64,000 nt of DNA from Isurus oxyrinchus (lineage: Eukaryota). Positions 1 to 64,000 of this stretch are shown here, piece by piece (the first letter of the stretch is position 1; every line of letters begins with the position of its first letter). The DNA is taken from positions 5,828,001 through 5,892,000 of the forward strand of contig JANJGN010000034.1 of NCBI GenBank assembly GCA_026770705.1. The letters run 5' to 3'. The position numbers and the translations under genes are program-made. A model generated the notes under the pieces. The model ran no database searches and was not told where the DNA came from. It was given only the letters and a program-made list of their open reading frames with translations.

Positions 1-392
1 TCGGAAATCCGCTTGGGAAATTGGTTGTGAGCCTCATTCCTGAACGTAGCGAGGTGGTTAGTTTGCTGGGCGCAAGGAACAGCGATAAATCAACCATTGT
101 TGTTAGTATTTATCGTATTTTTAAAGAGATATTTAAATACTTTATTAAAAGTGTGAGTTCAACTTGAACTCACATCTCCGCATCACCAGCACAGACAGCT
201 GGATTATACCGCAGTAACAGTATTGGAGATGCAAGAACATCTGATTGCTTGTGGATGGTTGATCATTTAATAAAGCACCATGAATATACCCAACGAGGAT
301 TGGCCATTCTACTTGTGTTGTGTAAGAGCGTATAAGTGAAATACACGTTGGTTTACCTGTTTGTTTTTAAGTGATGTTTGTCTTCTCAGCAG

Positions 393-419
393 ATGATAAG
401 CTGAAAACAAACGAAGAAG
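393..419 (+). pseudogene. Type-B micro-exon copy with defective donor (DDKLKTNEE)
   Basis: cag|ATGATAAGCTGAAAACAAACGAAGAAG|ttataa. 27 nt matching the B consensus but followed by TT, not GT; one missing G would restore the donor. Confidence 0.65.
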
Positions 420-699
420 TTATAATATCATTCTTTGAATGACATGTTAACCCAAATTGTGTGCAAATGTTATTGGCTGATAGCATGGAACAGGCCGAGT
501 CGCCAGGTAGCAGTGCCCATCTCAGTCCAGGGGTTTTGAAAGTAAACTGAATCAAAACAAAGCCAGAGCACCACTGCAGTAGCATTGTTAGTGCAGGCGA
601 TGCAGTTTCTGATGAGGTGCAAAATCGTACCTATTCTATCAGATAACAATTAAAGATCACACGCCCATCACCGTGTCACCCAGCTGACTGGAGCTCCTC

Positions 700-1920
700 A
701 ACTACCATTGCAAAATTCTGTTGAAAATACCTTTGAATAGGTATCACATTGTACCCAAATAAATATGTACAGTGAATTTGAAGTCATTAGAAAATGCATA
801 CGATGGATTTTCAGATTACTGCAAGGCAGATTGCAAGAGTAAAAGTTAACGTCTGTTATTGAGTGTTGCAGCAGTTGGGAAGTTGTCTTTGGAGGGTCTC
901 ACTATTGGGGCGATTATAGATCACAATTTTCATAAATGATTGTGACAGCGATATGAAAAAAGAAAATTTCTGCTTTTGCAGTTGCATCAACTTCTGGGCT
1001 CCCGGCAAATTGGAATAGGCAATGCTCATGAGGACAGCAGCAATTTAGAGGATAAAATTAATACCATGGTGGATTGGCAAATAATTGACAAACACATTGC
1101 AAAAAATGGCAGACACAAGGAAGCACGCTTTGCCCATACAAATTGTGAGAACTTATCATTCTTGGAACGTGCAAGTTTCCAGGGTACGGGAATGAATGCT
1201 ACAAGGAGTCCAAGTGAGCCAATCGTGTAAGTTCTGCCAGAGCATGGCAAACATATCACACAACAAAAACCAATACAATGCTTTGTAGAAGAAGGGTACC
1301 TGTGAGAAGTCAAGTCATGCTAAACGTACATCGGGCCTTTGAGTAGAGCCCATTTAGAGGACCGCATTCAATTCTATTGACAATGTTATAGATAATAAAC
1401 ACATAGCAACACTAGAGGGAGAAGAGAAGGTCCAGGGAATAATATCAAAAATCTGTGCCTCTACATCTCAGGAAAATACTAAGTTGCTGGCTCTCTTTTA
1501 TCCTGGGTGAAAAAAGGCTATGAATACCAAGAGATGACGTATGGAGGCATTTAAATTCGTAATGTATTGAGTTGGCCGATGCAGAGAGAACGTTTACTTT
1601 CATTGGGAAGAGCACAACTGGTGGTCATAAATTTATGATAGTCACCAAGAGAACCAATACTTATACAGCAGAATATTCTTTCCCTAAAAATAGGGGAACA
1701 TGTGAACTCACTATAAAGCAAGTGGATAAAGCAAATCGTATGCAATTATATTGAATTGATGAGAAAGCTAGACAAGCATATGATGGAGAAGTGATTCAGA
1801 GGGTTGCTTGAGACATATGCGCATGGATGAGGTTACATTGGTAAACCTTTCAGGATATTGTACTGGAGTATAAACTGGTTGGGCGGCCGAACGGCCTAGT
1901 TCTATGCTGCACAGCCGATG
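700..1920 (+). mobile_element. Highly decayed CR1-type LINE fragment (RT to 3' end)
   Basis: Relics of GVPQGSxLG..FINDx coding DNA near 880-950 and a CR1-like 3' end near 1880-1920; resembles the better-preserved copy at 19270-20110. Confidence 0.5.
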
Positions 1921-2243
1921 TAATCATCTGAATATAGGTAATTAGGTTGTTTTTACTTTCTCTGATTTGTTATTGGATTTCAGTTCTGAAAGAACAGCCA
2001 ACTTTAATTGCCCACCCAAACCGTCCTTGAGAAGGCATTGGTAGGTTGCCTTCTAGAATAGTTTTGATCCATGTATTGTTGGTGCACCCACATGGCTGTT
2101 TCTGAGGCATGCTACCCACATTTTCACTTCATGCCAATGCAACAGTGTTGTCTGCATAAAATGACTCTAACTCGTTTTGGGACGTATTGGTTCCCTATTG
2201 AGCGCCATGTCAATTATGTGTTTTTCTTTCTTTTTTACCCGAG

Positions 2244-2279
2244 AACGATCTAAGAACATGAAATCTTTAAGCAATTTGG
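2244..2279 (+). pseudogene. Type-A micro-exon copy with donor GT>AT (ERSKNMKSLSNL)
   Basis: Long pyrimidine tract, then gag|AACGATCTAAGAACATGAAATCTTTAAGCAATTTGG|atgaga. Exactly 36 nt; atgaga is one substitution from the A-type donor gtgaga. Confidence 0.6.
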
Positions 2280-3829
2280 ATGAGAAGTTGTTCCAAATTC
2301 GAAGCTATGCACCGATAGAGGCCGCAACAATAACTTTTGAAACGAATTACGCTCTGCTTCCGATTGGCACAGGGCATTTGCATGCAATTACAAATTTGAT
2401 GTGCGTGCCAAACTGTTCAGATTGTTTCAAAGGGCACATCACTTCCGCAAAGCCATTTGGTGAAACTGTGCATCTTGTGACGTTAATTTGTAAACAAAAT
2501 AACATGTGATTACATTGGATGTGGTTGCATATGAACGTCCAACAATTATGGGTTCTTTCATCGAGCCTGCTGAGTTTCAAAATTGGTGAAGCGCAGCAGT
2601 GGATGTTCATGCCACCTCTAAGGAGAGACAGAAATGCACAGAAAGAAAGGCTGATCGAATAAAAGAGCTTATACCCGGGGTAGGTATTTTTCCATCCCCT
2701 CAGGGAAACGAAAATATTACAGAACATCGGTTGGAATTTGCGGTCACTGTACAGTAACTTAGGGTATGGATGCTGTGATCTATGCCATACTTAAGAATCT
2801 CCCGACACCCTCCTTGAACTTGTGCCATAATTCAAAATACCCTGCATGATTAAACTACATATTCTGAGGTCTGATTATTCTGTAAGGAATTAGGAAGAAC
2901 AAAAATACTCCCCTTTTCTTATTCTTGGAAATATTAAAATCATTCCTCTTGGTGCTCGTAAGCCTGGAATATTTCATCATAACCAGACTCTCTATTCGTT
3001 AAGTTAGTGTCTTGCCATCAAAAATGTCACATATCTGTCGGCACCGAGATAAATAAACTAATGCCTTGGTAAATCTCAGTAGTGGGAACATTTTAAACAG
3101 CAATGATACTACAGCTGTCCTTTGCAACTGTACCAAAATTTATGCGTCAGACATCATGTTGGAAGGTCACAGCTGTATATCGCTCAAAGTTATCCTGCAA
3201 AGTTATCAGTTTAGCAAGCTATTAGCGATGCCCCATTTCGCAATTTAATCCCAATAGCCAAGAGTCAAATGATGATCAATTCCACCTTGCTGGGAATAAG
3301 TCGAAACTCATAAAGTAAATAATTTGCTCGTTTTCAAAGGGAAAGATGGATGCCAAAGGCTAAGGGAGGGGCACTCGGTTGTTTATTCTAATTTCCTTTG
3401 CGAGTGCTGCTGGATACGATCAAATTCGTTGACAAGCCGTATTCGCCCTTGAGAAAACTATGAGTCTGCAGTCACTGAACGTTGCTTTGTTGTTTTAAAC
3501 GTTTCAAAATTCATGCATTAGGATACAAGTAATGATGCAAATCATGAAACATTTCTTGAACAAGAGCAATGCTTAACAAATGTCAGCAATGACTTTACTT
3601 GTTCAACACACCTCTCTCTTTCTCTCTATCTATCTCTCTTGCCGCTCTCTCTCTCTCCTTCTGTGTCTCTCCCATCCTCGCTGCTGGTGTTCCCTGGCTT
3701 CAGCTGCCAGATTACCTCTTTGTGACAGACGTGGCAGGTTTGGAAATTGCTGCTGAGGGACCCCAGCTAACTACAGAAGTATACATTGTTTATGATTAAT
3801 ATTGTTGCCATTGTGCATCATTGGTATAG

Positions 3830-4560
3830 AGAGAGAGAACGATTCAAGGTGCAGCTGGTCTGCAATAAAGTTGACTCCCTTGCCCTAGTTAGTTTCTAGC
3901 TTCTTAAATGTTGTTGATGTTCTGCTGATCCTGCCAAATGGAGGGTATTGCATGACACAACTGATTTGAGCATTCTACATGGTGGACATGCTTGGGGTAG
4001 GCACGTGTTGAGTTGGTAGCCTCTTACCTGTTCTGGTTGCGTGACCATTTATATGTCTGGTGCTGTAAGTTTCTGCTTACTGAAATCCCAGAGAAAGTTA
4101 ATTCTGGGAGTTTCAGTGATAGGAATGCGAGTAAATGTCAACAGGAGTTGGTAACCTTTTATTCTGCTGGAATAGGACTTTGTCTCGCACGCAAATGTCA
4201 CTTGCCACTTTTCAGCAAAAGCCTGAATATTGCTCAGGACTTTCAAGGTATGGCTTCAGTATCGTGAATAACTAATTTTATTGTACATGTGCACTCATCT
4301 GCACATTTTCACATTTCAGTAAAGCAGCTGAAGCTGGATAGGCTTAGGGCGCTAAACTGGGGAGCTCCTGCAGTGATGGACGTGACTCAGGTGATTGCCC
4401 TCCAACAACAGTCAACATCTTCCTTTGTTGTAACTTCTCCACCCCGCTTCCCCCACCCCACCGATAATCTAGTCAGGGCCCCATGATGTAATCCTTGCTC
4501 AAATGCTGCTTCAGTATCAAGGGCAGTCATTCTCACTCCATCACTTGTGTGCAGATTTTA
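3830..4560 (-). mobile_element. Decayed non-LTR retrotransposon RT fragment
   Basis: Reverse complement reads ...NIQAFAEKWQVTF..., the post-ADD RT segment, also seen on + at about 47760-47830. Confidence 0.5.
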
Positions 4561-7039
4561 GAGAACTGTCAGCGAGCGCCCCAGAAATTGCGCAGCCTGT
4601 TCCTTTTTATACATATTTCACCTGGACGTGAACTTTAGGTCACATATCCAGGCCAACTCTAAGAGAATGATTTCAAGCTGCATAATTCTGTCTTTGCATG
4701 TCTACTATGGAGACATTCTTCCACGTCTTTGTGATTTTAAGACTTGACTATACAGGTATTTTGATTGCCGTCCTCCAAAAATCCACCTTCCTGAAACGCA
4801 GCTGTCTCGTGTCCAAATTGGCACTAACCCCCACTAACCTACGACATTGATATTTGTTGCTTCAGGATTTGCAAAGCCGGAATTTAAGGAATTGCATCCA
4901 TTCTTTGGAAACACTCCATGTGCTCGCCCCGTCGTTCCTCCTTATTCTCCTACAGTCTTAAATGTTCCATAATACCAGCTTTCATCTAACTTGTGTATTT
5001 GAAGGATTCCTTATTTGTTGCTCTTTTGCTGTTCTTTTCCTCAGCTATAAAGGCTCCTAGCTGCGGAATATATTTCCCCACATCAACACTACCCCATCCC
5101 CCTCACCCTTGGATCCCCGACACCACCCCCCATCTCCCCCACCACCCCCCACCCCCATCCATCCTCCCCCAGCCAGATTACTTATTTTTCCTGTCAAAAC
5201 CTTCATTGAATTACCGTCTTAGACTGAGCTTTAAGCCGACTGGTCAAAGGATTAAGGATTCCACAGTAGATGATCAAATGCAGGACAGATAAATGGAAAT
5301 TTAAAAACCTTTCTTTGAGTTGGCTTGTTTATGAGGTGTGCATTCTTTATCCTTGATAATTACAATGAGCAAGTTTGTCTTGCGTGGGTCGGCCTCTGAC
5401 AGTTGCCAGGAAAAGTATGGAGTTGCTCCCTCTGTAACGTAGCTTAGAGTGAGGCCGAAAAGCACTGACTCCTCCTGAAAAAGGGTATGACTCAAGAATC
5501 GTTCAAGCGAGATAACTTAACACTGACGACCTCAATGACCGTCGGGACCAACAGTGTATCTTTACGAAAATATAGCACTGCCGTATTTAAAAAGGTACAG
5601 ATGATAAACAATGATCAATACAGGGAATGCTTATGTGTGAATTACAACTGGAGCATGGACATAAGGCATCTCGTGCGGGATACTATGACTCTGTCGATCC
5701 TGGCTTAGGGCAGTAAATTTCCGCGAGCCATTCATTAGTTTATTGATATTGGTGGGGCCTTAAAATCACGCTAGAGTAAAATTCTGTCCATGGCGGGATG
5801 ACTCGGCGATTCGTGTGTCATCCAGAAGGTTGTAAAATAATACGGTGATCCCACATCCTTGAAGCAAACTGTAGAGAGGCATATCTAAACCAACATATTC
5901 ATCACATTCAAAATTAATGCTGTATCTGGGTAAACACTAAATTCGGTTGCCAATTTCATTACTAATAAAAGAATGAGCGTTTGAAAGGTCACATTTTCTC
6001 CAGCAAACTCCTGCCGAATAACATTACAATCAAGATGAATGTGTATATTTGCCTCACTTTAGAGCATGATAGTCATGCTATTGAACAGATTCTGATTATG
6101 TATTTACGACTTTCAGCAAGCCACCTTTGATATTTCTTATTTAGCTTTCAAATCAGGGACCATTGTTTCAAATTCCAAGCTGAAGGGTGAAGCATGTGAT
6201 ACATCCTTAGATTACTAATGCACGGCTGAGGGCCTGCTATACTGTATTTCAGTTGAGATGCTTTGCAATGGATGTAAAAGATTCCCAGGAGCTTCTAGGT
6301 AATACAGAAGGAAACCACCATCCCCCACACCGCCCATTCAATTGTCCATATAATTACACGGTAAACAGGTCAACCACTTTTTTTTACTAGATTCTGCCTG
6401 AGCGTTATTTCAAGCAGTATCGTCTTCCTTTGCACAAAATCAATTAGACATATATATTTTTTAAAGATTTATTTTCTTTGTTCTTTTTCCCTTTGGATTT
6501 GCTGCCTCCCATCCTCCCCTCTTCCTCTTCCTATTTTTCTTTCTTTCTTTCATTATTTTTTCCTGTTACTTGGAAACCTGTGTGTTCAAATAATGCATTG
6601 AATGAAGAACCTTTTGGTACATGGCCAGAGTCAGCCGAAAGCTCACATTAATTTCAGCAGAAACTGGATATTGTTGAATAAAAAGTTTTTGTCGAAGTTT
6701 TTCACCTATATTTTGCAAGGCGAAAAGCTTTGACAAAAAATGTATCTTTTTTCAGCAAGAATTAGGTTATGTAAAGCAAAATACAATTGTATACCAGAAA
6801 CTATGTAAGTGCGAGAGGAAAAAATTGAAATCCAGAAAATATTGATATGCATTTGTGAAGTTGGAGGTAGCTGCTGTGTAGTCTGGTCGCATAAATGTTC
6901 CAAATTGACCGAATTAGCCTTTTGAAGATTCTGGTTTGGTGTGTGAAGATTTGTTTTAGTGGCTCAATATAATTTACTGAATACTCCCTGCCTCTTGAAG
7001 TAAGCACATCAGTTTTTTTTTTCCATTAATTTAACACAT

Positions 7040-7075
7040 AACTGAAGACATGCAAAGGCTCTTTGAATGCTTTTG
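7040..7075 (+). pseudogene. Type-A micro-exon copy, both splice sites mutated (ELKTCKGSLNAF)
   Basis: cat|AACTGAAGACATGCAAAGGCTCTTTGAATGCTTTTG|gagaga. CAG>CAT and GT>GA; L2/C5/L9/F12 pattern kept; lies about 1 kb upstream of a B exon. Confidence 0.7.
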
Positions 7076-8058
7076 GAGAGACAAATATTTCCTACATACT
7101 TAATATTTTTCAAAAGCATCCCCTTTATTTGACACTCTAAAAACGGTGTTCTATATATTATACAAATTATGAAACAAGTATCTGTTTATAGATACTTTAT
7201 TTTAAAGCAAATTCATTGTTAACCGTTAGATGCAGAGTCCCGTATTTAACTAATATATGTAGCAAGCCTGTAAAGGAGCGTTTTCCGAAAATGATATGAT
7301 AAAACCTACCAGGTTAAGAAAACTGTAGTCACGCTTTGCTAAAATTCTTTGCACAATGGCAAATATAAAATCCACCATGGACGAGTATTATTTTCCATTG
7401 TAGAAAGTTACCTCACAGAAGAGTATATTTTGTCCCTTCGAGCCACCATTGGGTAATATAATGACATATATCATAAAACCACTTTCAGGCTCATGGCCAA
7501 TAACCTTGAAGGCTAGGACACTTGAAGGGCATATCCGGGTAAATTAAAAGATTGAAGGCCTCTTCCACCCCTCAAGGTAGTGTGTACGAACCTCCTGCAA
7601 TTCTCGGGTTGAAAAGGAGTATGCCCACCAAACCCGCTTGAACTTTGTACTTCATGACTTAAATCTAGGCAGATGGTTACGAACATCCTAGGCCTTCCTA
7701 GCAAAAAAATCTCGACACCTCCTAATGTTTTACACTCTATTTAACTCTCCACTATGTGCATTCTCTATTGCAAAATAAACAAACGAGGAAACTTCAATTT
7801 CCAAACAAAATTTTCTTCACAGCTATGTTTGTTCGGGTCGGACAATAGCCTCCTATAACTTTTCTAATTCATCTCCAATTCACTGTCTTAATGTTTAGCC
7901 TGCCGAAATAAGGAATTGAAAAATTTTGGTTTTCTTTTCAAATACCACTATCGTTTGTGGTGGCTCGGCTGATTCTATTGTATTTAATGGAAAATTGAGT
8001 GCAAAAAAACATTATGATTAACTCGACGCTACTCGAAAATATGTTTATTCCCTAACAG

Positions 8059-8079
8059 AGGATAAGCTCAAAGCAGCAG
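8059..8079 (+). CDS. Type-B micro-exon, possibly shortened to 21 nt (EDKLKAA) via an internal donor
   Basis: cctaacag|AGGATAAGCTCAAAGCAGCAG|gtaaag. The 27-nt version (EDKLKAAGK, to 8085) has no GT after it. Confidence 0.55.
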
Positions 8080-8139
8080 GTAAAGCAGATGTAGGCGAAG
8101 CAGATGCTGTTTTAAATTATATAATAATTAATGCAGTAC

Positions 8140-8870
8140 AAAAATAAGAGAGCCTGGAAAAATTCAGCAGGTCTGGCAACATTTGTGGTGAGGAACACAG
8201 TTAACGTTTCGAGTCTGCATGACTCTTCAACAGAACCTAGTAAAAGAGGAAGTGGAATGAAATATAACCTGGTATAAGAGGGGTTGGGACAAGGAGAGCT
8301 GAATAGCGGGGCTGTGATACGTGGAGATACACAAAATGAAAAAGAGGTGTTGAAGTTACTGATATTATCTAAGGAATGTGCTAATTAAGGGTAGATGGCA
8401 GCACAAGCAAGGCACAGATAGCCGTATTGCGGGCTGGGTGGTGTGAAGGAATGGTAAAAGGCCAAAAGGTAGAGGTAAAACAATGGATGGAAATACATTT
8501 AAAAACAATGGAAATAGGTGGCAAAATAAACATCTATATCAATTATTCTAAAATTTGGGGGTGGGGGGGAGGGTGGGGGTGGCGGGGATGGGTAAGAGGG
8601 TGAGGATAAAGGAAACAGTTCATGACCTAAAATTGTTGAATTCAATATTCAGTCCAAAAGACTATAAAGTGCCAAATCGGAAAATAAGGTGCTGTTCCTC
8701 CAGTTTGTGTTGAGCTTCAATGGAACAATGCAACAGTCCAAGGACGCACATGTGGGCATAAGAGCAGGGTGGAGTGTTGAAATGACAAGCGACAGGACGT
8801 TCTGGGTAATGCTTGTTGACAGACCGAAGGTGTTCTTCCAATTGGTCACACAGTCTGCGTTTGGTCTGTA
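8140..8870 (-). mobile_element. Penelope-like element fragment (GIY-YIG endonuclease C-terminus and 3' region)
   Basis: Minus strand 8630-8795 translates VACHFNTPPCSYAHMCVLGLLHCSIEAQHKLEEQHLIFRFGTL*SFGLNIEFNN, a typical Penelope EN C-terminus with one stop. Confidence 0.75.
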
Positions 8871-9319
8871 TGTTTATTTTCCAAATATCAGTTGGGTCAT
8901 TTTGAAAAAGCTGTCTGAAATGTTCCAGATTTTTACAAAATCCTGGATCCCACTTGCATTTTAATTCAACAAATAAAATTCAATGATATACACGAGTGGA
9001 CACTGGTACCTATGGAAGTTGATCAAATATTAGAAATAAGTCCACCCTCCCACTGACCCAGAAAGACTTGAACAGGATGCAATGCTTTTCAAGGCAATTC
9101 TGGTATCCAGTTTGGTGACTACATGTTATGATAGGAGTAAGATTTCTTTTCCAAAGCATAGTCATTTCCATTTGGTGCATATTGTTTTGATCACTTTTGC
9201 TGCTGTCATAATCCTAGTGCTCCAACTCCTCCTAGTCTTCCCCTTCCTCCTCCAATCTTACATTCGGTTGCTCAATTAAATCTCTCACCTTTCACATTTT
9301 CTTAGTTATTTTACAAACA

Positions 9320-9960
9320 AACATTTAACATACAAATTAAGTCCTGGTCAAGGCCACCAGACCCTTCGATTCTGCTCCACCATTCGAAAAGAAAATGACT
9401 GAGGGGCCTAGAAATTCAACTCCACATTCCTGTCTGCCCCCGATAACATTTCCCCACCAACAATCACCCCCACCCCCAGCCCGCAGGCATTTTCTTAGCA
9501 AAATCTACCTACATTATTAAAATATTCAAAGATTCTGCATGCACAGCCCTTTGAAACAGAGCTTCCCAAAGACTCACTACAATCTAAGAGAAAAGCGGAC
9601 TCCTCCTCATCTCTGTCTATAATGGGCGACCCTTAATTTTAAAAAGTAGTCCCTATTTCTAGATTTTCAACAAGAGGAAGCATCCTTTTTCGCATCCACA
9701 TGGTTAGGCCCGCTTTGGATCTTATATGTTTCACACAAGTCAACTTTTACTATTCTAAACTCCAGCGATTACAATGCTGGCCTGACAAATAGTTCCTTAT
9801 AAGACAACTGGCCCGTTAAAGGTGTTTAGCTACCAAATCTTGGCTGAACTGCTTCCAAAACATTTCGATCATTCATTAAATAAAGAGAATAACAGTGATT
9901 ATAGTACTCCAGATGTGGCCTCAACAATGCCTCAATATTTCTTAATTAATATTACGTCCT
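9320..9960 (-). mobile_element. CR1-type LINE 3' fragment
   Basis: Reverse complement of a CR1 3' region; visibly homologous to 38860-39420. Confidence 0.65.
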
Positions 9961-10329
9961 ATCGTGTGGTTACTGTTATCTGGCCTGTACATCTTTCTCA
10001 CATTTCATGCCTCCCTCATTCCTTAATCCACAGAAACAGCTTTTCTCTCCTGGTGCTCTGAAGTTTCTATTGCATTGCCATCATCCTCAATTAACATAAG
10101 CAACGCCTCCACAATTCCCTATTTTTCTATCATTCTTAAATATCACATGGCCTTCAGTCATCAGGTCCCAGTCTATTTAACCCTGCAGGAATGCCTCTGG
10201 AATGACAATTGTGTCATTCTTGTTCTTTTTTCAATTTGGACTATCAATTCACCTGTTTTGTTTCGAAAGCTGCTTGCCCTCAGCTACAGGATCTTAAATG
10301 TTAATATGTTTGTAACCTCTAACCTTATC

Positions 10330-11400
10330 TGATGATTTGTTTGTGATTTCTATTCTGTAACCCTTCCTGCCATGGTCTGTTTATCACGCACCACGTGAAT
10401 ACACAATATCTTGCTTGTCCCCAGTCCTTGATTTACCACATCTTCCAAAACTTGATCCCCTGCCCCCATGTCTTTTTTTTTTAAAAAAAAATCTCTTTCT
10501 ACTTCCCTCGTTATTTGGTTCACAAGGACACTGGTCCAAACTTGCATCAGGTGGATACCGTCCGAACGGTACTGCCCCCAATTTTCCCACTACTGGAGTG
10601 AGTGCCCAATGGACATGGACAGACTTCTCCAACGCTCGTCTTTGAACGAAGTATTCATCTATGTAATCTGATTTGCGCTCTGCCCATTTGCACGTGGCTG
10701 AGGTAATGAGCCAAGTATTACGATCATTAACTTGGCGCCGGGTTCCTCATAATAATTATGCAAAATCTTCTCTCTTGTCCTAATTATGTCAGTCCTTCAT
10801 ACTTCGATCATGGCCACTGTATCCGTCACCCACTGCAAAATTAGTCCATAGATCTAAGAAAATGTTGTGAAATCAGGCAGCGGGCAGGCAACAAGTATTT
10901 CAGGATTCTTGTTATTGCTTCAGAGAACAGTGTCAACTCCCCTCACTATACTGTCACCTGCTACAAGTCATTCCTGCTTGCTCTACTGCCTTAAGTGACT
11001 TCCTGTACCAGCGAGCAATAACCAGTTTGTCTGTCGTCTACAAAGTATGGAAACTTCAAAACTGTTGCAATTCCAAAGTAGTAGCCTTCTCCGGTACTTT
11101 CTGCGCTATCTCTTCACCGGCCTCACTGACTGTCACATCTTCTGGTCCGTCACTAATGACCTAGAAAAAGCAACTGCTTTCTAAGAGGTGTGAGCGTCTT
11201 CTGGAAATAAATTTCCAGGCTTTTCCCGCCCTTCCTTAAGATGTGCAGTGTCTGCAGTTTGGAATCTAAAACAGCAATGCTGATTTGGAATCCATCTAGC
11301 TGCTTACACTTTCTGGAGGCGTGTTTACCCTAGATTGGCTTGGTGTCCTAATGCTCCCAAATCTCACCACAAATGCAAGAACATGTCTTGCAAATGTTAT
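10330..11400 (-). mobile_element. Decayed CR1-type LINE 5' region (ORF1 esterase-like relic)
   Basis: Minus strand near 10920-10965 reads VAGDSIVRGVDTVL, the GDS motif of CR1 ORF1 SGNH-like domains. Confidence 0.5.
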
Positions 11401-11454
11401 TTATACTATCTAACTAGTTTTAGTTCATTATTGTATTAATTAACTGAATTAACG

Positions 11455-11985
11455 TGCTCCTCCACTTCTTCATCCTCCTTCTTTCCCTTGTTCTCTGCTT
11501 CTTCCATCACCACAACCCCCTCATACTTCCCTTGCGTTCCCCCTCCTCATATTTTCCAACTATACCTTTGTAACCTGCTCCTCATCCTTCTCTTCCTATT
11601 GTTTCTCCTGATGCTTTCCACTTGGGCCCTCCATTACTCTTTCCGTGTTTCTCCAGCTCCTCAAAAAGTTTCTTCAACTTTTCCAATTATCTTCCAGCGT
11701 CATTCATTTGTTACTCCCCCTCTTGCTTCTCCTTCTCATCCTGGTATTAGTTTTGCTCTTTTTCTTCCTCCACCGTCTGACTGTACTGCTCCTGAACTTC
11801 TTCCCCCTCAGCTGCCTCTACTTTTTCACACTCTGTCATGATGCCTCCCCCTCCTCCCCCTCTGCTGGTGGCTGCTCCATATCGTTTTCAGAGCACCTTA
11901 ATCTGCTAAGACCCTAATACCTTCTGTGTGGAAAACCCTCACCAAGCTCTTGCATCACTCTCTCTCTCTATCCTCTCTCTCTCTA
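11455..11985. repeat. Pyrimidine-rich low-complexity tract ending in (CT)n
   Basis: C/T-dominated sequence directly visible; it explains the Leu/Pro/Ser-rich spurious ORFs. Confidence 0.85.
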
Positions 11986-12114
11986 NNNNNNNNNNNNNNN
12001 NNNNNNNNNNNNNNNNNNNNNNNNNNNNNNNNNNNNNNNNNNNNNNNNNNNNNNNNNNNNNNNNNNNNNNNNNNNNNNNNNNNNNNNNNNNNNNNNNNNN
12101 NNNNNNNNNNNNNN
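11986..12114. other. Assembly gap (129 N)
   Basis: Run of N between a CT repeat and aca... Confidence 0.99.
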
Positions 12115-12778
12115 ACACAAACCCAAGATTATATTCAACATTCTATAAAAGATATGGATGATTTGGTGAACTTGCTAAGTAGATTCATGTGGATGAAACA
12201 AGAATTGCAATTTATTAATATAGGCCGGTAACAATTTTTAGACAATATTGAAGCCAAAAGGATTTGCAGCAAATACTTCGTCTTCCAGCGTGGAAAAAAA
12301 AAAACTATAGAACTTATCAGCACATGGAACAGTGGAAGAAAACAGGATAAATAAATTAATGGTGAACACCGCCAAGGGGAAGGGGAAGAATGGACTAAAT
12401 GATTTGTGGGGAGAGTTAGATGGAGAAAAATGCTAAGAGCTCAATACATGGCATACACTGGACGACTGAAATGTCTCTATTCTGATTATTAAATGCAATT
12501 TATGATTGTTATTATCGATGACCTTTCAAGATGTTGCGTCTATTGGTAGATACATCTTGGATTTCTATGCAAATATAGGAAATGAAATGATGATGGCTGC
12601 ATGCGTGTTATAAGTCACAACATTCTGTGAGTGATTCGGATAACAAAAACATATTTTGTTTCCCCATGAAGAATTAAGCTTTTATTAATTGAATCAACAT
12701 TTTATAAAACTTGCAAAACGAATAGGAAAATGCATTCTCCTAAAGTTTCATGCTGAAGAAGTTTTATCTGCATTGCAT

Positions 12779-12814
12779 AATTGAATGATTGCCAGAAAGC
12801 CTTAAAATAATTAG
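12779..12814 (+). pseudogene. Type-A micro-exon copy with in-frame stop and lost splice sites (ELNDCQKALK*L)
   Basis: cat|AATTGAATGATTGCCAGAAAGCCTTAAAATAATTAG|ttaaga. Confidence 0.75.
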
Positions 12815-13512
12815 TTAAGAGTGTGCATCACAGTTAGGTTAGAAACTGCTCCAGCTAAAATAGTGAAAGTGTATCTCTAGCCATAGGAGAAAAATAAAAG
12901 TGGAGGACGGGGGAGTGGATGTATTCATGCTGCTTGCAAAACACGGCCCAATATTCATCTACGTTAATTTCAGTAGATCTGGATTTGAAGCACAGCCTAT
13001 CGCAATGTCACGCAGCATAAAATTCAGCTTCCTATCCTTTGCGCTTGTATAACGTCCAACATAACACCTTCCTCTTTATAATGCATTTTTGACTTAATTA
13101 TCTTTGAGTGGACTTTAAACCAATGCCAGATTGTTTGATAGAACTAGGCCCAATCCTCTAGGAGCAATATATTGCCATGTTTGAAGAATAGGAAACCTTA
13201 CAATTACGAATTATTTCAATATCTACACGTTAAATAAATGTTAAAAGTAGCAAGTTATTCTAAAGATACGAGAAAAAGCAATCAAAAATCAGTACTGTAT
13301 TTAATGGGGAAATAAAAATAACCTTTATTACCCATAGTGTGTTGGCAAAGTTCATCTCGATTCCACATTCAGTGTTTAAGTTGGCGAGTGAAAATGCATG
13401 GAAATGAAATCTAAATACGTGCGAGCAGAGAGTGGAAAAGAGGGATATGCTTGGAGAAGATTTGGGAAACTATTCTGCAAAACTTCACGTCGAACTCTAT
13501 TCCCATCCACAG

Positions 13513-13539
13513 AAGTGACACTGAAAAACAAGGAGAAGG
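13513..13539 (+). CDS. Micro-exon B (27 nt) EVTLKNKEK
   Basis: ccacag|AAGTG...GAAGG|gtaatt. Confidence 0.75.
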
Positions 13540-16500
13540 GTAATTATTTCGAAAATTCCTTGAGTTGGAATTATTTCATTTTTCACACCAGCAGGCAGAC
13601 AGGAAATATCTTCGAAAGTATTGGACATAACATTGCGTGTTTTGGCGTTCAGCATGGGGATCAGCATTTTATAAAGCAACGGCAATTTACCACAACTGTA
13701 ATATATTATAAAAGTTATTGAAAAAAAAGCGAATTGTCTGTAAAATGCCTCCTGAGATCATCAGTGTGTGAAGACTCTGTAAATAAACGTATACTTCGCA
13801 GTTTCATTTGAGAAAAATATAACTCCCCGTGCACACCAAATGTAAAAAGCGTTTCAGCATGAGTTGTGTCACCCACCGAGTCAATTTCTCAATTAAAAAT
13901 GGTTAGTAGCCAAATGCAAATTACAACATAGGAGCCCAACTTTTAGATGCCGAATTGGCCATGTATCCAGTCAGTCCAAGTATATCATTTAGAAGCAGGA
14001 GATTGCTACCATTTTAATGCAGTATTCGAATGGGATAGGAAGCAGTTGAGAGAATTTAAATAGCTTGGAAAAAGTTATAAACAGATTAGCCGAGTAAGGA
14101 AGAACATGATAACTTGAATAAAATGCACTTTAGTGAGAACAATTAAAAGAGCATGCTTTTCAACAGCATGAGACTAGGGTATGTATGCATTCAGGAGACC
14201 CATTTTGCGAATTACAGAAAATTAACACGTGGGCACAGGACTGGATTACGAAGCAAAAGCATGTTAGTCCATTACTTCTTGAAGAGAGATAAGACTGCAG
14301 ATAGAAATAGGCTAAACCAAAATTAGGTGCAATATTCCTCAGGAGAAACAGAGGGTATTCCGTCCTTTTTTCCTCTCCTTAATAATGGAAGGGCATAATT
14401 GCTTTAGTTGAGTGCAGTAAACCTTAAACATCCTAGTACCCGGGATGAGGCGAGTGCTGTAGCATGCGCACGAAACAAACTTGGACTTCATGACTACAGC
14501 TGAAAGGATACCAATGCGATTTAATCTTAACATACAAAATGGTAAGGAACCTGAGACGTTAATGCTGTAGAAATTATCAAATAATTGTAAAATCGATAGT
14601 TAGATATCACAGCCTCAGAGGGAATGGGCGTCCATTATTGGACAATATCTGGAGACATAAATTATGAGCGTTGTAAACCAGAAAGCTGTAAATGTTCCAT
14701 CGTTGAGTACATTCAAGGTAGCAGTCGGCAGATTTGAAATTTCTAATGAAATTATGGTCAAGTGAATGGAGGGAGGAAGATGAATTGAAGTGGAAGATCA
14801 GTCAATATGTTACTGAAGAATGGAGTCACCTGGAAAAGAGAATTGGATTATTACGGCAGGTATTACTTAAGCACTTACTTCACTGAATCTTTTGGTTCAG
14901 AACGTTGATAATCTGTATAACAACAATAACTGGAAGGATTATTTTTCTACATTTCAGAACTAACCATGTGCCAGGAGAATGTAGGCGATTTAGGTGAGAC
15001 TAACTTGCCGTTTGCTACAAAGACCTTTGTGGCCATTATTCAAATTAACATACTGTCTCTTATAAAATGTTAGATCAAACCGCTGTGTTGGAATTAATTA
15101 TGATTTTTCAGGAAAATTAAAGGCTTAGCATAGACCATCAGTTCTGCAGCAAAAATCCTGATGAGTTCAGTGGACCCTGAATGTCAACCTGATTGTAACT
15201 GGCATCCAAAGTCCCACCAGATACCGCCAGACAACATGCATTTTTATGTCTGAATATTGCAAGCGAATGGAAATGTCGTGCAAATATTAATTCCAACGTG
15301 CCTGCCTAAAACAGACCAATTGCAACCCTAACTGCATGCATGCAAATGACGTTTTGCGTTTCGCCGAAAAGTATATTTTTAGAGAATACAGATGGTAAGT
15401 GTAGCTCTAACTGGAGCTGCAACAACACTCAAAGGTCCTGGCACCACACAGGACAAAGCTTAACGTTTGACTGGCACCAAATATACCACCTTAAACTCTC
15501 TTCACCACGGTCTGCTGGTGGCAGCAATGTGTACCCAACAAGATGCAATGCAGCAACTCATGACTACTCCTTCCGAACCCACGAGCTCTGCAACCTAGAG
15601 GATCAAAAAGCAGAAGATGCTTGACATTACCACACTTGCAGGTTCCCCTACAAGTCACATACCATTCTGACTTGGAACAAAATCGCTGCTCCTTCACAGT
15701 TGCTGAGTCAAAATCCTGAAATTTCCTCAGTAACAAGACCATGGATGTACCTACAAAACATAGGCTACTGCGACTAAAGAAGGAGGCTCACCACCAATGT
15801 CTCAACGGCCAATAGTGATGGGGAATAAATGTTGGCAAATCCAGTGATGTCAAAATCCAGAGAACGAACGCATACATAAATAAATGAATAAATAATTAAT
15901 TCAATTAACAGATGAATCAATCAATCAAGAAAACAGCCAATCCATTATCTAAGCAATCCTTAACTATACTGGCTCACCCGCAGCTTGTAGCTGAAAAATT
16001 TGCCAGTGATGAAATAAATACACTGGTGGGTAACAGTGCTTGAATCTGAAGGCAAATATAAGATGCTAACTGTGTAAATTATAATAGTCGCTGTTAATAT
16101 CTTAGCCTGTACAACACATTGTACCTGTGCGAAGGTTAACTTGGAACGTGCAAAAAGTAAACTATTCAACCTAAGTTGTCATGTTGGTTCTTATGTTCCA
16201 GTGAAAAATGATTTTCACACTCTTCAGTTCACGTTAACAGGCAACGTGGTGTTATTTTTTTCCCCTTCTCTCAATTTTTCATTTTGCTACTCATAACTTC
16301 AGCTCATCGATTTGTCCAAACCATCATTCTGATGACAAATTCCTCCTTCCAATGAAATACCCCCTTATTCGGGATTGGACTTGTTAGTGAATACATTAAA
16401 TTAATTATCCTTAGTTTTTTTTTTCTCCCCGTGTCCCCATCCCCATTTATATCTGTCCATTTTATTGCAACGAATTGATTGTTTTAAAGCAGCAGTCGAT

Positions 16501-19500
16501 CATGCTTAACCAATCAAAATTTCAGAGAAATAGATTTTTCTGCCTTCTTTCCTGGTTCTCAGAATCATTACCAGAGCCATTGCCGCCCGGTAGGAGGACA
16601 TTCAGCCAACAGAATCCATGCCAACTCTCTGTAGAGCTTAAAACAAATATGTCTTGTTGTCATTATTGTGTGCGCCCTTTGTACGTTTTCCAGTCTTTCG
16701 TAACATCTCAAGAAGTGTGTATTTTAATCAATGTGCAGAATATTCATGGTGACTGGTGTCTGAAACTCTGTCGAGCGCTGCAGGTGCTGAGTCGGGAAAA
16801 AAAAAGTGTTTTGAACCCAGAGCCGCACATTGTGCCTGCGGGGCGCTCTAACCTACATATTGGAAACCAGAATTGTGCCCAGTAATATAATTTGCTCCAG
16901 TTAGGCTTAACGGAGAGAAAGAGAAAAAAAAAATGTGCGTGCTCCCCTACGTGAAGTTCAACCTATGCAGGAAACCAAAACAGACGAATAATATGATGCT
17001 TTTTTCTAACACGATATCTGTGTTATCTGGACCTAAATTCAACATATAACATCAACGTGTTAAGAGGCCAGAACTAGCATCAAGCAAAACAAATTAGCTA
17101 AAGGATAAATTCTTCGATCATATCGAGGCACAACCCTTCCAAATATTGCACAACCAAAGTGCTTGCAGACCAGGCCTGGATTCAGAAATTCTAGTTTTTT
17201 CTACCAATTTGTATGCAGACTAGAAATGTTTAAAATTCTAAAGAGTAATGTATATTCTGACCATAACGGCCGTCATTTGTATGCTGTTGGCTAACAAGTG
17301 CACACATATAATGAAACAATATACAGCAATCCACAATTTCCTTCAGCGTTTTTGTGCTGTGACTCGCAATGCTATTTGATTTTTCACAGGTTCGAAGTTG
17401 AATGGAAAGGAAAAGGGTAAGTGCATTTGTATATCGCTCATTTTATCCTGTAAACATTGCCTGAAAATCTTTCAATAATTCTTTGAAAAAAGGTTAAGGG
17501 AAGGTTTTTAAGCAAGTGTGAACAATCATGAAAACTAATCGTAGTGTAGAAATGGCAGAATGTTTTGCACTAGGAGAAGGCCCGGGATGCAGGGCACACG
17601 GATTTAAGTCCATTGGTGAGAGGTGGATGCAGAAATTCTATATTTTTTCTTTAGCTTAACGTGTAGTCACGTCCTAGAGTAGTGAATGCAAACAGTTTCA
17701 AAATAAACTGCCAAGAGACAATTAGAGAGTGCATTTTGGGAAAGCATATCAAACAGTACCAGTGGAGTTGGACAAATTGGCACTTGATCGAAAAAGTGAA
17801 GTAATCATTGCTTGTCTGCATGGTTGAAGGATTTGCAAAGTAATTTATTTTGAGAGTAATGAGAGGATGGAAATGCATGCAATTTCCCCTTGGCTTCGAT
17901 TCTCTTGTTAATATTATCGTTTCCGATCTTCAATCAGGGTCAAATAAGTTAGTACTTCAACTTTTCTGATGATATAGGATCGCAAGCACAACTCTGTTTT
18001 ACCATCTCCCTCCTTTTGCCATTGAGAGCCATGCAATGTAGCTAGCTCATGATCTCGTAGAAGATCACCCACAAATCTTGAACGCCCTATGTGATAAGTT
18101 GTTGTGTTTTCTTTCCACGTTGAAATTTAGATCTGTGGTAATGTAAAGGTCATGCCCTGGCACGGGGCTGCAATGCTTTCAGCAAGCATTTAAGGAGCCA
18201 ATGTCAACTACTGAAAATCTAAACTAAAAGCAAAAGGTCATAATTAATTGTTTAGGCACACCTGTGGAGGGAAACATTTTTTTTTCAGATCTATGACTGG
18301 TCATCATATATGGAAAACTGATCGACCTTAAAAGTTAACTGAATTCCTCTCCACAGCTTTTTACTGTCATGCTGTTTATTTCCTGCATTTCCTGTTTTTG
18401 AGCATATCATGTTAAATGATTAACATGCAGCAGAATTGGAAGCTAAAAAAAAAACACTTAATATCCTTAACGTTTAGTTTGAATTATCTGATAACGATGT
18501 AAGCTTCATATGATTGGATTGAAATACAAATAAAAAGAAAGTGAAATTCTAATGATATGAAGATATGGATTGTTTTGCATTGTGGAAAAGTTAAGCATTC
18601 CCCAACCAAATATTACCTCCTTGAGTGAACTAAGTGTCTTAAGCAGTAATTATGCACTTAGTCTGGCAGAAAAAAAAACATTATTGGATTCTCTAATACA
18701 CCTTTTGCACGATCAACCAACCTAGTTTTCTACTTTAAAAATATGAAGGTGGTTCTCATCTGTCAATTAGAAGAACACTGTATAACCAAAACTTTGGTAC
18801 TCTTTTAGCCTTAAGGAGAAAATAAAAGTACTGCATGGCACACACAAAGAAACAGACAGACACAAACATGAGCACAAACATGCACAGACAGACCCCATGC
18901 AAACTCACGTGTTCATATGCGCGCACACAAACACTGACACACAGAAATATACACAAACACATACCCAAAAAACAACTCACATGCAAACGCACATGAGGAG
19001 ACACATACACCGAAACACATATTTACACAAACATGCAGACAAACATACGCACACACATATACGCAAACAAAAATAAACAGACTCATAACACACACAGATA
19101 GACATAGTCGACAACACAAATATGCAGTGTGTGTACACACACATAAACACAACTTCAAACACATACATGTTCGCGCACGCAAACAGAAACACACAGACAA
19201 ACACAAAAACAGGTGACAGATGTTCGCAGATAACCCAAAAATTGGAGATGTGGGAAATAGTGAGAATGGAATACAAAGAATACAGTACAATGTACGGCAG
19301 ATTGGCAGAAGAGGGCCAATTGGAATATAATCCTGAGAAGCCTGAGGTGATGCATTTTGGGAGGACTAAAAGGCAAGGGAGCACAGGATGAACGGTAGGG
19401 CCCTAGGAAATTAATGGATCAGGGGTATCTTGGTGTGCATACACAAGTGTACTTGAAATGAGGAAAACAGGTACGTAGGTGGTTATGAATGCATATGGGA

Positions 19501-22500
19501 TACATGGCTTTATTAGTCGAGGCATTGAATGAAAGAACGGGGAGGTTATGATGGAACTGTATAAATCATTAGTACGGCCACTGGAATACTGATCTCCCAC
19601 TATAGGAATGATGTTGCACTGGAGACGGTGCATAGGAGTTTCACCAGTATGTTGCCTGACTTGGGCCATTTCCGCTATGGAGAAAGGCTTAATTGGCTGT
19701 TTGTTTTCTTTTTCCTTAAAGCAGAGAAGGTTGAGGGGATCCCTGATTACGGTGTACAAAATTATGAGAGGCATAGGTCTGGTAGATATTAAGAAACATG
19801 TCCACTAAGTGGAGGGGTCACTAACCAGTGGCCATAGATTTAAAGTAAGGTTCAGGAGTTTTGAGGCGATGTGAGGATTTTTCTTTTCACCCAAAGAGTG
19901 GCGGTTATCTGGAACTCATTACCTGAAAGGGTGGTAGAGGTGAGAACTTTTAGACAGTTAAGGAGTATTTAGATGAATAATTGAAACGCCAAAGCATATA
20001 AGGCTACGGGGCATGTGTTGACAAGTGGGATGACAGTAGATAGGGTTGAAGCCCAGTCCGGACACGCTGGGCCGAGAGGCGTCCTTCCCTTTTGTAAAAC
20101 TCCATGAGCTTATGAGTCTGTGACACACATGTTCACAAACACAGACAGACCCACACACAATCTCAGATGCACAAATGCAGGCACACACAAAAGCACACAC
20201 ACTTAAAAGCAGGCACCCAAACTCACATGCACACTCACTAACATACACACACGCTGAAATATACATGCAGGCAAAGTCATTGTGCAAACACACGCAAACA
20301 CATGTGCATACGCACAGACAGATGGGCACAGTCACAAACACACATGCAGACATACACACTCGTGTGTTCACACAAACACTTCAACTGAAATCTAATCTTC
20401 ATTTTTGTTTTTCTTTCCAGAGCTAGCGAAATGTTTGGAATCATTGAGTGCATTAGGTAGGCAAGTTACTTGATTGCAAACTGACAGTTTTTTTTTTTCA
20501 CGAAGTCATACAGATAAGATCAAATGAACCTATGGGCGCGAATAAAGCAGGGTGGAATGATTTCCTAGACGTGCAATTCGAAAACGAACATCAATGAACG
20601 GTTAAGTGTAAAATAAAATGATGTGATTACAAGTCCTGAGAGGCACATGCTAAGACTTTATCTGAACCGGTTTGATCTGGATTTCATTCATTGCGTCATT
20701 TTGCTTAAAGGGTGAAAAGCTCGCTCCTAATCTTCTTTTCTTATTAGCCGGTGCACAGAGAACGATACAATTCACAACACGTCAGCTTAGTCAGGCTACA
20801 TGGCTGCATATGATGGTCAATAACATGTCCAGACATCAGCGGTCAATAGAGGCGTTCACCCCCATTGTCTGTCTTGCTTCTGCGACTGTATCCACACCCC
20901 AGAGTTCCTGGAAAAAAAGACATCAGGCCTACCTGAGACAAAGCATGGGTAGTGGGAATCGGAGAGAGTACAACAAAAAATTCACCAAAGAATGAATATG
21001 GTGATTTGAGAAACTCCCTTTTTCTTGAGTAGAATTAAAAAGTAATTTATTGTACCACTTTTTAAAGCAAATGGCCATGTTTGTTCATTTAACTTTGCTT
21101 GATGGCAGTGCAAAGCAAAGTTGGAAATGTGTAGAAAGCAAAGCGGACGCAAGCTGACCTTCATATTAGATTGTAAAACCGAAAGATCAGTATTTCGCAC
21201 TCGTCACATATTTATCTAATCGCAAGACATGATATTGTGTTATGTTAATTTGATTACATTTTGCTTTGTCACTTACTGCTTTTGCAGATGAAAAGCTGAA
21301 AGCGAAAGCCAAAGGTAAATAGTTTAACAAAGACATTAACATTGCCAAAGTAGCTGACTCATTAGTGAAGATTGTTGCTTTATACGCATTTACTCCCAGA
21401 GTTTCTATTATTTTTCTTTCATTTCAAGCATTTTTAGCATAAAATCTAGCACATACGCCAGATGCCTGCAGGTGAAGTTTTCAAATGGCCGAAGGACAAT
21501 CTTGATAATGCTGCATTAAAATGAGGTCCTTATGGCTCTCAGAGCAGAATTCTACCGTGAGTATCGATAATCAGATGTTAGCTCAGCACTCGTCAAATGA
21601 CTTCTTGGAAATGTCTAGTGGAGAATTGTTTGCTTGGCTGCCTACAGCACTACCATGACTAGACTACAGAATGCATTTTAAGGCGTTCCAGGCAATACCG
21701 AATTTTGGAAAGCCTGTATGCATATGCTGGTTATTTTAAAGTAAACCAAAATAAAGCAGTGCATTAATCTGAGCAGAATTACATGAGGAATGCTGAACAG
21801 ACTAAATGCATAATTCCCATTCTCTTTCTTATTACACAATGCACAGATATCCCTTTACTGCATGTGATTGTGGAACGAGGCCCGCTCATTCCAGCGCGAC
21901 ATTACAGATGCACGTTTATCATGGAGAGTGGGAAGAAAAGTCAGGCGTTATGTCTTCCAGGCAAATTTCCGCTTCATTGAAGTAATATTGTCCCTCACTA
22001 CAAATAAGCGCATTATTCATTGTTAATTGCATCTAATCGTATATGAATTGCAGGCAATCAAACAGGCAACTTATTTAAACTGGTCCTTGATATTTTCCCG
22101 TAAACATCCTTGCTACACTTTTACATCTAAAACCACCAGTGTAACTTAGGTTTTATTCATTTGCCGCCTGTGGACTTTAACTTAAACACACCTAGTATAT
22201 TCTCTGAACTGTCCGCGTTGGTAGAAAGTTCCGCTTCTGAAGCATAATCTGGAACAGATTGTTTATTCTGTACAATTTAATGGACTTAAGGTGACTCTCT
22301 CGTATTTAATAGCATTGTTTTTGCACGCTGCAAAATAATCCGAAATCCCCACCTCCATATTAATTTATTCTTATTTGATCGAAATCCACATTTCAGTTTT
22401 CCAAAATGATATAAGAGTGATCTGCACGTGAACATTCCATTCGGCATATGGTAGAATTTTCTCTGGACCCATATTTTATGATGCGAAGAAGTGATATTAA

Positions 22501-25500
22501 TTCAATAAGTGTTTATAATATCTTCGAGTTTGAATGTAATAAAGATAGAGTGGTTATGCCCACTTGTCCGATTTTCGTGTATTCAGTTTGAACTAGAGAG
22601 CAGTGGGAATGTTCACAACTCAGAAAAAGGAAATATTTCGCAATTGGGTTAGATACGTTTAATGGGAAGCTATATAACTAACAAAATAAAATAAAATAGC
22701 TCTAAGATTTTTTGGTGAAATTGAAACAGATTTTAAGGAGGGTGTATCGAGCATGAAAAGATGATTGAACACGTTTCCCCCAAAATGCCTGCTTCTGTGC
22801 TGCAAATTCTTTGTTATTCTAAAATCATAATGTTTACGGCAGGGGAAATCTATGCAACTAATTCTGGTAACTGGACTGATGTCCCGGATTTATCTTCGAT
22901 AATTTGATAACGCTATCCAAACGTTGGTCAGTGTTACATCGTTTGTCTAATAAGATAGCAAAGGTTGATTGTGTAGGGGAAAGATGGAGATATAGTGAAA
23001 TGTAAATACTTAACTGCTAATGCTTCTAATTTCCAGATTTAACCGGATGCGAAGACAATTTAGACAAATTAGGTTGGGAAATTATTCGATTTTTACTTAA
23101 AATTCTTCCATAATTATTTGCCAACCGCAGCCTAATTTATTTTCTGGCTACAATTTATAAGGAATTAGCTGTTCAAGCTGCATATAATCTTGCGTTGTCG
23201 AACACTCTCAGCCTGCGCAAAAGGGCAACATATAAATGTAAATATAGTTATTTGCCTCGCCAAATATCCATCGTTTTGAATTAAATATCGGGGTCATACC
23301 AATCTCGGGTGCCAAACAATTAATCGAATTCCACTTTTAAGCTTTCCAAAATGATATAATGTTTCGCTTCCCAGATAATGCCCGTGTTTTTCCCCACCCT
23401 TCATATATTCACAGGAATTATTTGTGCTGCTTAATATATAGTTCTTGTGCACAACGTGCTTCCAGTTTTACATTTTCACAATGCACACACTAAAACCAAG
23501 AAACAACAATGGACAAGTGCAAACACCCGATTTGTCATGTACCATCCGTTGAGCCATCTTGGTGTAGTAATCAAATCTGTTCTGATCATGTGTTTAGTCA
23601 TTTCAATCATTATATCTGTTTTCACCGTTATCACTTTATGTTCTTAACAGGGGAAGAGCTGAAGTTAAATTCGAAAGGTAGTTTCAAATTGATTTATTGA
23701 AAACATAAGAAGATGAAGGTATAAATGCACAGTGCATGCCTTGTGACACATGTGAGATCATAATCTTTATAAATTAAGATGCAGTGCTTGAAACAAGGAA
23801 GTTATGAAAAGTCATTATTATTTACCAGTTAGCTCGCTGCTAGAGTGTTTGGTAGCATTCTCGTGGTGGTCGTCAGCAATAACCTTAAGTTCTGAATAAG
23901 GCTGCAGAGGAGATTCAGTAAAATTCTCATGAGAATAATGGGTTTCTCGTTCAGGAGTGAGGTGTCAGCAACTGTAAATTAACTCGCCACAACAGAGGAG
24001 GTTGAATCAAAAGATTTCATTGAGGTATTATATAATAAGCAGTACTTCGAAAGATACAGGGGAGATATTCTTTCCAGCAGCAGAAAGAAATATGAACAAA
24101 TTTTGTAAAATAACATGACAATAGGGGAGGCCAAAGTTAGTAAGCTGGTGGCAAGAAAAGGCGTTTTGAAGTCAGGGACACGGTCTGATGTTACAAGTGA
24201 AACTTGGTTTGCCAGGTAGTAAATACAATTTGTGAGGTAAATTTTAATACTTGAGGCGAGAATTGTGAAGGTTTATGGGGAAGGTGAGAGGGAGTGGCAC
24301 AAATCCTGCATTGTCATCAGTTATCTTGCACAGGGACATTGCTCTGAACAGTGCTACATGCCCCAGTGAGTGGATATTTTATGACTAAACTTGTGTTATT
24401 TAGGTTTCATTATTTGGAAAAACACAGGGTAAATGGCTGAATTAATGTTAAGGGACGATATCTAGTTGTCATATTTTCTTCTGATTCTATATTAAAGGTA
24501 AGTAGCGCCATGTTACAATCCGTCTATGGCCCAAACTGTTCTACCAATGGCCCGGACCATCCTCCAAGTGGAAATCAGTGCCGGATTGCCAGTCATTGCA
24601 GAGTCAACTACGCTAAATAGCATCACTGCCAATCAAGTCCGACCTTCTGAATCAGACCGGCGACATGCAGGTAATGCAGCTACCCTCGAGGCCCAGATTC
24701 GCAGTTCAGCAGACTCGGATTAAAGGATGACATGCTTCCTTGTTCTGGCATGAGCAGCCGCAAACGATTTAAGTAAAAGCTGCCATGTAATTTGACAGAC
24801 CAGAGAGCATGCAAGTGTTTCCAATGTGCGCAGAGGGCGTTGTGGGGGGGGGGGAGGGGGAAGGGGTGGGGGGGAGGGGGGATGATATCAGAGGACGGGA
24901 TTGGGAGGGAGGGGGTCGGACCTCGCACAGGTGGGTAAGCAATGGAGGTGTTGGATTGCGGGGTGTCAGACCTTGGCTGGGAGTGGCGGTTTGGATGGTG
25001 TCAGTCATCAGCTCAGAGGTGGGGAGGATTTTCTAATCTTCGGGTGTAGAACTTTGGCGTGGTTCTGGGTTGGACCTCGGCAGTGGGGCCGCGGGGCATT
25101 CGCAATTCGGTTGGCAATGGGTGCTGGTTAGAGGTAGGGCACCCGGGGTTATTGTGCACAGGTGTTTCGGAAATCCAGGTAGGGAGCTGAGGGACCCCTG
25201 AGGTGGGGATGCACACCCAGCCAGTTGTGAGGGGTGGTGGGGGTGGGGGCTGGAAGAGGTTACAGTGATGGATGTGGTTTTGGGCTTCAGGAGTTCTGAC
25301 TGTGCGTGGCTTCGGAGTCCAGTAGATATGTTCAGTCATCGTGTGGTGTGGAGTGGGTTATATTGCTGGGCCGACCTTGATGTGGGCTTTTGCTTGGATA
25401 GGCATCCGGGTGTTGTGGTGGGGGCTATATCAGGTAGACAGAAGGGATTGGACGTCGGGAAGTAGTAAGGGATTGAATGTTGGCGTATTAAGCTCTGCCG

Positions 25501-28500
25501 TTACTGGATGGAGACCATCGTGCGGAGGCGGGTGGAGTAGCAGGGCTGGTTTGGGATGTGTCATGGTTGTGTGGGTGTCGGTTCAGCTAAGGACAGCTGA
25601 CGGTCTGCGGGTGGTCTGTGATGGATCAGGCCATGTGGGAAGGGTGTGTCTTTAGTGGGGCAGGGCCCATGGTTTCCGACCTGCAACATTGGGGGTGGGT
25701 CAGTTCGTTTTGCTATGGTTTGGTTAGCTGCGTATCGCGTCATGTCAGGCTATTCTGGGGCGGACCTAGGGAGCCATAAGAAGGAAGGGGGGATGTTGTC
25801 CCTTGCAGGTGGAGGAACCCATGGAGAGGGAAGGGTGGGGTTGTTTGTGGGGGTTGAAGTGATAAATTATGGAGGCTGTGGTTCCCATGTGTGGCAGGCC
25901 GTATCGTTCTGTATGTTTGCAATAAATACCCAGATGTATTTTGAAGATATTTTAATTCTTCTAACTTTTTTGGCTAGCAAGTGATGTTTCACAGCCGCCG
26001 CCATCTGACGTTTATGATTTGAATCGCATTTATGGATGGTTCTCAGCGCAGGACAATGCCCAGAGGAATTTTATCCTTCTACTTATTTGCCATGCAAACA
26101 CTTATTTTTGAGGCTCCAAGAGGGATTGCCCAGCGCATCTTTGGTTTACCCCATAAGCCCCTAATCCGAAGCTGGGGAACTGTGAAGTACTCACTCAATA
26201 TAATCTTACCAAAGCTGTATTTTTGTCAGTGACGGAAAAGGAATCAGTTGTTTTCCAATAACTGAAATATAAAATTTTCTCCGTTGTAGAACAGAAAAAA
26301 ATGTCTGATGCTTTAAAAGACTTAGGTGAGAAACGTCTATTCGGCCTTTTTGAAATAAACCTCAGTTGTTGACCATAACTAACCAATTAAGTTGGGCCCG
26401 TTTGAGAATAAATGAAAAGTTTAAAGTTGCAACTATTCTTCTTTAGCATTGGCATGAAAGGTGTCATAAGAAATGTGTAACCTATTATATGCTCTGCCGC
26501 CTTTACTCTTCCAATAAACTTGCTACAGCAGCAGCTTACAAACAGGGGACCTCTTCCAGTTAGGAAACCGGCAGCAGATGCATTGGAACACCAGCCCCTG
26601 TATGCGCCCATCCACGCCACACACAATTCTGACTTGGAACGATATTACCATCCTTTCAATATCGCTGAGTCTAAATTCTGGGGCAACCTTAATAACAGCA
26701 CTGTCACTATTCCTATAAAACATAGTTTAGGATCATTTTCTAGCTGATCAATAAAGCAACTCACCACCAGTACTCCAACCCCGCCAACCCTCCCCGAGGA
26801 GGGCAATGAGGAGTGCACAATTTCGACTGGTCTAACCAACAATGGTAGTATGCTCCACTCCCGCTAAACCCTCCCCCAAAAAAAAAAACTAAAGCCATTA
26901 CGTATAATTAACATGGTTTGCAGCGAAGATCCAGAGAGTTAAACAGTTAACCACATTAGTTTTCATCAGGTTTAATGTATAACAGCAGCCCTGTTGTTTC
27001 CCACCGAACCCACCGACCAGAACCTTTCAGGTGTAAGCTGTGTCTCAAAGTGTAACGCCTCTCTTGCGAGTGAAAAGCTAATCGACTCACACCCGTGTTA
27101 TGAAGTTGATGACACAAACTATGGTTATTCGGAAAGTTCTTCCTGGGTGCTTCACTGTTAGAAGTGTAGTCAATCAGATCGGGCATTAAAAGTTGTCCCC
27201 GTCTGCCCGTACAAGTGGACGTTAAAATAGGTCAAAACTGGGCTTCTGCTCAAGAATTCCCCTGTGGAATTCCATCCTAGAACAGATTATTTGGTCATGT
27301 TCACTTATTCTTTCCTGCATATGGCTGAAAAAAGGGACCAGTTACTGAAGCTTTTGCCCTCCACTTATCAGGACAACACATCAGTTTGGCTGTTTGCAAC
27401 AGGCATTACACAGACAAAAAAGTCCGTGCTTGTGGAAGTGTCAAGTTTTAGATGTGATTCTGCAACAGGACAAAAGATCCAAATCAATCCTGATTGGAAC
27501 AGGAAATACACTGAAAACCAATCTGAGGTTTTGATTTGCCTCGCCATGCGGCTCACTCACACTTTCAAGACTCATATACACACAACTTTGCAGACAAAAA
27601 GATAAAGTTCATATATTGTGCATTTTCCAACTAAACACAAGCCTGCCGGACAACCGTTTCCTGTTTAATTCCCCAATGGTAATGGCCTTTCCAATCAGAG
27701 TCCACCTGCGTGGTTCCAATTTGAAGAAATGCTTGGCTCTTTAAGGCTTTCTCGTGCATTCCCATCACAATGCCTCAACTAATTAGAGTCCACTTGTGAA
27801 CCAATCACTATAACTTCTCATGCATTTTCAAGTGTAGCAACTTTTTTTGTCTTGGTTTATTTTGAGAGCTGCAATGAAAGTGTATGAGTGGAAGCTTAAA
27901 TCGCATATTTTTTTGTCTGTAACACTCTGGTCTGTACTCAAAATGACAATCTGTTTTTTGTTTGAGACAACTTGTCACAATGATTCATACATTGTAATGG
28001 TCACCGAACATTTCATTGGATGTTAATTATGAAGGGAACCCCGGCTCCATATAAATTCAGATTGAAATTTTCATTCACAGAAGAAAAGCTGAAAACAAAA
28101 GTCATAGGTAACTGACTGATAGGTTCCCTACTTTAAGGCAGACAGATATTCATTTATGTTTATCACAGGTACAGTTTTCTCATTTGCAAAACAGTTAACA
28201 GGCATCTTCGGGAAAGATACCTTTCCCTTGAATCGTGTTCAGCGACATTCAAGAGCATTATGCAAGCGTTAAATTGATCAAAATACGAGGTGCATTTGCT
28301 TGGACTAGGATTAAATACTCTTGATCGCACAAACATTATGGGAGTATATAATTGGACGTGCTGAAGATCACGAAAAGATATTATTGGGTAAATAAAAATG
28401 ATTCTGTTCGGTGAAGAAAGCCCACAATCAGACACAGAAAATGAATATCACACCAAAGCCTTCCAGGGAGGACGCCCTGGGTGGTTCTTCACAAAGGATA

Positions 28501-31500
28501 AACCTAAAATCTGGAACGATGCATTGCCCTCTCCATTGCATTACCTGCTTCCGAGAAAATGAGCAATAAATGCATCTCGACTAGATCAAATGCGTCTCGA
28601 CAGTTCAAAAGTAAGGAAAAAGAATAAATTACTTTCAACTGGACATTTAAAGAAATCTAGCATCGATAGCTTCCCACTGGCAAGAACGAATAAAGTTTAC
28701 AAATGCAAAGGGATTTTAGGAACATGTGAAAAGAACCACGCCATTTAAGCACACGAACCAAGCGCCCTCTTAAAAGAGACCATACTAATCAGTGAACTAA
28801 TTCGACGTACAGAACATTTCCCCACAGCGTTTAATATATTTTGTTATCAAATATATCAATCTCACGTTTAAAATTAACAATTCACCTCACACCAAATCAA
28901 GCCACACCATTGTTATGCGGAGAATCATTAGCTCATTTTCGCTCTGAGATTGTTAAGCATTGCCCCCTCTTCCTAAACTCACCTATACAGCAGTGGCAAT
29001 TTATTTCCACCTGTACTATACCTTGCCGCAAACGTTTTTTTTTTTTCAAATCGCCAGTTAATCACATTTAACATTTTAAATTCTGGCGAATAAAGCTATA
29101 ATATTAAAATAATTTCCTCAAAATGTGCCGCTGGAAAGCAGTTATAGTTTCCTTCCTGAATCAGCAGGACCAGCGATTGACATCCTTCTAAACATTTAAA
29201 AAAAACAAACTACATTTAAGTTCTGAATTAACAAACATAATTTTCAAAAAAGGAAAAAGCATATATTTAGAACTTCATCATTAAAGCCGGCGATGCCTTT
29301 ATAGTGACGAAGGCGAAATGATGGTCACATTTTGTTATGTCTAACAGCATGGTTAGTGGCCCCACAACGCAAGGGGTCAAGAGGTTCAAGAAGATGGATC
29401 ACCGTCACCTCCTCAAGGATAATTATGGATGGAAATAAATGATTTTCCAGCCAGTGACGTGCGCATCCCATGAACGAATAACACAAATATTAAAAATGTA
29501 CAGAGCAAGTAACAGAGTGGCATGAATCAACCAGTAATTTCCGGCAGAAAAGGAAAATACTGATGCCGCTGGGAATCTGAAAAAAATATATTATATTTGG
29601 CAGCATCGCTGAGATTGAGACCATCTAGTTAGTAATTTTTTGGAAAATAGTTTCCTTTTAGGTATAACCTCACCCCCGAACCTTCCTGGCTGATTGCATA
29701 ATGGTATTGATCCAACAGGAGGAAACAACAAAATCAATTGAAATGCAAATATACACAATTTTTCCTTTGCTTTACAGAGCTAAACAATTGTCAGGTATCT
29801 TCAGAAGACTTAGGTGAGAAAATGGCCCATTTCCTGTTTAATAAGCCTGCACAGTTGCGGGTGGATTCTATAACTCTTATCAAGGTCACACTGTGATTGC
29901 AAAAATTCTGCGACGGGTGGTTGGAATCTGGCCCTTGTATGGAAGATGATGCATTGGAAACAAAGTTTATTTTCTGTTCCTTGGCTGCACAAAAAACTCG
30001 GAAAATTTATAATTCTGGACACAAACTCTCTCCCCAATCTGCAAAATCCTTCAGTTCATCCAGAGTTTTCGCCTCAAAGTTCTCAGTGGAATCACAACAC
30101 GCTCGGCCATTGGCTGGACAAGCTGGAGGTAGGCCCTGCTGCGGAAGGGCTGGCATCATTCCCCACTTGCCTGTGTGGAGGAGCAGGTTCAAAACGCATT
30201 GTACAGTAGATGCCTATCTCAAACAGGGTGGTCTGGGTGCTGAAATGCTCTTTGCAATGTACTTTAACATTAAGTTTACGTTAATCAGAGAGGCTGCCAC
30301 TATTTTGCAATGTCATCTATTTCGTTTGCCAGATACTGCAAGCTGCAGCTTCTTCAAAGCTGAAGGACACTCTTTTTCTAGCATCGATTGACGGTTCAGC
30401 TAAGGCTGCACCACCGTGAAAATCATAGACCATACTATTTTCCTAGGACTTGGTACCTTGCATTTGTAAACTGACCTTCCTACGTTAGGAAAGAAATGTT
30501 CCATAACCCTTTAACACCTTCCAGCACTGATCTTATTGTTTGTCTCTACCAATCCAAATTCATCTAAACCATTCCTTCAATTATTCATGTCTTTGGTCTT
30601 TTTCGGCCATATTTCCTTATATCCCACTTTTAGAATGTATATCAAATTTAATTTGCGAAGTCTTACCTGAATTAAATTGTGAGCATTTTAACATAGGAAA
30701 TGAATTACATCAGGCTTAGTTGTTAAATAATGTTAATCCTCAATCTGCATGCAAATAGGACATTGGTACACAATAACCAATTATTCAATGTACCACCGTT
30801 TTTCTGGTATCATCTTTGACTCAGGATATATATATTTTTTGCCAATTATCCTATTGCTCATAAACTTCAGAATTCTATAAATCACTCCTTTGGAATATTT
30901 ATTTTTCTATCTTGATTTTTAATGATTGCTTCCTGAACAGATGATAAACTGAAAGAAACAGGGAAAGGTACACGATTACAATATTATTTAGTTTAACCTT
31001 TTAATATCTATTGTTTTTGCATCACTAGTTCCAGTCTATCATGCTACAACTTGTGTTGTCGGCAATTTGAAAATCTGTGTCTTAATAATCAAACTCAAAA
31101 CTGCAGGTAATGTTGTTAGAGGAGGGCGTAGACCTCAGTGGGTTAATAATAAATGCATTGTAATGTACATAACACACTGAAAACGTCTGAGTTGTGGACC
31201 TTCTGCTGAAAAGAGATTTCAATGTTGCTTCTCAACCATCGTAGGTGAAGGATTCGGTTATTCCCCTGCCAAGTATGTTCTTAGATCTACCTACAACAGA
31301 AGAGTGCGCTAATGAAACATTTTTAGTAGACATGCCACTTGTTATTCTCGGCAAGGTCGTCGTTTCTCCACTACCTCTAACACATTTTGGAAATAGCAGC
31401 TGCATCCAATGTCATACGCTTCTTCCTTTTAGCATCAAGTGACAGACTGTGTGTGATTAAGGAACAGAGTTATGTGAAGCTGTCAACAATCTCAGGCGTC

Positions 31501-34500
31501 ACAATGACAATTCTGATTAATGGCATAATGGAACCATCGTAGGCTATGGCTTCGGTCCTCCTGGTATTGACAGCAAAAGTAAACTCTTTGCAGGAACAGC
31601 CTGTAATAGCGACAGTGTTCCTCGGTGCTGAATGTTAACGTGTCATCATCAGTGTAAATCAGCTCTCTTGTACTTAGCGCTCGTTCATCCACAATCTCAG
31701 TTAGGAAAGATGGAAAATCTTTCGGTCAGTCTTGGAGATTTCTGACTACATGCGGTTGAAGTGATGAAGTATGAAAGCAGAAAAGAGGAAAAAAAATGAA
31801 ATGCCAAAAAACTGTAGGCGCCAGAACAAAAATATGTTTGACTCTATGGTGGATCTTGAATGGTTCCGATACTTCCCTGTTGCAGCCGACCTTGCATGTC
31901 AGTTTGTTCTGGAATGAGTTCAAGCTGAGAAGCTTCAGTGTGTGTCCAAATTAATCCAGCATGATCGATGAAATGAATATAGAATTTTTCGCTTCATTCA
32001 CAATAAGCGTCCTTCAGCTTCTGGTTTGAGTTAATAGTAGTATTATTTTTTTTTTTCACGAGTTCACCAGGCACACTCGGATTCAGGATAGTTGTGCTCA
32101 GAAAACATCTGCTATCTGAAAAGTGTAAAAAGGCCAAATAATCTCCAAACCATGGAGTGAAAACGGATTAGAACTTCGACAGTTGCTACAATAGCGGTGG
32201 TCATCCCTATCGTTCTACAACATCATATATTTTGCAACCTTTCATCATGAGGAACAAATCCCATCACCCAACAAATGCAGTTAACTTCGTTCAAATGCTG
32301 CAGGATTACAGTCTTGTGGCACTTGGTTGTTCAGGACGCATTGCCTCGTACTCTGTAGCATTACTAATTGCAAGATCACTTCAGAGTCTGCAGATTCCTC
32401 CCTGTCCATGTTCAACCTAGAATACAAAACTCGGTCGATTTCTACACACCTCCTAAACTGTTTATTGCACTTCGTCATGACATGCACCTTCTACGTTTCA
32501 AAGGGTCCTTTATTGTTTTTTTTTTTACTGATGGAGCTGTTGAAGACAACAGGAAAGCTAAAGAGAGATGTTATACTGGAATCAAGGATTGGTGAATTCA
32601 CAGCATTCCCTGTATAGAAGGACATTTGTATATTCTAGCAAAATTTTAACAAGCAGCCAAAGCGATTAGGAATCTGTTGGACCCACTTCATGTATATTCT
32701 GAACATCCAGGGTTATTCAATCCTTGGCTTCAATGACGACGTCCAATACGCCTACGTTACCCATTAGCCAGTGTGTATTTTTTTTAATCTCACTGTGGTT
32801 TCGCAAATACTGAGAGAGCAGTTTTTTTAAATGGCCGTGAGTGTTGATTTCGCTCTGCACTGTTTGTGAGAATGCTGGAGAAGACACTTCCACATCAGCC
32901 GATGGTGGTGGTTATCTGGGGAGGCAGTATGGTTGACGTTGAAATGCGGGAGGCATTTTATCTTAGAGTATGAATGCTTTGTGTGTTATCCAGTTCCATC
33001 TGAACATCTTATTGAACCTGAACCAACCATCATTTCACACAGTGCATATCGGCACCATATTAGGCAGATGCTAACAATGTGGTCCATGATATCGGGTTAA
33101 CCAACCAAAAATATATATTTGGAAAGAAGTCATGGAACATGGAAATTAACAGGTGGTCCATACAATACCAAAGTGTTAGTGTTCTCTCCTCATGTGGAAT
33201 TTTGTCCCTAGCAAAAAATTGCAGAACTGACGTGATTTTTGTTTCTGATGTTTTGAAAGCGAAGAGCATTATGAATTTATTTAGCTTTATGAAGGGCTTT
33301 GGTAGGGTATAAATTACATTGGAGAGTAGATTTGTCACAAAGCTAAAGAAACTGGAGCTATGAATATACAACCGAAAGTAATAGTCAATTATATTCATTT
33401 GCGAAGATCAATACTGAATGAAGTTCAAACCCGACAAAGTCTGCCAAAAATGCACTTGTGAGAGGCTAACAGCGCAATATCATGCACAACAAATGGTGGG
33501 GCCTTGGGAATTTAGACCATAAGTTGGACTTTGGAAAACATGCCCTGGGATAGATGCCATGGCTGGAGAGATAGGTTAGGTGGTCAAGAAGCCACTTGGA
33601 ATATGTGTCTTCATTCTGGGAAGACATAGAACATTAGCAATGGAATGCTCATCTGTAATTATGCTAAACACCAGTGACACCGCACGTGGAATGATGCATG
33701 CAGCTCTGATCACCATATCATCAGAAAGATGTGATTTTGTAATTGAGAAAGGGTCCACTTCTTTTACAGTAGAACAGATGGTGCATTGAAAAGGTCTCAT
33801 AAATTATATAAAAGTATGTAGGGTCAACATAGATTGAAATGAATAACTTTTCCCACTGGCCATTGGTTTCTATAACCAGCGAAAATAATTAGTTTAGAAC
33901 ACATGATGCTTAGTGGACTCCTGAGGTAATATGGTAATCCGGAATTTACTCCGTGAAAGCATGGGAGAGACAGAAATCCCCACCACATTGGAAAGTATTT
34001 TGGATATGCATTTGTAGTGCCACAAACTTTAAGATTGCCATCCAAGAACGTGGTTTTTGGAAGAATGGTTATTATGGTTTGGCAATTACAGGACTGGCCC
34101 AATGGCATTCTTCCAGGATTTTAGTTGAAACTATTCAATTGATTTTTTTTTAAGGAACCAAGCGCTGAATGAAGGAGGAAAGTATTTGCTCAGGATGTTA
34201 AGAATGTGGAATGCACAACTTCAATGAGCAACAGAGGTGAATAGCTTAGATTTATCTGAGGAGGAGCTCGATAAATATTTGCATGGGTGTGAGCAAATTC
34301 CCATATCGACTATATGAACCAGCGTAGACAACTTGGAGGAATGCCCCTTTCTGTCTGCTTATTATGGGAAATTGCAATGCGCTGTAGCTCTGGTCTCTTG
34401 TACATCCTAACTGCATTGCTCCAATGTTTGATCACTCTCTTCATCATCTAAGTCCTCAAATCAGGGGTAGTCTTCAAAGATATCTCTTCATCTCAAGCTC

Positions 34501-37500
34501 ATTTAAAATGCTGCCGAAGACATAATTACTGTACTCAAAAAATTATTTGCATCCCCTCATCTTCCCCGATGAAATTGTATTTGAAAACGGTCCTGTGAAA
34601 TAGCTCAACACATTTCATAACGGTAAGATCCTCATATAAATGCATGTTGCTATAACATTTATTTTTGTTTGTCTCGAACCTATGAATATTTTGTCAGATT
34701 TGTGCAAGGGGTTGCTCAAAAGTATGTTAATTGGAGATTCCACCAGTTCGGTTAACATTCTGATGGAATGCCAGTTATTGGCAAGTTGAAGCAAACGTTG
34801 GCCTTCTGATTGCTTGAAAGGAAAGTCAAAGAATTCCAGTTGAAGCCCAAAAGTAAAGATTTTTGTTCTGCATTATAGAGGTAAAAGTCTGCCAAGATGC
34901 ATTAAAAGATTTAGGTGAGTGATATAAGTTTCAATGTTTTGGACGTTTATGTTTTTTTTTTCTCTCATTTAGCTTAGAATAGACCGAAGATTCAGGAAGC
35001 CGGGAAAAGACCCGTCTTGAAATGACCGCAATTGAATTCTGAATTTTGCCTAGATATTGACGATTTAAGCGAGTGGGGATAAAGAAAACGGTTTGCATGT
35101 TAATGATGTGAAAACGAGCATATAATGAATTAAAGAGCATTACCGCCGAGGCAAATGCAATCCGAAATTATTCTACGCATTTTTCAAATGAAGGAAAGCT
35201 GGAAATCAATTGTCACTTGTTACCAAAAACAGCTGCATGATAATTATCGAATCTCCTGGTCTAAAATAAATAATGGGGCAAACAATATTGATTATGAGAA
35301 ATGGACAACTCCAGTGGGCTGCATCATAATATCTGGGGTTCTTTTACCATTTCAATGGCGTTCACAGCAAAAATGCAACACTCACTGAGCCGGATTTTGT
35401 GCAGCAGGGACAGCAGTGGGACTTTGAACTTCCAGCCTTCTTCCTCATAGCCGTGAATAACAGGCAACTGAGCCACGCATGAAATTCTGGCTGGATACAT
35501 TTGTACATAGTTCAGTGAGTATCATGCTGTTCCAAATGCCAAACTGCAAATCAAACAGACTGATTTTCCGCCTCGAACATCCTGTCCCACCGAATATCAA
35601 TCGACTTTTGAGACAGTCGCCCAATCTCCCACATACGGTCCCGCCAAGACAGGGCCAGGAAGTTCCTTGCCGCAGTATATATTTACATTGTATTTTCGTC
35701 CCTTGTGCCCACTCAAAACTTATTTGAATTATTTGTATCTGATAGGGAGTGTAAAAGGCAGCCTATAAAGTATTGCCAGTTTTGTGCAAGTGCTGAAGGG
35801 GAATTTGTAACCAAATGCTTCTTATGAAATAGTGTGCATGCATAATTGAACTAAAACTGTGTATAACGCTGTCAGTTGTACATGTGGTTGAACATGTTTG
35901 AACCAATGCTAAAAATTCAACGACATTTCAGCTGTTTGCGCCAGATTAATGTATCTGCCTTTACACACTGGTAGAGAAAAAGCTCAAAGGCAGAGTTGAA
36001 GGTATTGTCTTAACATATTGGTGTTCTAATAATATCGATTGTGCTCATTGTTCCTTAGCACCATTTACTGAAGAATCAGAACTGCTCCTGCGACGTGGAA
36101 AGAAATGACAATGGTTCAAATGTGTGTGCAAGAAATGATTCTTGGCGTAATTGATATTGTGTCCGGAAACATGATTGTTCAAAGAATAGGGACTTGACAA
36201 AGGGAGATGACATTGCATGAAGATAAGCCATCAGATAATTGAAAACAACAACAACATCAAGGGGATGAATTGCATTTTTATGTTCCTAAGTTCACTACAT
36301 ATATTTTCAAGACGCAAAGTTCAGAACTTTGCAATGTATGAAAATCGTGAAGAAATTCATGGGTTTGACTGCATGGAAGAGGTAAATGTCCAAAAGCAGC
36401 AGGGCCTGCACAATACACAGGCAATTAACTGTCGTTCCACACAAGTGTAACGAATAACTCAACTCCTGACTCCCCAAAGCCTGTCCACCATCTACAAGGC
36501 ACAAGTCAGGAGTGTGCTGGAATACTCCCCAATATCCAGGGTGGTGGCAGCCCCCACAGCACTCAAGAAGATCAACAGCATCCAGGAAAAAGCAGCCCGA
36601 TAGACTGGCAACTGATTTCCCTAAAACCATTCCCTCCAGCACCAACGCATAGTAGCAGCAAGTGTGCCATCTGCAAAATGCACTGCAGAAATTCACCAAG
36701 GTTCCTTAAACAAAACCTTTCAACCCACGACTGCTCTCATCTAGAAGACAAGAGCAGCAGAAAGTACCTCCACCTGAAAATCCCCCTCCAAGTCAATCAC
36801 CATCCTGACTTCGTAAATTTATTGCCGTTCCTTAACTGCAGTTGCGTCAAAATCCTCGAAATCCCATCCCAACAGCACTGTGGGTTTATCTAAACAACAA
36901 GGACAGCAGCGGTTTTTGAAGTTGTCTCACTGCTCCCTTCTCAAGATCAACTAGGGATGTGCAATAAACGCTGGCCAAGCCAGCGAAACCCACATCCTGT
37001 CAATGAAGAAAAAAAAAACGAATGCTCTTTCCCTTCAGTGCATGATAACATTTTTTATTGTTAGATCTGGAGAGCTGACAAATATTTTTCAAGCATATAT
37101 GACAAAACAATTTACCCTTCTGTCCTGTAGAATTGGCGAAATGTGAAGAAGCTTTGGACATTTTAGGTGAGAAAACTGTTTTCTGTCCTTTTAAAATAGC
37201 ACCTATCAATGATTCTTCAATTATTGTTGATCAGTCTCAAAGTTAATCTGACCTTCCCAATATGCATGAACCAACGTGTATCAGTTTTTTTAATGAGTAA
37301 GAGCTAAGAGCTATGTGAAACATAAGATCTTTCAACAAGAATGGAGGCGGCGCTGACCTTCATTTTAATACTGCATCTAAAGGAGGTCTCCATTTGGAAC
37401 ATGTATTTGAAAAAAAAATCCTAGTTAAATAGAGCCTGCACAGTGTACGGTCCCGTTTGATTCACGTAGAAATGTCAAGCAAATCGTGTTACCGGACGCA

Positions 37501-40500
37501 CTTATCTCGTAGCGCCCATTTAGATCTACTCCACACAAAAAATGTCCATTGTAGTGTATGCCAAAGTGCATGTCTACACTCTCACATTACACTTGGTATT
37601 GCTGAAAAAGTTGTGTTTTCATTAGTTCATTTTAAGCAGCTGCTTTCCATGTGATGCATCTGATTTAAAAATAATTTAACAAGAATATGTTTCCAACAGT
37701 TCATCAACGTAATGTTTAACTTGTATTCCTTAAAAAGGAGATACACTTAAAGCAAAAGAAAAAGGTATATGTCCTTGCAAATTATTTTTTAAAAGAAATA
37801 ATCCACTTTTGTAGAATTTGAAAGCTGATTTTCATCATGCAAGTCATTTCACTGCTGAAGTTAAGAGGTATTTTTATGGCCGGGTAGAAGAAAACAGATT
37901 CCTAACATGCAGGTAGAAGAAATGATGAAGACAAATAGTATGATGACATCTCTTGCAACTTATTTGGCTACAAGAGTGTTGAAGTCTTGTTGCAATGCTG
38001 CAGGGTGTTCTAAAAGCTAACGTGAATAGTGTGAACAATGTTTTTCTCCCAGGTGAGAAAATTATTTACTTGACTTCTGTATTTTGAGAGATGTTTCACT
38101 AGATTAGGTTAACATATCAAATGCTGAAGAAGCTATCCTTTTGCTGGATATTCCACAATATACCTCGCAGCATAAGGTGTTGATATCTAAGACTGCAATT
38201 TTCAGAAATGAATTGACACAACAATTGTGAATTTGTGGATTTCCCGACCCCAGAGGTCAGTGCATGCTGGGTCATTGCTTATATTCAAGTCTGAAAATGA
38301 TAGTCTTTTGGGGGAAGTAAGGGAAGAAAGGGATATGAAGATCAAGTGTGAAGAGCAGGCGAGGGTGAAAATCAATGATAATTTTCTAAATTTGAGGAGC
38401 ATACTCGAAAGACCGTTGACCGCCTTCAGCTCACACTTCTAAAATCACTGATTTATGAATGAGATATGCTTAACGATTGATTATTGCCATTAAATAGCTT
38501 ATACTTTTCTTTCAGCTTGCATTTTTTACAAACTAATGCACAAACACAATTTGTAATTCTCAATAGAAGGCGAAACACAGCAAAGTAGCATCGATTTAGA
38601 GCAGCTATTTTTGTTCCTGGGGCATCCAGAAACGACTGGTCTGAACGCTCAGGTTCCTGACTTTTAGTCAAAAATGTAACTTGAGCACGACTTTTCCATC
38701 CACTGGGTGGAGAGTAGTCTGAATACAGAGTTCCACAAGGAGGATTGAGCTGAAGAGATTTGACGCATTAAATAGAAATATTGATAAGCGATAATAGAGA
38801 AAAGAATATAACCTAGGGATGGTTGTGCCGTGCAAACAATGGCTTAGGCCACTGATATACGAACTAGATACATGTTTAGGCCACTCGTCCCTTGAAGCCT
38901 TCTCGATCATTCAGGAACATCAAGGCTCATATGATAGTAATCTACTGCCTACCCCTGTTAACTTTTCACCACGTTGTTAATATAGACTTATAAAAAATCG
39001 AAGTCCCTGCTTCCATTGCCTTTATTTTTAAAGATAATTCCAAACACTCAGGACCCTCCGAGAGAGATTTAAGTAAAAAAATCATTTCTGACTTAAATAA
39101 GCCTCCTCTTACGTTTTGAACCGTGGCCCCATGTGCTCGATTCTCCTACAAGAAGAAAAACACCATCTCCTTTTCCGCTATTACAATGCCCCTCAGGATA
39201 TTAAATGCTTTGAACTAGTCAACTCTTACGCTTCTAAACTCTGGTGGGTGCATGCCGAGCCAGGCTAGCCTTTCCTCAACAGACAAGCCACCCATTCCTA
39301 GTGTTAGACCAGTGAATCTTCTCTTAACTGCTTCTTAGTCATTTACATTTTTCATTAAAAAACTTACCAGCACTGTACAAAGTAATACGGAAGTAGTCTC
39401 ACCAGTGCCTTGTACAAGTAAAACATGTGTATTTATTTCCCGTCGCAATAAATGATAACATATTATTAGCTTTCCTAATTACTTGTTTTACTTGCATAAT
39501 TGCCTTTTGTTATCTATGCGCTGAGACCCAGATTCCCCTAAATCTCAGAGCTCCTGAATTTCTCAACATTTAGATAACATGCTTCTTTGTTACTAATAAA
39601 GAATTTCACATTTTTCCACATTACACACTGTTAATCAGGTCTTTGCCCACACACTTACCAATGGAAAGCAGTACATTGTCGCCACCTTAGTTCCACTTAA
39701 AAACGTATCTAGCAATGTTCGTGTTGTCAGCAAGTTTAGCAGCCACACGATAGGAAATTTCTTCCCAGTCATTTATATGAATTGTAAAAAGTTGAAGCCC
39801 CAACATTGATCCTTCTGGCACACTACGTATTCCATCCCGCCAACAAAAAATAGTCATTTATGGTTACGTCTTGTTTCTTGTTGGATTGTCAATCTTTTGC
39901 CCACGCCAATATATAATTTGCTTTGCTACTGTGGTGTATGTTATTTTCTGTTATTGTAGGCCTTTGATAAAAATGTGTGTTAATGCATTTATAACCAATT
40001 ATTCCCCCTAGCAGGTATCACCATCTATTGAAAGAATGCTCAGCAACTACATACACATCGTTTAATTGACTATCAATTACCAAGATTTGTTTCAGCATTA
40101 CCCTAAGTTAGAATTGTTTTATTGGCTCAAAGGATTTTGCCATCGCTGACGAGAACAACATTTGTTCTCCATCTCCAATTGCTCTCGAGAAGGTATTGAT
40201 GAGCTTCCTTCTTAAACTGCTGAAGGAATCCCCTGTTAGGAGGGGAGACCCAGGATTTTGACCCAGCAACTGTGAAGGAACATCAGTATAGTTCACATTT
40301 AGCGTGGTATATGACTTCGAAGGGGATTGCAATTGGTGGTGTTCCCGTGCCTCGAATGTCACTGCCATTCTAGGTGGTGGAGTTCGCAGGTTTGGAAGGT
40401 GCTGTCAAATGGGCCCTGGTGAGTGGCGGCAGTGACATATTTTAGATGGTGCACTTTGCTGCTACTGTACTTCGGTGATGGAGGGAATGAGTGGCAAAAT

Positions 40501-43500
40501 TGTTGATGGCGTGACAATTAACAAGGCTGTTTTTGTCCTGGATCGAGTTGCCCTTCCTGTGTGCTAGCTGAGCTTCCAGAATTAACTCTAGTTGAAGGAA
40601 TTGTTCACCTTCTCATAAACCAGACGATAGAAGGATGCAACAAATTATTTTCAAACAAGAGCTAAGTTATTCCGAATCGATGCCATAATATTATCCCTAA
40701 CTGTCGATTTGCTTTAAGGCTGAATGTTTTAGATGCATGCGTATATAAAACAAAATAAATGACACAAACAATTTACAAGAAGACCATTTGACAGGAGTGG
40801 ATCATGAGCCAAAGAATACTCGTTGCTTAAACCTGCATTCACTTCTAGAACAATAAAATATAAACAGTGGGAAGAGATACATAACTTGTACAAAACATTG
40901 CATTTATGAATAGCTACACAGACCTGGTCTCAAGAAATAGCTTGCATGTACTAATCTCGTCTCAGTTGGCATTGTCTAGTCCACAGTTGGAATATGCTTT
41001 ATAGTTTCCTTTCCTTATACTATTGTAAGAATGCTCAATTTTCCGTTGCACATTTCAGGCCCATCAAAACCTTAGGAAAACCGCACCTGGAAATGTGTGC
41101 AATGTTCTGCCTGTTTGGGGCACAGGAGGAGGAGAGTGCTCTGACCTCTACTCCCCATACTTTGGAAGGACATCATTTTGTATTGGGATGTTCATTTTTT
41201 TATATAACTGGTTCGAACATGCATTGCACAGTACGAATTCCTGTTCTCCATCTACATTCGTTAGCACATTAAAGGACACCTTTTGCAGTTCTGGTCTCTG
41301 TACCATTAGGATGGACCACATTTTGATACGACACACAGTTCTGGTCTCTAATCAAGCACCACGTACAGATCGTATCCCCAAATACCTTCATTGAAGCACT
41401 CTTGGGATATTGTATACAATTCTACTTTTAACACAACTTGCTCAATCAAATTATTGCATCAGGAGACTGGAACAAATGCAAAAACATAATTTGAAATTAT
41501 TAACCAGAACTGAATAGTTAATTTTGTCAACCAAGCTTCATAATCCTGATATCCCTGTTTTAGGAATAAAACAGGACTTGGTTTTGACTGTATTTTGATA
41601 GCTATCAATAATTTCACAATTATTCACACAGAGTTGTTTGCGCCATAATACATTGAAAACAATGTGACATAGAATTTTCACTAATAAATCCGACTATAAG
41701 GAATTCGCTTCATATAGAGACTGAGAAAATGTGCAACATACAATTTTACCATTCTGTAGGATTTCTCGTGGTGAATAAAATACACCGTTAAGCCTTAGAT
41801 GGAGAATAACAGGAAGGAAGAAGTTAATTGACAATATGTTAGCTTTGATGATATGGAGAGAAATACAGATAGCATATTTCAATAACACCGGCATGTTCCA
41901 ATCGGGTTGAATATTCAATTTCTAATTTGCGGCTTTTTTGTAGCAGGAAATGTAGAGCTGACAAGGAATGCTTTTGAAATATAATAGCTTAAACTCTCCC
42001 CTTCCAGAACTATCAACATGCCAAAAAGCTATAGAGGATGGGGGTGAGAGAAATATTTGTGACTGTTTTCAAATAATGTATTCCCAGTTGTTTCAATAAC
42101 AAAAACGATCCAATTCGCCTGTAAGCATCACGGTTAATGACTCTTGAATATATAGTTATAAAAGTGCACATGAATGATCGAATCACAATGAAGAGAAGGA
42201 CGGACTTACCACAAATAGTACAGCTTCTCGCAAAGGTTTTCAATTCCAATCCCAACACTTTCTCTACAGAACAGCCATTCTTCTGCTTCTGGTCAATTCC
42301 CACTAACTTTAAAACGAGTAAAATGCGCCTGCTTCCATCATCCACACAGGAAAAGCAATACAGCACTGTTTCTAATTCAAAAGTCTTCACATAATCTCTT
42401 TTACTCTTTTTGCAATTATATTTTCACCTTTGTTCATAATTCAAATGGCTTCTTACTAATTGTGGTACAAAAGATATTCCACCAAGTTTTTTCATGATGA
42501 TCTCCGCCTCTGTCAAATCTCAGTGAAGTGTATCGGGTTAACAAGGGCACCTTCAGTGCCCCCCAGCCTTGGGCTCTTCTGATTAATGATGTCTTACTTG
42601 CCTCAGTGAGTTGCAGTTAATATCACTTACCTCCAATTTTTTAGGCTTGACATCTATGGGAATGGCCTCCAAGCGCAATTTGACGAGCACCAACACCATC
42701 ACAGCCCAAAATATTTCCGCTCTTTTATTTTCAATAAAATATCCGACTGCAACACTGCCATTATGTAACAGAGAAGCTGACATTTCATCCAACGTTAGCA
42801 GTCTTCCATCTCCATCATTTTATCCACATGACTCATGATGAAACTTATTTCATGCTGTAAATCTCATTAACGCCTTTGTTTGGCACTTCACTGCAATCTT
42901 GACTGGCCTACCTTGGGAGTCTCTCTTCGGGAGAGATTGTCAAAGTTTCTCCGACGCAGAAGTACCACTCATCCTTGAAACAACTTATTTTTCATTCCCG
43001 CTATGGCTTCACCACACCCTATCTCCAGCCTCCACTTCCTCTAGCCACACCCTAGTCAGAGATAGCAGTATTTCTCTCATGCTGATTTCTTGACTGTAAT
43101 CGGCGAAACATTGATATTGGTGTTTCAACCGACTGGGCCCTCAGTTATAGATTTCATTTTTCCCTATGTTTGCTTTCCGCTGTGTCTCCCTTTCACTTGA
43201 TAAGAAGCCCCTTTAAAAACTAAATATATGATCAAGCTTTGGGCCTCCATCGTTTAAATCTATTTTTTGCTGGGCACCATGCTTTCTTCTGTAATGTGGA
43301 GATGCAGGGACCTGTTTAGTTTTATGATGTTAAGCGTGCTATAGAAATAAAGTTTTTATGATACAAAGGTTCAGGCGGTTTATATTTTACGAAACCTCAT
43401 TTGCTTTGTCTTTTAAACATTTACAGGAGAAAAGCTAATCGCAAAAGAAAAAGGTGATGCCAGTTGTAATACAGAACATAAAAACTGACGTCTGACTACC

Positions 43501-46500
43501 TTTTCCTCATTTATTTCATTTATCATGTCAATATTTTAGGAAGTCACTTGCAGGGTGCTCTACAAACATCAGCAGGTGAAGGTTCGTGGGAAGCAGTTTG
43601 TAGGGTAGATGGAGAAATGTTGGTTCACCTTGTGGGAGAACGCAAAACTAGCACTTTATAAATGTCAGTATTGCATAATCAAAAATCAATCCAATATTTG
43701 CTACTTCTTATGCAAATATCATTTGAAATGCAAACGAATTGGCACATTTATGTAAAAATCATCGATCCATTTAAGACAACATTACATAAATGCATATGAG
43801 CTGAATGATTCTTTACATCGAATTAGTTTAAATAAAAGGTCGCTGATGTTTTTTTTTGGATAAGTAGCTAATCGTTTTTGTCTTGTAAATTCTAAGATAT
43901 ATAGTTTTGTGTCCTTGTGCAAAGATGTTGGAATGGTGTCAATACTTGATTCAAGCCTTCACGCCTACTGGATTATCTGATTGTCTTTGGCTGAGCTAGG
44001 ATGGACAGGGACACATAGTGAGCCAGGCGGGGAGTAAACACTTTTCAACATGAGATATTTGTACACTCCAGAATGAACATGCACCTGGCGCCCCAACTCT
44101 GAAGGTCAGCAAACAAGTCCTCTGGAAGATTGAACATCCAGATTCTCCAGATATGAAAACAAGGCTAGAATTAAAGGGAGAACTTTAATCCCCTCATAAT
44201 CTCTCACGTCCCAATGATGGTACTGGGAAAGGGTTTTCTGACCAAACCAGATCCACAATCCAAGAGGCGAGCTTCCAGATCATCATGTTTGACTCTTGCA
44301 GGCACCAGAGGCTTTACCATAAGCATGATAAAATAAGGTGTTAGATTCCAGTTCAGAAGTGTTAAGCATTCATTGCGTTTCAACTTTACCCGCTGCCAAA
44401 GCAGAAACGAGACGAGAACGTACCACGCAAACTAATAGCTCAGAGAATGATAGGTGATATCAACGATAACCGGTGGGTGGAGAAAGCCAATGAAATATAT
44501 CCGTACATGGACCAACATAACATGCACGGGTTTATCCAGTCCATCAACACCATCCATGGGTCTTACAGTAACCATCCCTCCCCTCGACCCGCAACGCCAC
44601 AGCCTCACAGTGCCGCTCTCAACATCCACGAGTGAAAGGCGACATTATACTTCTCAAGTTTGATGCAGCTATCAGGGAATTGTGGATGGACAGCAGTGGA
44701 ACCTTCCTATTCAGTACTCACCATCATCAGGAAAAAAACAATTACAGCTTGCCTTGAAGAGCTAAAGAGATGGAATCTTGGTATGTTTCCAGAACTCTTT
44801 GAGTCAGATGCAGCTATGCAACAGATGAAGAACTGTATGGCATGTGGATTGATAATATTGCTGTAGAGATCTATAAAGCTGGCCTTTAAAAATTCCCGTC
44901 GAACTTTCAAAATAAGTTAGAAGAATGTAGGAAGATGAGACAATGCCCCTGCAGTTCTGCAATTCCACTATTATACATCATTGAACACTTCCCTTGTGCG
45001 GACAACTGCTTCTCTCACATGGTGATTATTAAAGAGCAGATCCAAAGCAGCGTGGAATTCCAATAATGATAAAACACGCCTTTTACAATCGTGATTTCTT
45101 AAAAGGACAATTATTTTTGTCTACAAAGTTATTTTTTGTAATCAGCCTTCTATTTGGAATTGAGACTTGCTTCAGCGATCAAATGTGCCTCTGCGACCTG
45201 GAATGTTACATCTAGCTGTGTCGCCACAGCATGCTCAAAGTCAAGAGCAAGGAAGGGCAATCAAACCATCCTCAGCAAAGTCAATTCCTTCAGCATTGCA
45301 ACAGTGGGCACGCCAAATCCGTTGCTTTTGGGCATTTAGTATGGATCACAACGAATTGGCTTTCATTATTTATCCCCTATTCACAAATTAAAGATGACAC
45401 CGATCTCAATGAAGACAGGAAAGGAGAAATAGCAAAGAAAATGGATTTTGCCATACTCTGAAGTAGAAAAGGTAGCAAAGGGGGAGGCGGTTGCCTTGTT
45501 TATTGTCATTGGCCCCGTCGCTCAAGAGACCCTCTTAATGCTCCTGGACCCGGTTTTGAATTGTGATTTAAATTAAAAAAATACAATTATCAGAAAATGA
45601 TGACCATGAATCAGTCATTGATTGTCAAAAACTCCCATTTGGTTCACGCAAGTCCATTAAGGAAGCTAATCCGCCGTCCTTACCTGTTGTGGCCCATGTG
45701 ATTCCAGACCTAGAGCAATGTGGTGAACGTTAAAATGGCCTAGCAAACCATTCAGTTCTCAAAATTAGTGTTTGGCAATGAACGCAGGACGGAGCCAGCG
45801 ATGTCTCATCCCCTCAATGAAGTAAATAGATTGATGTCCGTGCTGTGGAGGTACATTGACATATACAATGCGATGTAGTGGCAGCTCACACAGCGATGCA
45901 TATTGAAATTGGTAATGTAAGCTCTGCCGTGGAAAGCAGAGAAAAGGTGAAGCAGAGAGAGAAGAACTCTGTCGTATGAACCGCTCTTCTGAAGGGTTGC
46001 TTTTGACAACATTGACAAAAGCCGTGTGGTTCCAGAGCCAGCCGGCTAAGTTACCAGAGGGCACAAAAATCAGTAAAACTGGGCATAAGTCATCTTCATT
46101 TCGAGGGAAGGTTTATGCATGGTACATTCTGAATCATTTGGGAGGCTCATATTTAGCGGTAAACTTGAATTGACAGTGCTAATTTATGCCTCGGTGTTAC
46201 ACAACAAATTTCTGACACCAGATAAATGGCAGGATAATAAAAGGAGCGTTGGATGCCTCATCCCATGTCATGACTCTTAAGCTGATGCAGTATTCCAAAA
46301 CTGCATGCTTTCTATTTTGCTAGGTGATTCTTCTGAACTGAGAAATCAATTATTTATATTGGTCATTTGAATCCAGAAAATGTTTCGTAACATTGGTATA
46401 GAGTGAAATGAATGTTCAATTATGAGCGAAGGTGTTTTTCTGATGGTCAGTTTGAAGTTGCAAGAAACATCTTGGTTTGAAGCGCACACTGCCAATGTTA

Positions 46501-49500
46501 TTTCTGCCAAGGCATTTGTGACATTCTGTAGTAACGGCAGAAAACACAGCCGTGTAATTGCTCAGCGATTAGGAAATTATGTATTTAATAGCAAACTACT
46601 ATGGCAACATATCTAGGCTGAAAGCAAGTTGCCAAGTAGAGCAGAATTAACTTAGGACGCAAACATCAGTGATCCTCCCGCTGAAAGAAACAAGCGTTTA
46701 TCATCAAGGCTCAATGACAGAGGGTTAATGACATGATGCAAATTGATTCAGCAAAGCACAATGCTGTCCAGACAAGGAATGTCAGATATCTTCATACAGT
46801 CATTCCAAGTGGCTTACAGTAATGTGGCCTTCAGATATTTCTTCCGACCAATTCATAGTAAGCATGCTTCTGGCCAAGATTAGTCTTGTCGCTAGAGACC
46901 GACTGTCTATGCACTTCATGAGGATGTTCAGACACTTATCGTGTGATATTGATTAACATGTATTTATGTACTTTATTTTCTCTCAAGAATTTGACGACTT
47001 TCAAAAAAAATGTAGTAAGTACTGCACCATCCAACAGTTAACCCGATATGGATTTTTTAAATGGGTAGATACAGTGATAAGACATTGGCAAGTTAGGTGA
47101 ATTCCAGGCGCGGCGTGAGGGAGACTCTTCTTCATGCAGGATCAGCAAAGTTAAAGACAATGATAACCTGGAAAGTCGACAGGTGGGGTGGTGGCATCAC
47201 TACTGGCTGGAGTCCAGACTATCACAAGAGGTGGACAGGTGGTGGCGTAGTGTTTTTGTCACTGAATTATTTGCTCATGGAAATGTTCTCCGCAACAGGG
47301 TTCCTATCACACCCTACAGATGGTGAAATATGAATAGAAAACATGGCCTTTGTAGTCTAATGATGATCTGTCTGGATTGTTGCTGTCCTTTAGGGGACAA
47401 ACTCTCCCATCCTCACCTGGCATTATCTCCATGTGATTCCTGTATTTTTGGCTATCAAAATGACCTAGCAATACATTCCATTCTCCGGGCAGTTAAAGAG
47501 GGGGAATGAATGCTGGCCTAGCCAGCGAAGCCACATTCCATGAACGAGTAATGATGTTTATCATTTTGGAGGGCAAATATCTTATATAAATGATTTCCGT
47601 CCGAAGTTCCTCAAAGCAATTTAGTGGGCAAAACTACCTTCAGCTGCTTTGTCAATGCTTTTCCTTCCAAGATAAGAACAGAAGTCAGTATGTTTCCTGG
47701 TAATTGTGAAGTGTTCAGGGCAATTTTCAGTTCCTCTGGAAATGAAGTAGCGTTTGCCAATATGCAACAAATCTTGGGCAACGTTCAGGCTTGGGCTGAT
47801 GATTAGCAGGGAATATTTGAGCCATAAAGCTGCCAGGAAATAATAATCTCTGATTTAAAAAAAAAAGCTAACGATAACCCCAAAATGAGTAACAGTGCTT
47901 CCATCTCTGAATCCCCCACAAATAAAACATGTGGATCACCAGAAATATCAGAATAATACCTGGAAAAGCCATTTAAGTGCTCAAGCTAAAATAGTTGATT
48001 AGAGACTGGAAGTGTCATGGCTGGGAATCGAGCAGTCACTCCATAAAGCCAATCTACCAATGACTTTATAAAAATTAGAAGTGTGCCTGAATTGTGCCAA
48101 GTAATTTAAGTGCATATAACTTTAACCACACTCGAAACTCTCCACAGCATCAAGGCAGAGTGATCTGCTAGAAATGCACAACATCTAGCACATTAAGCAT
48201 TTACACCATCTATCGAAAGCCTACAATGGCATCAGCAGTAACTATCGAAAAGATGCACTGCAGGCTCCTGACAAGCCTCTTCTAAGACACCGTCCATCCC
48301 TAGGAGAATAGGGTGACCAGATACACGTTGGAAATTTCATTGGAATTTCATTCATTGGAAATTTCCACTTCAAATCATGCCATATCCTTTTCTTTTTATA
48401 ATCATGGGATATTGCAGGGAAGGTGAGCATCTGTTCACCTTTGATAATTGGCCTTTAACTAGGAGTTTACAAGGATATCTCAGAAGGCAGTTAAGAGTTA
48501 CTCACATTTTGGTGGCTCTGGGTCTCTAGCCCAGGCCAGATATGGATACAGGTTTCCGTCCAAGCCAGCTCTTATGAACCACTTGAGTTTTATTTTAACA
48601 ACAATCGATGACAGTACTCACGGTGAACAATGCCAAGAATATTTTTTTTGTATCAGGCTTATCGGTTGATGGATTTTCAAACATCTGCCGTCGATGGATT
48701 TGTGCTGGAATCCCCAGAGCATTAGCATCCGCTTTCTACATTATTAATGCAGGGGCATTACCGCTACACCACCATCTCCAGTAGTATGCACATAATTGTC
48801 CATAGTTATGCATCAAAACATGGGACTTTAGTCCCATGCGTCCTTTAGTGCAAAGACTACCGGGAACAAGAGAATGGCCAAACAGAAGTTGAAGCTTGCA
48901 CGCAATTTCCTACAAATGTCAGCACAGCTGGACATCCGTGATGCCTCGACCTGCAACTTTGATGCTACGCCCGAGCTCCTACGATTTGTCATAGCAAACG
49001 GCCTGTGCCAAAATCTAAACCTTCCCATCAGTGCATGAATCGAACATTAATCAGTCTGGAAAACATACACTCACCTCTAAAACGCTCCAACTTCCGACAC
49101 CGCACCAAAGTTAAATTGTTGACTGCAAGAATCCCCGAGAAGGCAATCAAGGCAGATGACACGTCACTTTATGTTCCATTTGCGGCACTAGCTGCACTAA
49201 GGCAAATTTACACTTCCAGGTTCAATGTTAGTAAACGATGAATAAATACGTATTGAATGAGTTAATATTTGTGTATTTGAGAAGGGATGGATGTATGAAT
49301 CATTAGGTGGGAAGCGTTGGTGAAGTAGGTGGATAAGCAAATGTGTATGTAGGTTCATAATTGTACAGGTTGGCAGGCATTTGAGGTGCCAGCAGAGTAG
49401 ACCGGTGGATGTGTAGCGTAAAAGGTTGATGGTTTGGTGGAGTGGCAGGCCGGTGAAGTGGCAGGTCTGTATTGAGACGGCTGGGTGAGGTGATAGTTGG

Positions 49501-52500
49501 GCCTGGTGGCCTCAGTGGGTAAAGGACAGACTGGTAGATGTGTGACATGAGGCAGTTGGGTGGGTGAAAGAGTCTGTTGGTGAGCCAGGGCATGGTTGGA
49601 TCGCAAGTGAAGTTCAGGATGGCAAAGTTAAGGTCGGCTGGCGAGGTCCTGGTGTGGTGGGTGGTAGTCAGGTCTAGACAGAAGGTATTCGATGAATCAG
49701 CAGAGTAATCGGCTGGCCGGGAGGATTTGAGGCCTATTCTGTAGTAACGATCAGACAAAGATATTTTTTGTGTTTAAGATTTCCTGCGTAACTATTCTGT
49801 TAATTTAATCAGAACTGTGCGAAGTCTCTGAATCTAACCCAAAGTCGGATACATTGCGGAGTTGCAAGGGAAGAAGGTAAATTTTTCACTGAAAGTTCAG
49901 ATTTCCAGGTGAATTCCCATGAAGGCCAACACGTCACCATTTCCACGGGGTCCCGCCGCACTTTCAGGATTACACCTGGTGTTTCCAGCAAGCGGGAGAA
50001 CTGATTAATAAGGGTCAGTAAACTGGAAGGCATTTGGATGGTTTTGTACCTACATTTACACCAGAAAAGATGGTTATAGTCATTACTCATTTGCCGATTG
50101 TATGCTGGCCAGCATGTCGCAAAAATCTACGTCATCACAAATTTTTCCTGCTTTCAACGGCACATGCAAGGTTGTGCATTCCGTCCAGCTCTGTTTGCCA
50201 TAGTACTAAAGGCAAAACACTGCTGATTTTGGAGGTCTAAAGCAAAATTTTATTTTACAGATACGTCTAGGCCATGCACCAGTACTCATTCAAAGATCTG
50301 GTCCAGGATTTTAATGCATTAAAAATTGCAAAACTCTTCAGCTTGCAATGCCTCAAGGCTTCTGCAAAGGTTACGGAACTTCTATTGGCTGAACTCTTGC
50401 TTTCAGACGACTGACATCAATTTTTACAATAACTAAAGGACGTTCAGCTGCCTGTTGATCGTCTTGCCCTAGACACGGATAACTTTGGCCTGACAATTAA
50501 CCTGAAAAAGAAATCTTCTATTAACCCGCCATTGTACACATTTCTGAAACATCAGTCACCATCAACAACACACACCACCATTCAGAACAAGTGTTTTGTT
50601 ATCATAGGAGCATCCCCTCAAATGTCACGATACTGGGCGATGAGATTCAAGATCGCCTGTCAGACACAAGTTCAGCATTTGTTATGTTCCCTCAGAGACT
50701 TTGGACAGATCATGCAGTTTATCTCATGTGGATCCCTTGGCGGATTCATGCTAAACAAAGCCAGTGCTCTGCATCCAACTTAACAAGCGAAGCTTCAGGA
50801 CAAAGTTCCCAGCTCAAATTTTCATCCTGTGCTCGGATACTGATGTAATTTTCAATATGTGCAACCATTTATGCAAATCAAGTTCTGGTTTGATACCACA
50901 CAAGAAAGGACAACACTCTAGATTGTGAACGCTCTTATCTTTCATTTCAAACACAGAGCCAGGGAAGAGAAGTGATCATCCATCAATTCTATGAAATTGT
51001 AAACCTTATGGTCACCTATATTGTCAAGCAGAGGCATCAGTTGAAAAACTGAAATAGGTCTGCCAAATCTGCTTTGGGGATTTGCATTTGGAATGCAGCC
51101 ATACGATTCCATTGCACACAATAAGCTTCACGCCATACTACAGAACATAGCAAATGCCAGATGCAATCCAGTCAGAGCTCTGGAAGTTACTAAATCAACG
51201 TCACTGAAACTTCCTCTTTCTCATGGCGGTTTTCAATTTCGAAGTTTGAAGGTACCGTCTTGGACACCTCTTAAAAGTCACAAACCGCTCCTTTGCACCT
51301 ACCTTCCATCATAAACCGTCTACAGTACGGAGACATAATGTTAACGGCAGCTATTTCTTTAAGTTAGCTTAACTGGAATCTTTGCCTATATCCCAACATT
51401 CTCTGCGACACTTCTTTTCCAACTCTCTGTAGCTGACTACCTGACTGACAAACGGACTGACACTTGAAATGATCTGGGGAACCTGTCAAAACAGCAGAGT
51501 TGGGTGCCCACCTTGTTACTAGGCGGGATCCAAAAGAGGAGCATTGGATCATTGCAATGTTATATAAATGTGTTGTTGCATATATGAGAAAATGCAAGGC
51601 CAGTGAAAGGTAGTCAATAATTGCTGGCCTCGCCACCGACTCTCCCACTTCAAGAACTAATCCAAAACTAGGGAAATAAATACATTCAGTTGCGTGGCCT
51701 ATTGGTATGAAACCTCAGAATTATGCTTTCTTCCTTCCCTTGCAGAAAGAGAACTCACTGACAAAACTAAAGGTAAAATGTGTCATTCAACCTATTCTAT
51801 TTTACCATTAACTGAAAACTCTTTATCTGGTTTGCAATAAAATTAAATTAATTACATTCACGTCAGCGTTGATTACCAAGTAGCAGTCGAAAACCCGAAT
51901 AAGAGGGCCCGTGGCCCCTGTTCCCACATCAGCGACTTTTTTTTTCCAAACGCAGTAATGTTTTGGAAGAGCAGATCACTGTCAGATGTTTCACGTCTTG
52001 GATGAAAAAATGAGCAACGAGCAAATTTTGGCCTCCAATATTGTGAGAAATAATGTTACAATCTTCTAATAAATAGCAAATGTATAATTCACGGTGCTTT
52101 TGGAGCATCATCCTCCGCCAAACACCGTTATTGAAACTGATTGTCTTTTCCATATCTAATTTCTGTTCACCAGAGCGTGTCGGATACAACATAGTTGTTG
52201 CATTTCCAGCATGACAACAGCAATTACCCTTTAAATTAGAGCCAAACAGCTTTGGGATGTCCAGAGACTCTGATTGATGGTATATCAATGTTGGTTTTAA
52301 TTGCCAAAATTGTGAACACTAAGCATTGAAGTGGTTGCCTTTCAGCAAAAATTATATTTCATAACACGATATGCCCATAGCTAATATAATTGAAATAGGA
52401 ATGGCCAAATGTTTTCTTTCCATTTTTTTTCAGAATTAGAAAACTTGAAACAGAAAATGAAAGACTTAGGTGAGCAGAATATTAAGATAAAGCACTAAAT

Positions 52501-55500
52501 ATTGCAGAGCTTGTCAGTCATTAAGCACTTGACAGGAAGCTGGATTTCAAAAGCATGACAGGATCAAACACGGGCTTTCATGAAAGTCTTGAGCTGCAGC
52601 TGAATGGTAGGGAATTGGTAAGAGTCAAGTTAACGTCGGGCAGGAGTGAGATGCATCATGATTGAGATGTAATATTGGTGAGATGGAGGAATCGGTGCCA
52701 TTTGATGCATCAGTGATAGCGGTCTGTACCTGTTATGGCTGGTGTGCAACAGTTCGTTCATAGGTGACTTAATTGGAAGGAACACAATAATCATGTTGTT
52801 CCTCCAACAGACATCCCGTTATTGTTAGCTTATGCACATTTTTGTTTACGATTTCGCAAATATCTCACTGCCCTCCAATGGCACCACTTTTGGAGTAAAG
52901 CGGAAAAGCACACAACGTACCTTGCGGTGGTCCAGATCAATATTCATCCAGTAAGAAAATCATTACAAAGAGCCAATATCTCAATATGTCTGATTATAGT
53001 TCATGGGACGTTCTTCTACACAGATTGGTTGCTTTTCTTCCCTACCCTACAGAGCCGACAAACTTCACAAATGTAACCCATTGTTTGCAAGCCAAATTGG
53101 ACGGCCCTAATAGTGTGAACCGAAATGTAGAAATTCAAGTCTTACTTTCAACCTAATTGTTAACATATTTTAAACATATGAGATCCTGGGGTATCTGAAC
53201 ATGGTAGAATTGGAAAGGTGCCAGATTGTATAGGGGAATTATATCGAGTTACTAGGGATTAGCACCATATGTATGGTTTTATTGAATTCAGTAGACTACC
53301 AATAGCCTGGTTAATAATGGAAGAATTATTAACACTGTGACCGGGAGCGATTTTCAACTCCTTCATGTAGCACAAATTATCCACGTCAACGCAATCGTTT
53401 CCTAATACCATTTGAGAAAGTGGTAAAAGTGTTATTTTTTTAGACATCATTTTAGAATGTCATGCTCATAAAGTCCCAATGGCCCCAAACGCCTTTAAGT
53501 ATTTTATTCCAACTAATTTCATACGTTTTAATTTTTTATTTCCTCTTTAACAGAAGAGAAATATAAAGCGAAAGAGCAAGGTGAACATTTGCTGAGATGA
53601 AATAGTGAATGTTTTCCATGATGCAATTATTTCTTTGCTTCAATGTGCCAAGAGATTTACAACGCATCTTACATCAATCATCCACAGCAATAGCAGGTGC
53701 CTCATAGAACTAATGTATTCAGTATGGTACTTATAAGGCAGGTATTTTCTCTTGTTGTAAAACCAAAACGAGAGTGTCATGTATGTGATGATAGGACAGT
53801 TATAGATGAATCCAGTAGTTAATCCAACCAGTAAGTCTGGACATGGGTATTGACGACAATATGGACTAATAGATAACATTGTAGATTATGCGCTGGATAG
53901 CAAAGGTGAATTTAGAAGATGCTTAATATGTTCAACAAGTAGGATGGAACAGGAAATATTGCTGATGATGGAAGTTGATGCAGGGAAAGAGAATCCTTTT
54001 TGAAACATCGCCACTGATAACGTCAAATGAGGTCCAATGATGTACTTCCAATTCTGTCTACTTTATGGCCTAGTTTACCGTGAGAAATGTCACATTGGAT
54101 AGACTACATCTCTGTAACAAATCCCATCATGTGCTTATAATAGCATGGAGAAAGAAGTGAATTATATACTGGAATGACAATTGAATGACCCTCCTTTTAG
54201 ATCGTGGCGTAAGGTAAATTCGTTATTAGCACATTAGAAGAAACTAGAATTCGTGCAAAACTACAGAAATTAGGATTTTAGCATAGCAGTTGCATCTTTA
54301 TCAGCGAACCTGGGGGCGATTGAGAAACGAGACTTGCTCGCAGAGGCAGCAGGATTTTGGATGGCTAATATAACAAATATCGTAGGGAGTCATAAACAGA
54401 TAGCTGTGCATTGGAGCGGTCAAATCTAGAGATAATAATTTCATGGATGAGGGCTTCAGCATCGGAGGCCCTGAGATGCAGGTGAAGTAGAGGCTTGTGG
54501 AGTCACACCAAGGTCATGAAAAAACTGGCTTAATCATGGACTGCTGCCACAGAAAGCGATGTGTTGGTTAATTGGAGCAGAGAATTGCAAGGGAAACAAA
54601 ATCATAGGCTTCATTCTTCTCAATATATATCTAGGGGAAATTCCTGTTTAGCCAGTACTGGATTTGGAATCAGCAGTCTGATAATTTAGAGCAGTGGAGG
54701 ATTCGAGAGAGCTGGCAAATAATTAGATGTGTGTGCCATCAGTTTGCAAGTGAAAATTCATAGCGTGCCTTCATATGATTTGGCGAGGGGAGCAATTACT
54801 GTTTGTTGAGGGCAACAATGGGCACCGTGTTGGAGCAAGAAAATATGCCATTTGCCATTTATCTGCAGGCTATAATTACATAGATAAAAATTGAACCTTG
54901 TGAGAGTGGTTCAGTCCAGCTATAGGTCAGTGTCAAATTTTGGATTAAGGTGCTTGGTCAACCGTGTCAAATGTTTCAGACCGTTGGAGATGGGTGAGTG
55001 TTGAATGTTTACCTTAGCCACAGACGCCACAAATGGTGTGGCATTTGAAATAATGGTTGAAGTTGTTTCAGTATGGTAACAATGTGAAACCTGATTGTAT
55101 GGATTCGAACGTATTTCTTTCAAAAATGGGAAGTAACTTGGAAGCCGACAGCTCTTAATTGCTGTTTTTAGAAGAAAGAGCGTTTGCAGATGACATTGGT
55201 TGTTTACAATCGCGTTGGTCAATAATGTTTTGGGAGAGGGGTGAGGACAGTGGACTTAAAGCAGAAAGGGAGAATATATGAAGAGATAAACCCGTAAAAT
55301 CATGGTCAAACTTGCTGACAAGAAGGGCAGATGGTTGGCCTGCTAAGCACGGAGGGAAAACGATATGGCTGCCATACGTCAGGCAAGTGTGGAGAGCACA
55401 TGGACAGTGATTGGCGTGAAAGTAGAGAAACCTGCGAGTTTAAGGTTGGGGTAAGGAGTGGAATAGAGGGAAAGTTACCAAGGCAGACACGAAATAGAGA

Positions 55501-58500
55501 AATATGTAGCACAAGCAGCTGGCCATAGTGTTTTGAACTTAGTGACAAAGATATCAATCAGAGACTTGTAGTTTCTGTTGGGGGAGAGGGTGGAAGAGAC
55601 AGGGGGGAGGGATTTAAGTAGACTTAGAGGCAAGAGTTACAATAGAGGATGATCCAACAATTTTGAGCTGTGATGACTGCAATATCGATAAAGTCTAAGA
55701 GACCCTAAAAGTTCTAGAGTAGGCTCTTGCAGACTCACCTCATGTAACTTCATTTCTAAAGGGATATAACTGAAAAATCTGAAGTTGATGTCTCAGTTTA
55801 CGAGGAAGTGAGTCACTGCGGTAATGCCTGAAAAATGCATTATTTAGTCAAATGTAATATGAAGGTTCTCCAATTTAGTAAACAATGTGAAATCATCACA
55901 ATGGGAAAATTATCACTCATATACGCAAAGGGAAGAATTAATAATTTTCCCTTGAAAATTAAGTTACCATTTATTTTCTATTGAATTTGCAGAGCTAATG
56001 GATTGTCAAGATGTTCTGAAAAATTTCGGTGAATAAAGCACTTTAATTGCATAATTACATTTTCAGCTAATTAATTGTGGTAGAGTCAAACAATTCTTCA
56101 AGGAACATTCGAAATTTCCAAGTAAAATACAAACACCTAAGTGTGTTTCTTTTGAGATAGTGAATGTTTTGTTAGGATATCAGATGAGCAAGTCTTTTGG
56201 GCACCGTGTGGAAATGCCTCCGGCAGCTCCTTGCCACTACACTACAGCAAGTAATTAAGATAAAGGGGGGTTAACTTTTCGAGTCCATACAACTCTTCTT
56301 CACAGCTGGTTATGGAGTTAATGCAGGGAAGTAGATTTAAGGCACAACCAGATTTGTTATATTCTTCATGAATGGAGGGGAAGGTTAGAGGAGCAAAATG
56401 GCCTAATTCTGCTCTATTCTCATATATTCTTACATTGTTCAGGGGCGACATCATTATTTCTGCTTTGTTAAAAATGCACAGAGCCAAAGTCTGTACCAGC
56501 TCCATTGGATTGAGAATTATGAATCTTGAGTTGCAATCACAAGAATCTCAGAGTTTTACTCACTAATCCAGACTATTTAAAACAATGCTTCCTTTTGGAG
56601 AATAAAGCAAATTAAATGACGGTTAAAGACCTTAAAGTTTACTTTTGTTAGGATATGAACAACAGGAGCGAACAGTCAATGATCAGGAAAAGGAAGAGGG
56701 AGTTGTAAACTATGCTATGGGATGTCTGATACCGAATTGCAGATCACGTTTTTATGCTCATTGCCACTGCATTTACGATAACTTTTCTATTGCTGATATT
56801 TCCTTTCTGATTCACAGAAAATGTAAAGAAGGGTAAGTATACGTATCTTACAGAAAATGAACTTGCAAATACGTTGCTCTAAAAAATCATCTCTGGTGGA
56901 ATCAGCCCAATATCCCGTCGAGTATCTTGCCTGATGTTGAATATAGAGTTATTAAGTTTTTTGCACGTCCTACTGTGACATCCCCCCTCCCTATCTCTGT
57001 AACCTTCCACAGCTCAAAAATCTTTTTTAATCCACTTAATTTGCTTCCTTAATTTCCGATTTAGTACTTTCCCAGCCCCCACCTCTACACGTTTAAGACA
57101 TTCGCTAAAAACTGTGCCTCAGAGTGATTGGCTTGATATCTTTCATAGTATATCTCTACCTGTTTGTTGTGGTTTGTTACTGTTTCTTCCATACCGAAGT
57201 ATGTTTCTGCCTTCTTCATCGTTGTCTGTTTAGTAAAATATATTAACCTCTTCAGCCAAATCCAAAGAAGGCACATACCGCATGAAGGTCCCCAGGAGAC
57301 GTTGGAGTCGAGTGAACATGAGCCAGGATGTGACCTCTTCCAAAAGCGAAAATTTTTAAGAGAACCTGGAAGGCTGATAAAATATGCATCTGATGGACTT
57401 AAAGACTCATGCTCTTTCTCTCCGCCTTGCAGAGCTAAACACCTGCCAGGATACCGTAAAAGATTTAGGTGAGCCAATCAGTATTGATGCCTGCTGAATT
57501 TCCGGACCATTTGCTTACTCTTAAATGAAGCAAAGCTCCAAGTGTTTCTAAAGCACAATGGAGAAAGAACAATCCTGGAGCATTAATGCAGTTTTGTTTT
57601 AAAGATGGTGAACTTCAAAGCAATGACAGATTGTTCTGCATGGAGAGCTGAACTGCCAGTCAAAGTGTTTACGTGTAAAGCTCAGTCAGAATCTTGGCAA
57701 GTGTCTTTATGGATTGTTCAAAGTTCAGAATGATTCACATAAATCATATCATGGATAAAACATGGCCTGTGTTGTAGGAGCAGTTGCTGGCATTCACTTG
57801 ACAGACTGATGTTGAGTCACGTGTGTATTAAGATTCACTGACTACAATGGAATTAAATAGTTGGGTAAGGTACATAATCATCCCTCTCTATGGAATCGCA
57901 CATATTGCCTGGTTATCCAAAATTATATTTCATCGTGTAGAGCTTAGGTAATGTGAATGGTACCGAATCAGCACTCATCGTCACATTTCACAAATTTTAA
58001 ATGTTGTTGGATGCAAGGTTAAAAAAAAGACCTGGACATTTTTCACGGAAAGGGCGATAAAGAGAACAATTAAATGACCTTAGGAATTTGGCTTCATTTA
58101 CGTTACCTCCAAGCTCTGTGGTGTGCATTTGCCGTCGATTGTGCCACTGCGAGGTAAAGAGGAAATCTTCACTATTCAAACTCGTTTGTGCGATAAGAAA
58201 CGTAGCAAGTTGCGAGCTACCAATGAATAAATGGCTGTAGTCAACTTTCCAAGCGTTGTTCCATACAATTTTCAATGTGTGCCACGTGCTCAAGTAGAGG
58301 TATGTTTGACCTGCACTGTCGGCCACATGCAGAATAGTTTGGTATTCAGTGAAATCTTTCCACAGTAGGTCACGGATTCGTTCATTTTATTATTTATTCT
58401 TGATTTGTTTCACAGATCAATTAAAAAAAGGTCAGTGGAAATATGCTCTAGCACCTCACCATCTAAGTGCATGAAAATAAACACGAGGAAAGATGGATTG

Positions 58501-61500
58501 GCAGTGATTACACATTCCAATTTTAAGTAACTTTTAAATTATTATTATATCTAACTCCATCTGCGGCCTCGTCTTTCCATATTTCCTTGAGAATCTTCTG
58601 CCCTTTCAACTGGCTGCAATTTCATTTTCACACCACGCTGGCCTTTTACCGATCGTGCTGTTCCTTTACCTAACCAATGGCATTTTATGGCTTCTGTAGT
58701 ATGTCCCAAGGCTCTGAAGAATGTTTGCTAAACATTGCGCCTCACACCCTCCTTCCTCCTTTAACATACACATATTTCCTGGGCTGTTTCCAAAGCCCAA
58801 CCCTCATCCTCACCCCGAAGTCTGACCAATAATTTAAGTTTCGCTCAATTCATGTTGAAATGCAGTGAGGCTCCTTACGCCCTGTGGCACTTCGGTTATC
58901 GAGAAGGCCTGCTTGGAACCTGAGAAATACTCAGCAGACAATGAGCTGCATTACATGTCCTCGGAACAAAAAGAGGAATACATGTCATCTTAAACAACTC
59001 AGTGGCTCCTCTGGCGAACGAAGGCTGCAAAAGAGACAAACCTCTAATGGTTTCAGTTTTCTGCCATTGGATCATGCTATCGTTCACTAAATACAGTCGT
59101 GGAAGATGGTGTGCAATGGTTTCCCCTTCCTAAAATTTTGCCAGCACAGGCATTTGTCTTTCTGCGTACATCTATCATAACATTAGGTGTCCACCGAACG
59201 TTGGAGTGAGCATTGTTGCGTTGTATCAAAACGCTCACTTTAACTACGCTAGAACCACATTTGGTCAATTGAGAAAGCGAGCATTTGAAGGTCGCAACAC
59301 CAACATTGACAGGAAGCTCATGATCTGTTGTTTGTGCTTGATTCCGACGTTACTCTATGGGGCTCCAAGATGGAAAACGGACAGTAGGCACCTCAAGTCC
59401 CTGTTAAAACTGGCTGTGCAAGGATTTGCATTTAGTGGGAGGACAGAAAGGTGGACGCTGTCACCTGTCAGGTATCAGACTCCCAAAGCAGGTATTGTTC
59501 TCCAAGATTAGCGAGGACAGATGCACCAGAGGAGGGCAGAGGACGATATTAAGGGATGTGCTGAAAAGTAACATGAAGAAAATGAATTAATCACATCGAC
59601 ATCTCAGTGAACACCGTTTATACATTAAGCCAAATGGCACCAGGCACTTTAGGAAGGACCCCAGCACTTTGAAAAAGAACGACTATAAAATGATTCAGGA
59701 AAACAGGAGAGGCCAAAGGAACACAGCATGCCCCGAATTAAGGATACACATCCTGACACCCAAAATGGCTTGGGTGCATGAAGTCTGCAGTTCCCGAATC
59801 TGCCTCTTCAGCCAACTCAGGCTCATGATAGACAATTGTCCGCTCTACTGAGGCGCAGCCAGTAATAACATTATCTGCACGCAATTAATCACGTGTCCCA
59901 ATGTGGCCCGATGTTGCATCACCTCCATTTTTGTCGAAACTGTTTCACAGGAAAAAATTATGTTCTTTAGCTGGATTAAGTCACTGCATACATGCAAATT
60001 ACCCTTTCCTGTCAACAGTCTATTTTCAATCTCTACCACCAAAGTTTCTGCCGACAAATCTGAGGAAACAATTGCTTGCAGGACGACTTCTCGAGGGTTC
60101 TTACAGTACAGTTAACCAAGTGGGAGACAACCAAATTTCACAGAGTGAAAGTAAACATTTCTACCATAATCAAGGAATACAGCTTGTCATAGATTGGTTA
60201 CAGCAAAGAAAGAGGCTATTGGGCTGTTTGGTGTGGTAGGCGGATCTCTGGGTGATTATTTTGGCTGTTCCCATTGTCCAGAACTTCACGTGCAAAGCAT
60301 GCAATTTGCTTGCTATTCAAAGAATTATCCAGCTCCCGATTAAAAGCCACAATTATCACTTCGCTGAGCTCATTCTTAGGCATTGCATTTAAGAACGTAA
60401 TGGCGCTCTGCACGTGTATCTTTTTCCCCATATCCCCTTTGGTTCTCTCTCAGTTCATGTTAAATCAATATCTTCCACTTCTTAACCATTCCGGATGGGA
60501 AGAGTCTAGAACTGCCTAATATGTTCAGGCCCCGTCCTGAATTTGAGAATGCCCATCAAATCTCGTTTCAATCATATTGTATCTATGTACAACCGGTCTA
60601 AATTCCCAAATCTTTCCACCTAGAAGAAACAATCATCTCTGCAAACATTCGCATGTGCACACTAACTACCCTCTCAAACGACTTCACTTCGCCCTTAACA
60701 ATGAAGTCGAAAATATGATGCAGTTCCCGAGTTGAAGTCGAACTAGCGGTTAAACAGGTTTACCATAACTTGTTTTCCTTGGCTGTCTAGTCATCTATTT
60801 ATAAAGTCGAGTATTTCATCTGGCTTCGTGACAGTCTTTTCAATCTGCCCTGCATGTTGCAACCATTTGTCCTCTTATACTCCCAAAGCCCCATCAGCAG
60901 CTTCAATCCCATTTGGAATGCCATCACAACTTGTTCATTATCTCCTCCTACCAAAATGAATCACGTCATGACTCTCACTACTAATTTCATAGCAATAGTT
61001 CCTCCAATTCCACCAGTCCTTCTGCTTCCGTTTGACGTATTCACCATCTTCCTTGGAATTCATAGCCCTGTAAAATCTGAAAACTTTGAAGTTTTGCCCT
61101 GGACACTCATGTTTAGGTCCCTGATGCATACCATGTAGAAAGATTGGAAGGGGGAAACTGCATAGTTTTGTTGACACTTCAGTCTGGATCATCCATTTAA
61201 TGAATTACAGAGAAAAGTGACTGTCAACAAGCTGTAAAAGACCTAGGTGAGCAAAACATTCCCGGTGTCGCTTTCAATAACCTCTCTTAATATTTTGAAC
61301 CATTAAGCAAATACGTTTATATCCTTTAAAAAGTGAAGTAATCAATTCAGGCACACGTCGTTTGTTGATTGGTCCACCTTTGCATCTGTTGATTCAAAAT
61401 AAAGAAAATACTGGGCAGAAAGCAAAACAGGCCATTAATCCGATACTGGGCAGTGTGAATTTCCGACGCTCCATGCGTCATGATTATTGGCGCTTCTTGT

Positions 61501-63319
61501 CACAACTCTTGCTCAATCCTGCACACTAACGGAATGATGAACATTGTTAACTTGATCGATTTGGTACCACATTGGAAAGTGTTCTGACCAATAACAAAAC
61601 TCCTCCCACTGGTGAAAAATGTTGTTTAATCTTAGAATTTTTGGTTTGTTTATCATGTAATCCCGAACAGAAGAAAAACTCAACGCAAAAGAAAAAGGTA
61701 CCTGATCTAACGTTTTTTTCTTCAAGAAGCCAAAGATTGACAATGGCCGGTTGATTCTTCACATGATTTGTTTTGTTTTTGTATGAATGTTTTATGTTTT
61801 TTTTTAAATAAGCAGGTTGCTAGAATGTACCCTAAGGGTTGGCAGCAGACGAATCCCATACAAGGGCTCCATAGTTTCGAGTTACGTGGGCACATTTTCG
61901 GATGTTGTGTCACACAAGGTTGGAAGACAATAAATAACCTGTAAACTGAAGAAATGGATAAGGAATTCACTTAATGCTCCTTAAACACGGTCGTGGTAAC
62001 AACGAACTACTCGCTAACACATTGAATTTAGAAATAAAACGTACGTGATGGTTAAGAATGATATGTTTGGTGATATAGTTTATGCAAGAGGTCTTGTGAC
62101 GACGTTGTGGTGTCACAACTTTAGACCAGAAGCTCTGGGTTCAAGTCTTACTTCAGGAATTGATGGCTGTTGAAGCTGCTTTTGTAAGGTGGCCGGCTGT
62201 ATTGCTTAGGAACTTGTCAAACCTTCCAATGTGCCTGGCAGCAGGTGCTCAGTTCGGGGGAGATGCTGGACAGCCAGGTTTTAGAAAGCAACGTCAAATG
62301 ACTGTCGTACTTTGACAAGCATAATCATGACCACATCCAGTGGAAACGCATGATCACAAACACCGTCTGAATACAAGCTAGCTGAAAACTAGGAATGAAA
62401 TAACATATGTGGTACGTTGTTCTGGTGGAGGATAGCCTTCGGCATGGGACACTTGATTGGACGGACAAATATTTTCCTCTTATTTATATTGGTCGGACCG
62501 CCTTCTCAGTGTCGAATTCCATGGACTTTTTTTTTGGAAATGCAACTCACTCCAAATACGCAAGGTGAAAAGACAGAGGGCTCGCTATAGTTGATCGGTG
62601 ACGTGCCTAAACAGGGAAAAGGACTGTGTATCTGCTTAAATAATGTAATTGAACAATCGTTGACAGGAAGAACTTGGCAAAGTCCCGCAGGAAAATTAAG
62701 GCTGCAAAAGCATTTGTAGCACAGTTGTGCATGTTAATTTGCAAACACAAGCACGGTGCATGTGCAATGTCTTATATTTTAAAGCATGCACAATATGCAA
62801 TATAATATCCTAAAGTATGCCATGCAACTATTGGATTACCGTCTTGCGGAGATTTAATGTGATGTCCCTGTATATTATTGCACAATCTGTACTCAAGTAA
62901 GGTTAGCGATGCCAGCCTTGCCCTTAATGATACTGCAACGCCGACATTCTGCTCTTCCTTAAAATGCAGTACGAATTGGCAGCCCAATTTAGACCTCGTA
63001 TTTTTATGAATATGATAAAAGGATCAGCTGATGTAAATACTCTGCCGTTATTTATGTTGAGTTTAAGTAGGCGCTTCACGTGAAGCGAGCGGCAGTGCCT
63101 ATGGGTAATATGGAATGGGATATGTCGAAGTATGGAGTGCGTGGAAGGACATAATCCACTCTTTCGAATACATTGACCTGTACTATAAATTCTGCTTAAT
63201 AAGTCGGGAGGGCGGGTGGGAAGAAATGGGAAAACGTGCTGAAATTGAAATAATGGTGAAACTTTCACATCTCACCATTTTAGAGATTCTAACGTGTCAA
63301 GAGTCTTTAAAGGATTCAG
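13513..63319 (+). CDS. Multi-exon gene segment: 27 intact phase-1 micro-exons (12x36 nt, 13x27 nt, 2x15 nt) encoding about 271 aa of a 21-residue-repeat coiled coil; gene ends outside window
   Basis: Each exon is bounded by AG and GT, has a length divisible by 3, is phase 1 and has no stop. Spliced peptide: EVTLKNKEK ELTMCQENVGDL GSKLNGKEK ELAKCLESLSAL DEKLKAKAK DLTGCEDNLDKL GEELKLNSK EQKKMSDALKDL EEKLKTKVI ELNNCQVSSEDL DDKLKETGK EVKVCQDALKDL EKKLKGRVE ELAKCEEALDIL GDTLKAKEK GEKLIAKEK EFDDFQKKC KRELTDKTK ELENLKQKMKDL EEKYKAKEQ ELMDCQDVLKNF ENVKK ELNTCQDTVKDL DQLKK EKSDCQQAVKDL EEKLNAKEK EILTCQESLKDS. Confidence 0.85.
13900..14830 (+). mobile_element. Decayed CR1-type LINE 3' fragment
   Basis: Same order of CR1 3' landmarks as 19270-20110, heavily diverged. 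Confidence 0.45.
14958..14993 (+). CDS. Micro-exon A (36 nt) ELTMCQENVGDL
   Basis: tttcag|AACTA...TTTAG|gtgaga. Confidence 0.85.
15390..15880 (+). mobile_element. Non-LTR retrotransposon 3' tail (family shared with 36440-37020)
   Basis: Direct similarity: caagtcacataccattctgacttgg...gtcaaaatcctg...ccaccaatgtctcaa...ggaataaatgttggc, followed by an A-rich tail. Confidence 0.7.
17390..17416 (+). CDS. Micro-exon B (27 nt) GSKLNGKEK
   Basis: tcacag|GTTCG...AAAGG|gtaagt. Confidence 0.85.
18835..19215. repeat. Degenerate (CA)n-like low-complexity tract
   Basis: Visible CA/AC periodicity. Confidence 0.9.
19270..20110 (+). mobile_element. 5'-truncated CR1-type LINE
   Basis: Encodes YNPEKPEVMHFGRT...LFSFSLKQRRLRGSLITVYKIMRGI, characteristic of the CR1 ORF2 C-terminus, with frameshifts and a 3' UTR. 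Confidence 0.85.
20120..20380. repeat. Degenerate (CA)n-like tract, continuation of 18835-19215 beyond the CR1 insertion
   Basis: Visible CA periodicity. Confidence 0.85.
20421..20456 (+). CDS. Micro-exon A (36 nt) ELAKCLESLSAL
   Basis: ttccag|AGCTA...ATTAG|gtaggc. Confidence 0.85.
21288..21314 (+). CDS. Micro-exon B (27 nt) DEKLKAKAK
   Basis: ttgcag|ATGAA...CAAAG|gtaaat. Confidence 0.85.
23037..23072 (+). CDS. Micro-exon A (36 nt) DLTGCEDNLDKL
   Basis: ttccag|ATTTA...ATTAG|gttggg. Confidence 0.8.
23651..23677 (+). CDS. Micro-exon B (27 nt) GEELKLNSK
   Basis: taacag|GGGAA...GAAAG|gtagtt. Confidence 0.8.
23700..24350 (+). mobile_element. Decayed CR1-type LINE 3' fragment
   Basis: CR1 3' landmarks (gaaacaaggaagttatg..., gcagaggagattcagtaaaat..., gtgaaggtttatggggaag). 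Confidence 0.45.
24520..26170. repeat. Unclassified interspersed element with a G-rich, strand-skewed interior
   Basis: Abrupt shift to G-run-rich sequence (24840-25870) inside an AT-rich intron; similar architecture at 48830-49990. Confidence 0.45.
26290..26325 (+). CDS. Micro-exon A (36 nt) EQKKMSDALKDL (no Cys)
   Basis: ttgtag|AACAG...CTTAG|gtgaga. Confidence 0.85.
26560..26840 (+). mobile_element. Short copy of the non-LTR 3' tail family
   Basis: gcagcagatgcattggaacacc...acacaattctgacttggaacgatattacc matches 15610-15720 and 36750-36860. Confidence 0.6.
27130..27380 (+). mobile_element. Decayed Deu-domain-like SINE fragment
   Basis: ccccgtctgccc...gtggacgttaaa...aacagattatttggtcat resembles the DeuSINE/AmnSINE core; weaker relatives near 6150-6450, 21540-21740 and 51960-52300. 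Confidence 0.4.
28081..28107 (+). CDS. Micro-exon B (27 nt) EEKLKTKVI
   Basis: tcacag|AAGAA...CATAG|gtaact. Confidence 0.85.
29778..29813 (+). CDS. Micro-exon A (36 nt) ELNNCQVSSEDL
   Basis: ttacag|AGCTA...CTTAG|gtgaga. Confidence 0.85.
30941..30967 (+). CDS. Micro-exon B (27 nt) DDKLKETGK
   Basis: gaacag|ATGAT...GAAAG|gtacac. Confidence 0.85.
31100..32300 (-). mobile_element. Decayed RTE-clade LINE RT fragment
   Basis: Minus-strand peptides SEPFKIHHRVKHIFVLAPTVF (cf. GVKQGCVLAPTLF) and RELIYTDDDTL (cf. LYADD). Confidence 0.65.
33400..34350 (+). mobile_element. Decayed CR1-type LINE 3' fragment
   Basis: atgaagttcaaacccgacaaag...ggtggtcaagaagccacttggaatatgtgtcttcatt... parallels 19320-19520. 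Confidence 0.55.
34879..34914 (+). CDS. Micro-exon A (36 nt) EVKVCQDALKDL
   Basis: ttatag|AGGTA...TTTAG|gtgagt. Confidence 0.85.
35975..36001 (+). CDS. Micro-exon B (27 nt) EKKLKGRVE
   Basis: tggtag|AGAAA...TGAAG|gtattg. Confidence 0.75.
36440..37020 (+). mobile_element. Non-LTR retrotransposon 3' end with poly(A)
   Basis: Codes LSTIYKAQVRSVLEYS...LKKINSIQEKAAR (LINE ORF2 C-terminus); ends caataaacgctggccaagccagcgaaacccacatcc...aaaaaaaa. Confidence 0.8.
37131..37166 (+). CDS. Micro-exon A (36 nt) ELAKCEEALDIL
   Basis: ctgtag|AATTG...TTTAG|gtgaga. Confidence 0.85.
   Translation, partial: NWRNVKKLWTF
37738..37764 (+). CDS. Micro-exon B (27 nt) GDTLKAKEK
   Basis: aaaaag|GAGAT...AAAAG|gtatat (AAG acceptor, weaker). 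Confidence 0.75.
38860..39960 (-). mobile_element. CR1-type LINE fragment (RT C-terminus to 3' end)
   Basis: Reverse complement contains GPQLFTIHIND and AKLADNTN-like RT relics near 39720-39820; homologous to 9320-9960. Confidence 0.7.
40110..40560 (-). mobile_element. Inverted copy of the non-LTR 3' tail family
   Basis: ccaggattttgacccagcaactgtgaaggaac is the reverse complement of the 36825-36860 motif. Confidence 0.75.
42500..42535 (+). pseudogene. Degenerate type-A copy (DLRLCQISVKCI), splice sites not canonical
   Basis: atg|ATCTCCGCCTCTGTCAAATCTCAGTGAAGTGTATCG|ggttaa. L2/C5/Q6/V9/I12 pattern; sits about 0.9 kb before the B exon at 43427, where an A exon is expected. Confidence 0.5.
42590..43340 (+). 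mobile_element. Decayed L2-type LINE 3' fragment
   Basis: ctcattaacgcctttgtt...ctgcaatcttgactggcctacc and terminal gcgtgctatagaaataaag resemble L2 3' ends. Confidence 0.45.
43427..43453 (+). CDS. Micro-exon B (27 nt) GEKLIAKEK
   Basis: ttacag|GAGAA...AAAAG|gtgatg. Confidence 0.8.
44040..44640 (+). mobile_element. RTE-clade LINE fragment (endonuclease-RT linker)
   Basis: NRWVEKANEIYPYMDQHNMHGFIQSINTIHG resembles RTE/BovB WWxxKAxEIQxxADxxNMxxFFxAIKxIYGP. Confidence 0.55.
45481..45830 (+). mobile_element. tRNA-derived SINE
   Basis: 5' ggggaggcggttgcc... A-box-like head, body ccatttggttcac...ccgtccttacctg...gtgattccagacc, and a LINE-like tail; paralogues at 47240-47550 (+) and 48410-48780 (-). 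Confidence 0.65.
46988..47014 (+). CDS. Atypical 27-nt micro-exon EFDDFQKKC (A-like start)
   Basis: Pyrimidine tract ctttattttctctcaag|AATTT...ATGTA|gtaagt; strong splice sites, phase 1. Confidence 0.6.
47240..47550 (+). mobile_element. tRNA-derived SINE (second copy)
   Basis: ggtggcgtagtg A-box; tail gaatgctggcctagccagcgaagccacattccatgaacg. Confidence 0.6.
47740..48390 (+). mobile_element. Decayed non-LTR retrotransposon RT/3' fragment
   Basis: MQQILGNVQAWADD and downstream similarity to 36440-36800. Confidence 0.5.
48410..48780 (-). mobile_element. tRNA-derived SINE (inverted copy)
   Basis: Ends cattaccgctacaccaccatctcc, the reverse complement of the SINE head. Confidence 0.55.
48830..49990. 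repeat. Unclassified element with a G-rich interior
   Basis: G/T-skewed block 49290-49740; architecture similar to 24520-26170. Confidence 0.35.
51746..51772 (+). CDS. Micro-exon B (27 nt) (K/E)RELTDKTK
   Basis: ttgcag|AAAGA...TAAAG|gtaaaa. Confidence 0.8.
52434..52469 (+). CDS. Micro-exon A (36 nt) ELENLKQKMKDL (no Cys)
   Basis: tttcag|AATTA...CTTAG|gtgagc. Confidence 0.85.
53554..53580 (+). CDS. Micro-exon B (27 nt) EEKYKAKEQ
   Basis: taacag|AAGAG...GCAAG|gtgaac. Confidence 0.85.
53850..55700 (-). mobile_element. Decayed L2-type LINE
   Basis: Minus-strand QVSHCYHTETTSTIISN (cf. QSGFRxxHSTETALxKVxND), with LLPLSLLKS-type RT relics upstream. Confidence 0.55.
55993..56028 (+). CDS. Micro-exon A (36 nt) ELMDCQDVLKNF
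   Basis: ttgcag|AGCTA...TTTCG|gtgaat. Confidence 0.85.
56818..56832 (+). CDS. Short micro-exon (15 nt) ENVKK in a B slot
   Basis: tcacag|AAAATGTAAAGAAGG|gtaagt. Confidence 0.75.
57433..57468 (+). CDS. Micro-exon A (36 nt) ELNTCQDTVKDL
   Basis: ttgcag|AGCTA...TTTAG|gtgagc. Confidence 0.85.
58416..58430 (+). CDS. Short micro-exon (15 nt) DQLKK in a B slot
   Basis: tcacag|ATCAATTAAAAAAAG|gtcagt. Confidence 0.75.
59150..59850 (+). mobile_element. RTE-clade LINE 3' fragment
   Basis: ARTTFGQLRKRAFEGRNTNIDRKLMICCLCLIPTLLYGAPRWKTDSRHLKSL matches RTE/BovB ASxAFGRLRKRVF...PTLLYGxETWTxYxRHLKxL. Confidence 0.7.
60250..61100 (-). mobile_element. Decayed CR1-type LINE 3' fragment
   Basis: Minus strand DWWNWRNYCYEISSESHDVIHFGRRR (cf. 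W..W.M.FN..KC.VMHFGR). Confidence 0.55.
61211..61246 (+). CDS. Micro-exon A (36 nt) EKSDCQQAVKDL
   Basis: ttacag|AGAAA...CCTAG|gtgagc. Confidence 0.85.
61671..61697 (+). CDS. Micro-exon B (27 nt) EEKLNAKEK
   Basis: gaacag|AAGAA...AAAAG|gtacct. Confidence 0.85.
63284..63319 (+). CDS. Micro-exon A (36 nt) EILTCQESLKDS
   Basis: ttttag|AGATT...TTCAG|gtggga. Confidence 0.8.
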
Positions 63320-64000
63320 GTGGGAAACATATTTGGCATTTGTGTAAAATTGCCGCTGAACAAAATATTCCAGCATTTACTAGCCCACACATAGAATACC
63401 GTAATTTTAAATGTAAAGATGTAGATTTTGCCTGCATCATATAATTGTCTAGCAAAGAAAGAGGGCAATCCTCCACCGTGCCTGTAACTGCTATATGAAT
63501 GGGTTTTATCCCTCTCCATCTCTAACCCTCTCATTTTCTATCTCTCTGAATTTATCTGCGTTCCAGAAGTCTTTTTACACAACCTTGCAAATGCTTGTTC
63601 TGCACAATAAGGTGTTGCTCTCCGCCAACCCCTCAGCCCCTCCCTATGCTTTGTCTATAAATAACCTTAAATCGGTGTTTCCTTGTTGCTGGTCGCCTGG
63701 ACGTGGGAACCATTTAGTGTTATTTTATTTCTTAAGCATGATGGTCTGATCATATTGCACGCCATTATCATAGGGTCCATTAACCTTCTTGCCGTGATCA
63801 GAAAAAAATCAGCACCCTTCTGCCGTCCATATAACTTACGCCCCTGGTACTGTTGACTACATCTTCCCTGTGCTCCCAGCACGATTTTCGAATCATTGCA
63901 AAGCGTGGTGCTTCGAATTAGAATGTAATATGCTAAAGTGGTGCATATTAAGCAACAATTGTTGGGAAGCTGCACTGCGTGTCGACGTCTTGGTTAGATC

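Follow-up and report, generated by a model that had tools for sequence, protein, structure and literature searches.

A predicted giant gene of about 380–400 micro-exons in Isurus oxyrinchus that would encode a coiled-coil rod closed by a B30.2 domain

The question raised by this locus is whether short segments of 36 and 27 nt, set hundreds to thousands of nucleotides apart on one strand of Isurus oxyrinchus DNA, are exons of a single gene, and what such a gene would encode. The window, that is, the whole stretch of 64,000 nucleotides that was analysed, corresponds to positions 5,828,001–5,892,000 of contig JANJGN010000034.1 (C34) in a genome of 4.98 Gb. The original prediction, made from the letters of the window, was that alternating micro-exons build the middle of a large rod-like protein.

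Micro-exons of the window, their register and their conservation

Using repeat families and position weight matrix (PWM) scans of the window, we found 28 intact micro-exons at 13,513–63,319 on the plus strand (Table 1). All of them are bounded by AG and GT, lie in phase 1-1, are multiples of 3 in length and are free of stops. Thirteen measure 36 nt (A), thirteen 27 nt (twelve of type B and one, at 46,988, of a second 27-nt class) and two 15 nt, which gives 849 nt or 283 codons in total. The predicted sum of 27 exons, 813 nt and 271 aa was not reproduced exactly. The predicted junctions 14993>17390, 34914>35975 and 61246>61671 coincide with exon ends found here and the expected coding share of under 2% was measured as 1.7%. 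The introns span 424–4,731 nt. At one splice threshold, the plus strand yielded 13 candidates with a length of 36 nt and 11 with 27 nt, and the minus strand none of either kind; in leave-one-out PWM scoring, true exons reached 22–60 (A) and 16–44 (B), and the best minus-strand score was below 0. The alternation of A and B, described beforehand as near-strict, is strict over the first 17 exons (13,513–43,453) but is later interrupted by the exon at 46,988 and the two 15-nt exons.

The interval first assigned to the array, 393..63319, holds intact exons from 13,513 onwards, whereas its start is made up of decayed ones. Six consecutive copies there have no canonical donor at the usual length; copy 12,779 also carries a stop, and copy 8,059 retains a possible 21-nt donor. 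In a duplicate of the gene, the copies at 2,244, 3,338, 7,040 and 12,779 are intact, 8,059 is ambiguous in both genes, and 393 lies outside the compared stretch. Since the lost block amounts to three B+A pairs, the intact exons on its two sides continue the order A, B. Elsewhere in the window, a weak A-like segment at 24,220–24,255, with a stop and no GT, is equally degenerate in the paralog and is either an older decayed exon or chance.

The peptide spliced from the window has a peak period of 3.50 and a heptad score of 51.8, compared with 31.6 ± 3.6 for shuffled exon orders, none of 300 of which scored as high. Gene-wide, no shuffle out of 100 reached the real score in four of six blocks, and two did in the 5' block. 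In the 21-nt block, 19 of 100 did; its exons are one heptad each, so that it is insensitive to order and provides no test of one register. Leu makes up 68% of position a; position d is occupied by Cys (29%), Leu (29%) and Lys (24%), and in the window Glu, Lys and Gln abound at e and g. The a/d heptad core proposed to arise across joined exons is thus present, and its register depends on exon order. All 11 register-assigned Cys of the window fall at d; of 147 Cys gene-wide, 117 could be assigned to the register, in which Cys was given no weight, and 80 of these 117 are at d. Register breaks are frequent in the repeat block (46 stutters and 15 stammers), some of them perhaps from missed exons. 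The 12+9 split described earlier holds as one module but not as the sole rule, as blocks of 7 aa, 5 aa and 9+9 occur elsewhere in the gene.

The window is collinear with the tandem duplicate, 1.1 Mb away. Of its 28 exons, 27 were alignable, and in every one of these AG, GT and the open frame are preserved, with pN 0.083, pS 0.195 and an intron mismatch of 17.7% over 56,491 nt; dN/dS is 0.39 for this comparison and 0.37–0.41 over repeats, window and B30.2 exon. Downstream, nine units of ~26–30 kb lie between ten anchor exons. When one unit was compared with the other eight, none of 416 splice bases had changed in 104 exon comparisons and no stop had appeared (pN 0.078, pS 0.194, introns 17.1%), for which P is about 1e-34 at the ~17% intron divergence. 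Purifying selection acts on frame and splice sites, and the window exons almost certainly belong to a functional gene. Each of the eight units differs from the reference unit by 16.8–17.4%, a depth equal to that of the gene duplication, which suggests one old burst. Three sequence patterns searched genome-wide gave 12, 5 and 6 matches and no control matches; all 23 lie on the plus strand of C34 at 5.6–7.2 Mb, so the segments are not a dispersed repeat. Two of the outcomes named beforehand as damaging to the prediction, a lack of frame and splice-site conservation and a genome-wide dispersed repeat, thus did not appear: paralogous copies kept both frame and splice sites, and the patterns stayed within one region of C34.

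Table 1. Features of the predicted gene (positions in the window unless prefixed C34)
Feature	Position	Strand	Remark
Window	1..64000	+	internal slice of the predicted gene
Probable non-coding first exon	C34:4,848,607	+	ends here, at conserved donor
Most 5' coding exon found	C34:4,859,457-4,859,567	+	111 nt
Six consecutive decayed exon copies	393..12814	+	3 x 63 nt; 393 B, 2244 A, 3338 B, 7040 A, 8059 B, 12779 A
27-nt exon B	13513..13539	+	intact
36-nt exon A	14958..14993	+	intact
27-nt exon B	17390..17416	+	intact
36-nt exon A	20421..20456	+	intact
27-nt exon B	21288..21314	+	intact
36-nt exon A	23037..23072	+	intact
27-nt exon B	23651..23677	+	intact
36-nt exon A	26290..26325	+	intact
27-nt exon B	28081..28107	+	intact
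36-nt exon A	29778..29813	+	intact
27-nt exon B	30941..30967	+	intact
36-nt exon A	34879..34914	+	intact
27-nt exon B	35975..36001	+	intact
36-nt exon A	37131..37166	+	intact
27-nt exon B	37738..37764	+	intact; weak acceptor, kept in paralog; hand-restored in gene-wide model
36-nt exon A	42008..42043	+	intact
27-nt exon B	43427..43453	+	intact
27-nt exon, second class	46988..47014	+	intact here and in paralog; first residue hydrophobic, A at end
27-nt exon B	51746..51772	+	intact
36-nt exon A	52434..52469	+	intact
27-nt exon B	53554..53580	+	intact
36-nt exon A	55993..56028	+	intact
15-nt exon	56818..56832	+	intact
36-nt exon A	57433..57468	+	intact; opens first ~28-kb higher-order repeat unit
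15-nt exon	58416..58430	+	intact
36-nt exon A	61211..61246	+	intact
27-nt exon B	61671..61697	+	intact
36-nt exon A	63284..63319	+	intact; past end of compared paralog stretch
Terminal exon, B30.2/SPRY	C34:6,395,819-6,396,339	+	Pfam SPRY E 1.8e-13

Extent and ends of the predicted gene

We examined in full the span C34:4.817–6.40 Mb (1.58 Mb, 129 N). The micro-exon array occupies 1.55 Mb of one strand and continues ~0.97 Mb upstream and 0.50 Mb downstream of the window, there as far as a B30.2 exon, which supports the prediction that the window holds the middle of a large rod-like protein. Automatic calling returned 351 micro-exons (156 of 27, 139 of 36, 30 of 21 and 26 of 15 nt), with two passes on the minus strand. 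A second 27-nt class contributed 29 more, with no minus-strand pass, to give 380 automatic exons, and 21 added by hand brought the number to 401. Some of these additions may be false, because 44 plus-strand and 25 minus-strand candidates pass the loose rule behind most of them. The splice matrices were trained on these very exons, and the minus strand served as control. Exon sizes range from 15 to 36 nt and average 29 nt; 31 of the 401 are 21-nt heptad exons, and most others measure 27 or 36 nt. The model that begins with the 111-nt exon and ends at the stop has 4,077 codons with no internal stop, 0.8% of the 1.55 Mb. At the coiled-coil rise of 0.1485 nm per residue, a rod of 3,867 residues, if continuous, would measure ~570 nm. 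Fifteen gaps of more than 15 kb separate called exons, the largest being 44 kb, and exon classes are grouped in blocks along the gene. Judged from its sequence, the array is likely one gene of about 380–400 micro-exons.

In the nine repeat units, a 36-nt-type exon (C34:5,912,922 and eight equivalents downstream) has AA for the acceptor AG, and all nine have an AG nine bases inward that leaves a frame of 27 nt open, which points to an acceptor shift that has become fixed; nine shifted-acceptor 27-nt candidates were left out of the 401. Contigs of three presumed-RNA runs did not cover this gene's B30.2 exon, and four presumed-RNA runs covered the neighbouring paralog's exon in one low-depth bin only; neither result is evidence either way. 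One of the runs, X1, had the character of DNA from a related organism; in a single stretch of 400 nt it showed two copies, with differences of about 5% and 10%.

At the 3' end, the last micro-exon (21 nt) precedes the single B30.2 exon of the whole 1.58-Mb span, a domain that had been among the termini suggested for the downstream side. Its best PDB match is BTN3A1 (E 7e-20); the two histidines of the BTN3A1 pocket align to Ser here. AATAAA signals of this exon occupy equivalent positions in the duplicate. Ig and transmembrane exons, which the likeness to BG and butyrophilin genes had led one to expect, did not turn up in the 1.58-Mb span. Eleven Ig-motif probes, taken from B30.2 proteins or from the nectin-like V exon, gave no match to it, nor did motif scans; as the nectin-like control was likewise missed by these probes, a diverged Ig could have gone unnoticed. 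Neither strand of the span had a strong hydrophobic phase 1-1 exon of 66–159 nt, and 25 of 41 RING-bearing probes found no RING or B-box in the gene span by tblastn at E 0.01. With no Ig, transmembrane, RING or leader exon found, membership in the butyrophilin, BG or TRIM group is not established for the gene.

Beyond each duplicate's B30.2 exon, at a distance of 17–28 kb, comes a nectin/PVR-like IgV exon, which is intact at C34:7,513,578 and broken (stop, frame change) at C34:6,424,3xx, about 9 kb from the duplication breakpoint. No other Ig exon follows in the next 40 kb, and related V exons occur at C34:13.07–13.73 Mb. This V exon was considered as the gene's 5' end and ruled out by its position and broken state. 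At C34:5,384,900–5,389,000 (minus strand) and in other introns there are reverse-transcriptase-like retroelement fragments, among them long minus-strand reading frames of Penelope-like appearance.

At the 5' end, the 111-nt exon is matched at a single further place in the genome, 4,005,506, and together with the next two exons is collinear with the neighbouring paralog. Some 11 kb upstream of it, a donor and about 500 nt are conserved in three paralogs; the stretch before this donor (4848607) has no reading frame common to the three, which would fit a promoter and a non-coding first exon. An earlier donor candidate at C34:4846558 was rejected, as this gene shares it with the duplicate alone, whereas 4848607 is common to three paralogs. 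The first nine codons of the 111-nt exon, read by inspection, are hydrophobic and vary mostly silently between paralogs, and the neighbour gene has no ATG at the start of this exon. Considering both, a coding exon is probably missing upstream, and it may encode a leader. Five scans for a leader exon conserved between paralogs gave none above control, the N-termini of relatives matched this locus no better than the opposite strand, and the 111-nt exon had no Pfam match and no significant match to the chimaera model. A tandem duplication of about 4.828–6.434 Mb gave rise to the duplicate, which later lost a segment of 240 kb that contained the 111-nt exon; the duplicate's exons remain under selection, and an in-frame ATG is present in the first micro-exon called beyond the deletion.

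Two further features were seen on this side of the gene. At C34:~4,844,700, 4 kb upstream of the probable first exon, a non-coding stretch rich in TAAT/ATTA motifs contains a 60-nt window that is 100% identical between the duplicates, making it a candidate enhancer. At C34:3,975,000–4,005,500, the 5' ends of two family members apparently stand head to head within about 30 kb: minus-strand micro-exons begin at 3,974,961, and the conserved donor of the plus-strand gene is at 3,998,628.

Relatives in cartilaginous fishes

Five related B30.2 exons were found on C34, at 2.71(−), 3.47(−), 4.82(+), 6.40(+) and 7.50(+) Mb, among 150 scored of 455 candidates. All five have micro-exon candidates upstream, though only one each beside the two minus-strand exons. 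Most of the 150 scored matches lie in one very large cluster on contig C21 (82.9–118.2 Mb), which is probably a TRIM/butyrophilin expansion.

In a quick tree of 55 rows picked by score, the five C34 exons and 11 database proteins form one clade (SH-aLRT 100), apart from 39 other rows, with no verified butyrophilin among the rows. The nine named members come from chimaera (Callorhinchus XP_042192744 / XP_007898089, named 'nuclear-pore anchor-like' and 'myosin-2 heavy chain-like', and XP_042191566-8), skate (XP_055510696), electric ray (Narcine XP_069775384-90), catshark (XP_038668997, XP_038672306-10), bamboo shark (Chiloscyllium GCC29436), epaulette shark (Hemiscyllium XP_060706632) and basking shark (Cetorhinus XP_078422387); the remaining two are P0005, which clusters with the skate model, and P0006. 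Within this quick tree of rows picked by score, the clade appears confined to cartilaginous fishes. As it includes chimaeras, the family would be more than 400 million years old.

That automatic annotation may miss or truncate such a gene agrees with what is seen in these relatives, whose database models have 175–1,722 aa (mostly 175–460 aa), compared with ~4,080 aa for the gene here, under automatic and unrelated names such as TRIM39/58/69-like, A33-like, BTN3A1-like, nuclear-pore anchor-like and myosin-like. In seven relatives scanned with Pfam, SPRY alone passed the cut-off, PRY was weak, and there was no RING or B-box. Most models have a rod-like region before B30.2, and their isoforms or versions differ mostly by 9 or 12 residues, which would fit the micro-exon sizes, with some gaps of 6, 7, 10, 16 or 18. 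The 1,722-aa chimaera model has a rod-like region of ~1,500 residues and a family-type B30.2, and matches the last 250 residues of the gene at 29% (E 2e-41). Its N-terminus is hydrophobic, the same in two versions, and is followed by basic clusters; that of the skate model is hydrophobic too. Both could be read-through of a pyrimidine tract, and the catshark, electric-ray and short chimaera models have no hydrophobic N-terminus. None of 534 candidates was a longer relative at E 1e-25, a cut-off so strict that this is weak evidence; one of 26 candidates was a relative of near length, and the chimaera C-terminal region found only its own two models among 632 candidates. An AlphaFold single-sequence model of the skate protein (mean pLDDT 45) was too poor for use. 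The literature gave no description of a chondrichthyan coiled-coil–B30.2 family or its models, as far as the available texts go.

Proposed product and comparison with known systems

In the scheme that we favour, some 380–400 phase-1 micro-exons would be spliced into a coiled-coil rod of ~3,900 residues with a terminal B30.2/SPRY domain. Leu at a with Glu and Lys at e and g suggests, by composition alone, a parallel dimer, and since no leader, Ig or transmembrane exon was found, a cytosolic location appears plausible. The product would then be a soluble, probably intracellular, parallel two-chain tether or scaffold, holding two B30.2 heads up to ~0.5 µm from its other end, where the heads would bind a partner. 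Cys at d may form interchain cross-links, a position that suits such disulfides in designed coiled coils. Hard keratins and sperm-tail structures are intracellular fibres that oxidise late; d-Cys fits secretion but also fibres of this kind, so the location is not settled by Cys. Because all exons are phase 1-1, the gain or loss of any one of them leaves the frame open, and because blocks of 7, 12+9 or larger keep the register, rod length can change with the core intact; the gene has changed by tandem duplication, deletion and decay of such blocks. We see about even odds that one 1.55-Mb gene encodes such a parallel tether, soluble, probably intracellular and tipped with B30.2 heads. We lean slightly towards the broader reading of one ~12.3-kb transcript from roughly 400 exons, a ~570-nm coiled coil with a ladder of core Cys and B30.2 heads, and an old, undescribed cartilaginous-fish family whose length evolves by register-preserving blocks.

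The same rod could instead be secreted or ER-targeted, a missed leader joining the 111-nt exon, and act as a disulfide-stapled extracellular fibre with a B30.2 tip. The concentration of Cys at d, the hydrophobic N-termini of the chimaera and skate models and the coding-like conservation at the 111-nt exon start are all consistent with this. We nevertheless consider it rather unlikely, given the five fruitless leader searches, relatives' N-termini that match no better than the opposite strand and may come from the pyrimidine tract, the several models without a hydrophobic N-terminus, and a duplicate that lost the 111-nt exon yet still appears functional. It is less probable again that the exons are real but never all joined, with several promoters or block splicing yielding shorter rods on one B30.2 head. 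Such an arrangement would account for the short models of most relatives with isoforms differing by 9-residue blocks, for six consecutive exons having decayed together, and for the long gaps and block-wise exon classes. The span, however, has one terminal domain exon only, the 5' exons match those of the neighbouring paralog, 0.8 Mb from that paralog's B30.2, selection in the mid-gene repeats is as strong as in the window, and read-mapping across micro-exons would be expected to leave short database models in any case.

We judge very improbable a membrane receptor of butyrophilin/BG type with an extreme cytoplasmic tail, its Ig and transmembrane exons diverged or taken from the nearby nectin-like V. 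In the quick tree the B30.2 domains stand apart as a separate clade, no Ig or transmembrane exon was found upstream (by Ig probes that missed their control), and the duplicate gene is preceded by a broken V exon and this gene by none; all this is set against BTN3A1 as the best solved match of the terminal domain, the nectin-like V exon past each duplicate's B30.2 exon, and the 21-nt heptad exons of BG tails in the available text of PMC4046983. A dead gene or dispersed repeat, to which the decayed copies in the window might point, is scarcely credible beside the unchanged splice bases at 17% intron divergence, a dN/dS of about 0.4 and the confinement of every pattern match to one strand of one C34 region. 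On sequence grounds, the giant gene thus appears real, strongly selected and largely unannotated, probably as a variant of the heptad-exon and B30.2 design. Its multi-megabase family (five genes on one contig; relatives in chimaera, skate, ray and shark) would be stored in databases as short fragments.

In overall design, the nearest known proteins are the enterophilins of guinea-pig intestine, which are soluble and carry extended heptad repeats before a C-terminal B30.2; they are mammalian and far shorter. In the enterophilin design a long heptad array is joined to B30.2 with no Ig or transmembrane part, and the predicted gene here shows this arrangement as far as the transmembrane scan and the Ig probes, which missed their control, can tell. 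Enterophilin-1 is cited with SNX1 in the available part of PMC13749957. TRIM-B30.2 proteins likewise combine a coiled coil with PRY-SPRY, the origin of the relatives' database names, but 25 probes found no RING/B-box in the gene span, and in the quick tree the B30.2 here lies in a separate clade.

Butyrophilins have heptad repeats followed by a terminal B30.2 in the available text of PMC4046983, PMC8813856 and PMC12841164. The gene shares both, with BTN3A1 as best PDB match, but it has about 550 heptads where those texts speak of 'a few', and IgV, IgC and transmembrane exons were not found here (with Ig probes that missed the control). As far as PMC4046983 is available, chicken BG tails use 13–36 exons of 21 or 24 nt per gene, the number varying, in proteins with IgV and a transmembrane region and no B30.2 at the end. 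Like the gene here, BG genes and the zipper protein write a coiled coil in small exons of varying number, whereas the present gene has about ten times more exons, mostly of 27 or 36 nt, with register held per exon pair, and has B30.2 while Ig and transmembrane exons were not found. Heptad exons and B30.2 are already familiar from BG and butyrophilin genes; what is unfamiliar is the absence of detected Ig or membrane parts, the pairwise register and the scale.

In that scale the gene recalls titin, a sequence of unrelated type that also has hundreds of exons and internal multi-exon duplications. If joined in one transcript, its exons would place it among the most exon-rich vertebrate genes known to us, with less than 1% coding and above the 364 exons given for human TTN in the available text of PMC6279932; elephant-shark connectin has 300 exons in 238 kb in that of PMC12241362. 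It would then offer a natural case for studying the accurate splicing of micro-exons that follow one another by the hundred, and the way in which exon modules of 5, 7, 9 and 12 residues stay in coiled-coil register. Compared with human and elephant-shark titin, the 380–401 called micro-exons here spread over 1.55 Mb, yet encode only ~4,000 aa.

Follow-up and report, generated by a model that had tools for sequence, protein, structure and literature searches.

An array of alternating micro-exons

The window, meaning the whole 64,000-nucleotide stretch of Isurus oxyrinchus DNA that was analysed, is intron-rich eukaryotic DNA with a GC content of about 39% and vertebrate-type splice sites. It contains 129 N, with a gap at about 11986-12114, and several copies of a dispersed intron repeat (e.g. 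15415-15868, 36549-37007 and 40132-40407), which we take to resemble the LINE/SINE tails widespread in shark and ray genomes. Splice-site enumeration together with iterative profile scans uncovered on the + strand an array of two phase-1 micro-exon classes, termed A, with 36 nt or 12 codons, and B, with 27 nt or 9 codons. In total, 28 intact exons lie between 13513 and 63319, comprising 13 A exons, 12 B exons, two 15-nt B-type exons (56818 and 58416) and one probable A-derived exon of 27 nt (46988), and they are accompanied by seven decayed copies, four of A and three of B. The array starts upstream of position 14958, where the initial annotation had begun it, with an intact B exon at 13513 and dead copies back to 393, and it probably continues past both window ends. 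For three further candidates for dead copies (32531, 45461 and 53208) nhmmer gave no convincing match, and they enter none of the counts. The exons and copies, all on the + strand, are as follows.

393..419, +, dead B copy, donor TT
2244..2279, +, dead A copy, donor AT, nominal codon 5 = Asn
3338..3364, +, dead B copy, acceptor and donor both lost, stop
7040..7075, +, dead A copy, Cys5, acceptor and donor both lost
8059..8085, +, B copy, normal donor lost, possible 21-nt form via internal GT
12779..12814, +, dead A copy, Cys5, acceptor and donor both lost, stop
13513..13539, +, B exon, first intact exon
14958..14993, +, A exon, Cys5
17390..17416, +, B exon
20421..20456, +, A exon, Cys5
21288..21314, +, B exon
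23037..23072, +, A exon, Cys5, weak donor
23651..23677, +, B exon, Asn7
24220..24255, +, dead A copy, Cys5, GC donor, stop at codon 12, no B partner
26290..26325, +, A exon, Met5
28081..28107, +, B exon
29778..29813, +, A exon, Cys5
30941..30967, +, B exon, Thr7
34879..34914, +, A exon, Cys5
35975..36001, +, B exon, Arg7, weak splice sites
37131..37166, +, A exon, Cys5
37738..37764, +, B exon
42008..42043, +, A exon, Cys5
43427..43453, +, B exon
46988..47014, +, probable shortened A-derived exon, 27 nt, identified by acceptor, splice scores, similarity to A and spacing
51746..51772, +, B exon
52434..52469, +, A exon, Leu5
53554..53580, +, B exon, Tyr4
55993..56028, +, A exon, Cys5
56818..56832, +, short B-type exon, 15 nt, 17-residue unit (stammer)
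57433..57468, +, A exon, Cys5
58416..58430, +, short B-type exon, 15 nt, second 17-residue unit (stammer)
61211..61246, +, A exon, Cys5
61671..61697, +, B exon
63284..63319, +, A exon, Cys5, last in window

The array is a real coiled-coil repeat gene. All 28 model exons are bounded by AG..GT and their joined frame has no stop, giving an open frame of about 283 codons (about 280 aa) with no Pro and no Trp, which as a helix would form a rod of about 42 nm. The two classes alternate at 33 of the 34 junctions, a regularity reached by none of 100,000 shuffles; the sole exception is the dead A copy at 24220, and as no B partner is present, skipping it keeps the register. Lys, Glu and Asp make up 129 of the 282 residues, with 10 Gly and 0 Pro. 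In the register that we assigned, exon 46988 introduces a heptad stutter and the two 15-nt exons introduce stammers in the form of 17-residue units, both of which are flanked by Cys layers. Exon 46988, whose assignment is less certain than that of the other exons, has Phe at the Cys position and Cys at codon 9 (a). Exons of 15-36 nt are easily overlooked by annotation.

Cysteine and lysine in the coiled-coil core

The hydropathy of the modelled protein peaks at a period of 3.49, and the 21-residue unit has core columns 2, 5, 9, 12, 16 and 19 with the 3-4 spacing of heptads. Columns 2, 9 and 16 are a positions, and the d columns are 5 (Cys), 12 (Leu) and 19 (Lys), in accordance with the initial proposal that Cys and Lys each occupy d. 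When columns 5 and 19 are excluded from the calculation of the hydrophobic face, Cys5, Lys19 and Leu12 each lie 28 degrees from its centre; placement of the Cys on the solvent-exposed side, named beforehand as an outcome that would refute the stapling proposal, was thus examined, and the Cys is not exposed to solvent.

Codon 5 is Cys in 11 of the 13 intact A exons (TGT in six, TGC in five), the exceptions being Met (26290) and Leu (52434), so that the pattern described before as 10 of 12 stands and its exact count does not. The chance of 11/13 Cys is P about 2e-13 against a 3.8% background after correction for 11 columns, an upper bound on the significance as the exons were chosen partly by sequence similarity. 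Conservation of the Cys equals that of core Leu (10/13 and 11/12). Three of the four dead A copies (7040, 12779 and 24220) carry Cys5 as previously recorded, and the fourth (2244) has Asn. The description of one Cys every 21 residues is mostly right, as six of the 11 intervals equal 21, and fails for the others (42, 25, 35, 17 and 17), the spacings in order being 21, 21, 42, 21, 21, 21, 25, 35, 17, 17 and 21.

The B exons have Leu at codon 4 in 11/12 and Lys at codon 7 in 9/12, exactly as counted before. Lys7 is replaced by Asn, Thr and Arg, all polar and never hydrophobic, and its pN of 0.19 is joint-lowest in B; the pattern fits a maintained polar d layer. Lys9 matches Lys7 (9/12 each), Lys3 and Lys5 are close behind (8/12 each) and the B exon is 79% purine, so a splicing-enhancer or composition constraint could contribute to Lys7. 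An attractive g-e' pair stands beside the Lys layer in 4/9 cases, the most often of the layers, versus 0/11 for the Cys layers.

Selection on the cysteine

Synonymous sites between the copies are near saturation (pS 0.70 in A and 0.75 in B; pN 0.43 and 0.33, respectively) and the flanking introns show background identity (0.29-0.33), indicating that the duplications are old and that the Cys is no recent copy artefact. At the Cys codon pN is 0.28 and pS 0.81, which demonstrates purifying selection on the Cys. Star-tree simulations of Cys retention, with a criterion of at least 11/13 and several depths and allowed residue sets, rejected neutral drift, with P <= 0.001 at depths 0.5-1.2 and 0.025 at depth 0.3, a depth too shallow for the observed pS.

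When only Leu, Ile, Val, Met, Phe and Cys were allowed, the probability that Cys was retained in at least 11/13 was 0.45-0.86, since such core selection excludes the majority of single-step changes from TGY. Adding Ala and Tyr brought P to 0.009-0.24, and adding Ser and Thr as well to 0.0005-0.04 (depths 0.5-1.2). None of the polar one-step neighbours of Cys (Ser, Tyr, Gly, Arg, Trp) occurs at column 5 in the 13 intact copies, and the other core columns of the array accept Ser, Gly, Gln, Lys and Tyr. This tolerance elsewhere in the core leans toward thiol-specific selection at column 5 but does not prove it.

The dead copies have changed at 20/91 conserved positions versus 37/325 in the live exons, with no splice-site excess; as they decay neutrally, their Cys reflects inheritance and adds no evidence. 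Selective silencing of their splice sites was considered and rejected, since 11/28 splice-site positions differ versus 20/91 conserved body positions (P = 0.09), and P = 1.0 once one obligatory hit per exon is discounted. Intron sequence downstream of the A exons showed no significant conservation (z 0.7).

Topology and homologue searches

No signal peptide, transmembrane (TM) or terminal exon was identified between the window ends. The + strand holds 13 TM-like stretches, none with both an in-frame acceptor and donor, and a candidate terminal TM exon at 9062-9279 gained no support. Ig-V, TM and B30.2 exons were not seen in the window, beyond which the gene runs, and long-frame scans revealed no neighbouring gene within the 64 kb. 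A Pfam scan of 16 selected long frames gave three sub-threshold hits and no meaningful match, with no lectin among them, and no lectin exon was found in the window; an Rfam scan of the window returned 0 matches. None of the 12 Asn of the modelled protein lies in an N-glycan sequon, against an expectation of about 1.

Homologue searches covered proteins of up to 2,000 aa and used single-exon profiles, whose controls indicate that little is findable beyond the gene itself or a close orthologue. A profile from the 40-column A-exon alignment matched 0/641 candidates at low power (47 bits for the own modelled protein, 15-18 bits for a held-out half), and a 21-position A profile matched 0/5,112 candidates, again at low power (102 bits and 10 bits, respectively). 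The one match among 1.84 billion representatives was discarded, since its alignment was confined to the first row's intron flank and it was an unrelated singleton. PDB sequence searches returned flank or designed-protein noise only, and low-power queries of 21-40 aa with intron flanks found no match to BST2 or PLVAP chains at E <= 10. Pfam gave 0 families for the 10 of 13 rows scanned, likewise short queries with intron flanks, and the ESM Atlas no usable match. With profiles of such low power, blank searches do not show novelty. In the literature searched, which left out most subscription papers, there was no description of the present gene, nor of a regular ladder of at least 12 core Cys coded by a duplicable exon pair.

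In a cytoplasmic location, the array would encode a coiled-coil tail or scaffold, BG/butyrophilin-like or other, with passive reduced Cys at d kept by core packing and codon trapping without special thiol chemistry. We regard this as somewhat unlikely. The simulation restricted to aliphatic residues, Phe and Cys readily keeps Cys in at least 11/13, the observed losses of Cys go to Met, Leu and Phe, and the protein is strongly charged and free of sequons. The simulations that tolerate Ala/Tyr or Ser/Thr point the other way, and no Ig-V, TM or B30.2 exon accompanies the array in the window.

Chicken BG tails are cytoplasmic coiled coils encoded by numerous micro-exons, all in phase 1 and each starting with a split codon (PMC5938342, PMC4046983). 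These exons measure 21 nt, a few 18 or 24, and vary in number (PMC5938342, PMC4046983); codon 4 is a, codon 7 is d, and a conserved Cys is present (PMC5938342). The charged make-up of the array and the register of its B exons match these tails (PMC5938342) and speak against an extracellular stapled stalk. On the other side, the BG exon sizes differ from 36+27 nt, and the conserved Cys of the BG tail is described as projecting outward in the same text (PMC5938342).

Oligomer geometry

Crick-parametrised parallel bundles were built as ideal, sequence-independent backbones without side-chain packing. In the dimer model, d-d' CB-CB distances are 3.2-3.7 A and the sulfurs can approach to an SG-SG distance of 2.0-2.2 A, whereas a-a' CB-CB distances are 5.9-6.8 A. 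In the trimer model, d SG-SG distances of 2.1-2.5 A are reached only with an eclipsed disulfide (chi3 near 0), the three SG converging 1.3-1.5 A from the axis, and in the tetramer model they are >= 3.6 A, making pairing impossible. The comparison of dimer and trimer Cys-Cys distances suggested initially was thereby carried out, and in these ideal models the parallel dimer, not the trimer, lies at disulfide distance. The d-d' distances suggest that, in a parallel dimer, a Cys at d can be joined to its counterpart by a symmetric disulfide; a geometric argument from d only is soft, because PLVAP disulfides appear to occur at a too in the numbering of that paper.

A parallel trimer, such as a lectin-type neck, or a cytosolic trimer in which Cys would form axial three-thiolate metal or redox sites, is distinctly unlikely. 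Leu dominates a (27/38) and the middle d layer, and by design rules Leu at a and d permits trimers; the SG convergence of the trimer model would suit such sites, and the 63-nt, 21-aa unit has the size of CD23 stalk exons. However, three Lys in one d layer per repeat would be hard to bury, the adjacent core layers have no His, Asp or Glu to complete a metal site, and the lectin exon expected of such a neck was not found in the window.

An intracellular structural fibre (e.g. sperm tail or cytoskeletal) with late oxidative cross-linking and staggered assembly is improbable. The strongest charge period is 21.2 residues, with a net charge of -1.8 in A and +0.8 in B, a 21-residue slip leaves all Cys layers matched, and helical sperm proteins with periodic Cys, Drosophila Mst101 being an example, are known, but the charge periodicity is weak (power 5.6 vs 19.6 for hydropathy) and the stutter and two stammers interrupt the period. 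Decay of the array as a pseudogene, or splicing other than modelled, is highly improbable. Six consecutive upstream copies are dead and the low-power profile searches recovered neither a transcript nor a protein, but 28/28 model exons retain AG..GT and an open frame over 50 kb, and pN lies well under pS.

A proposed disulfide-stapled parallel rod

The reading we prefer, with a probability of about 0.45, is an extracellular or lumenal, disulfide-stapled parallel dimeric rod. The stapled extracellular stalk of the initial annotation agrees with the d position, with purifying selection and with the Cys-Cys distance of the ideal dimer model; it is weakened by the simulation under the aliphatic/Phe model, in which core selection without regard to thiol chemistry also keeps the Cys. 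We infer that the transcript is expressed, that the chains pair as parallel dimers in an oxidising location where disulfides form, and that the Lys contributes to this arrangement.

The exons would encode the middle of a long parallel two-chain coiled coil (at least 280 aa, about 42 nm) that is secreted or membrane-anchored. Its growth would go back to ancient tandem duplications of one A+B pair, a 63-nt unit of three heptads in which both introns are in phase 1. Every such repeat would supply four Leu/Val core layers, one Lys d layer and one Cys d layer. The Lys layer would weaken the core and disfavour higher oligomers and 7- or 14-residue slips, and the Cys layer, one heptad past Lys, would allow a symmetric Cys-Cys' disulfide to lock the chains in register, as in PLVAP and BST2.

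A more specific version, in which the product is a cartilaginous-fish surface or matrix protein of an undescribed family, possibly a greatly lengthened relative of the tetherin/PLVAP design acting as a strictly modular stapled ruler, is unlikely. Each A+B pair gained, lost or skipped could then change the rod length by a 3.1-nm step, flanking disulfides could clamp the overwound 17-residue units, and the 21-residue Cys period could also allow staggered, covalently cross-linked fibres.

Disulfide-stapled parallel coiled coils (PLVAP, BST2) and micro-exon heptad arrays (BG) are already known; in the present array a core Cys occurs once per three heptads, with a core Lys layer before each, and is coded by an exon pair. 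If extracellular, the product would be a natural modular covalent rod of a length variable by exon-pair gain or loss, offering a clean test of Cys and Lys d layers in register and oligomer state and of whether disulfides can hold stammers. The gene may also encode a surface protein of immune or endothelial cells, missed by annotation so far, in a jawed vertebrate of an early branch. If cytoplasmic with passive Cys, it would be an ordinary repetitive coiled coil.

Comparison with known systems

Collagen, with its 27/36-nt exons, was considered and rejected, as no exon frame of the array gives Gly-X-Y. The stalk of CD23 (FCER2) has a 21-residue, three-heptad repeat of 63 nt per unit with one exon per repeat; it is trimeric, is not known to carry periodic Cys, and ends in a C-type lectin domain.

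In gene architecture the array is closest, by analogy, to the chicken BG tails, sharing phase 1, the codon 4 = a and codon 7 = d register in B, and an A/B boundary after d (PMC5938342). Membership in BG/butyrophilin by 21-nt exons was considered and set aside, the array exons being 36, 27 and 15 nt, and the gene is assigned to no known family. Different from the array, no periodic core Cys ladder is described for BG, and the Ig-V and TM exons of BG were not found here.

Tetherin and PLVAP are neighbours in the synteny MVB12A - BST2 - PLVAP (PMC9599465). The BST2 core positions C91, V95, L98, L102 and E105 (PMC3235769 Table 1) follow the same 4-3-4-3 layer order as Cys5, Leu/Val9, Leu12, Leu16 and Lys19 of the array. 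Symmetric disulfides at the core Cys of BST2 offset destabilising core residues (PMC3235769). BST2 differs in having three Cys in about 115 aa versus at least 12 in 283, a Glu instead of a Lys polar layer, and a need for TM and GPI anchors, neither of which was found within the window.

The CC1 segment of mouse PLVAP forms a parallel dimer, whose chains are joined by symmetric disulfides at Cys142, 153, 178, 199 and 224, spaced 11, 25, 21 and 25; it has a core Lys189 and a stutter that, in the authors' view, the disulfides offset (PMC10083539). Counting by the published numbering from Glu174 = d and Gln210 = a, its disulfides appear to fall at a as well. We know of no micro-exon repeat structure in PLVAP. 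Its Cys spacing is irregular without a tandem repeat, Lys189 and two Cys are on a in the paper numbering versus d in the array, and it has sequons and an N-terminal TM segment, unlike the array. The likenesses are a long heptad rod, core Cys at 21 and 25 spacings, a core Lys and a stutter near Cys layers, and the array in turn has one spacing of 25 and stammers bracketed by Cys. PLVAP and BST2 would be the closest working analogues of the rod, and PLVAP CC1 is most plausibly its nearest functional likeness.

Cysteine spacing and breaks in heptad register

The rod is encoded by alternating 36-nt A and 27-nt B micro-exons, each pair giving a 21-residue unit, mostly with Cys at codon 5 of the A exon, a core d position. 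The regular recurrence of Cys every 21 residues, proposed in the initial annotation, is only mostly true. Two consecutive 17-residue units, each arising from a short exon, were overlooked in that description. These units are stammers with 3.4 residues per turn, and Cys layers are located on both sides of each of them.

Exons interrupting the register
56818-56832, + strand: 15-nt B-type exon, strong splice sites
58416-58430, + strand: 15-nt B-type exon, strong splice sites
46988-47014, + strand: 27-nt exon, probably A-derived, GTAAGT donor

The exon at 46988-47014 fills the sole gap in the A/B alternation and produces a stutter, with Phe occupying the Cys position and a new Cys appearing at an a position. 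A 35-residue stretch devoid of Cys starts at this exon and takes in the A exon at 52434, which bears Leu at codon 5; the stretch is a possible hinge.

Decayed copies and candidate ends

Upstream of the first live exon, six decayed exon copies lie in a row (393-12814) in correct B-A alternation, running across an assembly gap. Their decay looks neutral, and they are either a block that the gene has lost or what is left of a paralogue. Exons, or the boundary of a paralogue, may be concealed in the gap.

Features of the upstream region
8059-8079, + strand: possible 21-nt form of a B copy, internal GT as donor, good acceptor
9062-9279: candidate terminal anchor exon, with a 72-codon open frame behind a phase-1 acceptor
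11986-12114: assembly gap of 129 N, adjoining a TC repeat

The B copy at 8059 has lost its normal donor, and the internal GT yields an exon of exactly one heptad, which may still be in use. The frame at 9062-9279 has a hydrophobic stretch of 27 residues at its end, before a stop accompanied by ATTAAA; it resembles a terminal anchor exon and may be of chance origin; searches for homologue, Atlas and repeat matches returned none.

Introns and weak exon-like stretches

Dispersed intron repeats and exon-like stretches
15415-15868, 26571-26725, 29343-29487, 36456-37016, 40114-40489, 3875-4014: dispersed repeats
9607-9932 and 39082-39410: dispersed repeats
32531-32557: weak B-like stretch
45461-45487: weak B-like stretch
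53208-53243: weak A-like stretch

The repeats, with 59-70% identity and copies on both strands, are presumably old LINE/SINE copies and provide the chief pointer to a cartilaginous-fish source. None of the three exon-like stretches was convincingly recovered by nhmmer, and 53208-53243 may, by its resemblance, be a LINE remnant. Introns upstream of A exons (-80 to -21) are slightly more similar than shuffles (z 4.9), possibly because branch points or enhancers needed to include the micro-exons are under constraint; no such similarity was seen before B exons.

Origin of the two exon classes

Alignment with MAFFT placed B exon columns 1-7 on A exon columns 6-12, the second half of the A exon, with shared heptad register, hinting that both classes derive from one ancestral heptad-sized exon.
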